Shown here: positions 1-64,000 of the stretch, piece by piece
Numbering within the stretch: position 1 is the stretch's first letter
Layout of the letters: every line of letters begins with the position of its first letter
Source: Octopus sinensis
Lineage: Eukaryota
Length of the DNA stretch: 64,000 bases
NCBI RefSeq assembly: GCF_006345805.1
Contig: NC_043000.1
Location: forward strand, 73,470,001 to 73,534,000
Reading direction: 5' to 3'
Translations under genes and position numbers: made by a program
Notes under the pieces: generated by a model
The model's input: the letters and a program-made list of their open reading frames with translations, nothing else
Database searches by the model: none
Told to the model about the DNA's origin: nothing

Positions 1-849
1 GTACAGCAGGGTTGGTGACTTGTACATAGAACATTATAGAAAGTAGTCAGGTATCTAAGAAGAACAATAGTGGGGCATTTTGAGAGGAATCAAGTAGTGG
101 AAGGGTGGCAAAGTAAAGGTGGATGATGGGTAAGAGCAGATACTGGTTGGCAACAAAAGTGTCTGTGAGGAGGAAGAGTGATGGCTTGTAGTACAGAAAG
201 CTGAAGTTAGAGTGTATTGTGTTGAAGGATAAAGATGGTACAATGCAGTTTCTTATACATAAACCTGTGAAAGGATGCGGGTGGACCAATGCAGTCTCTG
301 ATAGATGGGCCTAATGAAGGGCAAAGGAGTCAGAGAGATTATTTGGGTTTGATAATGTCTCTTATATATAGGCCCTTGATTAATTCAGTTCCTTATACAT
401 AGGTTTAGGGAAGGGCAAGGGAGTTAGAATGAGGCAGAAGATATGGAGAGTACTAGTAATAGGGAAATGAGATGAGATATAGTGCTGTGAGTGAGAGAAA
501 GAGGTAGGGTTAAAAGGGAAGGTAAGAGAGCAATAGAATGATGAAGTGCCTCAGATTCTAAAACGCTACTCTGATGTTGGGTATCTTTTGTCGTAGGTAG
601 TTGGATTTCTAATTTATGGAGATCGACTGAACTCAGTGGAATATCTCTCTGGCAGGCTTTGCTCCTCCTTCCTGTAGTTATTGTTTTGGAGGAATAACCT
701 GCCCTCAACTGCATTGCTACATTTGCTCGGAACTGCAGATGGTCACACTGCTTGCGAGCCCCTCCTTATTTGGTATATAATATAAATACATTTACAAGGC
801 TCATGTTCACTATATATCAAACCAGGTATTGCCACCATTTATTGCCTGG

Positions 850-1963
850 TCTACCAATCGGATAATAACTCATCTTCTGGGTCAGCCAATCCACACCGCC
901 TATGTACCTGTTATAATCAAGGTTCACTAATGGGGTGCCATTTTCATCTACACATAGTTGTGCACTGGTAGATGGAAAATTTATCTGTCTTTTATCTGTA
1001 TGTAGTCGCTAGCAAATTTCCTTTCTGCTGATGGATTATTTCACCTCTTTTAATTTTGCTTTTTTATATCGAACAGCAGCCCTTTTCTACTAACAATTAC
1101 TGTAGCACACGTATATGTTGTCACAGCTTCTAAATCCAGTGCAAGTTTGACCGAACTAAAAAATTGGTCAAAAAATAATATCTGGCCCTGGTTATGGTAT
1201 GGAATTGATAAATTCCAGACCACATCATACCCTAGGCCATGCTGACTAACATTATTGTTTCTTTTTCCCTGTATAAAAACTAAATCCACAGCAGTACCCC
1301 ATTTTGTGGGTTTTCCTAGCGTATACAGTTTGTTTCTGCAGTGATCACTTCAAACAAGCATACTGGAAAAAATACGAAAACAGTCTAACAGTTTCACTTA
1401 CTGAGAAAGACTATGGGTAGACCCCGTCTCCCCAGAAAATTTGTTAATAAAAACATTTTTAGACTTTTTACTCCATTCTGATGTAAAATCGTCTTTGCTG
1501 TCGCTATCGCTGCTTTCAGTTTCTTCAGAATCACTGCTTTCAGTTTCGGATACAGAAATATCTGATTCATTCCCGTACACCACATGCTTTTGTACCTCAT
1601 TCATTCTTTTTCTTGATATCTTCATATCTCCCATTAAAAAACCTTCAAATTCAGAATTACTGTTTGGTAGTATGAAACTCCTATCCATTTTCAAAGTTGG
1701 AAAAAAATCAGTGCCAAAAAATTGTGGAAAAAAAATCTCCCAAAATTCACTAAGTTCAGATATCATGTTAAATAATGTTGGCTATTATAACTCAACTATT
1801 TACAAAGTGAAATCATATGTTTTCACAAATGTACTAATGAGATTTGCGTTCAAATTTACATTTAAATAACAATGGGTACTCTTGGCTGGCTACGGCCAAG
1901 TTGGCCTTATGAACCAAAAAACTTTTCGGCCGTCTACAGCCAGGTTGGTATCGAAAGGGTTAA
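850..1963 (-). mobile_element. Degenerate piggyBac DNA transposon (5' end plus transposase fragments)
   Basis: The minus-strand end reads TTAA-CCCTTTCGATACCAACC (TTAA at 1960-1963). ORF 1398-1766 gives the acidic N-terminus (ESDSEETESSDSDSKDDF). ORF 1050-1289 has GLGYDVVWNLSIPYHNQGQILFFDQFFSSVKLALDL, the piggyBac/PGBD D-N/Q-F-F-S-S motif. Frameshifted; left boundary approximate. Confidence 0.8.
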
Positions 1964-2049
1964 AGTTTTCAAATTATATCTGTTGTCTCTGGTCATTTTA
2001 CATGGAAAAATTGAGTATGCTTTCTTTATTCAATTGAGTATTTCCTTAT

Positions 2050-5000
2050 TCAATCAGAATTGGGTTGAAGTGTTTCCAGTGCATTGATAGAAAAGGAAAA
2101 TTTAGTATTTCAGGTTTGTGTCTGTGGGGCATTAATAAGTGTTTCCTTATGAAAATTTTCCTGATTGTCAGGTCCCGGATCTGTTGCCTGTGTACTGTCG
2201 ATCTGCCCTTCAAGATCAAGCTAGTATGACCTATGTAGTCCTCATTACATCCACCACATTTGGCACAGATAAGGTAAGATTCTCAACTGAAGAATTAGCC
2301 AAAGAAAATGCCAAAACAACCCTCAGGGAGTTGGGAAAGTAAAGGTGGCAGAGGTGCCATCAGAAGTGGACATCTCTTTGCTTGTAGCAGCTGTATTATA
2401 TGGCATAGAGGACAAAGTAAAATTCTACAAGTGTACAAAATGAGGAAAAAGAATTGGTCAGGCACAGGCATGGAACTGTTTATTCTTGCTTATTTGGCCA
2501 CTGCTGGAAACATCCCTGACCTGATCAACCTACCTAGTGGAACACAACTATTTGTAGTAGTAGAGGACAGAAAAGCAAGGTACCACACTTATGGTAAAAC
2601 AAACCATTTAAAGGTTTTCTGCTCCATGCAAAGAAAAGAATAAACCCTGCTGCTGCAAACACCTTCAACACAACAACACCTAAAGCATCAGTGCTAAGAG
2701 CAGCTGCATCCAAAACCAAAACAACAACAGCATCAGCAGAAAGAGCAGCAGGAGAAATCCATTCAGCAACATCAGCAGCAAGGACTGATACCACACCCAA
2801 GGAAAACTATAAAAGAAAAACACACCATCACACTTGAGAAAAGTGACACCAGTTGACCAGGCCACCAGCCTAGAAATGCTGACTGTGAAAACTTGTCTAG
2901 TGAGGAAAACAGTTTTATAAACCCTGTAGAATGGATCACGGTGAAAGGAAAAAGGTAAAAATTAGAAAATGAAAAGCACAGTGCAAAACTAAAATCAAGG
3001 AGATTAGAGGAGGAGACACAGAAACCAACAAACTATCACAAACCCACACATCTCACACCAATGCAATTACAAACATCTCTGACACTACAAACACACTGAC
3101 ATCACAAACACCTCAACAAAGGAAAGCACATAGCATTCCAGATCAGCAATATGAACAGCACTACCAAGGCATCATAAATTACATGGCCATAGACACAAAC
3201 AACAAGAATTTAATAAAACATTCAAAAATACACAGACATTACTCTAAATGAATACTGCCCCCACATCACTCTAAATGCACCCCTTCGTAAAATCCCTATT
3301 CACATAGAAATTATGAAACTAGGGCAGCAAACTTACAACAAATTAAAAGCAAAATATCCCAAAGGAATGGGAGATTTCCATGGGACCATAAATAAAAGGC
3401 ACTACCAAGAAATGCTTGTGGAGACACCCACAAAAAGCCAAGACAGAAATCTGTCTCTGCACAAAATATAGAGTAAGTGATTCTTTTTATTCTCCTCTCT
3501 GACAAGCATGGCATTGCTCAGAATAGACAGTATAAATTCATGTGGCTTGGGGCTACCTTAGAACCAGGGCCACCTATTCAATGACCTCAGGTCACCAAGT
3601 TTAGATGTAGTGGCTATCAGTGAAACCAGACTCTCTAACCAACATACTGGATATGTGATTTACTATGGGAAGGTGGAACTGCAGTGTTGTTCCAGAGAGG
3701 TCTGAATCTGAAAAGGACTATATTCCTGGATCCAGATGGTAAGTTGATAGTCCTGGATATGAGCAGTAGTGACAGAGGTGCCTTCAGACTGGTGGTTATT
3801 TATGCTCTGACGGGCAGGACAGCCAGATTTCTTCAGACATTTGGAGGTTTTCCTTGGATCATCTAAGCTTTTAGCGCTAATGGGTGATTGGAACACCATT
3901 TTGAATGCACATTTGAATTGTGTTGGGGCTAACTGTTAGAAGTGTGAGATGCAAAAGCCTTGCAAAACTACTCAGACGTTTTCAACTGTCTTACAGGTAC
4001 TAACTGTATTTCCCAAATGCACCAGTGTGGACATGGACAAATTACATCTAGGTCATATCTATAATATTTTGTAGGCCAGCAGATAAGGATAGTATAAGTT
4101 GTTCACTTTTTAAAATCTGCACAGTCAACTTAGATATACTTAATAGGCAGGGACCCAGTTACTGGAAGCTGAATACATCATTCCCAGCATACCAGACTTA
4201 CAGAGACTGTATTAGCAAATTAGCTAAACAGGCATTGATGGCATCAGTTATCAACAACAAATGATGACTGGCCCTGAAAAAGGTAAATAGAGTAGAATTA
4301 ATTAGGTTTAATAAGGCATTAGTGATAGAAAGAAATAGAATAGAGGGAAACTTAGAAGAGGTACTTAAGAAAAGTAGTGTAACCAACATGCTAATGGTGA
4401 GCTTGGCCCTGGACTAATGCTAAGCATGAAGAATGCATTGTCAGAGCTATTGTGTGTGCTCTGAGAAACAAAGGAATGAAAGCTACTCAATGGACCTGAG
4501 TGGCAGAGGCACAACATGGCAATAAAGCCACAATTTGGTCTTTGGTTGACCAAAATGGATGCATAGTACTTGAGTGCAAGCAGATGTGTGCAGCACTTCA
4601 CCCAACTATTTTAGACAAATGGCAAGCTAGAATGCAGGATGAATTTCAGTGCCTACCTCAACAGCATGCCATGAATTTCAGTAACAAATAACAGCCACAG
4701 AAATACAGGATGCAATGATAGGTTACATGGGGCGGAAATTGCTTGGTATGAATGATCTGCTCCATGAGCTTTATTTTTATATGCCAGACTTGTTTGCAAC
4801 CTTTTAGTAGGACAAGAGAATTTCTAGTTCTATGTGTTGAGGAGTGGTGCATTGCCAAGAAGGGACCCAAACCAGGTGGTATCAAATAGAAAATTTTAGG
4901 CCCATAATGCTGCTGAATGCAGATTTTGGCCTAGGTGTTTACAAGGAGATTGGCACTTGTTGAAAAACTGATTGATGATATGCAATCCCAAGCAGATCCA

Positions 5001-6960
5001 TCCACAACAACTTTATACAACACATCATAGACAATGGTGGGTAAAGAAGTTGGCATTAGTGGGGCCCTGATCAATTTGGATCAGTCCAAAGCTTTTAATA
5101 GGGTTGATCACCAATACTTTACAGCCTTTCTCACAGTAGCCAGTTTTGGCCTTGTTTACTGTGGCTGGATTGCTACAACACACAGTAACATCTGCTCAGT
5201 AGTTCAGGTGTATGAATACCTATCAAAACCATTCAGCATCATACACTTAATCTGTTAAGGATTGTCCTTTCTTGTCTCTTCTGTATGAATTGACTTTAAA
5301 TCCACTATTGTGGAAATTGGATGTATTGAGAGGCATCCCATATGATATAGGTCATGGGAGAACCATGTCAACATACACAGATAACATTACAACCATAATG
5401 TCAAACACCAAGCGCATAGACCTGACCTAGTCAGTACTGCCTTAAAAGAAATGATGTGGTGACAGGAGTAAAAATTAACCAAGAAAAGTCAGTGGACCAG
5501 CAGCTAGGTACCTGGAGAGATAGGTCCATGCTGTCTAATAATGTCATGGCTTGCTAGACAGAGGGACCAGTTAAATTGCTCAGGATATGGTTTGGTCCAG
5601 ATATCTAGATGGGTAAGAACTGGGTTGAGGTGACAAACAGGGTAGCCAATCTAATCCAAAAATGCATGAGACTGCTTACATTGCTTCCATCATATGTTTC
5701 TGCCTGGCCTTCGTGCCTTGCCCCAGTTTATGTCTGGCTAAATTGGAACACATACTCTTCTACTTTCTGTGGAAGGAATGCATTCCAATGGTCAGGTGCC
5801 CCATTTGCTGTCAAAACCCAGCTGAATGGAGGGCTGGGCATTCTATGGCTGCTGATGTGCAGACATGTACAGAGACTATGATATCTCCAGTGTTTCCTTG
5901 ACAGTGAGCAGGTGTGATCACTATTTGTCAAACAGGATTCTCCACAGCTTGTCTCTTTGACTGAGCTGCAGTCTTGGATCAAGCATAGACTGAGGCAGGG
6001 CACCTGAAACCTAGAGTATCCTCAGGCACTCACAGTCTTGCGTTATTCAAGCTATTCAATTGGTGGAAGTTCCACTCTGGCATCATAGAAGGTTAGTTGC
6101 AGGCAATTGCAACAATATTCTCAGAGAGACTTTGGGTGTCAATGAGAATCATTTGGCTGGTCTGTTCTGGGGGACTTTAGGGCAGGGGGCCTATAGATAA
6201 TTTCCAGAAATCCTTCGCTTAGCAGTACTACCAGAGAGCATTACCTATTCAGGATAAACTTTACAGGCACGGAAGTGCCGTCATCAATAAAACTGTTCTG
6301 CATGCCCTCATCTAGTGCCCAAAAATTGCTGACTTGTGGGTTTATGTCAAACATCTGCTGTCACATGTAGGGTGAATCTAGCTTTCAGTTGAATCCATTG
6401 TGAAGACTGTCTTGCTGCCTTCCTTTGGCCAGGAAGGGTAGACAGTTTTCTTCTTTTTTTGTCTGGGGTCCTTATCAAAAGAGGTTATGTGGTGGACCAG
6501 ATTTAAAGGGCCAAAGACAGATACTTTTCTCTTTGGCCAAATACTTATCAACTTTTTCAAGTTTCACTTGAAAAGAAAACCGAGAAAAGAGAGGGAAGTG
6601 CTGCTTTCCAACAATTTGTTAAGAGATTGGTGAATATTGCATGAATGAGCCTACTTGAGGCATGTGCCTGTAGGTTGGAGAAGAACAATGTGGAGGGGGC
6701 ACTTGCCTTTGTGGTTAGAGTGACCATGGTTTTGTGGGGTCTCCATGAACAGCTGTAAGAAATCTCCTTTAAAGGAATTATTCATTGTTATAATCTTGTT
6801 TTGTTACTAATTTTTACCTTTTACATGCTACCACATTGTATTGCCCTGTACCATTCCCAATGTTTTTTGTGAACTCTTGGTGATTAATGAAGAAAGCATT
6901 ATTATTATTATTATTATCATCATCATCATCATCTCCACAACTACTAACAACAACAATGTA
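2050..6960 (+). mobile_element. Decayed Tx1/L1-group LINE (ORF1 plus EN-RT ORF2)
   Basis: Degenerate CCHC knuckle (VEDRKARYHTYGKTNHLKVFC, ~2560-2625). APE start at ~3530-3630 (INSCGL...LDVVAISETRL), DPDGKLIVLD...FRLVVIYA, and RT motif LINLDQSKAFNRVDHQY (5034-5258). Ends at an (ATT)n/(ATC)n tract near 6900. Many stops and frameshifts. Confidence 0.8.
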
Positions 6961-7059
6961 GGGACAAGGCCAAAAATCTGTGGGAAGAGGAACTGTCAAT
7001 TAAGTCAACCCACAGATGATTTAATCAATTAAATTAATAGAGGTTGATTTAGGTTTACA

Positions 7060-8940
7060 TAGCAAAAGGAATAGTAGAGGGTAAGAGCTTTGCCAATGTT
7101 CTATAGCATGAGGTGTTCAGGATCGCAAAGCAGTGTATCAGAGAGAATAGGGATGTGCTGGGGAAGAAATGTGCATGAATGGATAATGGTATATTTGCAC
7201 TTAATGACTCAGTGAAAAAAGATGCATGGAAGTACCACTATGAAAGGTTGCTAAATGTGAAAAATGCATGGGAAAAGGAGAGTTTCAAATATTGAACCAA
7301 CTGAGGGATCAGCCACCAGAGTTGATAGCAGTATAATAGATAAGGCAATTAAAGATATGAAAACAGGAAAGCCCCTCAAGACCATCAAGAATCACTGCTG
7401 AGTTGATTAAAATATCTGGTGGTGTAGGATACAGCCTACTCACTTGTATAGTTAATCAGGTTATTCAGGAAGGTGTCATCCCCACTGACTAGTGTAGTAG
7501 TATTATAGTTAGCTGCTACAAGGATAAAAGTGATGCCTTAGATATAAACAACTACAGAGGCATCAAACTGCTGGTTTGGGTCATGAAAATTACAGGGTGA
7601 TTTATAGCTCAATTGGTTAGGAATAGGTTTAAACTGAGATGCAGTTTGCCATCTTCCTAGTGAGACAGCTGCAAGAAAAGTATTTGGCCAAAAGTAAACA
7701 CTTGTACTTGGCTTTCCTTGACTTGGAAAAAGTTTTTGACAGAGTCCCTCATTTTGTTTTCTGGTGGTCTCTAAGGAAGTTAGGAGTAGAGGAGTGGTTT
7801 TTTAGAGCTATACAAGCCATGTACAGCAGTGTTGTCAGTATGGTGAGAGTTGGCCATGAATGTACAGGGATGAATTTAGTGTACAAGCAGAGGTTCACCA
7901 GGGTCCAGTTCTCAGTCCATTCCTATTCACCATAGTCCTCCAGGCCATAACCGAGGAATTCAAAACTGGATTGGATGCCTGTGGGAACTATTCTATGCTG
8001 ATGACCTTGCTCTTATTGTGGAATCTGTAGCAGAATTGGAGAAGAAATTCCAGGTATGGAAGCAAAACATGGAATCAAAGAGCCTTAAAGTTAACCTGAT
8101 AAAGACCAAAGTTGTTATTTGCAAGAAAGCCGATAAGAGTTTATCTTTCTATCAGGTAAATGGCCTTGCTCAATATGTAGGAAAGGAATTGGAAGTAATT
8201 CCATTCACTGCATCCAATGTAAGCTATGGACACATAAGAGGTGCAGTGGAATCACAGATAAATTAACAGATAAAGTCATCTTCATATATGCAGATGTGCA
8301 GGAACAATAAGCACTAAGGACACACAGGATTTAGACTCTCAAATGCCCAGGAGGCTCTCTTGAGGTAATAGATAATTCTGTTACCTAGGTGACCAAATTA
8401 GCAATGGTGGACAATGTTCTAAAAGTATTGTTTCTAGAGCAAGAATAGGATAGAGGTGGTTCAGAGAGCTATTGCCTATGTTAGCAACAAAAAGGCTCTC
8501 TCTCAGAGTGAAAGGTAGATTGTATGATGCCTGTGTACAAATGGCTATACTCCATGTAGTGAGACATGGGCTCTGAATCCAGAAGGCATGCCTAGACTAG
8601 AGAGGAATGAATGCAGTATGTTTTATTGGATGTGCAACATCAGTGTGTATGTAAGACGAAGTGCAAATGTGTTAAGAGAAAAGTTGGGGATAGGAAGAAT
8701 TAGGTGCAGCATGCAAGAGAGAAGATTATGTTAGTTTGGACATGTGATGCATATGAATGTAGACAGCTGTACAGAGAAGTGCTGATTGCTGAAAATGGAT
8801 GGCACCTGCCAAAGAGGGAGACTCAGGAAGACATGGAATGAAGTAGTGTGGATCAGTCTCAGGATGTTAGGCCTCATGGAGGAGATGGCAATGGACTGAG
8901 ATGTCTTGTGATATGAGGTTCTTGAGAAGTTATAGAAGCA
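7060..8940 (+). mobile_element. 5'-truncated, decayed RTE-clade LINE
   Basis: AIFLVRQLQEKYLAKSKHLYLAFLDLEKVFDRVP (7639-7935), YADD motif near 7995 and GTCQRGRLRKTW near 8800. Homologous to the other RTE copies in the window. Confidence 0.9.
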
Positions 8941-8989
8941 CTGTTTTCTACTCACATATCACAATAAAACTTATCACATACCCTATCCC

Positions 8990-9480
8990 AATAAGTATAT
9001 GCATCTCTTCTCTTCCTCACATTTCCTCTTTTCATGCACTATGCTGATCTCTTGCTCCCTAATTATGTCCTCACTGCTCTGCTTACTGTATCATTGCTAT
9101 TCTGTAGTCCCTCACTCCCTCTATATACCCAGATTTCACCAGTCACTGCATCTTCCCCAGTTCTTGCATCCATGTGAAGTCTCTACTCCCTACCCACACA
9201 CCATGGGCAATACCCTGCCGTTTATATTCTGAACCCCATACCCTGAGATTAAGCCCAGGCATTTCACCACTATCTCTCTCTCTCTTGCTCTACTCTACCA
9301 TTTATATTCTGATCCATTCCTTGTAAGTATGCCTCCATCTCTCCCGTATTCTCTTCCGCTCTGTCTCTCTTTCTCTCACTCTCTTCCTCTGGCTAGGTAA
9401 TCATGTATCTACTCTACAGCAACACACCTGTTTCTGTCCTAACCGTTCATCATCTGGCACAAGATCACCTCCTTCAAGCT
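8990..9480 (-). repeat. Interspersed repeat fragment related to 22530-23170 (RTE-associated 3' sequence)
   Basis: 9421-9472 resembles the reverse complement of 22555-22620 (gatcttatgtcagatgatgaaaggttaa...agaaacagatgt). CT-rich. Confidence 0.45.
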
Positions 9481-9652
9481 ACAATGTAATGCATGATTAA
9501 TTCAAAATAATGTGAATATATAATAAACATTACATTCAACAGAATTTCTCAAAATTGCTGGCCTATTGCCTAAATTGGAGGTTATTGTAATATTTTGTCC
9601 AAGCAAGATTGGCCAGATAATAATGGTAATATTATTTATTTACTTTGGAAAG

Positions 9653-9812
9653 GTGAGAATATTACACATGGTTTATCATGGGCTGCTGTTTCTGAAAGGG
9701 TTGGTACAAGATCTGAGAAACAGTGCCGTACCAAGTGGTTGAACTATCTTAACTGGAAACAGCAAGGAGGTGCTGAATGGACAAGACTTGATGATATCAA
9801 CTTAATATTAAA
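9653..9812 (+). CDS. DMTF1: DMTF1-like Myb transcription factor, internal exon (Myb repeat)
   Basis: AG at 9651-52 and GTAAGT at 9813. Encodes [54 protein letters not shown], which closely matches vertebrate DMTF1 as recalled ([36 protein letters not shown]...INLILR). Confidence 0.95.
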
Positions 9813-9879
9813 GTAAGTTTTACTAAATTTGAAAGTAAAGTTACATTTTGAAATTATTTGTTTTGAACAGAATACATTC

Positions 9880-10099
9880 CTAATCTTTTTGATACTAATC
9901 TGCCTGAAACTGCCTCCTTGTTTTAAAGTGATCTTAATTAAACCCTTCCATCAGAATTTCATGCTACTTTATGTTTCAAATACTACCTTAATAATGACAA
10001 AGTTTTTTATTTATTTTTTTTTTTTATAAATTCTTTATTTTCAATATTAATTGAAATGGAGACTATATTTCAACAAAAGTGTGGTGACAAAAGGGTTAA
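9880..10099. mobile_element. piggyBac-type MITE in a DMTF1 intron
   Basis: Begins TAATCTTTTTGATACTAATCTG and ends GTGACAAAAGGG-TTAA. The ends resemble the piggyBac terminus at 1940-1963. Confidence 0.55.
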
Positions 10100-10283
10100 G
10101 GTTGTTTCTTGGAGACATGTTGAGCATAAAGGTTTCATTATATTGTTTCTATATTTGTCATTTGTATAGTTATTGTTTATATTTCCTGTTATGATGAAGC
10201 AGCTTGTGAACAAACATAAAATCAATCTTGAACAATTAAAAGTAATGCAAAAGATTTCAGAGATTTAAAAATTTTTTATACAG

Positions 10284-10352
10284 GATGTCATCATCATCTG
10301 TAACAGATGAAACACAAATTGATTGGAATGAATTAGCCAAAGATTGGCCCAG
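10284..10352 (+). CDS. DMTF1: DMTF1-like exon
   Basis: TTTTTATACAG acceptor and GTAATT donor; phase 2 on both sides. Encodes MSSSSVTDETQIDWNELAKDWP, compare DMTF1 VADENDINWDLLAEGW. Confidence 0.92.
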
Positions 10353-10640
10353 GTAATTTTCCGCCATTGTTTGAATAGTATAGTATTAGATTTCACTATC
10401 TAAATATTCAAATCATATTGCTATAATAACCTCTTTACAATGCTATAGAGTTTCTGAGTTGCAGTTTTGTCGTAATCTCTTCATCAAATGATATCTCTGT
10501 TTCTCAAATACCTTAAAAATTGTTAAATAGTCAATTTTCATTGCTTTGGAACTATTGATTATAAATCCCATTAAACAAGATAAGCAATGTTTACATTCTG
10601 TACTTTCATTATAATTGGTTTTATTCCTGTTATTACTTAG

Positions 10641-10723
10641 TGTTCGGTCCCCACAATGGCTGCGAGGCAAGTGGTGGTCTCTAAAAAGGCATGTCCCTGA
10701 CTATCAAGTACTCCCATTTTCTG
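10641..10723 (+). CDS. DMTF1: DMTF1-like exon
   Basis: TTACTTAG acceptor and GTAATT donor. Encodes SVRSPQWLRGKWWSLKRHVPDYQVLPFS, compare DMTF1 SVRSPQWLRSKWWTIKRQI. Confidence 0.93.
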
Positions 10724-13599
10724 GTAATTATATATATGTGTTATTTTTATTTCTTTAGTCCTTTAATCCTTTTGAAGAATATCTTGAAACAACAACATCT
10801 AGGTGTCTGGAAAAGTATTGCTGTGTCAGTTTCTTGGTGCATTATTTCCAATGTTTTCACCATTAGCAATCACCATAACAGTGATTAAGAAACGTGACAA
10901 TTCTAAACTTTTTTTTTGTTGAAAGTTTAGTATCTACCATTATTGGCCTTAGGAAGCTAATTTACTGTGTAAAAATGTTTATAAAAAACATTAAGTGGTG
11001 TAGGTGATGAAGATTGATAATTTAATTATAAAAGGGTACTGACTGCATTTTTAATTATTGAAAAAAATGAGTTTGTTTTAGCACCTGCTTCATCTTTAAA
11101 TTATCAAATAGTCTATTTTGTAGGTCTTAAATCAGTTTAAATGAACACAAATGCATAAAAATAATTTTTAATTCCATTAGATATTCTAAAATACTATTAA
11201 ATTTCATTCAATTTTAAAAAAGGTAAAATCAGACAGAACTTATGGGATGACCTGATAATAATGATAATGGGACTTTCACTATGCAAAGTGTGATGTGTAT
11301 GTTACATTAAGTATATGTGTATTTATGAGACTAATGCAATAAAATAACAAGTAAAATAATTTTTGCCATTTATAATACCAAAAACAAAATATTCTTTATT
11401 ATGCATGTAATATTTATTAATTATAGTTAAAAATATTTCAAATTCTAGAATAATGTAATAAGAAAATAATCAATATTCATTTGCATAAATGTTCGTAGAA
11501 AAAGTTTTTTTTAAACCCAATATATATGTATGAAATATAAAAGAAGTAAAAAGAAATGTTATATACAGCCAGAACATGCCTTGGATTCGCTTAGATTTCA
11601 TAATTTTTCTTATTCCTCTCTAATGTAATATCAGTTTGTTCAAGCATATTTTATTTGACCAAATATGAATTAGCAATGTAAAATGTCTTACAGAGAAGCA
11701 GCTAGAATACAGCAATAAACAAGAAGACAAATGGCATAAAATGCTGAATAACATAGAGAAGCACAGCCACAACTTCCTTCAAATCAACAAGAACATATTG
11801 TGGCTCAAAATGCTGAACAAAATAAAGCAGCATGATTGTAAGTTTCTTGAGAGCAGCAAGAACTTCTGTTTGCATAAAATGCTGAACATCATAGAACAGC
11901 AAATCTTATTCAAAAACAGCCTGAACATATTTTAGATCAAGATGCTGAATAGCATTGTCAAGTATACCAGCAACATTCTTAAGGACAAAGCCAGCAACTA
12001 AGAGCTCAGAATATAACTAATTGATGAAACAAGCAAATAAGAATAGTCAATGTTGCAAGACAGCATGATATTGACTCGATCATATCAGTAGCTGTCAATG
12101 TAACCTGTCAGAGTTGTGGCTTCATAACACACAAACATTCATTGGAAAGTGTCCTGGAGAAATGTTGTCCTAATCTGATTATGGTATTTGCTGTAAAATA
12201 TGATTTAATACTTGTACCAGATTGATCTGATTTACTATATCATTTGTTCATACTTAACTCAACAAAACAAAATATTTAAGAAGAAACATTCAACATTCAG
12301 TGCTTGACTGAGTGTAACATGAAAATGAATGATGCTACATTGCTCAACGGTTTTCCTTTTCATTTACTATCTTGTGATAGTTTTAAGAAGCGCTTATTTA
12401 CTATCATTCCTATCTATTCAAGAACAAATTGATACCAGAAAATACTTTCTATTAGGCTATATACTGACAAAAACCCAGATGGTAAACGCTCAAGAATGTA
12501 TAGTTTGTTTACATGAGGTTGCTGCATTGATTCCTAATAATGACAAGGAAATACATCAAATTGAGTAGAGAACAATGTCTCCAAATATTTAGCAATTCAT
12601 CAATCCTATGATCCCTATGACGTGTCCATATATTTTCTTAGTGGCTTAGCTGGAGGGCAACTCAATATACTGAACCAAAGTTTTAAAAAGTTTGGAAAAG
12701 TTACATGTCTTTAATTTCATTCTTTTGGGATAATATATTGTATTGTGAATACATCTATTCTAGTAGTTTTGTGTAGAGCTTGCCAAAGTCTTATCTGCTC
12801 ATTTGTTGTGTATTCAAAACCAGCTCTATGAGATCTGTATAATGGTCTGGTGGCTTGCAGGCTGTGCTAATCAGACTGGAAGATCATACTTTCCCCAAAA
12901 TTGGTTGTCCAAAATATATGGTAAAGCACTACCAAGACATGATGGCTATCATTAAAAAAATTGAAAAAGAACCATCATTAATTGTGATTTTTATTTGCAA
13001 TGGAAAGTGAGAAGAAATTACAAGAGGACTCAATGCAGATAAAACCAGTGGAGATTGTCTTGATATAACTCCTGAAGTTTTCTAAGTGAAGCAGCAGCAA
13101 GTTCTACAAGACTTCAAGTCTAGTATTTTTGGAAAATTAATGAGACATGTGAGCACAATTGAATTTCAGAAAATCTTATAATTTTTTTTATAATAGTAGA
13201 TAAAGCATCACAAAACATTACAAGAAATTGACTAAAATTGTCTCTTCTGAACTCTTTTCAAATAATGCATAGTTGGTTTTTAGAGTTTGATGAAGTGCAT
13301 GATTCATGAACCAGAATGCAATTTCACTTTGCATGTTGTATGGCTATTGCAGCAAGAATTACTCCTTGAGGTTCTATTCACAAACACCTAGTGTTGGAGG
13401 CTGTTGCTCATTATATCATTGGTGAAATCCAACTGAAAGTGGTCATACTGCTAATGTGTGAGTTCAGAATAGGGACATTGAAATGGCAATTGACATATAG
13501 TTCCTTGTAATGCTTTCAGTGACTTAAAAGCCTGCATAATTGCCGAATGGTACATATCTGTCAAAGCTATCAACTATCTATATAGTGGTAAGAAACTCT

Positions 13600-15350
13600 C
13601 GAGAGAGCTGAACAGCAAAAGGTCTTCAGAAAAAAAATCCCACTTAGACAAATGTCATTGTCTACCCCAGCAAAGTGGGAACTTAGGATTATCTGATTTC
13701 CTCACTTCACTAGGTTCAAATTCAAAAGCAGGAGATCATAGACAAATCTGAAGATAAAACTTATTCTAAGAGGTGCTATACACTACAAGTCATTCCAGGT
13801 GAGATACTTCTGGAGTGTACCTTCCTACATTGTCCACTGGTTCTGTTGGCTCTGTATTGTCTTTTGAAGGCGGTGAGCTGGCAGAAATGTTAGCACGCTG
13901 GGCGAAATGCTTAGCGGTATTTCGTCTGTTACGTTATGAGTTCAAATTCCACCGAGATCGACTTTGCCTTTCATCCTTTCGGGGTTGATAAATTAAGTAC
14001 CAGTTATGCACTGGGGTTGATGTAATCAACTTAATCCGTTTGTCTGTCCTTGTTTGTCCCCTCTGTGTGTAGCCCCTTGTGGGTAGTAAAGAAATATGTA
14101 TTGTCTTCTGAATTCTTATGGCATACACTTCCTTTTTCACCTGTAAAATCAGACCTCTCCTCATCTTTCCCCTAACCTCTGACCACTATTCTGTTTTTCT
14201 TATGCTCAGCCTGAGTGTGTCCCATTATTTCTCTGATCATAAGGCTTTTCTTTGCTGCATCCATTGCTTCTTAGACTTTCCATTTCCTGTCTGTCTTCCG
14301 TGTGAGCCAGATTGACCTCACAACCTTGTCTTTCAAATCTTCAAGCATGGTTAAGAGCTTTGCTTTTTCAACTTTGTATTCTTAGACAATGAACTTGGTG
14401 ACAGTAGAGTGCAACATCAGTAAGACCTAGTGGAACACCAAGCCACTTCCTGTGTACTTGTTGATTTTGACCTTCATGTCCTCCACTATCCTACTGCTGC
14501 AAACCTTTTTCCACCATTTGTTTGGTTTTGGTTCCCCTTTTCATATCTTTCAGGGTGTTGTCATACCATCTTCTGAGGCTTTTGACTGGTTCCTCTGCCA
14601 CTGTTGCGATATTTTGGCCGGCTACTATAAACACAAGCGTTTCCACTAATTTCCCTTTCTGCAAAGAGAGGCTCTGGGATTTCTTTGGCTTGAACCTCAT
14701 TCTGGAATATGCAACTACTTCGTCCATTTCAGCATCCTGTGTGTTTCATCCTCCTTTATGGGAAGGACTGTATTGGCATCCAAAGTTCTTTTGGAGCTGA
14801 CCATTCCATTGCTGCCTTCAGGATGACCTCCATTTCCAACACAAAGGGCATAGGGAAAATTGTACAGCCCATTTTTATGCCCACTTCCAAATTGATCTTG
14901 GCAGTTGTGTACTCTTTCGTGGTGAATAACATAGAGAAACCACAAAAATACTTCTTCAACATTTCTCGAATATTCTTTGGAACATGTTACATCTCAAGAG
15001 CTAATTAAATCATCTTGTGTGGGGCCAAAATGTAGGCATTCACCAAATTGAGCCATACCACATCAAGGTTGCTCTTTTCTGCTCTAGCTCTTTGGATTAC
15101 CTCCCAAAATCATTGAAGCATGTTCTACACAACCCAGTACTCTACGGGTGCCTCTGTTCTGAACTGACATATCTAAGTACTTATTCTCTGTAAGATATTT
15201 AGTTAACCTTGCTGCCATAGAAGAGAAGATTTTTCCTTCAACTTTCAGAAGTGATATTGGTTTGAATTGGCTGATGCCACTTGAATTTTGCTCTTTTGAA
15301 ATGTATACTCCTTCAGCTTTCATTCATTGGTTGCTAATCTTCAAGTTCTT
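13600..15350 (-). mobile_element. Decayed Hero-type (R2-group) non-LTR retrotransposon
   Basis: AEGVYISKEQNSSGISQFKPISLLKVEGKIFS...YLDMSVQ..GCVEHASMI (15084-15323), LEVGIKMGCTIFP (14756-14962) and MRFKPKKSQSLSLQKGK (14491-14727). These motifs are recalled as typical of Hero-clade RTs. Confidence 0.7.
13868..14097 (+). mobile_element. tRNA-derived SINE (octopus/mollusc type)
   Basis: Head GGCGGTGAGCTGGCAGAAATGTTAGCAC, B box GAGTTCAAATTCC and central GCCTTTCATCCTTTCGGGG..GATAAATTAAGTACCAG domain. Second copy at 28964. Confidence 0.85.
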
Positions 15351-16993
15351 CTATGCTGGCCTTATAAAATATGTAGAGCCTGCATGATTAATTCAAAACA
15401 ATGTGAATAAGTAAGCATTGCACTTGACAAAGTAATCTGAATGATAGAGGGTTAAATATGAAAATTGCAATTATCTTGGATCATTTGTATTATATTAGAG
15501 ACTTTTCAAAATCCCTATTAATCAAAATAATTCTTCTGTAGAATGTCTTCATAGAAAAGTTATTTTTAAACTAAACAATACAGAAAATGCTCTTCAGCTA
15601 GCTCAATCAACTAAATCCACAACTTATTATCATGAAAATGCAAAGAATCCAAAAATGAGAAATACCTTTTATTGCAACCTCCCTGAATATTATATGATGC
15701 AGTAATCATATACAATTTGGCAAAGAATGACAAGGCAGCCAAAAGAAATACTGGATACCATCTGTTGTAGGGAGAACTCTTGTATTGGAGATTATTGCTT
15801 CTTCATAAAGCCAGAATTACAAGATTTAATGTAACAAAGTGTAACCTGCAAAAGTTTTAAGCCAGCTTACTAAGTATTGAATTTCCTTGAGAATGACCAT
15901 GAATGGGACAGCTAACCAGCTCAGAAATTTATTTGCTATCTGTCTTTATTTCTTCTCTCTGCCTAAGTCTGTAAATTTATGTTTTACAACAGTCTTGAAA
16001 ATTTTCTACATCACAGAAGAGAAAAAATGGCCATTGAAAATGCATGTAAAGCTGGCATCAATGATATGCCATGCAATCCAACAAACCTGCGAATATTTGA
16101 AGATGAAAGAGAATTCAACTAATCAACTAAAATGACACATCATAATGATGAATACAAAACATGGACTAAGAATGTTAGTTATGGACAAGTGATCTTAGTA
16201 AATGTAAATTTTGTAGAATATACATGCCAAGTTTTCAGAATGTGGAATAAAATATATTAAAAGATTATTTATTAAGCCTTCACTGAGAAAGACATCCAAA
16301 ATTTCAATAATTTATTCAATTAAAATGCACCTAATATAATGTGTATTTTTCTGAAACTGAAAATAGAGCTAAAGTTAATAAGTTCCTAATTCATTCAAAA
16401 ACTCTTTGTATTTAACTTAAATACATTTTTTATATTAAAGCTGGTATTTTAAATAGACAAACAATTTAAATTTAAAATTTTGTATTTTGCCAGAGCATCC
16501 AGTACCAAATTGGTTTTTTCTATTCATAATATTTTACCCTATTGTTATTTCTGATGTTGAGCCTGTTGGAAATAAAACCCACTCTTTATCAAATAAATAT
16601 GCAGTCAGCATCCTTTATAAGTTTGTTTTAGCTTGACAATACACTTTAAACTTTTTAATTATATACTTTCAGTTTAATTGTAATTGAGGCTGGTGTCATT
16701 CCAAACCATGCCACAATTATTGAGGAAAGTTCATTAATCAGCCTTGAAATACTTACTTCAGCTGGTTATACAACATCTCAAATCACTATCTCATTATGAA
16801 AATGTACTTTTTATGGTGAATTTATATAAAAAAAAACCCAAATACCTTTTAAATTATTGCTTCAAAAGTGTACAGTGTTTTCTCGTAAATGTTAAGATTT
16901 CATTGTGCTTATCTGTAATATTTAAAAAATAAAGCAAAACCTATTGATTTCCAAAGCCCAAAAAAATTTAATAGAATTATCTTAATTTTGCAG

Positions 16994-17146
16994 CTCTTGT
17001 GAATTATTTGAAAGTGACACATCTGAATGTTCAACTAAAGAATCCTCTCAACAACAATCTTCGATTAGCCAAAGTTGATTTACCACATGTGAACAGCACA
17101 AATCCAGAGAATCCATTCTCCATATCTGTACCTGTTCAAGCGGCAG
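16994..17146 (+). CDS. DMTF1: DMTF1-like exon (after the Myb domain)
   Basis: TTTTGCAG acceptor and CAG|GTAAAT donor; phase 1 to phase 1, compatible with its neighbours. Encodes ALVNYLKVTHLNVQLKNPLNNNLRLAKVDLPHVNSTNPENPFSISVPVQAA. Confidence 0.8.
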
Positions 17147-17637
17147 GTAAATGCAATTCAATCTATATAATTATCTGCTTGTTTATTTGCCTGTTATACT
17201 TTAGTTAGTTTGGTGGAGGTGGAGAGAGAGGGAGGTGAGGAGTGTGAGTAGAGAAGAAAGAAGGAAGAAGTAGAGAAAGAGACATAATAAGGCCAAATGG
17301 GTCACATGATTAGTTGAGGTTAGATGCGAAGAGCAAGAGAAAAAGTCAATGAGAGAAAAGTGTTAATAACATGCTGTAGGATGGGAGGAAAAGGTAATGA
17401 GAAAGAGATATGTTTAGGATACAATATTTAGCCAAGGGTAATGCTCTGGTGGTGAGGTTAAAGAAAGGCAGATAAAGAGATGGGCAGGGGAGGCAGTTAC
17501 ATTAAGAGAGAGATAGAGAGAGAGAGAGTTAGTGAGAGATGAAGAGAAAGAGAGATGTTAAAGACATGAAGTCGGAAATTACATGGTTAGAAGAGGTAGA
17601 GAGAAATAGAGAAATATAAAGTGCTTAGAAGAGGGAA

Positions 17638-17861
17638 CCCTTTTATTACCAACCTGGTTGAAACTGGCTCTGGCTGTGTGTACAAATGTTTTGTTTTCAT
17701 AAGTTTTGAATTAAAATCTTCCACCAAACCTTAGTCACAATTTATGTTCCTAAGACTAGCTGAATGATAACTAAGTTATTTTACTAAATTCTTTGTTATA
17801 TTTAAAGTAATTGAAAGAAACACTGAGCATCTCAAAATAAATACAGTAACCAAAGGGTTAA
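17638..17861. mobile_element. piggyBac-type MITE
   Basis: CCCTTTTATTACCAACCTGG ... GTAACCAAAGGG-TTAA. The left end matches the piggyBac end at 1940-1959. Confidence 0.7.
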
Positions 17862-18316
17862 ATAGCTTCTCTTAATATTTTTCATTCTGTGGAATTTCCA
17901 CAGGTCTCACTAGTTAAAAGTATTTTATTTATTTTCTCTTTAATAAAACATAATGAAAAGCATAAAGTTTATAATATACAAGAGTAATTTAATAATAAAG
18001 CCAATGAAATTTTAATGTAACTAGAATATAAGAATGTCATAGGTGTTGGACTTCAGCAGAGATTTGTATTGTCCTTTCTCCTTTTCATAATTTTTATGAA
18101 CTGGGTTGAAGGTGCAGCCGTTGTGGAAGTGGTATCACAATCACTGGATGTAGGACTGGTCAGCTGATATTTAGACATATTCTGCATGTTAGTGGAACAT
18201 CATTGAGACAAGTAAAAATATTTAATCCTATCATTACTATATTTTTAACCAAAATACATACCTTAGTGTGTCAATTAAATTCTGAAATAATTGTGAATTT
18301 AAACTCTAACATTTTT

Positions 18317-20232
18317 CATCATCATCATCATCATCATCATCGTTTAACGTCCATGCTAGCATGGGTTGGATGTTTTGACTGAGGACTGGTGAACCAGATG
18401 GCTGCACCAGGCTCCAATCTTGATCTGGCAGAGTTTCTACAGCTGGATGCCCTTCCTAACGCCAACCACTCTGAGAGTGTAGTGGGTGCTTTTACGTGCC
18501 ACCAGCACAAGGGCCAGTCATGCGGTACTGGGAACGAATACGCCCAAATGGTGTTTTTTTTTATGTGCCACCTGCACAGTGGCACAAATTCCAGTAAAGC
18601 GACACTGGTAACAATCACGCTTGAATGGTTCTTTTTACGTGCCACCGGCACGGACGCCAGTTAGCCAACGATCATGCTCAGATGGTGCTCTTAGTGCTCC
18701 ACTAGCATGGATGCCACACATCGAATTTGATTTCCATTTCACTTGCCTCAACAGGTCTTCACAAGCAGTGTCCAATGAAGGGAAGGTACGCATAAGTAGG
18801 CTGGTTACACCCCTGGCATAGACCACAAGGTTATGGTCTCATTTGGCTTGCCGGGTCTTCTCAAGCACAGCATATATCCAAAAGTCTCGGTCGCTAGTCA
18901 TTGCCTCAGTGAGGCCTAATGTTTGAAGGTCGTGCTTCACTACTTCATCCCAGGTCTTCCTGGGTCTACCTCTTCCCCAGGTTCCCTCAACCACTAGGGT
19001 GTGGGACTTTTTCACATGGCTATCCATATTCATTCTCGCCACATGACCATACCAGCGCAGTCATCTCTTTTGCACACCACATCTGATGCTTCTTAGGTCC
19101 AACTTTTCTCTCAAGGTACTTACACACTGTCGAGTATGCACAATGACATTACACATCCATCAGATCATACTGGCTTCATTCCTTGCGAGCTTCTGCATGT
19201 CCTCATAGTCACGGCCCATGTTTCACTGCTGTGTAGCATGGCTACACATGCGTCATACAGTCTACCTTTTACTCTGAGCAAGAGGCCCTTTGTCACCAGC
19301 AGAGGTAAGAGCCCTCTGAACTTTGCCCCGGCTACTCTTACTCTAGCTGCTACACTTTCAATACACCCTTCCCAGCTACTGACTTTGTCACCTAGGTAAT
19401 GGAAGCTATCAACTACTTCTAGTTTTTCTCTCTGGAATGTGATGGAAGTTGGTCTCTGCACATTTTCAGTGTTTATTGCTCCTGAGCATCTGCCACATAC
19501 AAAAACTATCTTCCCAGATAGCCTTCCTTTGATATTGCTGCACCTCTTATGTGTCCATAGCTTACACTGGGTACATCTTATAGAGTTTCTACCTATGCCT
19601 TTTCAACCGATTGAGCAGGGCCATCTACCTGAAGGTATTTGTGGTTTGCCTTCCTTCCTACTTATTAGAACTTTGGTTTTAGCTAGGTTGACTCTAAGGT
19701 CCTTTGATTCTAATCTTTGTTTCCACACCTGAAACTTCTCCTCTAGTTCTGATAGTGACTCAGCAATTAGAGCAAGATCATTAGCATCCTGTCTTGAATT
19801 CCTCTGTTATTGCCTGGAGGACTATGATAAATAGAAGGGGGCTGAGAACTGAACCTTGGTGGACCCCTACCTCCACCTGGAATTCTTCACTGTACTAGTT
19901 GCCAACCCACACCTTACTGACAGCGTTCCTGTACATTGCTTGCACAGCTCTCACTAACCATTCATCTATCCCTAGTTTCCTCATTGACCACCAGATAAGG
20001 GATCGGAAGACCCAGTCAAAGGCTTTCTCCATGTCAACAAAAGCCAGGTACAGAGGTTTATCTTTGGCTAGGTATTTCTCTTGCAGCTGTCTTACCAGAA
20101 ATATAGCATCAGTGGTGTTTTTTTACTGGCACGAACCCAAACTGCATCTCATCCAAACTGACTCTCTCCCTAATTAGTTGGGCTATGACCCTCTCCGTGA
20201 CCTTCATTACCTGATCTAACAACTTGATACCT
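18317..20232 (-). mobile_element. 5'-truncated RTE LINE with a complete 3' UTR and (GAT)n tail
   Basis: (CAT)n at 18317-18341 followed by the 3' UTR with GTGCCGGTGGCAC-type repeats. RT/C-terminal fragments KLEVVDSFHYLGD and GRGRPRKTWDEVVKHDL. Confidence 0.92.
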
Positions 20233-20632
20233 CATGAATGTGAATTTTTGTAGCACAATTTAACAAAAGGCTCTTAAATCTACTGCATAATTTTTGCCTC
20301 AAAGTGACTCTAATTACAGGTAATTGTCAACTAAATATAAAATTATTTTGATTTTGAAATAAACTCATACACATACATGAGTATGTGTATGAGGTTATTT
20401 TCTAGTTTCCTTCAAAGATGAATTTCAGTATTTCATTCTATTTTACTTTTATGCTACAGCAGCCTTATTAAAATTTAACTATCATTTAAATATTAGCTAA
20501 TAGCTCATTTTCTATGGTGATGTTGAAAAAAATCAAAATACACAGAAACATATATAATAATGATTTACAATACAAATAGATTAAGGTAAATTAGAATTGC
20601 AAGTAAATAAAAACAAGATAAATTTGATAAAT

Positions 20633-22530
20633 CATCATCATCATTTAATGTCCATTTTCCATGCTAGTATGGGTTGGATGGTTTGAAAGAAGCTGGCAAG
20701 CCAGAGAGCTGCACCAGGCTATTTTTTAGCATAGTTTCTATGGTCAAATGCCCTTCCTAATGCCAACCACTTTACAAAGTGTACTGGGTGCTTTTTACAT
20801 GGCACTGGCACAAGTGCTTTTTATATGGCATCAGCACCAGTGGGGTTGCCAAGTAACTTGCAAGACAAAGACCTCTTAGTTGAAAGAAGGAATGGAACCA
20901 AGAGGAGTGGTTGTGTGCCAGGCGAGAGTTTAGAGTATAATAAAGGGACAGAGATATTTGTCTCACTACAGTGGAGATACTTGGCTACTCCAGTAGGATA
21001 AAGAATGCGGGAGAATTAGAGAGAGAAATAGATGGCGTTGGAGGTGCCTACCTACTGAACAGTAGCAGGGGAGTATAAGTAGTACAAAGAGAATAGAGGG
21101 GGATGTTCCATAGGAGTGTGACGGGATAGGTTTAGAGATAGAAGACCTGACTAACAAGTGATGCTGAGGAAAATTGGTGAAACTGGGAGTGGGGTAAGGA
21201 AGACTGAGAGGGCATGGAGTGTGTGAATAGGCAAATGCGAGAGCGGAGCGGAGGGATGGGGCCTGCAGCTAGTGGAGGGGAGAGATGGGGCCTGCAGCAG
21301 GCTGGGAAGTTTTGACTGATGTCAGATAATGTGTGTGTAAGATGGGGCATGGCCATAAAGAAGATACATGCATGTGTGGGTAGCTATGATTTCACTTAAC
21401 TTGACATGTCTTCTCAAGCACAGCAAATCCCAGAAGTTTCACTCACTTTTTATCTCCTCTGTGAGGCTCAAAATCTGAAGATCATTTCTCACCTCTTTAT
21501 CCCTCTTCTTTCAGGGTCTACCCCTTCTACAGGTCCTCTCCACAAAAACTGACACTTCTTTGTGCAGCTGTCCTCATCCATATCTATCACATGACCATAC
21601 CAGCATAAGGTTCTCTTTTGCACACTACATCTGATGCCTCTTATACCCAATATTTCTCTTAAAACACTTATGCTTTGTCATACATACACACTGATATTGC
21701 ACATTTAAAAGAGTATGCTGGTTTCATTTCTTTCAAGCCTTCACATGTCTTCTGCAGTCACAGCCTGTGTTTCACTGCCATGTAGCATGGCTCTTCTTAC
21801 ACAGGCATCATACAATCAACCTTTCACTTTGAGTAAGAAGCCCTCTGTTACTAACTCATTCTTATTCTAGTAACTACTCTCTCAAAGCATCCCTTTCTTC
21901 TGTTAACTTGGTCACCTAGGTAACAGAGGCTATCTACTACTGCTAAGTATCTCCCTGGGCATTTAAGGAAGTCTATTTTCTGTACTTTCTTACTGTTTAT
22001 TGTGCCTACACATCTTCCACAGACATGGAATTTCTACATACACCTTTTCTACATATCAAGCTACATATCTACATATCAAGCTAGACCATCTCCCTGAAGG
22101 ATTTGGTCTTTGCTAAATTAACTATAAGGCACTTTCATTCTAGACCTGCTTCCACACCTGAGTTCTAAGATTATCAGTATAGAAGAGCAGAGGAGCTCCC
22201 AAGAGCAACCAGTTCCTCTGTTATGGGCTGGAAGACTATGATAAATAAGAGAGGACTGAGAACTAAGCCTTGGTGAACTCCTACCTGTACATGAAATTCA
22301 TTGCTAAACTCATTGCTGACTTACACCTTACTGACAATATCTCTGTTCATGGCTTGTACAGCTCTCACCAACCACTCATCTATCCATATATTTATAGACT
22401 TTGTATCTGTTTTGGCATGGTTTTTACACCTGGATGCCCTTCCTAATACCAACCACCCCACAAAGTAGACTGAGTGCTTTTTATGTGGCACCACACTGGC
22501 AGGGTCATCAAGTAAGTTGCAAAGCAAAGA
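20633..22530 (-). mobile_element. Older RTE LINE copy or copies, fragmented
   Basis: (CAT)n tail at 20633 and the same 3' UTR core. RT remnants include IDEWLVRAVQAMNRDIVSKV (22321-22390). A second tail fragment lies at ~22400-22530. Confidence 0.8.
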
Positions 22531-23179
22531 ATCTTTGAGAGGAGAGGGGGCATTGGTGGAGATGATCTTATGTCAGATGATGAAAGGTTAAAGTGTGACA
22601 GAGAGACAGAAACAGATGTCTTGCTGTAGAAAAAATATACGGTTACCCAGCCAGAGAAAAAGAGAAAGAGGGAGAGTGAGATAACAAAAAAGCTGACAGA
22701 AACAGGTGTGTTGCTGTAAAGGAGATACTTGGTTACCTAGCTAGAGGGAAGAGCAAAAGAAGGAGAGAGAGAGAGAGATCAAGAAAGAAGGCAGAAACAG
22801 GTGTAGAAGTGATACACGGTTACTCAGCCAGAGGGCAAGAGAGAGAGAAAGATTGGGAGACAGCAAGAGTGTAAAAGAGAGCTGGAGAGAGATGGTGGCG
22901 AAGTGCAAGGATATACTCACAAGGAGCATAAATGGGATGGTAGAGTCAGGAAGAGAGAGATAAATAGTGACAAGTACCAGGGCATGTCCTCAAGGTATGG
23001 AGGACATTAATATTCATGGCAGGGCATTGTCAAGGCATCAGGAATAGGGAGTGGGGGTTGGAAATACAGTGGCTAGTGGGAACATGGATATAAAGAAGGG
23101 ACGGGAAAAGTAGCAATCCAGTGAGCAGGGCACTGAGGATAGGAATGGAGAGTGGGAGTTAATCATGCAGTTTTTCCTG

Positions 23180-24190
23180 CATAATAACTCATGGCAGTAC
23201 CAGTATTCATTTGATAAATATTCCAAACTTTGTTTGATCCCCCATTGTGTGGGTTTTCCAAGCATGTACAGCTAGAAACATACTTGACTTTTGTAACCCA
23301 CCATACCCTCATCAACAGATAGGTGTCTCCTTGGTTTGTAGAATGTTTTATATGCATTTCAAATGCAGTCAATGAGAGGTCTTATTTTAAATAAGGGATC
23401 AAAGCTTAGTTCTCTGCAAACTTGGTACTGCGATAATTTCAAAAATTGGGTCCTTGTCATTTGATCTCCAAAAGGTTCATCACAGTTCCAGTAGTTTGTA
23501 TTTCTGGGTAGTTTTCTTATACTCATAAGTATATCGATCACAAACAATGCTCAGATTTTGTCCAAACATGTGGGAGACCATAAATTATCTCTTTGTTTAT
23601 ATTCTGCATAATGATTTGTTTTGACAGTAATTGTTTCAAACAAAGAGAAAAAATAATTAAAAAAATTGTCTAATGGTTTTATCTCCTGGAAAAAACTATG
23701 ACTAGGTCTAATCTCTTCAGAAAAATCATTAAGAAAAACTGTTTTCAAATTTTTACTCCATTTACATACATGTTCATTTTCTTTGTTACTTCCATTGGAA
23801 TTGCTGGTTTCACTTTCAGAAATCAAAATATCCAATTCATAATTACACACCACGTGGTTTTTGTGTTCATCATATATGTTGCTTGATTTCGCCATGTCTT
23901 CTGTTGAAAATTCTTGAGTTAATAATTTTTATTCACTGCTTGACAGCATAAAACTGGTATCCATTTTTTGTCAGTATTAAATATATTCAGAAAATCAATG
24001 TCAAAAAAAATGTGGGAAAAAATCTCCAAAAATTCTCAGAGGTCAGGTACCAATTATTTACATAGTAACTCAATTATTTATATAGTGAAATCACATGTTT
24101 TCATGAATCGACTCAAGGTATGGAGGGCATACCTTGAATGATTAGGCAAATAAAAAACCTTCCTTATGACCAAACTTGGGATATAACTGA
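23180..24190 (-). mobile_element. Second degenerate piggyBac remnant
   Basis: WSKNLKTVFLNDFSEE, MTRTQFLKLSQY..DPLFKIRPLID and KPTQWGIK. Collinear with 1380-1900. Confidence 0.75.
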
Positions 24191-24199
24191 CACTTGTGT

Positions 24200-25010
24200 T
24201 GGTTGTAGTGGCAAAACTTTCCATAATATCTGAAGAGGACCAGAATTTCATTTTTTTGTCAATAGGTAATGCCTTGGGATTAGTTTTCACTTGATTTACT
24301 GATTCTAAACCTAACTTGGCACTTGTTGCTGTCTTCTATTTATTGTGCTTCAAGTGTATTAATTTTTGACACTCTTCACTGGCTTGCTGTGTAGTCATTT
24401 CTGGCCATAGTTCTAACTGTGATAACAGTTTAGTATGAATATCTGCATCCAATGGTAATTGTAGACCAATAATGAAAATTAAACATTTAAACTGATTAAA
24501 CTGAATTCAAATTGAAACATTCATATTTGCGATTTACTGTACCTGCATAGCTAACAAAATTCTTCTCCTTGGATTTGACAATGTTTAAACAGTTGTATCT
24601 AATGTTAAACAAAGATGAGTTCCCACTAAAAAATCTTCTGAAGTGTTTCAACTGTTTCGTTGAAACCAATGTCTCAAAGATTCTTTGGTAGTATATAGTT
24701 GATCTGTTTCTGAGCTTGGTTAATAATAATCTGACTTTCACCTGAGTGTCATGATTCAAACAGTCAAGGCAAAATGTATCTTTGAAATGTACAAACTATA
24801 AATCAGCAATTGGGTCAAAAATAAATTCTGTAATGGAATTTGAAGGTGTCAGATTTGTCACTGTTTGAGTAGATAGATAACTCTTGAGTTAATAATTCAA
24901 TAAGGTTAAACTGTGCTACGTCAGATTGTTTCTGCTGACATTCAAGAAGCATTTCCATTTGCTCAAAAGAAATGGCCATTTTATCTCTTAACCTTGTTGC
25001 CGCTGTTCTA
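24200..25010 (-). mobile_element. Gypsy (Mag-like) gag remnant
   Basis: KVRLLLTKL...SSLFNIRYNCLNIVK...FVSYAGTVNR...DQFKCLIFIIGLQ. Confidence 0.6.
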
Positions 25011-25949
25011 ACTGTATTTTGGACCTTCGGTACTAAACTAATAAAATATAACTGTGGATTCCAACAAAGAAAAGAACTTGTAACTCGTTTTACTTGAATA
25101 AAAGTTATACTATATCAACTGGAAATTACAAAACTGTCCATTATACAAAAACCCAAGTAAGAACGCATATATGGAAGAGATCCTGACTCCAAGGACGCAA
25201 CAGGTTGACTGCCATGTTCACATGCTAAAAAACTTTTGATCATCTTATCCTTGTTACATACTCATGAACTATACTTACTGTATATTTTGGTTAAGAGATG
25301 TCACAATAGATCACATGTTTCATGGTTGGCAGCCTTCAAATGCATGATCATATATTTCATGTAGTTATTAACTAAGCTACATCATTATCAGTTTATATCC
25401 AATTTCACTGGATAAGTGAAAATTGGGATTACAAGCCAATTAAAAATAGCCGTTAATTTAGCTGACCAATGAGCAATTTGTGTTTCAAAATTACACACAC
25501 ACATGTGCATATACACTCACACATGCATGTATATATTCATGTACCAGTTTTTGGACATAGGTCTTACACTATCTATTTGGATTTGATTTATGCTTGTGCT
25601 GGCTGAGCATTTTTTTATAACCCCATAATAGAATACTGATTTCATAGTTCACTTATATACTATTTATAGAGACCTGCAGTTTTCAGCCTACATAGCATCC
25701 ATTATTACATTTCATACTTCTTAACATTAGAATAGAAGGTTTTTTTTGTCTACATTTGAGCTACTTGTGATGGATTCAGTCAACTACAAGCTTTCCAGTG
25801 GTAAGTAGAAAATACATTATAAAATACGTTTTCCTCTGATGGGTTCAATGCATCAGTTCTCTTGAACCCCTATGAAATTTTCAGCATGAGATTAAATACA
25901 TCTTGTTGAAAAAAATAATCACTAGCAATAGAAGCAGTTTTAGTATCAA

Positions 25950-26441
25950 TAGGCAATCTTTATATCTATCTTAACATGGATAGCTTGTTGGAACACTGAC
26001 TTCTGCAGTATCTACCTTGAGAGGTCTTCTTAAATAGATGCATGGTGCATAAAAGTATAGACATATATCATAGCATATGAGAATCATCTGGTATGGGTAC
26101 CAAATCACATGACTTCAGTGTACTTCACTTCTTCAGTGGCAAGCATTTGGTGACTGCATACCAGCCAAATCTTGCTACCTCAGTATATAGAATATCAGTG
26201 CAAATAGCCAGAAGACTTATTTAAAAAATTATTATTAGCAACAGAGGCAATATTAGTACCAAAAGGCAATTTTTATATCCAGCTTAACGTGAATGTGTTG
26301 TTAGAATGTTGAATACTGCACCATATTGACTCAATGGTGCTTTTATGCACCATGCATCTATATGAGAGGACCTCTCAAGGTGAATACAATAATATTCAGC
26401 ATTTTAACTAGATATTCATATTAAGTTGGATATAAAGATTG
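25950..26441. repeat. Composite inverted-repeat (foldback) element
   Basis: 25952-26056 is an imperfect reverse complement of 26340-26441 (e.g. CCTTGAGAGGTCTTCTTAAATAGATGCATGGTGCATAAAA vs TTTTATGCACCATGCATCTATATGAGAGGACCTCTCAAGG). 26264-26320 is a direct copy of 25950-26010. Confidence 0.7.
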
Positions 26442-26863
26442 TATTTTGTTCAGTTTATCCCCTTTGAGATCAATGATGCTGGGGCACCACCTTGAGCTTA
26501 ATTAGATTTTATTAGGACTTTGGAAACTTATTGCAGTATCCACCTAGTGATGGTTTAAAATAATATTTTTAGTATCAGTTTGCAAAGAAATTCATTAGAA
26601 CAATATATTGTATAAGTTAGTCTGACAAAAATGAGTTTACATTTTATTCTGAATGGGAAATTTGGGCTGCCAGAGTTTCTTTTTAATGGAAATAGAGTTG
26701 CTTTTTGAATGAGAAGTCATATCTTAGGCAACTTTCTGAAACTAAAATAAAGTGGCAAGTATTTTGCATAAGCATTAACATATTTTTCATTTCAATTCTG
26801 AAATCCATTTTGTAATTTTTTGTTTCCAATATAATTGTCATATCAATTTGTATGTTTCTCTAG

Positions 26864-27054
26864 CCACCCAAGTGGACAGCAGTGAGGTGACCAGTGATGG
26901 AGCAATGCAGACTTATGAAGTTCTACATCAACTGGCTCTCACCAGTTCTAGTGCCTTTCTCATTACACAGTCACAAAACAATTCTGCTATCTCTGTGACA
27001 GGAAACACTATGACAACTGATAACATTATTGTACATGCATTACCAGTTTCTCAG
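26864..27054 (+). CDS. DMTF1: DMTF1-like penultimate exon
   Basis: TTTCTCTAG acceptor in phase 1. Encodes ATQVDSSEVTSDGAMQTYEVLHQLALTSSSAFLITQSQNNSAISVTGNTMTTDNIIVHALPVSQ, an S/T/Q-rich stretch like the DMTF1 C-terminus. The donor is probably CAG|GCAGGT. Confidence 0.75.
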
Positions 27055-27884
27055 GCAGGTTCTTTGAAAATCATTCCCCCCACTCTCAAGTTAAAGTAAT
27101 ATAAAGATTGGATGCACACTGCCTAATCATATTAATAATTATCTTACATAGTAGTTTTTCTCAATCAGCTCTAGTACATCACAATCTCTATGAGAGCATT
27201 TGCACTAGTCACTTTATCACTTGAATATCAATCAATTCTCATTTCATATTTTTGCCTTCTTAAGTGTGAAGACTATGATCAACCTTAAATAAGTGTCTAT
27301 AAAACTTTCATCTATTAAAAGACTGACAGAGATTTAATTATTGTTAATGTGATCATTGTTTTCGTCATCTGTTTTATATTTTTCCTTGCAAGCTTGGTTC
27401 AGGCAGTCTTACAATGTTACTATGTTTACAATATAATTTTATCTCTAACAATGATCTTTAATATTCTCATATCTGTTTTCTTTAAACTGCCTCTTTTATG
27501 ATCTGTTGACATATCTGGTTGCATTTCCAGATATTGTTTGAGGTTTTTACTGGAATTTTTATCTGTATCTTTAACTAACTACCACTAAGGCAATATGTTT
27601 ATACAAATACCACATGTCTGCTTAAAGAGAATTTATGTTTTGTATTTCAATCTTTTTATGTATTTGAAGCCTAAAGCTATCAAGTATTTGTATGCTATTT
27701 AATACAGTTCTCTTATTTGTTTGTTTAATTTTTTTGCCTTGGATAGATAGCACTATAGCTATATAAAATGATGTAACAATTTGATGTTGACTAAAAAATT
27801 ATATTAGAGGAATTTTGTACTTTTGTCATTTTTATATTATAAAGAAATTCTAAAATATAACTCATTAATTCTTATGTTATATAG

Positions 27885-28004
27885 TCAAGCCATCGATCAA
27901 AAGTAACTGAAAATGTTACTGTTCAAATTAACCCTCAACCTACAGATATCATAACCTCTGAAGATGGCTCTGACACTGTGATTTCTCTTGGTTCTGCAGA
28001 CTAA
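27885..28004 (+). CDS. DMTF1: DMTF1-like terminal coding exon
   Basis: TTATATAG acceptor, then an open phase-0 frame SSHRSKVTENVTVQINPQPTDIITSEDGSDTVISLGSAD ending at TAA 28002-28004. Confidence 0.7.
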   Translation, partial: SSHRSKVTENVTVQINPQPTDIITSEDGSDTVISLGSAD

Positions 28005-28099
28005 GTCTAAAGTTAAAATATCTTGGAGATATTCTCAGCTGAGACAGGTGTGTTTACTTAAATTACTAAAACCACACTCATCATCATCCTTTTATGTCC

Positions 28100-28437
28100 A
28101 CTTTTCAGCATATCCATTTATATTACTCTCAAATGTCTTTTATTCACATTGTTTTGAATTAATCATACATTATCTTATAATCATGCATTACCTCATAACT
28201 TTCAGATTTTAATGATATAATTATTTTTTTTAATGTGAGGTATACTTGCCATCTCAGTATGGCTAACCACTAAGGGTGGGTGTTACTGTAGCTTGTAGCC
28301 CTCATTCAGAGATTTATTATTATTTTTTTAAGAGTGACATTTAATATTGGTATGAGAGGTCAGATCTGGCCAGTTTGAATATAAAGCAGGTAGAATATTT
28401 TGGTCAGATATGACCAGTTTAAATGCTAAAGGTTTAA
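28100..28437. mobile_element. MITE-like repeat just 3' of the DMTF1 stop
   Basis: Starts TTTTCAGCAT and ends ATGCTAAAGGTTTAA. Its left part is the reverse complement of fragments at 9490-9545 and 15380-15456. Confidence 0.5.
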
Positions 28438-28963
28438 AGTAAATGAAGAAATATCAGCTGGTAAAATTTGCACAATAAAGGACAAAATGGTGATCTAGAG
28501 ACAAAAAGCGAACATTTAAAAAAATATTCTTCATAACTACTGAGTGCATGATAAACTTTTTTTTAATCTTTTATCATATAACAAAAGGAAAATACATGTG
28601 CATTTCTCAAATATCTGTTTGTTTCATCTACAAAAAGTATTTTTGTCTCTGGTAGGAAAACAATCAGAATTTATTTATATCTAAAGAGAGTGAATTGGAA
28701 AGTGTGTGGACTCACATTTTAGAGAAGCATCCAACTAGAGCTAAGAAAATGCTTAAAATTGTGCAGTTTTCTACCATGTACACATGATGCTGCACTTTGA
28801 ACTGTGACAAAGTTGCAGGCACTGAAACATTGAGGTTTAAAAATGGCATATGATCAAACATTCCACCAAATACTCAAGAACTGTGTTCTTCATTTAAACT
28901 TCTTGTGTCTTTCTATATAGATTTCACATTATTTATTTGGCTTAGGTGAGCCAAATAAACAAG

Positions 28964-29177
28964 GGCAGTGAACTGACAGAAACATTAGCACACCCAGCAA
29001 AATGCTTACTGGTATTTCATCTGTCTTTACATTCTGAGTTCAAATATTGCTGAGGTCTACTTTGCCTTTCATCCTTTCAGGGGTCGATAAATTAAGTACC
29101 AGTTGCATACTGGGGTCAATCTAATCGACTGGCCCCTCCGCAAGAAATTTAGGGACTTGTGCCTAGAGTAGAAAAGA
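28964..29177 (+). mobile_element. tRNA-derived SINE, same family as 13868
   Basis: GGCAGTGAACTGACAGAAACATTAGCAC...GAGTTCAAAT...GCCTTTCATCCTTTCAGGGGTCGATAAATTAAGTACCAG. Confidence 0.85.
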
Positions 29178-29279
29178 TTTTTTATTTGGCTTAGCTAACA
29201 AACCCTAATATGTGACAAGAAATTTTGTTTTTTAAAACTGTCACAAATGTGACAATTTTGGGAAAGCTCTCTGGAATAC

Positions 29280-30100
29280 TCTGCTCTAACAAGAAAGAGT
29301 TTGTCCTCTTTAGTTAATTTGTGTGATCATTATTTGCTGAAATGCTAAGGAATTACTAAATCATTTTCAAATTTAAGCAAAAGAATGTCGAGTTGGACAA
29401 ATTTGATAATTTAATGAATGCTCTTGCTGAGAATCTTATTACATATATTTTTATCTGATAAAGATGTTTCTGCAGATGCTAGTGAGCAATCTATATCAAG
29501 TATTCTGTTACAAGATAACCACCCAGTGTTGTATATATTAAGAAAGTTAACCACTGCTAAATCTAATCATCTAATATCACAAATTTTTAGCACTTATATG
29601 GGCTACAAACACTACCCACCATTTTTCATTTAGAAAGAAGCTCTTAATTAGATCTGCTTATCGTCCTCTGAAATCCATTTTTAATCTATTCAAAGAATTT
29701 TAAAATGTTATGCTTTTAAGAATACTGACAACATTTGATTTTGATATTTCATATTGTTGATGCATTCTCTTGATTAAATTTTTAAAACTACAATTTCAGT
29801 GAATGATGCTGAAAATTTTATTTACTGGATTATTTACTGATATATTATATCTTCATAGCTTAATTTTGAAAACATTATGTGATCCAGTATTGAGCAAAAT
29901 TATTTCCCGGAATCAAATTAATATCTGGACTAACATGTTAAACATTGATTAACACTCAGAAACACTATACTGCTGTAATTTGTAATCATGCTTTCAGTTT
30001 TCAGGAGATAAATCATAAAAAAGGTCCACAAGTGATGAAAACTTCATTAAAAGAAGGACTTGGTCCACATTTGGCATTAAGCATTTATGTTTTAGTTATA
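29280..30100 (+). mobile_element. Very old Gypsy RNase H remnant
   Basis: VSADASEQSISSILLQDNHPVLYILRKLTTAKSNH resembles the Gypsy RNase H DAS...PV.Y.SR.L motif. Confidence 0.55.
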
Positions 30101-31269
30101 TGTGTATAGACTAAACTGACAGAAGATTGAGAATGAAATTAGGGGTAATAATATATATAAAAAAAAAAATGCCTGAACTGAGACACGAGAAAAGTGAGAA
30201 TGTTTACAACATGAGGAGTTTGATTATACACCTATAAATGATAGGATTTCTAAGATGATGCTTTGTATTAGAATTTATATCCTTACTATATACTGTTACA
30301 ATATTTATTATATTCATATATTGTTGAATCAGTAACTTCAGTGATTCTATAACATTTTTGGTTTACTTTTTCTCAGATCTTCACTGTTAAAATCAACTTG
30401 GTTCTATTTCTCAAACTTTTTGTGGACTTCATCAAGAAGAGAAAGCTACTTCAGATCAGAATCCAAACAAAAGCAGTTTTGTAAGTAAATTATCGTTATA
30501 GAACTATTCTGCAGAGTTGTTTAGGAAAGGCATCAGGAAGATTTGATTATGTAAATAAATTATTAATCAAGATAACATTTCAGATTCAACTTAATGATAA
30601 TACCACAATAGATAAACTAAATACGATAGCAATTATGCTATGCTTTTACTGTAGTATGTGAAACCAGATATTTTTCTTAAATGTAAAGAAATGTTGACCT
30701 ATCACTGAATTTCACAAAGGAATTCACCTAGTTTGGAGCTTCAAAACTCTTTTCATACTTCATTTGAAAAACATGCCTGTGTGTGTGTGTGTGCACATGC
30801 GCACGCATGCCCATGCGTGCATGTGTGCACACACTCACACAGATAGATGCAATAAGTCTCGCATAGGTAAACATAAGCATGGATTTAGGCACATGCATAT
30901 TCACATACTTAAACTCACTCTCTCTATACATATTCCTCTCTAATTTTCTCTTTCCTTTTTTTTTCCAGCTGAGGTACTGTGTATTTCCTCTACAACAAAA
31001 CCTATTGTTATCCCTCTTTTATACTTTTTAACCTCTCATCAACTGACACAAAGCCACCACCCTCAATACTGCTCTCTCCAGTTGTGGGGTTTTTGTTTTA
31101 TAAGTTACTTGATGACCCTGCTGGTACTGGTAACACAAAAAGAGAACCAGTACACTCTGTAAAGTGGTTGGTATCAGGAGTGGTATCCAGTCTTAAAAAC
31201 CATGCTAACCAGCCCAAGGCTACCTTAAACACCTACTTGACAAACATCTGTGAAGAGAGAGGACACGTG

Positions 31270-32110
31270 AACAAGATTAAGTGCAACTTGTGATGACACA
31301 AGGAACAGAATACTCCCCATTTCTATTACCTCATATAAACACATAAACCAAAATTAAACCTGTTGTCTCTAGTATTAAAAGACTCTTCTTTCAAATACCT
31401 TGGTTTCTATCTAAAATTCTCAAGCCACTACTTCAACCCTTTCCAAGACATGTTGAAAGCTCCACCAAAGTCATCAACAAACTATGATGTCTCAACTTAT
31501 TCGTGCTTAGGAAAAAGTAACTACCATTTTAGCTTAAAACATTTCCTATATAACACCCCTCTTACAACCCCAGCTGTCAACTTACTAACTGAACATATTA
31601 CTTCCTCTCATAACCTTAACTGCATTAGGCACACGGCTCCAGATATCCATAAACTATTAACTACTATAATGGAAAACACCTTCCATTCTGAGGGTTCCAT
31701 TTACAAACAAATCTCTGGATTACTGTCAGGTATACTGACCATCATATACAGGGACCAGTTACAACACAGGATACTCCTTTGCTTTTTCTACCAAGTATGT
31801 GGATGACATCCGCATATTAACATCATCTCACAAGCAGGTTATTAAAATATACAATATATTCAACAATGTTGATGAATACATAAAATCAAATGTGGAGTTC
31901 CCCAATAACACCAGTTCCTTACATCTGCTTGATTTCAAACTCAAAATCTCAGAGAACATTCATCTCCACTAAATTTTACAGAGAAGCTGAATACAGGAGC
32001 CCATTTATTCATTATGATTCATCCCTGCCCATCAGAACTAAGTTGGCCTATATCAGAAATGAGATTTTGCATGATATGCAGTAAATGCAGCAAGGCAGGA
32101 ATCAAAATGT
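31270..32110 (+). mobile_element. Degenerate Penelope-like RT remnant
   Basis: KLLTTIMENTFHSEGSIYKQISGL, a YVDDI-like motif near 31797, and FYREAE..FIHYDSSLP..K..YIRNE. Confidence 0.6.
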
Positions 32111-32671
32111 TGTTGTGTAGCAATTTATCACATAAATCATTATTAACTTCATACAGAATTTGTTTTTAGAATTTCTAAAATTTCTAATATCAGATTTTAG
32201 TTTAGCTTAAAAATGGTTGTAGTACTTACAAAATCTTATATTAGTTACTAAATCAAGGGGGTATACCTCAAAAGGAACTAAATCTTTTATCTAGGGTGGA
32301 TATTTATATGTCCTTAAATCATAATGTTCTGTGAAAGTAGATGTTAGTGTAACATCAAAAAAATAAAGCCTTCCATCTCATGAGGTCTTATACTTTCCCT
32401 AGAAGCATCCTAATCATCATCATCATCATCATTTAACGTCCGCTTTCCTAAGATATGAGTTATTCATTGCTGTAGGTATATTTTTTAAGGAGTAATCCAC
32501 GTAATATAAATCCATAATAGTGTGTATAAAATTTTTAGAATTCTTATAGTCACTCAACTTTACATAGTTATATGCCAAACAATGTGGAAATTGAATTTGC
32601 AGCAGAAAACAACATACAATTTTTACATTATTTATATTTGACGAATATTTGTCCTCATCTTGTTTGTTGTT

Positions 32672-32717
32672 AACACAATGTTTCGGTTGATATACCCTCC
32701 AGCCCTCATCAGGTGGT
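32672..32717 (-). ncRNA. Minimal type I hammerhead ribozyme motif (left arm)
   Basis: Minus strand: ACCAC-CTGATGA-G-GGCTG-GAGGGTATAT-CAACC-GAAA-CATT-GTGTT. Confidence 0.65.
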
Positions 32718-33044
32718 TTGGGGAAATTTTGAACCTGTGTTCTCATTCCTAAGGTATTCTTTGATGTTGTTGTTGTTATTATTATCATTATTATTATTAT
32801 TCAGGTCACTGCCTGGAATTGAACTCGGAATCTAGGAGTTAGTAACCCACGCTCTTAACCACTACACCATATGCCCGTGGCCCACGGACATATGGCATAG
32901 TGGTTAAGAGTGTGTGCTACTAACCTCAAGATACTGAGTTCAATTCCAGGCAGTGACCTGAATAATAATAATAATAATAATAACAACAACAACAACATCG
33001 AAAAATACCTCAGGAATGAGAACCCAGGTTTGAAATTTCACCAA

Positions 33045-33087
33045 GACACCTGATGAAGGCTGGAGGGTATATCAGCCGAAACGTGTT
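33045..33087 (+). ncRNA. Minimal type I hammerhead ribozyme motif (right arm)
   Basis: GACAC-CTGATGA-A-GGCTG-GAGGGTATAT-CAGCC-GAAAC-GTGTT. Perfect 5-bp stem II. It is 3 nt shorter than the left arm at the cleavage triplet, so it is probably inactive. Confidence 0.65.
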
Positions 33088-33176
33088 AACAACAAACAAG
33101 ATGAGGACAAATATCTGTCAAATGTAAATAATATAAAAATTGTACATAATTCTTCATCTCTTAAATATAGAACAGG

Positions 33177-33755
33177 CAAAGACCTGTTGAGGCAAGTGAA
33201 ATCGAAATCAAAATCAAATTCAAAGACTGGCATCCATGCTAGCGGGGTGCAAAGAGTACCATAGGAGTGTGATCGTTGACAGAGCAGCTAACCGGCTTCC
33301 GTACCAGTGGCATATAAAAGGCACCATCTGTGTGTGATTGTTACCGGTGTCACATTACTGGCACTTGAGCCCTGTGCTAGTAGGGTGCTATGAGCACATT
33401 CGAGTGTGATCGTTGCCAGAGCGGCTAACTGGCCTCTGTGCCGGTGGCACGTAAAAGGCATCACTCGAGCGTGATCGTTACCACCATCACCTTACTGGCA
33501 CCTGTGCCGGTGGCATGTGTAAAAAGATTTGAGCGAGGTCATTGCCAGTACCACCTGACTGGCTCCCGTGCTGGTGGCATGTAAAAGCACCCATTACACT
33601 CTCGGAGTGGTTGGTGTTAGGAAGGGCATCCAGCTGTAAAAACTCTGCCAGATCAAGATTGAAGCCTGGTGCAGCCATCTGGTTCGCCAGCCCTCAGTCA
33701 AATCATCCATCCCATGCTAGCATGGAAAGTGGACGTTAAACGATGATGATGATGA
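33177..33755 (+). mobile_element. RTE 3' UTR fragment with (GAT)n tail
   Basis: Same repeated GTGCCGGTGGCAC(G/A)T units as 18317-18760 and 57650-58110. Ends GGACGTTAAACGATGATGATG. Confidence 0.85.
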
Positions 33756-34271
33756 AGGCAACATATTTAGAGGTATATAGTTTATAGATTCAATATAGGT
33801 AGAATCAACAAAAATACTCCATTCAGTGAGAGATAAATATCAATTTAATTCACATACTGAAAGAGCTATTAATAGTTTCATGTTTTTATAATACTTTAAC
33901 TAGGCATATTTATAAAATACACCATGTGTCTCCAAGCAATTTTCCAGGCTTTGTTTATCTGTTAAATATATTTTAAAAACAAGGATGCTGGATAAAAAAA
34001 ACCTTCCCATAAAAACCTAATTACCACCCTACTCAAACTCATACAATCAAAGGTGATTTCAACTGAACAGAAACTATATAAAGGCAAGACTAACTCTAAT
34101 GCACTGCAATCTGATGTTGGCTTACCTGGGCAAAACCTTGAAATCACTGTCAGCAACATTCTTGTATAAGAATCATAAATTTGTACTCTGCAAAAGTATA
34201 GAGTAACCCATCAGATTAATGTAAAATTGTTTTATTATAAATGAACATAAAAACAAGCATTTATATATATA

Positions 34272-34331
<60 letters not shown>

Positions 34332-34367
34332 AATAATCAAAATAAGCAACAAGAATGACTCTGGTAA

Positions 34368-34455
34368 TTTGGTACGATCATTTCGTACTACATCATTTTA
34401 TTAAATGTTGTAAGTATTACAACAGATTTAAGATGCTGAGTACTCATCAGCCAAA
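34368..34455 (-). ncRNA. Type I hammerhead ribozyme with a long stem II insert
   Basis: Minus strand: TTTGG-CTGATGA-GTACT...AGTAC-GAAA-TGATCG-TA-CCAAA. Stem I TTTGG/CCAAA, stem II GTACT/AGTAC, GUA cleavage triplet. Confidence 0.8.
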
Positions 34456-35402
34456 TATAGAGGTTTTCCATTAATACAAAAATTTTCAAATCAAGTGGCA
34501 ACATTATAGAGAAGGTAGATATATAGACAAAGATGTGGATTTAAATGTTAAGAACATATGAGGTAGTAGAGTCCGTCCACTGACTGACTAAGATCTGGTT
34601 GTTCTGACTGCTGTAAGGTTAGAAGCAATAAAGATGTTTTAATTGTAGAAATGGGGTAAAGGGGGTTTCAGAACTCCATAAAAGGAATTCATGTTGAAGA
34701 GAGCAGTTGCCACTAATAAATGCCAATTACTGCTATTTGATGAGAGAACTAGGTCAATGTCAAATGGTCCCAATCCCAATCACAGAGAGTGTAATTTAGA
34801 GAAAAAAAGAGAAGAAAAGCTATCACTTATTATTATGAGTAGGCATAGTACTGGGGGAAAGCCTTATTAATTTTAAAGCTAGATTAATTTTAGAAAAAAA
34901 TTCAATTTCAAGTTTGCAGTGAAGTTTTTATAGTCATCTATGAATGTTAAATTGAAAGCCAGTATTGGTATATTTCTTCTTATTTGATTATAAAGAATTA
35001 AAATCTGAAAAATATAGGAATACTCACAAAATTATTATTTAAAGTATTTAAACGTTCGGGTTGTGCAATGTATACAAGATTCTCCCAACTCCAGACGATT
35101 ATTCAACAGATTTGTATTACTCTGATGTTTTAAAATTTCATAAGTTTCCATAGAACAAAGTTGACAACCATCCCTACTATTTCTATAAGGTTGCGCCCTT
35201 CTAACTATATCCCATTTTAGGTTGAATTCTATATTATTTGTTTTTAGTTCCCAAATCTTGCTAGATAGTGTTGTGCAACCTGCCTTATGTTTGAATCTAA
35301 AAGAGGAAAAATGATTAAGACGTCTTTTAAGATCTACTGAACAACCGAAATAAAGAAAGCTATTGCTAGAAGTTATTATCATGCATTTATAAATTACGTT
35401 TT

Positions 35403-35404
<2 letters not shown>

Positions 35405-35469
<65 letters not shown>

Positions 35470-35660
35470 TGTATGTATATGTATGTATGTATATGTGTAT
35501 GTGTGTGTGTATGTATGTATGTATATGTGTGTGTGTGTGTATGTGTGTATATGTGTATGTGTGTGTGTATGTATGTATGTATGTATATGTGTATGTGTGT
35601 GTGTATATATATGTCTATATATGTATATGTGTGTGTATATATATGTCTATATATGTATAT

Positions 35661-35692
<32 letters not shown>
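35405..35692. repeat. (TA)n/(TATG)n/(TG)n microsatellite
   Basis: Direct inspection. Confidence 0.95.
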
Positions 35693-36529
35693 ACCAGAGA
35701 CTGAACAAGCAAAACATATGGTCTCACTTTAGAGTATTTAATTTATAATTTAAATATAGTGCTGAGTAGTTACAGTAAATAAATAAAGTCTCAATTTAAT
35801 ACATACACTGAAAGAGCTACCAATAGTTTCATGATTTTATGATACCCTAGCTAGGTATATTTATAAAATATCCCATGTATCTCCAAGCATTCTTTCAAGC
35901 TCTGTTTATGTACTAAATATATTTTAAAAACAATGATGCTAGACTGTGAGAAAAAATGAGAAGGAAAAACTCAAAGAAGGTTGATGTAAAAAATGGAATG
36001 AGAAGAAAGAAATGAAAGTGTAGTGGGAATATATATTCAGTACTAGGTGTTGATGTTGCTGCATGTATATTATTACAAGAGTTCATATAGAGATGAAAGA
36101 TCAATTCAAGAACTTATATATTTACTACATGAAAATATATTTTATTTACTGGTCGATGATGATACATAATCAAAATGTAGAATCTTCTTGAATGAAGTAA
36201 TCTATGCAAGAAAGTTCAGAGATAGGAAACATAGAAATAGCAGCTAAGTGGTGGTTTACAGTTATGTGGTGTAGAGAAATAGACAGACATAGCAATGACA
36301 TAATTGGCTCTAAGTCTAATCTACTAAGAAGCAAAGAGCAGGGTTAGCGAGCTGTTTTTATTAATAGAGTGCTAGACATTCTATAAACTTCCAAGAGAAA
36401 TACTAAGCTTCTTGAATAATTAAGAATCACATCTCATGACACAGATGCTTTGAGAAACTTAATAAAGGGAGGTTACTCTGTAAGCCTTCTTTCAAGGGAG
36501 ATCATTCAACTATTTAGCTACATAGATCA

Positions 36530-39500
36530 CTACACACCCCCTAGGCAGAGGTAATGTTATACAATAATGAAAATAACAAAAATGTATACATCATAAAATG
36601 TCAAACAATAGGAACAATATCACAGTTCAAATGTAATAAATGTTTATTAAATTCTTGGGCCAATGCACATGTCTACCACTTTTGGTAGTCAGAGTTTGTG
36701 AAGTTGTGTGTAAAGGATGCATTTGTAATGCTGTGTGTGTGTGTTGTCTGTAGTGGGGTTCGAAATAGTTTTTTCAATGTGAGCCCTTTTTAGTCTATCA
36801 ACAGAAATAGTGTCTTTACTCCCGTTAATGTCTAAAGTGAAAACTTTATCTATACAAGAAAGCACATGAAAGGGTCCTGAATACGGTGCTGTTAAAGGAT
36901 TTTAACAGCATCGTTATGAACAAAAACATGAGTCCAAGAAGAATAGTCCTCAGGCAAATATGTTTTAATGTTTTGTTTTCTGGTATTCATATGTGGTAAC
37001 TTTAACATATAATCACGCAAGTATTCAACAAAATTTGTGGGTTTGCTGGAACAGCCATCTGACCAGGCAGCGTCAATGAAGAACCATAAAGTAATTCTGC
37101 TGAAGAATATCCAATATCTTCTTTGATAGAAGAGCAGAGACCCAAGAGAACAATAGGAAGAAATTCAATCCATCGAGATGAATCAGCAGAAGCACACAAC
37201 GCAGCTTTAAGCTTTCGATCTTACTGTTCGAAGCTGGGTGGTAACTAGTGGAATGGATGTGTTTACTTCCTAAAATCTTGGTTAGTTCCTGGAAAAGTTT
37301 AGCTTCAAATTGATGTCCGTGATCTATTGTTATTTTTACAGGTGTTCTGAAATGAGAAATCCATCCTGTGACTATAGCTTGTGCCACAGTTTGAGAAGAG
37401 ATATCTGTGAATGGAATAACTTCTAGCCAGCTGAAAAAACGATCAATACAAGTTAATGAAAACGTGTAGCCCTGACTCGCAGGCCAAGGTCCTACTATAT
37501 CAACATGTATGTACTGGAATCATGCATCTGGGGTGGAGAAAGTACCTAACAGTGCACGAATATGTTTATGTACCTTGGATCTTTGACAATCGACACAGGT
37601 ACGGGTCCAGTTAGCTATGTCTTGATGCCTGTTCAACCAAACAAAACGAGCTGAAATAAGCTTCAGTGTTGCTGTTATACCTGGATGTGAAATATTGTGT
37701 AGTCCTGAGAAAACGATATGGCGATGCTTTTCAGGAACTAAAGGGTGAAGTTTACCAGAAGAAAAATTGCAAAAGATATGTTTGTTTGATGTCGCAACAG
37801 GAAAAAATTGGAGGTCAAAAGGAACTAGTTCTGGTTGTTGTATATTATTCAAATCAATGGATGGTTGATCTTCTGGCATTTCATCCAAGTTAATTTCTGC
37901 AGTTGAAAATAACGTGTTAACAGGTAAACAGGATAAAGTATCAGCAGCAATGTTCTCAGAACCTGGAATATATCAGATATCACTCGTGAATTGTGAAATG
38001 TAATCCAAATGTCGAATGTCTCTTGGAGAAAATTTATCTGGCTTGCAGAATGATAACGGCTTATGGTCTGTAAATATTGCAAAGTTTCTCCCTTCCAAAA
38101 TGTGTTGGAAGTGTTTAACTGAGGGGTAAATAGCTAACAGTTCATGATTGAATGCACTATATTTAGTTTCAGCTGGTTTTAACTGCTTAGAGAAAAACAC
38201 TAGAGGTTGCCATTTGCCATGGTGGAGTTGTTGAATGACTGCACTGACACCAATTTCAGACGCGTCAACTACAAGAGAAATTTTTGTATCAGGAATGGGG
38301 TGAGCTAACATGGAGACACAAGAGTTTCTGTTTAACATCAAAGTGATCTTTTCTGTTCTCTTCTTGCAGTTTTGCAGTAATTTGTTGAGAAGGTATAATG
38401 TTTCAGCACAATAAGGTATAAAACATCAATAGAAATTAGTTAATCCAAGAAATTGTCTGAGCTGTTTTAATGAAACAGGAACTGGAATTTTTATGATAGA
38501 TTCAACTTTTTCTGGAAAAGGCCTAATTCCATCCTTATCAATAGTGTGTCCAAGGAAAGTGAAAGAAAGCACACCCAAAATACTTTTGGTAGCATTGATA
38601 TGAATTTTGTATTGAGAAAGCCTTTCGAAAAGTTGCTTCAAATAAATGTCATGTTCTTTCTTGGAAGAACTAGTGATGAGAAGATTGTCAATATAGGCAT
38701 AGACGAAATCTAATCCATGTATTACATCATCAATGAAACGTTGAAAAGTACTAGTGATGTTCCTTAACCCAAAGAGCATGGTAAGAAATTCAAATTACCT
38801 GAATGGATTTGTAAGAGTCATTTTTGGAATATCATTTGGGTTTATTAGAATCTGATGGTATGCTTGTATCAAATCTATTTTTGAGAAAATAATGCAATCA
38901 TGCAGAGAAGATGCAAAATCTTGAATATGTGGTATAGGATACCTATCTGGAATGGTAATAGTGTTGTGTCATCTATAGTCACCAGTAGGTCTACAATCAC
39001 CAGATTTCTTTTTCACTAAATGGAGTGGTGATGACCAGTTACTCTTTGAAGGATGAATTATTCCAAGCTGGAGCATGTGGCTAAACTCTGCTTTAGCAGC
39101 TTTGAGATTTTCAGTTGGTAAACGTCTAGGACACAAGAAAACAGGAGATCCATTGGTGGTTATATGATGAGTATGTGTTGAAGCATTGACATTGAAAATT
39201 AAATTTGTTAATTCAGGAAAGGATTGAAGCAAGGCTTGATATTTGTCTGGTTGATCTGCAATAAAATATAATGGGCTAACAGAAGTAGGACTGAAATATC
39301 TTCCTAAAGCATATAACTGTGTACTGCTATCGATAAGTCTCTTTCTTTTCACTAATAGTGAAAAATGGTGGAGAAAATCAGCTCCTAAAATTGGGTGAGG
39401 AAGGTAAGCAATGATGAAAACCCACTACTGGAAATTTCATTTAAGATTCAGATCCAGTGTGAGTGAAATCTCACTAAAAGTTTTAATGGGAGTGCTGTTG

Positions 39501-40485
39501 ACTGCTTGAAGAGATATGTCAGAAGCAAAAAGTTTTTCTTTGACAAATTTAGACAGCCATAAACTGCAGGATGCTCTGGAATCCACTAGAAATTCCTTCT
39601 TAGACTCGAAATCTAGTATGTAAAATGCGTGACTAGGAGAAAATGTGCCAGGAACTGCAGTCATGCTCGGAGTTCGGCTTTTTAGTTTTCCTGAATTTTA
39701 AATGTTGAAAGTGAAATACATTTCTTAGCTGCAGAACCAATCTTATAATGATACCAGCAAAAAGGTTTTGATCTGCTGGGAGAACGGGAATTAGAACGAC
39801 GATGGTAACGAATTGAAGAACTTCAGTTGATTCATAAGAGATGAACTTCTGCAACTAGCTTATCTATAATCCTCTAAGTAGATTCACGAAATTCTTTGAA
39901 TTCAGAGGAAACTGTAGCAACTGGCAATGAAAGTTGTTCTGTTCTGGAGTGGATTTTGTTTACTCCAAAATGTTATCTGCCGATGCTGCAAGCTAGTCAA
40001 CTGTGCCAATATTGGTCAAATGGGCGAGCATATCTTGAACATACTGTGGTAATCTGGAGAAAAATAATTGTTTAAGCAACTTACTTTCAGCGGGGTTGTT
40101 CACTGTGAGCTGCCACATTTTTCTGAGCATTTGCGATGGTGTTCTGTCTCCTAAATGCATGTCGTTGAGAAATTTTCAAAACTTTTCGGAAAAGAGCAAG
40201 GTTCATCTTAAAACTTCATTTTTAATTGATGAATGCATTGCATCTGCCGGTGGAGCTGAAATAATATCTCACAATTCTCTAGTTAATGGTATAGAGCTAA
40301 GTAAAATGTAGAGCTGCTGTTGGTCTGAATTGTGTTTGTTTGCTGGCAAACCAGACAGCGATATCTCCTGTGAAAATTGGTAATACTGGATGATTCATAA
40401 CAGACATCGTCGTATGAGTTGAAGAAAATTGTGACATGGAAAGTATTTGAATATAATTAAATATGTAGAATAGGTTAGCAACCAT
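36530..40485 (-). mobile_element. Gypsy LTR retrotransposon internal region (CsRN1-like), gag-PR-RT-RH-IN, frameshifted
   Basis: gag LPIFTGDIAVWF; protease FLVDSRASCS; RT SKSNWSSPLHLVKKKSGDCRPTGDYR and FVYAYIDNLLI; RNase H VVDASEIGV...FTDHKPL; integrase HHCC (LHNISHPG...CVDCQ) and ITIDHGHQFE. Possible polypurine tract and LTR start (AGGGGGTG|TGTAG) at ~36534. The 5' end is lost at the RTE junction. Confidence 0.92.
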
Positions 40486-42968
40486 TATCTCAGCCTATAC
40501 CCCTCAGCCAGGGCTACCCGGTGGACAGATAGACCGATTCTATGACAACCTCTTACAGACTACTGCGTTGACGAATGACAGGGTCCTCTTTATTGCTGGT
40601 GACTTCAATGGACATGTTGGACAACATGCCGGTTTTGGCCCTCGCAATGAGGAGGGAACCAGGCTGCTGGAGTTCTGTGATGCAAATGATCTTATGGTTT
40701 GCAATACTAACTTTAGAAAACCTGCCAGTCACCTACTGTTCTGGCAGACACACAAGTCAAATTGATTACATCCTCACCAGAAGAAGGGAAAGATGGTTGC
40801 TTATAAATGCCAACACCTTCCCAGGCGAAGAATGTACCCCACAACATAGACTAGTAGTTAGTGACTTCAGGATCAGGGCTAAATGGATGCCCAGAAGACA
40901 ACTAGCATGGTGGAGAAGAGTCAGGAAGCTTAAAGATCCTGCAAATGGACAGAGATTTAGAGACATATTACTTGAAGCCTTTGACGAAATAGAAGGGGAT
41001 ATAGCTTCACATGATGTAGAAGACAACTGGAGGTGTCTACGGGACATCCTGCTGAGGGCCACTGACAAGATCCGTGGATGCTGCAAAGTTCACTCTCGAC
41101 CCAAAATCACGTGGTGATGGAACAATGTTGTTGACAGGGCTATTAGAGAAAAGAAACAGGCTTGGAAGGACTGGAAGAACGGTGGTAGCAGGGAATTGTA
41201 TTAGACTGCCAGAAAGGAAGCTTGGAGACAGGGTAATAGCCAGAGGGGAAGCAGATAAGAAAAAAATTTGCCAATGTTCTGCACCGTGAGGACCAAATCT
41301 TGAGGTATTTCATGTTGCAAGATAGTGTGTGAGAGAGAATCATGATGTGGTAGGAGAGAAATGTGTCCGCATGGATGATGGTTCACTTGCACTAAATGAG
41401 GCTGCAAAGAAAGGTGTTTGGAGAGGCCACTATGAAAGGCTGCTGAATAAAGAAAATGAATGGGATAAAGAGAGTCTGCCGAATGTCGACCCAACAGATG
41501 GAACAGCTATCTAAGTTGACAGTTCCTTGGTAGATAAAGCAATTAGAAGTATGAAGACAGGGAAAGCCCCTGGCCAATCAGGAATCACTGCAGAGATGCT
41601 CAAAATATGACTGGTGTCACAGCACTATAGTCAACTGCTACAAGGGAAAAGGTGACGCTTTAGATACAAATAATTACAGAGGTATCAAGTTGTTAGATCA
41701 GATAATGAAGGTCACGGAGAGGGTTATAGCCAAACTAATAGGGAGAGAGTCAGTTTAGATGAGATCTAAACTGAGATGCAGGGAAAAGCACCACTGATGC
41801 TATATTTCTGGTAAGATAGCTGCAGGAGAAATACCTAGCCAAAGATAAACCTCTGTACCTAGCTTTCGTTGACATGGAGAAAGCCTTTGGCAGACACACA
41901 AGTCAAATTGATTACATCCTCACCAGAAGAAGGGAAAGATGGTTGCTTATAAATGCCAACACCTTCCCTTATCTGGTGGTCAATGAGGAAACTAGAGATA
42001 GATGAATGGTTAGTGAGAGCTGTGCAAGCCATGTACAGTAAGGTGAGGGTTGGCAACGAGTACAGTGAAGAATTCCAGGTGGAGGTAGGGGTCCACCAAG
42101 GTTCAAACCTTAGCCCCCTTCTATTTATCATAGTCCTCCAGGCAATAACAGAGGAATTCAAGACAAGATGCTCCTCTATGCTGACGACCTTGCTCTAATT
42201 GCTGAGTCACTATCAGAACTAGAGGAGAAGTTTCAGGTGTGGAAACAAGGATTAGAATCGAAGAGCCTTAGAGTTAACCTAGCTAAAACCAAAGTTCTAA
42301 TAAGTAGGAAGGAAAGCAAACCACAAATCCCTTCAGGTAGATGGCCCTGCTCAATCTGTAGTAAAGGCATAGGTAGAAACTCTATAAGATGTACCCAGTG
42401 TAAGCTATGGACACATAAGAGGTGTAGCAGTATCAAAGAAAGGCTAACTGGGAAGATAGTTTTTGTATTGGCAGATGCACAGGAGCAATAAACACTGAAA
42501 ATATGCAGAGAATAACTTCTGCCACATTCCAGAGAGAAAAACTAGAAGTAGTGGATAGCTTCCGTTACCTAGGTGACCAAGTCAGTAGCTGGGGAGGGTG
42601 TGCTGAAAGTGTAGCTGCTAGAATAAGAATAGCCCGGGCAAATTTCAGAGAGCTCTTATCTCTGCTGGTGACAAAGGTCCTCTTGCTCAGAGTAAAAGGT
42701 AGACTGTATGACACATGAGTTCGAACAGCCATGCTACATGGCAGTGAAAAATGGGTCGTGACTGCTGAGGACATGCATAAGCTCACAAGGAATGAAGCCA
42801 GTATGATCCGATGGATGTGTAATGTCAGTGTGCATACTCGACAGAGTGTAAGTACCTTGAGAGAAAAGTTGGACCTAAGAAGCATCAGATGTGGTGTGCA
42901 AGAGAGACTGCTGGTATGATCATGTGGTGAGAATGGATGAGGATAGCCGTGTGAAAAAGTGCCACACT
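40478..42968 (+). mobile_element. RTE LINE (endonuclease to RT), truncated at both ends
   Basis: TIISAY.PQ, IAGDFNGHVG, SQIDYIL...QHRLVVSDF (endonuclease); LLYADDLALIAES (RT); WPCSICSKG..IRCTQCKLWTHKRC zinc finger. Switches abruptly to PLE sequence at ~42969. Confidence 0.93.
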
Positions 42969-44571
42969 AAATCGGTTGAATTCATCCTACAAAATAACCA
43001 CTTCATGTTTGACAATACATTTTACCATAAAAAATCCGGAATTGCTATGTGTACAAGGGCAGCAGCAGTCATTGCGAACCCAGCAATGGGCTACCAGGAG
43101 GTAATAATATATCAGGAATCTTTATCGACCTTTGGAAACCCCCTTTCCCCATACATAAAAGAGAATTGGAAAAGATTCCTAGACGATTGTTTTATACTCT
43201 GGAATGAAAACGCTGATAGACTCCTAAAATTCAAAAACCTGTTGAACAGTGTCAACCCAAACACAATTCACAATGGAGTACAACCAAAAGGAGCTTCCAT
43301 TCTTAGATATACTAATTAAAAAAATTAACCTCAAAATAGAGACTGACATATTTTACAAAACCAAAGATGCCAAACAATACCTACTTTTCAATTCATGCCA
43401 CCCAAGACACACTAAAACAAACACCCGCTTCAACCTAGCAAGGGGGATATGCACAATAGTGTCAGAACAAAATACCAGAAACTTTAGACTACAAGAACTC
43501 AAAAACATCCTAATTGGCAGACACTACCCCGTTCAACTCATAGAGGATGGAATCAGACGTGCAACAGAAATCGACATAGAAACTTTAAGAAAAGCTCAAC
43601 ACAGCAACACACCTTCCCCAAAAATACTGCCTTACATATCCACATACAACCCCAGAAACAAAGAAGCCTTCGCCATCATCACCCAGAATTTACCAATGCT
43701 TCATAAGGACCCCAAATTAAAGGAAATTCTAAACATACATAAAATCATAAAAGCTACAAACAACCTAAATTACTAAAAAAAGATCCTCACAAAGGCAAAA
43801 TTGTTTTCTGAAATAACGGATGCAAAAGTAAAAAAATGTGGTAGACCAAACTGCGCAACATGCCCAAACCTTCTAGAAGGATCAGAATTCCTCTTCAAAG
43901 AGGGACAAAATTCAAGATCAAATCTAATTTTACTTCTGCTTCAGAAAACCTAATTTATGTCATAAGATGCTCGGGCTGCCACCAAAACTACATAGCGTCC
44001 ATGGGATTATTGCTCAGATGCAGATGCACTCTGCATCGACAACAGATTGCATTCCCAGAATACAGAATGATATCCTTTAGTGAACATATTGAGAAATGCA
44101 CAAAGCAACTACTACCACAATTTTTAATTTTTCCATTCTATCAATGTGCTATTGGAACACCAACACAAATTAGATTAAAGAAAGAAACATTCTTCATTGA
44201 AAAATATAAACCAAAACTTAACCATTTCTAACATTTATAAACAAGGAAACTCATATCATTGAAAAAATACAAAGCGATTATCTCCCTTATACCGGAAAAA
44301 ATCCCTGTTTACCTTCCCCTGCCTGGAACGCCATACTTCACTTCATAGCGAAGACATGACACGATGTAGATAAAGAAATTTCAGAAATTTGAAAAGAAAA
44401 TATGAAACTGGTTATTTCTCCAAAAACTATGTTACTATACACAAAATTATATAACATTTTTTTAACGTAACGACTTAAATTTATTCTTTAACCTTATAAC
44501 ACAAGCCTTCTGTAGTATTTTCACTCTTTTATACATCCAATCATGTGCTTTCACATACCCACTCTCTTACC

Positions 44572-44620
<49 letters not shown>

Positions 44621-45470
44621 GTCGGGTTCGTTTGAATTTTCGATTTTTCGAATTCTCACTTCGTTCCGTTCCCTCCTCTTTGTCCGTTTTTACAGTTTAC
44701 TACAATGATGCGAAACTCTCTCCCTTTGCTTTAACTTCCCCTCTCTCTCTCTTGCTCTCTCTACCTCACCCTTCTCTCTAGCCTGTGTCTTCCTCTATCT
44801 GTCTCTCTCTCTCTCTCCTACTCCTCCTCACTTTCGTCACTGCTAAACCTTTCCGCCATTTGCATTCAGGCCATAAGGTCATGTTTCCTCGCGCTCGCCA
44901 GTTACCCTCTCGTCCATGCCAGAACAAAGGCCTCCGTTCGTCTTTTTCGTTTGTTCTCTTGTTTATTTTTGATTTCTCGTATTGTAATTTAATTCTCGTT
45001 ATGTATTTTCATGTACATGTATCTTTAATTTTGTATTTTTTGTGCAGTTCCTTGTTACGTCCCTTTTTGTGTTACATTTTTTCTTGCTCGTTTACCCCTC
45101 TACGAGTTTATTTTATTTTAATTCTCTCGTAGGAAGGCCTAGCTTGACCTTACGTGTTCTGTCTCTGCCTTCGAAACACGTGTCTGCTAGCGACAGCTGA
45201 TGAAGGGGATTTTCCTTGTGTAGCATGTCCTGTACTTCGTTTTTCTGCTGCACATAATTGTTTTTCCCGTTTTCGCTTTCGTTTCGTCTTGTTCCACGTC
45301 TCTGTCCTTCTGTTGTAACAAAATGTCTTCTCCGTTTTCGTTCTGTTGATTTTTTTCGTCTTCTTGTGATGTTCTGTACGTATATATATATTTATATATG
45401 CATGTATATATACATGTAGATGTCGGTACGTACATATATGTTTGTATGTATGCATATATTTTATTTATTA
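42969..45470 (+). mobile_element. Penelope-like element (Neptune-like): RT, Cys linker, GIY-YIG and 3' region
   Basis: EFILQNNHFMFDNTFY..GIAM..WKRFLDDCFILW; ELPFLDILI..FYKTKDAKQYLLFNSCHP; KKCGRPNCATC linker; NLIYVIRCSGCHQNYI...FSEHIEKC...FIEKYKPKLN. Hammerhead-like motif at 45168-45208. Confidence 0.88.
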
Positions 45471-45650
45471 CACTATATATATATATATATATATATAAAT
45501 GAGTGTATTTTTACCTTGTTAACAATTAACACGGAAAAAATATTCATATATATATATATATAGTTAATCCAAACATGAAAACACAACAACGCGAGGACGT
45601 GGAACAAATATAGTATTATTGGACGTTCAGGAAGGAAGGGAAGAAGGAGG

Positions 45651-45685
45651 GTTTAACGTTTCGAGCGTAGCTCTTCGTCGGAAAC
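45651..45685 (-). ncRNA. Minimal type I hammerhead motif (CCGACGA core variant)
   Basis: Minus strand: GTTT-CCGACGA-A-GAGC-TAC-GCTC-GAAAC-GTT-AAAC. Confidence 0.65.
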
Positions 45686-45808
45686 ATAGGAGAAGGAAAG
45701 ATCCAGAGGAAAAAAATCGCCAACGGTACACACGCGGTCACATTTTGAATGACATATACATATATATATATACATCTACATATATATATATGCATATATA
45801 TATATATA

Positions 45809-45855
<47 letters not shown>

Positions 45856-45866
45856 ATATATATGTA

Positions 45867-48800
45867 TCCTTAAATCCTTAAAAATGTTTTAGCCCGAAGG
45901 CCGCGGCCATGCTGGTGCACCACCGCTGAACGAGCTACACTAATATGTGAATCCACCTCTGATACATGGCACTTGGTCAATAAGGGAGTTCGATGCCGCT
46001 GCCCGCATCTGTGTCTCCTGTCGTGAGGTAGGTTCATCTGGGACCCCCGATAAGAAACCCACATCCACACCATGCAAGTCTCTCAGGCATTTAGGGAGGA
46101 TGTTAAAGAGCTGTGGTCCTCTGAAACCCAACCTGTTGCAGTATCTGGACCTGTATTTTGATGGTGATGTTGGAATCTTTGGCACCATGCAGTGGCGCCC
46201 CGTTCTGCGGTTGGGGTAACTTTGAATGCCAAAGTTTGGGACAAGACCCTCCAGGATTTTCCAGATGTATATCACCCCATATCTCTCCCGCCTTCACTCT
46301 AGGGAGAAGAGGTTTAATACTTTCAGTCTTTCCCAGTAGCTGATATTTTGCATTGAGACGATCTTCTTTGTGTAGCTTCTCTGAATTGCTTCGAGTTCTG
46401 CTGTTAGTTTTATATTGTGTGGTGACCATAGTTGAGAGCAGTAGTCCAAGCGACTGAGGACGAAAGTTTTCCAGAGGACCATCAGTGTCTCCTCTCTTGT
46501 TCTGAAAGTTCGGGGAATCCATCCAGCTAGCCGTCTGCATTTTATCACCAGATTAGTAATATGCACTTGGAAAGATACATCATTGCTCATGTCAATGCCC
46601 AGGTCACGCACTGATTTTGACTCAGGGATTGCAATTCTTCCTGGGCCAGTGTATCCAGTCTGCATGTCGTTTACCTTTGTGTGCCGGTAGCGCAAGGCCT
46701 GGAACTTACCTGCATTAAACTGCATGTTTTTGTCCTCAGCCAACCTGTATATTGTATCCAACTCCTGTTGCAGATGTGCAATATTTCCAGGGTTTTGTAT
46801 TGTGTGGGAGACTTTTGTGTCATCTGCATAGCTAGCAAGGGTGGCCATCTTAGCAACTAAGGGCATGTCTGAAAGGGCCACTATGAACAGCAGTGGCCCC
46901 AATACAGTGACCTGTGGAACACCGCTTGTTATTTGTGTTTCCTTGGAGGTGGCTCCATTGGTCAGAGCTGCCTGTCTTCTATCTTTTAGGAAGTTGCGGA
47001 GCCACTCTCCAAGTTTTCCGCCTATGCCGAGACCACGCAGTTTGTGACAAATGGTCGACTTCATCAAAGGCTTTTGCAAAGTCGAGATATATCACATCCA
47101 TATTTGAGCCATTTAGTAGCTGTTTTAACACCCAGTCATAGTGTTGCAGAAGCTGTGTTAGACAGCTTCTACCTGGTCGAAATCCATGCTGGGTGTCAGT
47201 CAGCAAGTCATTTTCTTCAAGGAACATGATTAGTTTCTTGCGGACTATTCGTTCCATGACTTTGCTGATGTGTGAGGTCAGAGAGATGGCCTATAATTTT
47301 TAGCATCTGCTCTGTTACCTCCCTTATGGATAGGGCATATTACCCCCTCTTTCAATTTGACTGGGAGCTTACCACTTGCAAGAAAGCTCTGAAAAAGAAG
47401 CTGTAGCGGTTTTGCAAGGGCTTGTTTGCACGATTTGAGAAGGATCGCTGGAAATCCATCAGGTCCAGCAGCTGAGTTTGTGTCAATCTCATCTATGGCC
47501 AGTGTGATATCATCATCTTCAATGTTGATGTACTCAATTTTGGCATCTTTGGCCGCTGGTAAAGTGGCAAAGAATTCTTCTGGTTTGTTTACTTGCCTGT
47601 GTCCTAGAGGTGTAGTGAACACACTTTGGAACTGTTTGTTCAGTATTTCACTTATCCTCGTGGGATTTCCTGTGAGACAGCCATTTTTTTGGAAGAGAGG
47701 TCCTATTCTCTGGTGCACTGTGGCTGTCTCTTTGGCAAACGTAAAGAAAGCTTTAGGGTTTGACTTTATATTTTCTATTACCCAAGCTTCTTTATCTGCT
47801 CTCTCTTTTTCATGAGACTGATGCACTTTTCTCAATTTCCATTAGCATTCTCTCGAGCCGAGACTTCTCACCACTTTTGGTGTGCTTGCTCAGGCGGTTC
47901 GCAATCCTTGTCCGTCTTCTCATAAGAACCTTCCTTTCTCTAGGGATCCTGTTTTTGTTTTTGTGTGTGCTGGCCCTGCACACTGGGACATATTTTTCAC
48001 ATATGGCTTGTATTATGGACATGAAGTGTTTGTGTTTCATGTTAATGTCCGGTGTGGAGAGACATTTAGGCCAATCCTGTTTGAGGATCTCTTTCTCGAT
48101 CAACTTCCAATTTGCTTTATGAAAGTTTAAGTTGGAGAGATTGTGGATGCTTCGTATAGGCTGTGTGTCTGCGGGGGCTTTTGGTCCATGCATAGACAGC
48201 TCTATTATGTTGCGATCCGAGATTGTTATCGGCATCACTTAAACATTATGGATAATATCCATATCGTTTGTGAAGCAGAGATCCAATATATTATCTGCCC
48301 TCGTTGATTGCAGCACTATTTGCTCCATGAAAGAGGCATTTGTGAGATGGAGCAGAGACTCCACCTGTGCCTGCTGATGGTGTGTCATCCCTGGGAGCAT
48401 CTGCCCCCCAGGCCATTCCACATTGGGGAAGTTAAAGATACCCATGAAGAATACACCGTTGTGTTGTTCCAGGTTGGTGAGAACTTCTATTTTTGTTAGG
48501 CAATCATCACACATGCCTGAGTGATTTGGGGAATCTGGTGGGCGATATGTAGTACATATGACGATATTCAGTTGTCTTATGTGTACAATTTGAGTGTCAC
48601 ACACTGAGTTTGAATATGACAGCAAGACCCGGGGCGTGAGGTCATCTCGGATGTACATTGCAACTCCACCATGAATCCTCCCTTTTCTGTCTGAGCGTAT
48701 GACTGCATATTGCGGTATGTGTATTTCTGCATCCCCTATATCGGGTCCAAGATGCGTTTCTGTGAGTGCCATGCATATAGCTTGATTGCATGCCACAAGG

Positions 48801-51290
48801 TCTCTCAGGAATGAGATTTTCCTTTTACAGTTGCCGCGCAGCAGCCCTCCTACGTTCAGTAGAAATATTTTTGTGGTGTGTGTGTTGGTGTCTGTGGTGG
48901 TAGTTCCAGCTTTGTGTTTGTAGCCAGGTCAGCTGCTGAAATATTTTTTGTGCCATGCACAAAAAAGATTGCTGTTCAGCTGCTGCCCTTTTCACATCTG
49001 GGTGAAACTGGCCATTTGTGGGGCTACCGCGCGCTACATCCGCATATCGTCTTTCAGGAGTGGTCAGTGTGCCATTTTTCCTTCTTTTATATTTTTCTTT
49101 ATCTTTTTGTTCTTCCCGAGGGGGGGATTTTTGTCTTATGTCCATGCGGTTTTGGCAGGGCTTCTGATGTGCAAAACGACAGTTTGCACCTTCGACGCCA
49201 TGCCAGCAGTCTCCCTTCAGGTAGAATTTGCAGATGTTTCTGCTTTTGCCCTTATAGTTCTTGCTGGGGTTCTTCTGTTTTTTCTGAACAGTGTTTGTTT
49301 TAGTTTTCTTGTTTTCCGTCAATTTTAGGGTGCTTTCCTTTTTTGCGGCCATCTTTGGTCTTCAGTTGTGTTGGGAGCTGGACATGTGCCATTGTTTCCC
49401 TTTGTTGTAGGGTTCTCGGTTGTGTCTTTTGTTGGGTCCTGGATGTTTTCTCCATCCTTTTGGTCTTGGTCTTCACTGGTGCAGTCACCTCCTAGGATGA
49501 TGTCCAGAGTGTCCATGTGTGGCCTGATTAGAGCGTACGAACGGAGGAATTCTCGTTTCTTTCGCTCTATCTGGGCGGTGGTCCTCGTGAAATCATTGCT
49601 CTTTAGCGCCGCTGCAATGATATTGTTTGGCGAGTCGCCCTCGGAAATCTTCCAGGGCCGGACGAACAATTGCAACTCCCTCGCAGACCAGTTCCTTGAT
49701 ATTTTCGCCTGAGATACAGATACAGTGAGAGTGAAGTATAGGAACAGAGAGAGAAGGAAAGATAAGATGGTTGACCTGAGAGGGAGAGGAGAGAAGAGAA
49801 AAGCTCGTGGCAGATCAGACAGGGGGATGGATAAAGAGAGAGACAAGGGGATTGACCTGAGAGAAGAGAGAAAGAATGGCAGGTCATCAGGGGGAGAGTG
49901 AGCGGGATAGAAGTGTGATAGAGAGAAAGTAAAGGGACAGGGAGGAAAAGAGAGACAAGGAGATGGACCTTATGGGGAGCAGGGAGAAGAAAGGCAGAGA
50001 GAGGGCGAGATAGAGGTACCAGAGAGTGAATTAAAGAGACAGAGAGATGAAAAAGAGACAAGGGGTGAACCTTAGCGGGAGCAGGGAGAGGAAAGGTAGG
50101 AAGAAAAAGAGGAGAGGGAAAGAGGGGGCGGGATAGAGGTGAAAGAGAGTGTAGTAAAGGGACAGGGAGGGTGGGGTAGAGAAAGAAATAAGGGGATAGA
50201 AGGAGGAAAAGAGAGAAAGGGGTTTGACCTGAGAAAGACTGGAGAGAAGAGAAGCACAGAGAGGGAGAGAGTAACAGAGAGAGAGAGGGAGAGAGAGAGA
50301 CAAAAAGAGAGAGGGCGGGATAGAATTACAAAAGAGAATTAGTGAAGTAGAGGAACAGAGGGAGGTGAGATGTGAGAAAGTTGATTTGAGAGAGGGCGGG
50401 GGAGATGCAGAGAGAGAAACGATGGCAGAGAGAGGGAGAGAGAGAGAGAGCGGAATAGAGGGTCTGATGGAGGGAGAGACAGATAAGGAGGAGAGAATTG
50501 TAAGAAAGAGATAGAAAGAGTAAGGCAGGTTACATAGATAGTCAGGATTGAGAGAAGAAAACACACTATCACGGACGAATTTATATACAAACAGACGCGC
50601 GTGTAAAAATAAAAATAACGTAAGTTTTTTTTAAAATCTATAATCGCGATTATATCAATGGATTATTAGGCGATCTGAGAACCGTAAGATCGTCGATTAT
50701 TAACAATAATAAATAATTTTTTTTCTTACCTTCTGGTTGAGAGAACACTTACCTTCACTCTGTTTTAGAAGAAAGAAAGCTATAAAAGACAGACCTTCGA
50801 TATTCCCGTATTCTTTACTTGCATTTTGTAAACAAAAGAACAGAATAGAGTTCCGATGTTCGTAGATGCAATATTGGTTTGTTTTTATGTTTTGATCCGC
50901 TTGCAAATTTAATATTTGATATCAGGAGGTAGCTTTTCAGAGGTTTTCAAAACACGTGCATATACTACACCAAAAGCGAAAATATTCTTCTCAAAATACA
51001 GTGTCTTGTCGTTGCTTCACAGACAAATTTCACTTCGATATCAGGAAGTTGCACACGTGGCTTTAACACATGTGCCCGGCTGTTCGCGAGGCATGTTTTA
51101 GTTGTATATACTACATCAAAAGCGAAAATATTCTTCTCAAATACAGTGTCTTGTCGTACTCTCACTTATATTTGCTTTACAGACAAAATTCACTTCTGAT
51201 AACATCGATCTCTTGAAGGTTTTAAAAAATTTTAGGAGAGCTATATTACACTCGATTTGTTAGTTCGGCGCCATCTTGGTTTTTTAATTT
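45867..51290 (-). mobile_element. Near-full-length CR1-group LINE (ORF1 ~49708-48825; ORF2 EN-RT ~48800-45940), frameshifted
   Basis: Endonuclease ICMALTETHL..RSDRKGRIHGGVAMY..NILDLCFTN; RT QHGFRPGRSCLTQLL, YLDFAKAFD, GVPQ.TVLGP, YADDTK; C-terminal YWERLKVLNLFSLE. 3' tail of AAGGATTT-type repeats at 45867-45880. The 5' boundary is tentative (YY1-like motif at 51267-51279). Confidence 0.9.
49715..50560. repeat. Long GA-rich (minus-strand CT-rich) low-complexity tract
   Basis: About 850 bp of purine-rich sequence with recurring TTGACCTGAGA units. Confidence 0.85.
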
Positions 51291-51292
51291 TT

Positions 51293-51540
51293 TATATATA
51301 TATATATATACATATATATATACATACATATATACATATATATATACATATATATATATACATACATACATATACATACATATATATTAATATATATATA
51401 TATATACATATATATATACATATATATATATATACATACAAATATATACATATATATATATGTATATATATATACATATATATAATATACATATATATAT
51501 ATATATACATATATATATAGATATATACATATATATATAC

Positions 51541-51577
<37 letters not shown>

Positions 51578-51612
51578 CATATACATATATATATAAATAT
51601 ATATATATATAA
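51293..51612. repeat. (TA)n/(CATA)n microsatellite
   Basis: Direct inspection. Confidence 0.95.
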
Positions 51613-51933
51613 ATTAAATTAGAGAGAAAACCACTATTAGGCAAATCAAACAGTGAAAGACAAACCAAAACATAAAAATAAATATAGATAATATAACATA
51701 TAAAATAAATGAAATATAAAATTTAAAATTTAAATTATTTAAATTTAAAATTTAAAATCTATATTCATATTTATAAATTTTTATATTTTTATATTTTTTT
51801 AATTTTAAATTTATAAATTTTTATTTTTTTTAAACTATCAAAAAGTATTAAAAAGAGAATCCTTATTTTATGATTATATCCTTATCTTATATATACATAT
51901 ATATGTATATATATGTATGTATATATATGTATA

Positions 51934-51974
<41 letters not shown>

Positions 51975-52308
51975 CCTAATAATATTTGGGAGTATATTGA
52001 AACTTACAGGGAAAAATTAGATTTAGGATGAAATCAGATTTCACAGATAAAACCACTATTAGGCATATCAAACAGTGAAAGACATAAACCAAAACATATA
52101 AACAAATATAATTAATATAATATACAAAATAGATAAAATATAAAATTTTAAATTTATATTTGTATTTATAGATTTTTATATTTTTATATTTTTAAAATTT
52201 AAAATTTATAAATTTTTAAACTTTAAATTTTTTTTAATTAATTAATTTATAAATTTTTTTTAACTATCAAAAAGTATTAAAAAGTTTAATATTATATAAT
52301 AAGTAAAA

Positions 52309-52406
52309 CCACTACGTACGTTTCATAACCATAATTCAATTCGAATTACAATCAATTTAAATTCAATTAAAAATTCGAATTATAATTATAGTCAATCTTC
52401 AGGTTA
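52309..52406 (-). ncRNA. Hammerhead motif with a long AT-rich stem II
   Basis: Minus strand: TAAC-CTGAAGA-TTGACTATAATT...AATTATGGGTTAT-GAAA-CGTACG-TA-GTGG. Confidence 0.6.
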
Positions 52407-53552
52407 ATGATAATAGTTAAATAAATAAGCAAATAGATTTAAACAATATATTTTAAGAAATAAAATAATAATAATAATAATAATAATTTTTCTTATAAAA
52501 AACTCTATTATCAAATTAGAAACTTAAACCATTAGGATAATGTCATACAATCCAATTATTATGTTAAATATTAATTTTTAAGGTAAAAAAATAGACAGAA
52601 AAATGTATTTATCTATTAAGATATAATATGGCTTTAAAAAACATAAACTCACGAATATCCTAAACTCAGTTATACTCAATATCTAATTTCCAAATTATTT
52701 AACAAAATAATCACTATTCATATTTTTAAATTTAAGTTCAAATCTAATAATTATAAAATATTTAAGAATAATAACTAAATTATTATCAATAAATATAATA
52801 ATTAAGATCTAAAATTTACTCTATCAATAAATATATAGACATAAAAGGAAAACTAAATAAATTAATTAGTCCATTATTACTTACGCAAATATTAAATATT
52901 AATGTAATATATTTATGAAATATACTAAAAAATTAAAGATGCAAAAAGCAAATTATAAACGTATAACCTATCTTAAAAGAACCGTATAACTATTCAATGT
53001 TCTATATATCTCGTTGGCTAAGTTATAACTTACAAATCACGTACAGTTATAATCTAATAATGAAATACATATCTTCAACAACTAAATAATTATACAATCA
53101 AATTAACAATCAGTAGTTATATAGTATCCAATATAATACAATATAACATAAATTATTAAAATAACTTTAATAAAAAGGTTTACTTAGCTTTCAAAAATCG
53201 TATCATTAACTAAACTTATAATAAACAGAGGGAAAATTCTTTTAACAATGGAAACTACGAATATATTTTATCAATGGAAAATGGCTATATTTAAGCTATG
53301 ATAGAACAAAGTCACTATTAGAGATATCTATGAATATATAATATGGCTTAAAAAACATAATAAACTCACTAATATCCTTCATCCAGTTATAGTCCAAAAT
53401 TAAATTACCAAATTATTTAACTGTTAGTTATTCATATTTTAGATTTAAGTACACATCTAATAATAAAATATTTAAAAAATAATAACTAAATTATTATCAA
53501 CAAATCTAAAATTTACGCTATCAATAAATGTATAGACATATAAAGAAAAATA

Positions 53553-54293
53553 GGTACTACTAGCGAAGACTGGACCCGGTGCGCGCCAAAACGCAGTCGC
53601 GTGTCCGCGCTAGCTAGTCGTAAGTAGTCGATCCTACAACGACTTGCGCGTATGCAAATGAGTTAATTTTACAGAATAAAATAAAAGAATTTTTTTAAAG
53701 AAAGTAAATAAATTATTTCTTAGAACAATGTATATGATTTTTTACACAAATCAAATAAAATGTGTGTGATATATTATTTTAGTTTTCATATTCTTTAGTT
53801 TTTAACCATGTGTGTGTATGTGAGTATATATATGTGTGTGTATATGTGTGTATGTATGTGTGCGTGTGTATATGTGCGCATATGTGTGTATATATATGTA
53901 TGTGTGTGTATATATGTATGTGTGTATGTGAGAAAGAGAGAAGAAACAAAATATCCTTAAGATGATAAGGAATGGAAAGTTGATATCGATTGATGGATTT
54001 GATAAGATGAAGATATTTTGGTAACAGTTCATTACACGTGTGTAAGAATGTCTGAGCGAGAGAGGAGAGCATATTATAGCATTCCATGAAGGGTTTTGTT
54101 TTTTTTTTTGGTTTGTTTTGATGTTTTCTTGTTTGTTTATTTACACTAAACCCTCACCCCTTGTCTTGATCATTAATTAGACCTACAACACAACTCATTT
54201 GCATACGTGCAAGGCGTTGTAGGATCGACTACTTACGACTAGCTAGCGCGGACACGCGACTGCGCACCGGGTCTAGTCTTCGCTAGTAGTACC
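53553..54293. mobile_element. Non-autonomous DNA transposon with ~100-bp TIRs and an 8-bp TSD (Merlin-like)
   Basis: TIRs GGTACTACTAGCGAAGACT...ATGCAAATGAGTT (53553-53664) and its reverse complement (54193-54293). TSD GAAAAATA at 53545-53552 and 54294-54301. GG termini with an 8-bp TSD fit Merlin/IS1016. Confidence 0.85.
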
Positions 54294-55421
54294 GAAAAAT
54301 AAATTAATTAATAAATCCAATACTACTTACATAAATATTAAATATTAATATAATATATTTATGAGATACATTAAAAAATTAGAGATAAAAATCAAATTAT
54401 AAACCAGTAATCTAACTTTAAAAAACCGTATAACTATTAACGATCTATATATCTCTTTGGCTAAGTAATATCTTACAATAACGTACAGTTATAATCTAAT
54501 TATTACATACATATCTTCAACAATTAAATCATTATAATAACAATCAGTATTTATATAGTATACAAAATAATACAATAAGACTTATTAAGATGCTTTAAAA
54601 TCTTAAATAGAAAGAGATTACTTAGCTTTCAAAGGCCGTGTCATGAACTAAAATTTTAAAACGGAGAACGTCTTTTAAGCGTTTATAAGAATACTCGTGA
54701 AATTACGTTATTAACAGAAATAGAATAAATAGATGAAAAATTCTTTTAACAATGAAAACTACGAATATATTTTATCAATGAAAATTACGAATAAATATTG
54801 TCAAGTTTATCTATAAATATAAATAGAAAGAAGTCACTATTAGAGAAATAACCACTATATACTATCAGATTTATCATTAAAATATAACTACAATAAATTA
54901 TACTCAATATTCAATAAATTAAATAATTAATTTAATTACCAATTACTGTGTATACTTTAAAAATCTTATAAGATTTAATTAATTTATATAAAAAATTACG
55001 TAGTAGTCAACTTAATATAAATAAAAAATAAAATTTATATGATTTAAGTATGGTTAATTAAATATAAAGTCAATTAAAAGTTAGCATAGTACAAATACTA
55101 TTTATTTTTATATTAAAAAAGTTACAGTTAGAAAGAAAGAACACCAGTGTTATATATGTATATAAATATATATACATATATATACATACATTTATATATT
55201 TATATATGTATATATATATACATATATATATACATATATATATCTATACATATATATATACATATATATATATACATATATATATACATATATATATACT
55301 TATATATATACATATATATATATATACATATATATATACACATATATATATATATACACATATATATATATATATGCATATATACATATGCATATATATA
55401 TGCTTATATATGTATATATAT

Positions 55422-56603
55422 ACTAGCATTATGACACGTCGTTGCCGGGTCATAGTGCTAGTGCATATATATATGTGTATATATATGTGTACTTATTACA
55501 TGTACATCTATATATATACATCTACACATAAAATACAAAATACAAAGTTATATATTGATATCACTAGTGATAACAATACTCAAAATATATAACACACTGG
55601 AATTGTTAGCCCGTCTCTTGTAATTTCGATCAATTGTATCTTGTCCTCCCTCTTGTATAGAAGTGCAGCTACAATCCAGCCTACCTCTACTTCTGGGGGG
55701 GGGGGCATTAAAAATTTTTTCCGGGACGTCCTACGTCCCAGATATAAAGGTAAAAATAAAATATTTCCACTTTGCAAGTTCGAGTCCAGTACTCCCTTGC
55801 ACGCTCCGTTGACTCGAAACTTGCTTCTATTGTGGCGAATTTACCGCCTCTGATTAGATATTTTTCATAGTCGCACCAAGACACTTTTCGAAGGTGCTTT
55901 CCTCCATGTGTTCAAATCTTTTTTCTCTACATTGTATACTTTATAGACAATAGTCTTTTCTTTAATTTAATTTTTTATTATCCATCTGGACTATTCCATT
56001 TCTGCACGCTAATTTTATTTTTAATTTATTCCCATTCATGTGAAACCACTTATTCAAGTTCATGTCATTGATGCAATTTTATACCAATTGCTATTTTTAC
56101 TTTTGTTATGTTACGATTATATTATACTTTAGTTTGATTTTAATTATTACTTACTAGATACAATTCAATTGTTATTATTATTTTTATTGTTAAAGTGAAA
56201 GTATCTGACATAAAATAGAGAAATGTTTTTGTTTCACTTTTAACACGTAATACTGAAATAGTGGAGAAGGTATGATATTGCTATGGGGTCGCCCTAGGCA
56301 AGAAGTTGAACATTTTTTTTGCCCATGAAACTACATGGACCATAAGTAAGGCATGTGTAAAATTTAAATGAAATAGGTTGTGTAGTTCTCAAGTTTTATG
56401 GAATCGTAGTGAAGAAGATATGATATTGCTGTGGGCTCGCCCTAGGCAAAAAGTTGAACATATTTTTTGCCCATGAAACTACATGGACCCTAAGTAAAGC
56501 ATGTGTAAAATTTGAATGAAATTGGTTGTGTAGTTCTCAAGTTTTAGGGAAACACACAGACAGACAGACAGACACACATTTTCAGTTTTATATATATAAA
56601 GAT
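55422..56603 (+). mobile_element. Helentron/DINE-1-like non-autonomous rolling-circle element
   Basis: 5' ACTAGCATTATGAC...GTCATAGTGCTAGT hairpin. 3' end has a ~150-bp tandem duplication (56262-56400 and 56411-56548), then (CAGA)n and TTTTATATATATAAAGAT. Inserted in (TA)n. Confidence 0.55.
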
Positions 56604-56654
56604 ATACATATATAAATATATATATGTGTATGTATATATATATATGTATATATT

Positions 56655-58110
56655 TCATAGCAGAATCACTACCGGAACTAGAAAAGAAATTTCGGGTGTG
56701 GAAGCAAGGGTTAGAATCAAAGGGCCTTAGAGTAAATGTAGCAAAGACCAAAGTTATAGTAAGCAGAAAGGCGAACTCAGCACACACTCCCTCGGGCAGG
56801 TGGCCCTGCTCGATCTGTAGGAAAAGTGTAGGTAGAAACTCCATAAGATGTACCCAGTGTAAGCTATGGACGCATAAGAGTTGCAGCAACATCAAAGGGA
56901 AATTAACTGATAAGATAGCTTTCATGTGCGGCAGATGCACAGGGACAATAGACACCACAGACACTCAGAAAACAGATTCCATCACACTCCAGGGGGAGAA
57001 ACTAGAAGTAGTTGATTGTTTCCGCTACCTGGTTGACCAAGTTAGTAATGGAGGTGGATGCTCAGAGAGTGTCACCACTAGAATACGAATAGCCTGGGCA
57101 AAGTTTAGAAAGCTCCTACCCTTACTGGCTACAAAGGATCTCTCGCTCAGAGTGAAAGGTAGATTGTATGATCATGTGTGCGAACTGCCATGCTTCACGG
57201 TAGTGAAACATGGGCTGTGACTGCAGAGGACTTGCGTAGACTTGAAAGAAATGAAGCTAACATGATCCGCTGGATGTGTAATGTCAGTGTGCGCGCACGA
57301 CAGAGTGTAAGCACCCTGAGAGAAATGCTGGACATAAGAAGCATCAGATGTGGTGTGCAAGAGCGACGCTTGCGATGGTATGGTCATGTACTGCGGATGG
57401 ATGAGGAGAGATGTGTGAAGAAGTGCCGCTCCCAAATAGTTGAAGGTATCAGGGGGAGAGGTAGACCCAGGAAGACATGGGATGAGATAGTCAAGCATGA
57501 CCTCCGAGCGTTGGGCCTCACAGAGGCAATGGCGAAGGACCGAGATCTCTGGAGATATGCTGTGACTGCGAAGACCCGGGATGCTTCCTGCCCCAGTTCC
57601 GCATAGCCCCTGCCCATTCAAAGTACCTTGGATTTCAGAACAACCCGCTGTGCTTGAGGAGACCTGTTGAGTCAAGTACATGAACATCGAAATAAATATC
57701 AATGGAAATAGTAGTTGTGATATCTGTGCCGGTGGCACATATAAAGCACCATCCGAACGTGGCCGATGCCAGCACCACCTCGACTGGCTTCTGTGCCAGT
57801 GACACGTAAAAAGCAGCATCCGAACGTGGCCGATGCCAGCGCCGCCTTGACTGGTTTCCGTGCCGGTGGCACGTTAAAAGCACCAACCGATCGTGGCCGC
57901 TGCCAAACTTCCCTGGCACCTGTGCCGGTGGCACGTAAAAAGCACCCACTACAATCGCGAAGTGGTTAGTGTTAGGAAAAGCATCCAGCTGTAGAAACAC
58001 TGCCAGATCAGACTGGAGCCTGGTGCAGCCTCCTGGCTTTCCAAAGCCCGGTCGAACCGTCCAACCTGTGCTAGCGCAGAAAACGGACGTTAAACGATGA
58101 TGATGATGAT
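56655..58110 (+). mobile_element. Relatively young 5'-truncated RTE LINE with 3' UTR repeats and (GAT)n tail
   Basis: ORFs 56624-57220 and 57178-57606 (IAESLPELEKKF...GRGRPRKTWDEIVKHDL) with one frameshift. Tail GGACGTTAAACGATGATGATG at 58085-58110. Confidence 0.93.
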
Positions 58111-58236
58111 TATATATATATATATATATAATATATATATATATATATAATATATATATTATATGCATATATATAATAAATGTTGTGTCTGAGGAGAGTC
58201 ATTTTCTTTTTGTGCCTCACCGGTAAAATCTCCACT

Positions 58237-58700
58237 TAATTTATCTCTATAAGTACACGCCTCGAAGAAAGCCAACACAAATTTCTAAAAAAATTCCGTT
58301 ATTACCACATCGGACCCGATTTCAGAGTTAATTCATAAGAACCTTCTCTTAATCGGTGATAAATGCGGCAAAGAAATAAATGAAATACTTATACCCATGG
58401 AAGAAGCAAACACTAAGTCATGAGCACAATTAAATACCCCAAATATATCCAAAATAGAAATTCTCCCGCACACCGCGAGACACGTGCGATTCAAACTGAA
58501 AACTTTTAATGAGTGAGAGAGTCCGGAAGTGAACACTATTAAATTTAAGTATTTCATTTATTCCTTTACCGCATTTATCACTGATGAAGAGAAGGTTCTT
58601 ATGAATTAACTCTGAAATCGGGTCCGATATGGTAATAATGGATTTTCTAAAGAAATTTCTGTTGGCTTTCGTCGAGACACGTACTTATAGTGATAAATTA
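58237..58700. repeat. ~155-bp inverted repeat pair containing a hammerhead motif
   Basis: 58237-58391 vs 58546-58700. The right arm has TATCA-CTGATGA-AGAG...CTCT-GAAA-TCGG-GTC-CGATA (58576-58629). Confidence 0.8.
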
Positions 58701-58776
58701 TATGGTAATTGAAGAAGTATCTATTTTCGGCACATTTGGCATTAGAAATTTTTTTCTTTTGCCCTTGTTTATAAGT

Positions 58777-58808
<32 letters not shown>

Positions 58809-58843
58809 AATACATATATATTTACATATATATATCATGCATA

Positions 58844-58887
<44 letters not shown>

Positions 58888-58889
58888 AT

Positions 58890-60340
58890 ATATATAATTC
58901 AAAAAGCAATAAAGATTCAAGTTAATTTAAATGAATTTACTTGAATATGGTACCTAACTTAGATGCACCAAAAAAAACTATACTGTTTTAACAATACAGT
59001 AATGTGGGGTGATTATAAGCGAGAAAGAAGCAACAGAATGGATAGGTTTTTAGTACAATCGTTTCATACAAGGACAGGCTTTATTAAAAGTTGTAAAAAT
59101 TACAGCATAAAACGTGTCCCGTACTCATCAGCTAAAATACATGTGAGTTCTCTAGACATCCTAGTGGTTGAGGCTATACTCATGAAGTAATGTAGATAAT
59201 TAAGTAACATAAACAGATTTCCAAAGTTCATTAAAGTTCTTTAAAGATGATGTACAGTCTTATCACAGAATTTTAAAAAAGTTCTAATAGCATCACAGAG
59301 AAGGTGACCTAATCCATAGAGCACATATGAATTTCCAGAGATATGATGAGGGATTACATACTCACAGAAGACAAATTTATCCATTGTTAATCACAACGAG
59401 GTGGGTCTCAATTCCTGCTTATTAGCATTACAGAGAGGGTGAATTAATCCTTTGTATAGATGCACAATTTCCAATGGTGTAGATGTAAGTTTCCAGAGAA
59501 ATGAAGAGGAATTTCATATTCACAGGCGATAATTTATCAATGGTTGAACACAATGAGGTAGGTATCAATTCTTGTTATATGATTAGGTATTTGCCACATT
59601 AATCACATTACTGCTATTTACAAGAGGCTGTAGCTATTTAACTTTTAAAGGCTGAAGGGCTTTCTAGAGAGGCCAAGAATAGAAAGGGAAGGGAATAGAA
59701 GAAAAGAGAGAAAATAAAGGAAGAGGGAGCAAAAAAAGGGGGGGAAGGGGACTAAAAGAGAAGAGAAAAGGAAAAAGAGAATAAGAAGAAGAAACAGAAA
59801 AAAGAGAAAAGAGAAAGAAGGGAAAAAATAAAAATAAAAAAGAGGGTTCTAGTTATACAGAAGAATTAGTAGACGGCAAGTCTGGTTTTAATTTACAGGC
59901 ATCTAGGAACTAGAGGAGAATATTATTCTATGGCCAGTAAAACAGCTAATTTATTGCTGTTGAAATCAGCTATGAATTTAAAGAGAATCTAAAGAGATAA
60001 CACAGTCAGGGGTTTAGGGGTCAGATGCTAAAATCAAAAGAAAATACATTAGGAAAATCTAAGAATAATCTTATCAAAAAGTCAATAAAACTTACTTATT
60101 TAATTTATTCATTTTATTGTCTTAAGGAGTTGCCGTTATTATTCATACATTGACGGACTACAGGTCAAATCTTAGAAGATCATTTACAAGGTGTTAGGGG
60201 ATTGTCTATCATAATGAAGATAATCATATTATCACCGAGGGGGTAGCCTTATTTATTTAATTTTGAAATAGAATTATGGGGCTATAGTATCTCATTATAT
60301 TTTATTAGAGTTATGCTACTTAAATTAGATTAAGTTAGGA
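58890..60340 (-). mobile_element. PLE-related non-coding remnant, similar in layout to 34330-35030
   Basis: Shares TTGCCAC...ATTACTGCTATTT with ~34708-34740 and has the same hammerhead architecture. Internal duplication 59293-59423 vs 59428-59578. Confidence 0.5.
59048..59137 (-). ncRNA. Type I hammerhead ribozyme with a long stem II
   Basis: Minus strand: TTTTAG-CTGATGA-GTACGGGACA...TGTCCTTGTAT-GAAA-CGATTG-TA-CTAAAA. Confidence 0.8.
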
Positions 60341-60436
60341 ATTATATATATGTAGGTCCCGGGTTGAGTCGGGGTTAAGCACAGTAAATAAGGTACTCAA
60401 TACATAGCAGAGTAAATTAATTTATTTTATAGAAGG

Positions 60437-60487
60437 AGCTTCTACAGGACTAGAACTGTTTCATTCAAAAGAAATCATCAGGAAGCT
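60437..60487 (-). ncRNA. Compact type I hammerhead ribozyme
   Basis: Minus strand: AGCTTC-CTGATGA-TTTC-TTTT-GAAT-GAAA-CAG-TTCTAGTC-CTG-TA-GAAGCT. 6-bp stem I, closed stem III, GUA cleavage site. Confidence 0.8.
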
Positions 60488-61418
60488 AGTAGACAAGAGT
60501 TGTTTTGGCATTTATACATTTAGGCAGGTTTAAATGGGTGGTGGTGGGGGACTTTTTTGGGGGTAGGCATGGCACAAAACTGTCATTATTAGGGGAGTGG
60601 TCAAAGGAATCGGTGGTAAAGTAGATAAAAGAATAAATAAAAGAATAAAAAAATAAAAAAAAAAAAAATATAAATAGAAAAATAGAGTTTTAGGTAAGTG
60701 GGGAGACTCTCACTTGTACATCTACATATATATATATACACATATACACATACACACACCCGCATATTCACATATATCTATACATATACATACATACCCA
60801 CATATACATGCATATATATATACATACGTACACATACATATACATATATATATATACATATATATACATATATATACACATACCCATGTACGTACACACA
60901 GATACACATATACATACATATACATACATATATGTATACCCACTCGCACATATATATACAAATGCATATACATGCACACACATACACACACATTTTTATT
61001 CTCTTATTTTAATTTTATTATTACTACTTTTGTTTATATCTTTATTTTTATCTTGACCGGTCAGCCTGTCTCAAGGGATATCTAAAGATTCCGTTTATCT
61101 ATCTACTTACTGATACGAACGCAAGCACTCACTCACGCCCACACACTCACACGTACACACACGCGCACGAGTTATATTCATACACGCCTACATCTACATA
61201 CATTCACGTATATTCATATACACGCATACACATACATACCTCAACACACCCACAGAAGACTAGTCCATACATATACACTAATTAATATATATACACATAT
61301 ACATATACACATACATACACATACATACATATACATACACATATATATATATATATACAATATATTCATAACATATACATACACATATACATTCATACAT
61401 ATATACACATACACACAT

Positions 61419-61490
<72 letters not shown>

Positions 61491-61494
<4 letters not shown>

Positions 61495-64000
61495 CCTTAA
61501 ATCCTAAAAATGTTTTAGCCCGAAGGCCGCGGCCATGCTGGGGCACCACCGCTGAATGAGCTACACTAGTTTGTGAATCCACCTCTGATACGTGGCACTG
61601 ATCAACAAGGGAGTTCGATGCTGCTGCCCGCATCCGTGTCTCCTGTCGTGAGGTAGGTTCATCTGGGACTCCCAACAAGAAGAGATCCAGTTTAGTTTTA
61701 AAGAAACCCACATCCACACCATGCAAGTCTCTCAGGCATTTAGGGAGGATGTTAAAGAGCTGTGGTCCTCTGAAACCCAAGCTGTTGCAGTATCTGGACC
61801 TGTATTTGATGGTGATGTTGGAATCCTTGGCACCACGCAGCGGCGCCCCGTTCTGCGGGTGGAGTAACTTTGAATGCCAAAGTTTGGGACAAGACCCTCC
61901 AGGATTTTCCAGATGTATATCACTGCATATCTCTCCCGCCTCCGCTCCAGGGAGAAGAGGTTTAATACCTTCAGTCTTTCCCAGTAGCTGACATTTGCAT
62001 TGAGACGATTTTCTTTGTGTAGCTTCTCTGAGTTGCTTCGAGTTCTGCTGTTTGTTTTATATTGTGTGGTGACCAAAGTTGGGAGCAGTAGTCCAAGCGG
62101 CTGAGGACAAATGTTTTCCATAGGACCATCAGTGTCTCCTTCTCTCTTGTTCTGAAAGTTCGGAGAATCCATCCAGCTAGCCGTCTGCATTTTATTACCA
62201 GATTAGCAATATGCATTTGGAAAGATGCATCATTGCTCATGTCAATGCCCAGGTCACGCACTGATTTTGACTCAGGGATTGCAATTCTTCCTGGGCCAGT
62301 GTATCCAGTCTTCACGTCATTTACCTTTGTGTGCCAGTAGCGCAGGGCCTGGAACTTACCTGCATTAAACTGCATGTTTTTGTCCTCAGCCCACCTGTAT
62401 ATTGTGTCCAGCTCATGTTGCAGATGCACAATATTTTCAGGGTTTTGTATTGCGTGGGAGACTTTTGTGTCATCTGCATAGCTAGCAAGGGTGGTCATCG
62501 TAGCAACTGAAGGCATGTCTGAAAGGGCCACTATGAACATCAGTGGCCCCAAGACAGTGCCCTGTGGGACACCGCTTGTTATTTGCGTTTCCCTGGAGAT
62601 GGCTCCATTGCTCACAACTGCCTGTTTCTGTCTTTTAGGAAGTTGTGCAGCCACTCTCCAAGTTTCCCGCCTATGCCGAGACCACGCAGTTTGTGACAGA
62701 TCATACCATGGTCGACTTTATCAAAGCTTTTGCAAAGTCAAGATATATTACATCCACATTTGAGCCATTTAGTAGCTGTTTCAACACCCAGTCATAGTGT
62801 TGCAGGAGCTGTGTTAGGCAGCCTCTACCTGGCCGAAATCCATGCTGGGTGTCAGACAGTAAGTCCATTTTCTTCAAGGAACATGATTAGGTTCTTACGG
62901 ACTATTCGTTCCATGACTTTGCTGATGTGTGAGGTCAGAGAGATAGGCCTATAATTTTAGCATCTGCTCTGCTACCTCCCTTATGGATAGGGCATATTAC
63001 CCCCTCTTTCAGTTTGACTGGGAGCTTACCACTTGCAAGAAAGCTCTGAAAAAGAAGCTGTAGTAGCGATTTTGCAAGGGCTCGTTTGCATGATTTGAGA
63101 AGGATCGCTGGGAATCCATCAGGTCCAGCAGCTGAGTTTGTGTCAATCTCATCAATGGCTAGTGTGATATCATCTTCTTCGATGTTGATGTACTCAATTT
63201 GTGTCTCTTTGGCCGCTGGTAAAGTGGCAAAGAATTCTTCTGGGTTGTTGTTTACTTGCCTGTGTCCTAGAGGTGTAGTGAACACACTTGGAACTGTTCG
63301 TCAGTATTTCACTTATCCTCGTGGGATTTCCTGTGAGAGAGCCATCTTTTTGGAAGAGAGGTCCTATTCTCTGGTGCACTGTGGCTGTCTCTTTGGCAAA
63401 CTTAAAGAAAGCTTTAGGGTTTGATTTTATATTTTCTATTACCCAAGCTTCTTTATCTGCTCTTCCTTTTCATGGGACTGATGTAGACTTTTCTCAGTTT
63501 CCATTAGCATTCTTTCGAGCCGACACTTCTCACCACTTTTGGTGTGCTTGCTCAGGCGGTTTGCAATCCTTGTCCGTCGTCTCATAAGAATCCTCCTTCT
63601 CTAGGGATCCTGTTTTTGTTTTTGTGTGTGCTGGCCCTGCACATTGGGACATATTTGTCACATATGGCTTGTATTATGGACATGAAGTGTTTGTGTTTCA
63701 TGTTTATGTCCGGTGTGGAGAGACATTCAGGCCAATCCTGTTGAGGATCTCTTTCTCAATCGACTTCCAGTTGGCTTTATGAAAGTTTAAGTTGGAGAGA
63801 TGGTGGGTGCTTCGTATAGGCTGTGTGTCTGCGGGGGCTTTTGTTCCATACATAGACAGCTCTATTATGTTGTGATCCGAGATCATTGTCGGCATCACAT
63901 TAACATTATGGATAATATCCATATTGTTTGTGAAGCAGAGATCCAGTATATTATCTGCCCTTGTTGGTTGCAGAATATTTGCTCCATGAAAGAGGTATTT
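61491..64000 (-). mobile_element. Second copy of the same CR1-group LINE (ORF2 and 3' end), running off the window
   Basis: Collinear and highly similar to 45867-48340 (GVPQGTVLGP, YADDTK, same 3' UTR and AAGGATTT tail). Flanked by a long (TA)n. Confidence 0.93.

Follow-up and report, generated by a model that had tools for sequence, protein, structure and literature searches.

What kind of mobile element leaves two tRNA-headed, ribozyme-bearing arms pointing away from a common centre? The question is raised by a palindrome in a 64,000-nucleotide stretch of the Octopus sinensis genome (contig NC_043000.1, positions 73,470,001 to 73,534,000; hereafter, the window). The original prediction, made from the letters of the window, described a ~530-bp inverted repeat centred at about 32880, with A and B boxes and an (AAT)n(AAC)n linker in each arm, and all of this holds: the repeat occupies 32615–33144 with the centre at 32880/32881, both boxes are present in each arm at exact tRNA spacing, and the linker is seen in the sequence of the arms. 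The arms are 85–94% complementary in ungapped pieces, with 88.3% identity over 266 nt by BLASTN; no further copies of the arm unit were found by BLASTN inside the 64-kb window. The arms had been expected to end in a hammerhead, and this expectation failed, as both run 60–90 nt past it, with the right arm ending at about 33173, not 33144. The repeated unit is ~295 bp long, and each arm is 7–8% off the family majority sequence, in line with the suggestion that the copy is old. Private changes are common to both arms; a 3-nt deletion is found in one of them.

The palindrome consists of two decayed copies, joined head to head, of a terminal repeat that belongs to a very abundant Penelope-like element (PLE). 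According to the alignment to the family majority, the right arm (32881–33173, plus strand) is a complete pseudo-LTR (pLTR), unit positions 1–296, with a long 3′ end, or tail, and the left arm (32615–32880, minus strand) is an inverted pLTR copy, unit positions 2–267, with a short end devoid of the tail. At the head-to-head junction (32867–32895), each arm begins no more than 1 nt from the 5′ end of the unit. In the right arm, the tRNA-like head lies at 32886–32958 (plus strand), with the A box at 32893–32903 (TGGCGTAGTGG in the majority) and the B box at 32938–32947 (CpG-decayed GTTCAATTCC; GTTCGATTCC in the majority), and is followed by the (AAT)n(AAC)n microsatellite linker at 32961–32997. 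In the left arm, the head lies at 32804–32876 on the minus strand, with the A box at 32869–32859 and the B box at 32824–32815.

The assignment to PLEs comes from the genomic surroundings of other copies. A search of the 2.72-Gb assembly with one arm yielded 2,863 candidates, so the sequence is not single-copy. Five of the first 30 loci (L002, L012, L013, L018, L021) have upstream sequence in common, and in four of these five the translation corresponds to the C-terminal region of a GIY-YIG-type endonuclease (YSIPCSCG...EH...DH). Searching the genome with the endonuclease part gave 2,918 candidates; 39 loci were fetched, and in 38 of these 39 endonuclease-anchored loci the unit stands directly behind the end of the endonuclease ORF. 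Near-full-length copies have the order of unit 3′ part, in-frame reverse transcriptase (RT)–endonuclease ORF, and second unit, and the unit is seen at both ORF ends, as a pLTR, in L255, L256, L257, L259, L262, and L042. The majority ORF, built from 62 body pieces, is 838 aa long and has no internal stop; it starts at unit position 136 (the corresponding ATG lies at 33016–33018 on the plus strand of the window), and its frame crosses the hammerhead. The unit is the pLTR and the N-terminal coding start of an autonomous PLE with RT and GIY-YIG domains. The predicted link to PLEs is hence upheld, and the suggested search for an autonomous PLE with a matching terminal repeat was successful beyond the 3′ part, as the whole unit, head included, is that repeat.

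Within the ORF, Pfam RVT_1 matches a natural fragment; no Pfam match was obtained for the endonuclease piece of L012, and the GIY-YIG domain was recognised from its motifs and from labels on relatives. The closest database protein (P0001) is 52% identical and has a homologous hammerhead-coded N-terminus (PD.G...PKRCVNN). No extra Cys linker between RT and endonuclease was seen in the translation. Exact 24-mers from the tail (3′ part), the head, and the ORF end occur in the genome 9,889, 3,221, and 803 times, respectively; rough estimates, in thousands, are 31–44 tail-bearing copies, 9–13 copies with the head, and 2.5–3.5 with the ORF end. The copies are ~8% from the majority, with heavy CpG decay, and the family is old and apparently inactive. 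One near-full-length insertion, together with its flanks, was met four times at 97–98% identity (L042, L047, L048, L049 at G000:C1, C9724, C9459, C8464), reflecting either a segmental duplication or unmerged haplotigs.

The ribozyme part of the unit was predicted to be a minimal type I hammerhead with a GUU cleavage site, a description that fits the family majority sequence and only partly this locus. The majority motif reads GACAC CUGAUGA A GGCUG-loop-CAGCC GAAAC GUU GUGUU, and its 32-nt form has 2,132 exact matches in the genome versus none for the reversed control. It fits the minimal type I in having the CUGANGA/GAAA core, an extra nucleotide before stem II, G10.1–C11.1, a palindromic 15.2–16.2, short stem I, and an NUH triplet. 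At the locus, the motif with its CTGATGA...GAAA cores is present in both arms (33050–33081, plus strand; 32712–32681, minus strand), but neither arm fits this definition in full and both ribozymes are broken. The right-arm hammerhead (33045–33087, plus strand) lacks the three nucleotides GUU at the cleavage site, so that GAAAC abuts GUGUU and no cleavage triplet is left, and the left-arm one (32672–32717, minus strand) reads AUU due to CpG decay of G16.2 (G to A), while its stem I is broken (AACCAC) and its stem II contains a mismatch; both are predicted to be inactive. Across seven related PLE loci and three family copies, the core is invariant and compensatory changes are seen in eight out of ten stem pairs, contrary to the possibility, raised along with the prediction, that core conservation and stem covariation might be lacking. 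The covariation score exceeds all or nearly all of 500 shuffles, bearing in mind that kinship of sequences inflates such scores. Minimal type I hammerheads of metazoan PLEs are described in the available text of PMC4209133 as poorly active, and in vitro only as dimers, and that text states that evidence of in vivo cleavage by PLE hammerheads is lacking.

The right-arm deletion recurs throughout the family: its form has 286 exact genome matches, compared with 2,132 for the intact motif, and in loci not selected on the hammerhead, 19 out of 254 copies carry it. At 99 ORF sites of matched geometry, six deletions were counted per 4,015 copy-sites, that is, the rate at the cleavage site is ~50 times higher. 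Some short deletion touches positions 203–207 in ~30 of the 254 copies, versus 0–2 at positions 195–201, and the deletion sizes at the cut site are mixed (2, 3, 5 nt, and longer). In palindromes, whose loci were partly chosen for the deletion, it affects one arm only in 25 pairs and both arms in five. The N7 subfamily marker agrees between arms in 51 out of 60 pairs, and the deletion occurs with either state of N7. Copies with the deletion have diverged as much as intact ones, with no linked marker across all loci. The deletion as a subfamily marker is unsupported, with the caveat that in the unbiased set it is linked to G to A at position 186 (9/31 vs. 15/211), a link that does not extend to all loci.

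On these sequence comparisons, we give about even odds that the 3-nt deletion may be a scar of ribozyme cleavage in vivo. The chances seem just as balanced for an origin unrelated to cleavage, be it a DNA-level or polymerase slippage hot spot by stem II, repair of an endonuclease cut in the pLTR, or an in-frame variant of a few source copies. The deletion is indeed in frame, the position 186 linkage is nominally there, and 5′ truncations do not pile up at the cleavage site, where 4 out of 80 ends fall at positions 204–209, near background (sample L361–L440, in which automatic end calls near the head were unreliable and were left out). Moreover, in the available part of PMC11167929 on the PAc element of Anolis, the PAc endonuclease is reported to cut its own pLTR DNA, and no hammerhead-cut RNA ends were seen in RNA-seq. 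What such an origin has to accommodate is the ~50-fold excess over sites of the same geometry, the contrast between 203–207 and 195–201, the mixed sizes, and the occurrence on both N7 backgrounds with discordance within palindromes.

We now turn to the head, which bears on how the RNA of the element began. In the majority sequence, both boxes are intact and have exact tRNA spacing. Among 11 tRNA genes of eight anticodon types from the same genome, the majority head best matches tRNA-Arg(TCT), with 51 out of 73 positions identical and z = 7.6 against 300 shuffles; tRNA-Thr as the source scored lower. Derivation from another SINE of the genome was rejected, as eight other A/B-box heads in ~1 Mb of loci are clearly different. 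The cloverleaf is degenerate, including the acceptor and T stems. Neither the window region nor any of 20 family copies matched the Rfam tRNA or Hammerhead_1 models, and ARAGORN called no tRNA in the window and 12 family loci and made only spurious relaxed calls on the majority sequence. Among relatives, none of the 17 hammerhead motifs in 80 related metagenome loci has a tRNA head upstream, and Rfam scans of nine relatives returned only hairpin-type chance matches. The single A/B pair found among relatives, a tRNA-like piece in L284, was discarded as unlinked.

The positions of the 5′ ends were scored in the first 90 head-pattern matches on contig C1, reduced to 89 by removing L191, the second arm of the L190 palindrome. 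Forty copies have an inverted partner at the head, confirming that the head-to-head form recurs, another 26 are solo copies, and the remaining 23 extend into the ORF. In 66 out of 89, the copy starts at −8 to +7 of the unit start, with the mode at position 6, which is tRNA +1; ends downstream of position 7 are invisible in this sample because the anchor pattern begins there. The copy-end rate at the head is ~8% per nt, compared with 0.3% per nt in the upstream ORF, that is, ~27 times the background truncation, and at unit positions 121–200 the truncation rate is low, similar to the ORF background. The full-length copies L255 and L256, the only two that reach the head, begin at positions 4 and 6, respectively. 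In the L361–L440 sample, approximately 14 out of 80 copies end 5′ in a long (AAT)n tract, due either to insertion into, or truncation at, a microsatellite or to tract expansion beyond the 280 bases fetched.

From pLTR to pLTR, the 2,974-nt sense strand has no TTTT (T≥4 run; P0 0.005–0.03 under three nulls), and such runs number 1.9 per kb in 19 stretches of related PLEs whose T content is similar. The lack of T runs is nevertheless a weak argument: runs of G≥4 are likewise absent from the sense strand of the family consensus, and 3 out of 32 related PLE stretches are T4-free, among them L290 and L315, which lack a tRNA head and have T-rich pLTRs. Since the tRNA-like piece stands at the pLTR start, where most copies begin, transcription of the element was likely driven by a tRNA-type (Pol III) promoter. 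Taken together, these sequence features suggest Pol III transcription of the autonomous PLE, which would also yield SINE-like short copies. Our main reading, to which we assign a probability of roughly 60%, is that the palindrome is one old head-to-head pLTR insertion of an autonomous PLE, with RNA synthesis likely starting at the tRNA-like head, from what is probably a Pol III promoter.

The same ends could arise in an ordinary PLE pLTR where the tRNA-like piece is a captured passenger, transcription depends on Pol II or on read-through, and the 5′ ends result from an RNase P cut at +1 or from RT stalling or folding back at a hairpin. We consider this rather unlikely. The 5′-end mode exactly at tRNA +1 is what RNase P would produce, the present-day RNA looks passive (see below), a −14 kcal/mol hairpin spans the ORF-end/head junction, and ~14 junctions read as fold-back around GCCC-NN-GGGC. 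However, RNase P requires acceptor and T stems, and these are degenerate, whereas both boxes are intact; stalling at the hairpin would be expected to leave cDNA ends near position 15, not 1–7; and fold-back leaves unexplained the 26 solo copies and the many pairs with a randomly truncated partner, all of which start at the head.

Still less probable is the model of the original prediction, an independent non-autonomous Pol III-transcribed SINE with a ribozyme and a borrowed PLE end. Head-starting copies do outnumber ORF-linked ones by ~3:1 and are slightly less diverged (0.048–0.049 vs. 0.067), so short copies may have kept amplifying in trans, and tRNA-derived, hammerhead-bearing SINE-like elements exist in schistosomes, as described in the accessible part of PMC2770079. 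Of the features of a tRNA-derived SINE as defined in SINEBase, the head with internal A and B boxes is present, albeit below the ARAGORN and Rfam thresholds, and a distinct non-autonomous family with its own body and simple-repeat tail is not seen. The head belongs to the autonomous element itself (38 out of 39 loci), the 3′ half of the unit encoding its N-terminus, and this is where the prediction of an independent SINE breaks down. In addition, there is no poly(A) or simple-repeat 3′ tail, and the ends follow the PLE tail rule. No position differs between head-starting and ORF-linked copies at p < 0.05, and both subfamily markers occur in both classes; with no diagnostic base separating them, the short copies do not form a separate SINE lineage. 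Nor does the family look like non-LTR retrozymes, which form head-to-tail tandems, as none of the 90 head-anchored loci is tandem; a few tandem pairs (L138, L142) turned up in a separate comparison.

Returning to the reading as a head-to-head PLE insertion, the geometry of inverted pairs is informative on how the two arms were made. All 28 scorable inverted pairs (of 40) have one long end (295–299) and one short end (253–275), and the window copy obeys the same rule, its right arm being long (to ~33173) and its left arm short. An adjacent inverted 5′ copy and a 30–40 bp tail at one end are general PLE features in the available text of Craig 2021 (PMC8557442), and in that of Frangieh 2024 (PMC11167929) the tail is tied to two RT start sites and a protein dimer is predicted. 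The long and short ends in 28 out of 28 pairs, and arms that differ at the deletion, fit an origin of PLE inverted repeats from two separately primed cDNAs. In L256, L261, L137, L155, L187, and L249, head fold-backs of ~25–30 nt lie between the main copy and a farther inverted piece, which suggests brief self-priming before the joining of the second cDNA.

A possible course of events would be as follows. In any pLTR copy, the A and B boxes would direct Pol III to make a short RNA of head, hammerhead, and tail; starting in a full-length copy, the RNA could extend across the T4-free ORF. The PLE protein, bound to the ORF-start region, would cut AT-rich DNA, and the two ends of the break would each prime one cDNA, with synthesis starting at the two PLE initiation sites. 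Synthesis of either cDNA would stop at the head, where the RNA template ends 5′, and the two products would then be joined head to head, with joining perhaps aided by a short self-complementary sequence at the head. Cleavage by the hammerhead would require a dimer or the assistance of a protein, and RT crossing of the ribozyme cut by a 2-nt GU microhomology could produce the 3-nt deletion of the right arm. The proposition in its widest form, that an autonomous coding PLE captured a tRNA-Arg-derived promoter and was transcribed by Pol III from end to end, making each solo pLTR a built-in SINE, and that the deletion hot spot records in vivo hammerhead cleavage across thousands of copies, is a tentative one, and we would sooner doubt than accept it as a whole.

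Transcript data come from three raw RNA runs of one study. The reads fall equally on both strands, are mostly 85–95% identical, and mirror the copy number; no pile-up of read starts or ends was found in these runs, and the 3-nt deletion is present in ~5% of reads. The present RNA looks like passive read-through of old copies and is neutral as to Pol III use. Given read-through transcription of the locus itself, a dsRNA hairpin is possible, as predicted from the palindrome. In the RNA reads (L258:400–1600, X21–X23), A>G and T>C mismatches slightly exceed G>A and C>T; many divergent copies confound this comparison, which gives no evidence of editing.

Much of this element is of an already known kind, namely, a PLE pLTR with a minimal hammerhead and 5′ inversion. 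The available texts on canonical endonuclease-positive PLEs of the Penelope/Poseidon type, e.g., PAc of Anolis (PMC11167929, PMC8557442, PMC4209133), describe the same single ORF with RT and C-terminal GIY-YIG and the same CCHH-type residues, a pLTR with a minimal hammerhead overlapping the ORF start (as in PAc, PMC11167929), and 5′ truncation, an adjacent inverted copy, and a 30–40 bp tail at one end only (PMC8557442). Unlike them, the octopus pLTR starts with a tRNA-spaced A/B-box head that marks the dominant 5′ end. The assignment of the octopus element to Penelope/Poseidon is based on domain order, not on a tree.

Other systems share one or another part of this architecture. Sm-alpha and Sj-alpha of Schistosoma are likewise tRNA-derived, hammerhead-bearing, high-copy short retroelements (PMC2770079, available part), but they are non-autonomous, SINE-like, and have canonical hammerheads (PMC4209133, available part), whereas in octopus the head and a minimal hammerhead overlap the ORF of the autonomous element whose terminal repeat they make up. 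Non-LTR retrozymes, tied to PLE pLTRs in the accessible portion of bioRxiv 10.64898/2026.07.22.740005, are similar in being short non-coding pLTR-related derivatives with type I hammerheads (PMC7229834; bioRxiv 10.64898/2026.07.22.740005); however, they are head-to-tail tandems giving circular RNA, while the octopus copies are mostly solo or head-to-head, and those portions of the two sources report no tRNA head. Cassandra and Helenus/Ajax also have a Pol III-type RNA sequence within the terminal repeat (PMC10886601, available part), but are non-autonomous LTR elements, and the name Penelope does not appear in the paper.

The literature searches turned up no pLTR with a tRNA head, no PLE driven by Pol III, and no deletion scar reported at the hammerheads of PLEs. 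The tRNA-headed pLTR and the deletion hot spot at the PLE cleavage site both look new; it is possible that repeat libraries already contain the family, under whatever name. The available text of SINEBase (PMC3531059) assigns the transcription of LINEs and LTR elements to Pol II and reserves Pol III for non-autonomous SINEs. If true, a coding PLE driven by a tRNA head would blur this line and present one route of SINE birth inside its own partner element, and a hot spot of deletions at the ribozyme cut, which can be scored in tens of thousands of copies, would make in vivo cleavage testable from genomes alone. Copies of a tRNA-headed pLTR could easily be classified as SINEs by repeat pipelines.

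Several other elements were seen in the window. The right arm adjoins the 3′ end of another repeat (33179–33755), which ends in (GAT)n, recurs at 18324–18759, 20631–20817, and 57723–58140, and has longer copies with PHD-like pieces; it looks like a LINE 3′ end, which we take to be of the RTE type. Two LINE copies, 92% identical and with RVT_1 and endonuclease matches, lie at 45752–48341 and 61383–64000, and a CCCH zinc-finger-like ORF is found at 48828–49361. An integrase core (rve) fragment at 37073–37519 on the minus strand is one of a series of ORF pieces on that strand that probably represent a decayed LTR retrotransposon. Another inverted pair, unrelated to the first, occupies 58237–58391 and 58546–58700, with arms 90% identical; it contains a hammerhead-like core at 58581–58617 (CTGATGA, stem II, GAAA, then TCGGGTC), shows no tRNA head, and is probably the pLTR of another PLE family.

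Follow-up and report, generated by a model that had tools for sequence, protein, structure and literature searches.

This locus raises the question of what an apparent crowd of hammerhead ribozyme motifs in octopus DNA consists of, and what the one motif among them that is of neither type I, II nor III might be. For the window, a stretch of 64,000 nucleotides from Octopus sinensis, the initial annotation had listed about 12 hammerheads from several unrelated families. Ten of the 12 listed sites were found to be hammerhead-derived, six of them complete and four damaged:

34367-34456, minus strand: complete type I hammerhead with a long helix II hairpin, 32 nt ahead of a TA tract
59048-59137, minus strand: complete type I hammerhead of the same family as 34367-34456
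58575-58635, plus strand: complete type I hammerhead, right arm of a TA-flanked inverted pair
60437-60487, minus strand: complete type I hammerhead whose 3-bp helix II has U.U as its basal pair
45651-45685, minus strand: complete minimal hammerhead of the type found in Penelope-like elements (PLEs), with an extra A after A9, U4C and a palindromic 2-bp helix III
45095-45208, plus strand: complete hammerhead core, not type I, II or III
32672-32717, minus strand: damaged minimal hammerhead with mismatches in helices I and II and a 1-bp helix III
33045-33087, plus strand: damaged minimal hammerhead whose UH cleavage site was lost by a 3-nt deletion
52308-52407, minus strand: damaged hammerhead with intact core, a long helix II with U.U base and a broken helix I
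58302-58362, minus strand: dead hammerhead copy (U4C, G8U, G at 17), left arm of the pair with 58575-58635

These ten sites represent eight insertions (two inverted pairs) in seven sequence families; the copies at 34368 and 59048 are 70% alike. The sites listed at 33862 and 35813 have no hammerhead core. Their reading as degenerate hammerheads was ruled out by the absence of CUGANGA on the claimed strand, and they are copies of a repeat with 76% identity over 229 nt:

33833-33992: coreless repeat copy, formerly read as a degenerate hammerhead (33862)
35783-35943: second, likewise coreless copy of this repeat (site 35813)

The nested three-way junction of type I was formed at 34367, 45651, 58575, 59048 and 60437. 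The traits of minimal PLE hammerheads, namely an extra nucleotide after A9, a G10.1-C11.1 pair, a helix I of 4-5 bp and a palindromic or absent helix III, were all found at 45651, and 32672 and 33045 are damaged, each at different positions. The latter two, 32672(-) and 33045(+), form the left and right arms of an inverted pair (32615-33144), the centre of which (32810-32955) holds what we take to be tRNA-like heads in head-to-head arrangement, with motifs that resemble the Pol III A and B boxes; ARAGORN and Rfam called no tRNA at these positions. With a strict type I descriptor the window gave five matches, compared with 0.46 on average over 200 block shuffles, none of which reached five, so that the motif count exceeds that of shuffled sequence. 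A loose descriptor gave seven matches versus 2.17 in shuffles (3/200). Rfam reported no hammerhead family, at gathering score or at E<=10, in the whole window or in three short stretches of it.

The initial annotation had also proposed that the hammerheads are PLE terminal repeats that favour TA tracts, and this idea gained support from the inverted pairs, the minimal forms and a Hydra-type PLE end:

[quoted passage not shown]

It shares its strand with the 34456 motif, being 580 nt upstream of it, and TA tracts are found on either side. The span 34336-35406 thus combines the Hydra PLE traits of a C-terminal GIY-YIG domain with CxxC/CxH, a canonical hammerhead and (TA)n, where the protein motifs were matched by eye and the Pfam GIY-YIG score (E=0.013) was below cut-off; it is truncated ahead of the RWK, DKT and CxCX5C motifs. 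It resembles the Hydra clade of Craig et al. (2021) in its C-terminal GIY-YIG with CxxC and CxH, its type I hammerhead near the end and its TA flanks, but differs in the long hairpin insertion in helix II and in the absence of RT and linker. No GIY-YIG remnant was found upstream of 59137 or 52407.

Nine of the ten sites share the type I order with the PLE hammerheads described by Cervera and De la Pena (2014, PMC4209133), as well as minimal forms with an extra nucleotide after A9 and a short palindromic helix III, and the occurrence both as single copies and as opposite-strand pairs 100-700 bp apart. Six of the eight insertions had a TA tract at most 300 nt away, compared with a background of 25% (p=0.0045; both the list of TA tracts and the 300-nt cut-off were picked by us), and octopus Naiad and Hydra families have been listed with a (TA)n preference (Craig et al. 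2021, PMC8557442). PLE-derived DNA amounts to about 9% of the window, and to 19% of an interval chosen post hoc, versus 6.83% genome-wide in O. vulgaris, which does not establish the cluster as unusually dense. The cluster would then be a pile of 5'-truncated PLE ends inserted at TA microsatellites, and its remaining motifs ordinary type I PLE hammerheads, most of them probably decaying. The cluster itself is ordinary, and PLE 3' ends beside (TA)n are of a known kind.

It had further been suggested that many of the repeats may instead be retrozymes and that selection against self-cleavage of pre-mRNA could keep the motifs out of the neighbouring gene. This gene, and a PLE remnant, are present as follows:

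9652-28004, plus strand: octopus DMTF1, last six coding exons (residues 323-580), with the gene start left of the window
2042-2282, minus strand: PLE endonuclease remnant, antisense within a likely DMTF1 intron (tblastn E=3e-9)

The DMTF1 span was confirmed, and it contains no strong hammerhead motif, its two loose-descriptor matches (23133+ and 23720-) being at chance level; no hammerhead was found with the endonuclease remnant. The 0-28 kb stretch holds none of the eight insertion events (p=0.01 under uniform placement), and Xenopus retrozymes have been reported as depleted in introns, both of which are compatible with the proposed selection. Nonetheless, the insertions are clustered and hence not independent, and the gene is equally devoid of antisense motifs and of TA tracts (0 pure tracts in 1-32600 versus 37 beyond). 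Five of the eight events are antisense-only, and because of this they would be harmless to DMTF1 pre-mRNA. Published counts also leave 42-44% of Xenopus retrozyme copies intronic. With regard to the retrozymes themselves, the sites share type I hammerheads, low GC and U.U at the helix II base with non-LTR retrozymes (Cervera and De la Pena 2020, PMC7229834; bioRxiv 10.64898/2026.07.22.740005), and the U.U pair at 60437-60487 is like that described for axolotl HHR_Amex2. In contrast to these retrozymes the window has no head-to-tail repeats: nowhere in it were two or more head-to-tail units found with a type I hammerhead each, nor does any tandem unit contain a hammerhead motif. Retrozymes kept out of the gene by selection are therefore a very unlikely explanation.

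The motif that had been listed at 45168 as an ordinary hammerhead lies outside the type I/II/III layout, as none of these types (orders CGS, GSC and SCG) could be fitted to it. A9 is joined to helix II neither directly nor through 1-2 nt, with G10.1 lying 70 nt upstream of A9; pairing directly after A9 has a duplex energy of 0.0, versus -8.0 kcal/mol for the upstream helix II strand. When A9 and G10.1 are allowed to sit on different strands, all core nucleotides and six helices fall in register:

45095-45208, plus strand: split-core hammerhead motif in non-circular order, the sole match of the split descriptor
45095-99 with 45204-08, plus strand: helix Y
45100-06 with 45126-32, plus strand: helix Z
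45133-38 with 45167-72, plus strand: helix II (G10.1 = 45133, C11.1 = 45172)
45139-43 with 45186-90, plus strand: helix X
45151-57 with 45176-82, plus strand: helix III
45159-63 with 45192-96, plus strand: helix I
45173-76, plus strand: GAAA
45197-45203, plus strand: CUGAUGA, with the predicted cut after U45158

[quoted passage not shown] Two extra helices, Y and Z, bridge the strands of A9 and G10.1, and helix X, with five Watson-Crick pairs, joins the 3' side of helix II to the 5' side of helix I as in types SGC and CSG. X, Y and Z gave a better fit than two earlier candidates, namely a hairpin following A9 and a fourth helix formed by 45185-89 and 45221-25, which were given up. The split descriptor, which like its thresholds was fixed only after the motif had been seen, gave no match as good in 4,523 shuffled windows and any match at all in seven. 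Helices Y and Z were first spotted in Naiad records and afterwards sought in the window; at the exact junction positions, 0/50,000 upstream shuffles reached their observed strength (921/50,000 at a looser no-gap setting), and helix X was reached in 125/50,000 shuffles. In a nested ensemble, which cannot represent pseudoknots, pair probabilities were 0.94 and 0.99 for Y and Z, 0.4-0.5 for helices II, X and III, and 0.0 for helix I.

The motif is carried by the following element:

44620-45381, plus strand: non-coding 760-bp element with the split motif inside, flanked by (CA)n(TA)n on one side and (TA)n on the other

This element is likely a 5'-truncated PLE 3' end, which does not by itself imply a clade. 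It lacks an ORF, in which a Naiad would show an N-terminal GIY-YIG, CxC and DKA motifs; 5' of the motif no coding remnant could be recognised, and the window contains no second copy. Its 5' truncation and its microsatellites on both sides agree with Naiad insertion at (TA)n, a trait that is not specific for Naiad because Hydra and Neptune share it.

Naiads are said to lack canonical hammerheads, although 'half cores' were flagged (Craig et al. 2021, PMC8557442). We read the supplement of that study, with its 54 Naiad consensus sequences, manually and without alignment or covariation statistic. By eye, the split layout appeared with different pairs near the 3' end of seven of the 54: the same order and helices were seen in Naiad_Amil, Naiad_Anas and Naiad_Aacu (two mismatches), in a Morbakka record and an unassigned record (part 19), and in Naiad_Obim and _Ovul (Y only 3 bp), so that corals, box jellyfish and octopus are represented. 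In the text covered, these seven records amount to four unrelated sequence solutions besides that of the window, all with G10.1-C11.1 and UH. In the same material eight complete type-CSG motifs were located by eye where eight nematode Naiad records lie, one motif in the ctenophore part had a 2-bp helix I, and one in the cephalopod part had a broken helix II. About 37 of the 54 records, bivalves among them, fitted neither search word in the portions covered, and no fitting motif was recognised at the 37 places read in the Chlamys file. Search words made from the window's motifs had no match in the Craig and O. vulgaris supplements. The window element shares with Naiads the (TA)n targets in octopus, the 5' truncation and, in the records covered, the six-helix motif seen by eye; it differs in having no ORF and, as far as those records go, in a sequence without visible likeness to the Naiad_Obim and Naiad_Ovul ends.

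Other readings of the motif have to be weighed against this. A remnant of a different clade lies upstream:

42966-44231, plus strand: frameshifted ORF remnant of a PLE with RT and C-terminal GIY-YIG and a CX4CxxC linker (Neptune/Nematis type)

Were this an element with a long 3' region and an internal microsatellite, the motif would be its terminal ribozyme and the form would not be confined to Naiads. The remnant, one of the Neptune-type fragments missed by Pfam, ends 860 nt before the motif on the same strand, and no hammerhead was found in 44231-44575. We nevertheless regard this as unlikely, given the (CA)n(TA)n tract in between and an ORF that is frameshifted next to a fully intact motif, which suggests a younger insertion. 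The six-helix structure could also be real with catalysis lost or never present, and serve the retrotransposon RNA for protein binding or as its 3'-end element. Published work knows no natural hammerhead with more than 2 nt between CUGAnGA and the stems, and describes PLE hammerheads as weakly cleaving and dispensable in vitro. Such a non-catalytic role appears quite unlikely when CUGANGA, CGAAA and UH stay in register in every fitting record of the material covered, and when sister Naiads carry type CSG, a form that cleaves in vitro.

Finally, 45151-45208 may be read as a type-SGC hammerhead with an unsplit core, helix II being formed by four G after an extra A. The published descriptor (CUGAUGA-U-G or CUGAUGA-G) had no match and gave one only with A allowed in place of U as the extra nucleotide, a relaxed form with 0 matches in 3,767 shuffled windows. 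Its helix II would contain two G.U pairs and have the duplex energy of 0.0 given above, the identical G's form helix Y, and the Acropora and Morbakka records, as far as covered, cannot form such pairing. This reading is highly improbable. The motif does share with types SGC and CSG (Eckert et al. 2023, PMC10085705) the reverse cyclic block order, the short linker from helix I to II and the extra helix joining their far ends. Unlike those types it has two more helices and a break within block C, separating A9 from G10.1, that Eckert et al. assumed impossible, and it comes from an animal genome and not, like SGC and CSG, solely from metatranscriptomes and metagenomes. From the PLE hammerheads of PMC4209133 it differs in not being type I and in its stable 7-bp helix III.

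We therefore favour, with a probability of roughly 0.7, the reading that the cluster consists of 5'-truncated PLE ends at TA microsatellites and that 45095-45208 is a complete six-helix core in non-circular order, with a predicted cut after 45158, and likely the ribozyme form of part of the Naiad clade. Helix Z ends right before G10.1 and helix Y begins right after A9, with zero gap between the two, so Y and Z may stack as one helix whose nick would keep A9 beside G10.1 and so substitute for the backbone link, and helix X would connect helices I and II at their far ends, like in published permuted ribozymes. By analogy with other PLE hammerheads, the ribozyme might cleave near the element end when tandem copies are transcribed through, perhaps in dependence on the element's protein. 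A point against is that the hammerhead of an anole PLE needed protein and was dispensable for insertion in vitro. Judged from sequence, it is reasonably probable that Naiads bear non-circularly permuted hammerheads: those of nematodes would be type CSG, and corals, jellyfish, octopus and others would have an undescribed and presumably self-cleaving form that opens between A9 and G10.1 with a two-helix bridge, of which 45095-45208 would be an intact octopus copy. If the split form indeed self-cleaves as predicted, it would explain the reported absence of hammerheads from Naiads.

An Rfam search reported no hammerhead in the window, and custom descriptors were therefore written. Core positions follow the standard hammerhead numbering, and changes at G8 and G17 were read by their known effects. 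The strict type I descriptor gave five matches compared with 0.46 in 200 shuffles, none of which (0/200) reached five, and the loose type I descriptor gave seven compared with 2.17. Strict motifs are thus commoner than in shuffled sequence, and the 12 sites of the initial annotation were sorted as follows.

Hammerhead sites, named by position
34367, 45651, 58575, 59048, 60437: complete type I (five sites)
32672, 33045, 52309, 58310: damaged hammerheads (four sites)
33862, 35813: no core (two sites)
45168: outside types I-III (one site)

A genuine cluster exists, though not as large as the roughly 12 motifs listed: ten sites are hammerhead-derived. Because four of them form inverted pairs and two others belong to one family, the ten represent eight insertions in seven families. 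A TA tract lies within 300 nt (a cut-off chosen in this analysis) of 6/8 insertions, against a background of 25% (p=0.0045).

The annotation's suggestion that ends of Penelope-like elements (PLEs) lie at TA tracts is supported by the type I motif 34367-34456(-). Upstream of it, in the same orientation, is the end of a GIY-YIG domain, with TA tracts on both sides, and the GIY-YIG protein has the CxxC and CxH motifs described for the Hydra clade of PLEs. PLEs are known to carry minimal hammerheads in which an additional nucleotide follows A9, and pairs on opposite strands separated by 100-700 bp (PMC4209133); inverted copies truncated at the 5' end and insertion at TA targets have also been described for them (PMC8557442). 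The cluster is very probably of PLE origin. The alternative offered, retrozymes, was not borne out, because these are by definition tandem units and none containing any of the window's motifs was found. Given the known PLE forms, and listed PLE-derived DNA making up 9% of the window compared with a reported PLE share of 6.83% in the O. vulgaris genome, this is a known kind of hammerhead-bearing DNA; of the "unusually dense" cluster, a modestly high local density remains.

Six exons, which together encode residues 323-580 of DMTF1, mark the window as octopus DNA; the final exon is 100% identical to the O. sinensis protein and 95% to that of O. bimaculoides. Residues 1-322 are absent from the window, and 0-28 kb is therefore likely all gene body. 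Outside the gene, mainly broken retroelements and microsatellites were found. The reported lack of hammerheads in DMTF1 was reproduced: none of the eight insertions falls there (p=0.01 under uniform placement), and two loose-descriptor matches inside the gene are at chance level. The gap affects both strands and is shared by the TA tracts (0 vs 37); it lends no support to selection against pre-mRNA cleavage, the explanation proposed. Microsatellite content changes sharply at 32600, with no pure (TA)6+ tract in 1-32600 and 37 in 32600-64000. At 30377-30482, 2.4 kb past the DMTF1 stop, a stretch resembling an exon is bounded by acceptor and donor signals; it has no protein match.

The motif at 45168, 45095-45208(+) in element 44620-45381, is a new hammerhead variant with cross-phylum support in Naiad elements, a PLE type. 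When all six block orders were scanned, the single non-circular match was order S-G-C at 45168. The SGC descriptor published in PMC10085705 did not match there; relaxed to A as extra base it had this site as its sole match and none in 3,767 shuffled windows. An SGC-type helix II would be weak (0.0 kcal/mol), and 45133-38 is perfectly complementary to 45167-72 (-8.0 kcal/mol). This pairing belongs to what we call the split form, in which A9 and G10.1 lie on different strands and helices X, Y and Z (our names) join I, II and III. The split-order descriptors were set post hoc, after the motif was seen; 45168 was the sole match in the window, and 7/4,523 shuffled windows had any match, none equally good.

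Sequence, complementarity and spacing can be read directly. Helix Z (7 pairs) ends at 45132, immediately 5' of G10.1, and helix Y (5 pairs) starts at 45204, immediately 3' of A9, with zero bases between Y and Z. All six helices are fully paired (34/35 Watson-Crick). Y and Z were first spotted in Morbakka, part-19 and Acropora records and afterwards found in the window as predicted. At the observed strength they arose in 0/50,000 chance trials, rising to 921/50,000 once G.U pairs and shorter helices were allowed, and to 5,796/50,000 when gaps were permitted as well. Against the drawn fold, the pseudoknot-free ViennaRNA ensemble gave only 0.4-0.5 for II, X and III, and 0.0 for I. We put the probability that the six-helix structure is conserved at roughly 0.85. 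A 2015 study by Weinberg, reportedly on hammerhead variants with additional helices, may bear on the extra ones here.

Among the Naiad consensus sequences of the Craig 2021 supplement, the same split order was first noticed at the 3' end of Naiad_Obim. In the Naiad nucleotide file (54 records), all 19 CTGATGA and all 36 CGAAAC places were judged by eye, a manual assessment without an alignment statistic.

Split forms in Naiad records, by eye
Amil, Anas: helices I, II, III, X, Z, Y
Aacu: all six helices, one mismatch in I and one in II
One Morbakka record: all six helices
One record in part 19, name not assigned: all six helices
Obim and Ovul: all six helices, Y 3 bp, Z 8/9
Part-8 motif, likely Beroe: partial, helix I just 2 bp
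Part-25 motif: partial, helix II broken

Each of the six helices is built from different base pairs in the window copy and in the four sequence types of the split form (the Y 5' strand, for instance, is C-G rich in the window copy but G-C in the part-19 record), whereas G10.1-C11.1 and UH are retained in all of them. Eight complete type CSG motifs were also found in this file; three directly precede headers, those of three Nippostrongylus records, and five are placed by file order only, in Pristionchus (2), Haemonchus, Heligmosomoides and Ascaris. Four of the eight "half core" records of Craig 2021 are now explained (Parc, 3_Nbra, Hpol, Ovul). The remaining 8/19 CTGATGA and 22/36 CGAAAC places, mainly coding sequence, fitted neither form; about 37 records without a fit were not counted as lacking a motif, because neither word detects a motif that is interrupted by a line end or spelled otherwise. 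In the Chlamys file, neither form was recognised in the 13 of 18 CTGATGA and 24 of 45 CGAAAC places covered. Naiad records in parts 25-26 share another conserved structured 3' motif (CGAAAC places 34 and 36; CTGATGA place 43) that fits neither hammerhead form; it may be some other ribozyme or an end element.

Eckert 2023 (PMC10085705) knew of no alignment in which CUGAnGA is separated from its stems by more than two nucleotides, and saw SGC and CSG only in metatranscriptomes and metagenomes; Craig 2021 (PMC8557442) described Naiads as without canonical hammerhead. No description of the split form was found in the open literature on PLE/Naiad hammerheads, octopus and permuted hammerheads, where Eckert 2023 was the sole source found for CSG. 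SGC, CSG and the split form may be one reversed cycle opened at differing points, the split form between A9 and G10.1, a position at which one additional base is tolerated in natural hammerheads (PMC4209133). Stacked Y/Z would keep A9 and G10.1 together. Judged from sequence, self-cleavage as drawn is predicted with some confidence; the cut would fall after 45158, 223 nt upstream of the TA tract. By analogy with the proposal for PLE hammerheads, it may process read-through RNA of tandem copies, a role left uncertain by an anole PLE, whose hammerhead needed protein and was dispensable for insertion in vitro.

We slightly favour the window copy being a Naiad; against this, fragment 44620-45381 lacks an ORF, and the remnant upstream of it is of Neptune/Nematis type. 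A 12-nt word, which may be chance, is common to 45290-45300(+) and 45598-45609(-), about 90 nt past the cores of this and the neighbouring minimal-hammerhead element. In the inverted pair 32615-33144, each arm combines a minimal hammerhead with an (AAT)n/(AAC)n run and a tRNA-like head in which motifs resembling A and B boxes occur. The boxes, which we take to be such from familiar Pol III patterns, would suit a Pol III-driven non-autonomous PLE derivative, which the pair possibly is; in this it would resemble the schistosome SINE-like hammerhead repeats.

Other elements in the window
31350-32100: remains of a PLE-like RT, badly broken up, with YVDD by eye and a weak tblastn match (E=0.019)
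36800-40430(-): broken Ty3/gypsy-type pol (RVT_1, rve)
45752-49700 and 61383-64000(-): two CR1/L2-type LINE copies, 92% identical, TA tract at the end of both
7100-8930, 18850-20230, 21400-22390, 40480-42970, 56650-57600: five RTE-type LINE fragments with PHD-like finger
53553-53664 and 54192-54293: MITE-like 110-bp inverted repeats (88%) around a 530-bp stretch, inserted in an AT-rich duplicated region (52610-55150)
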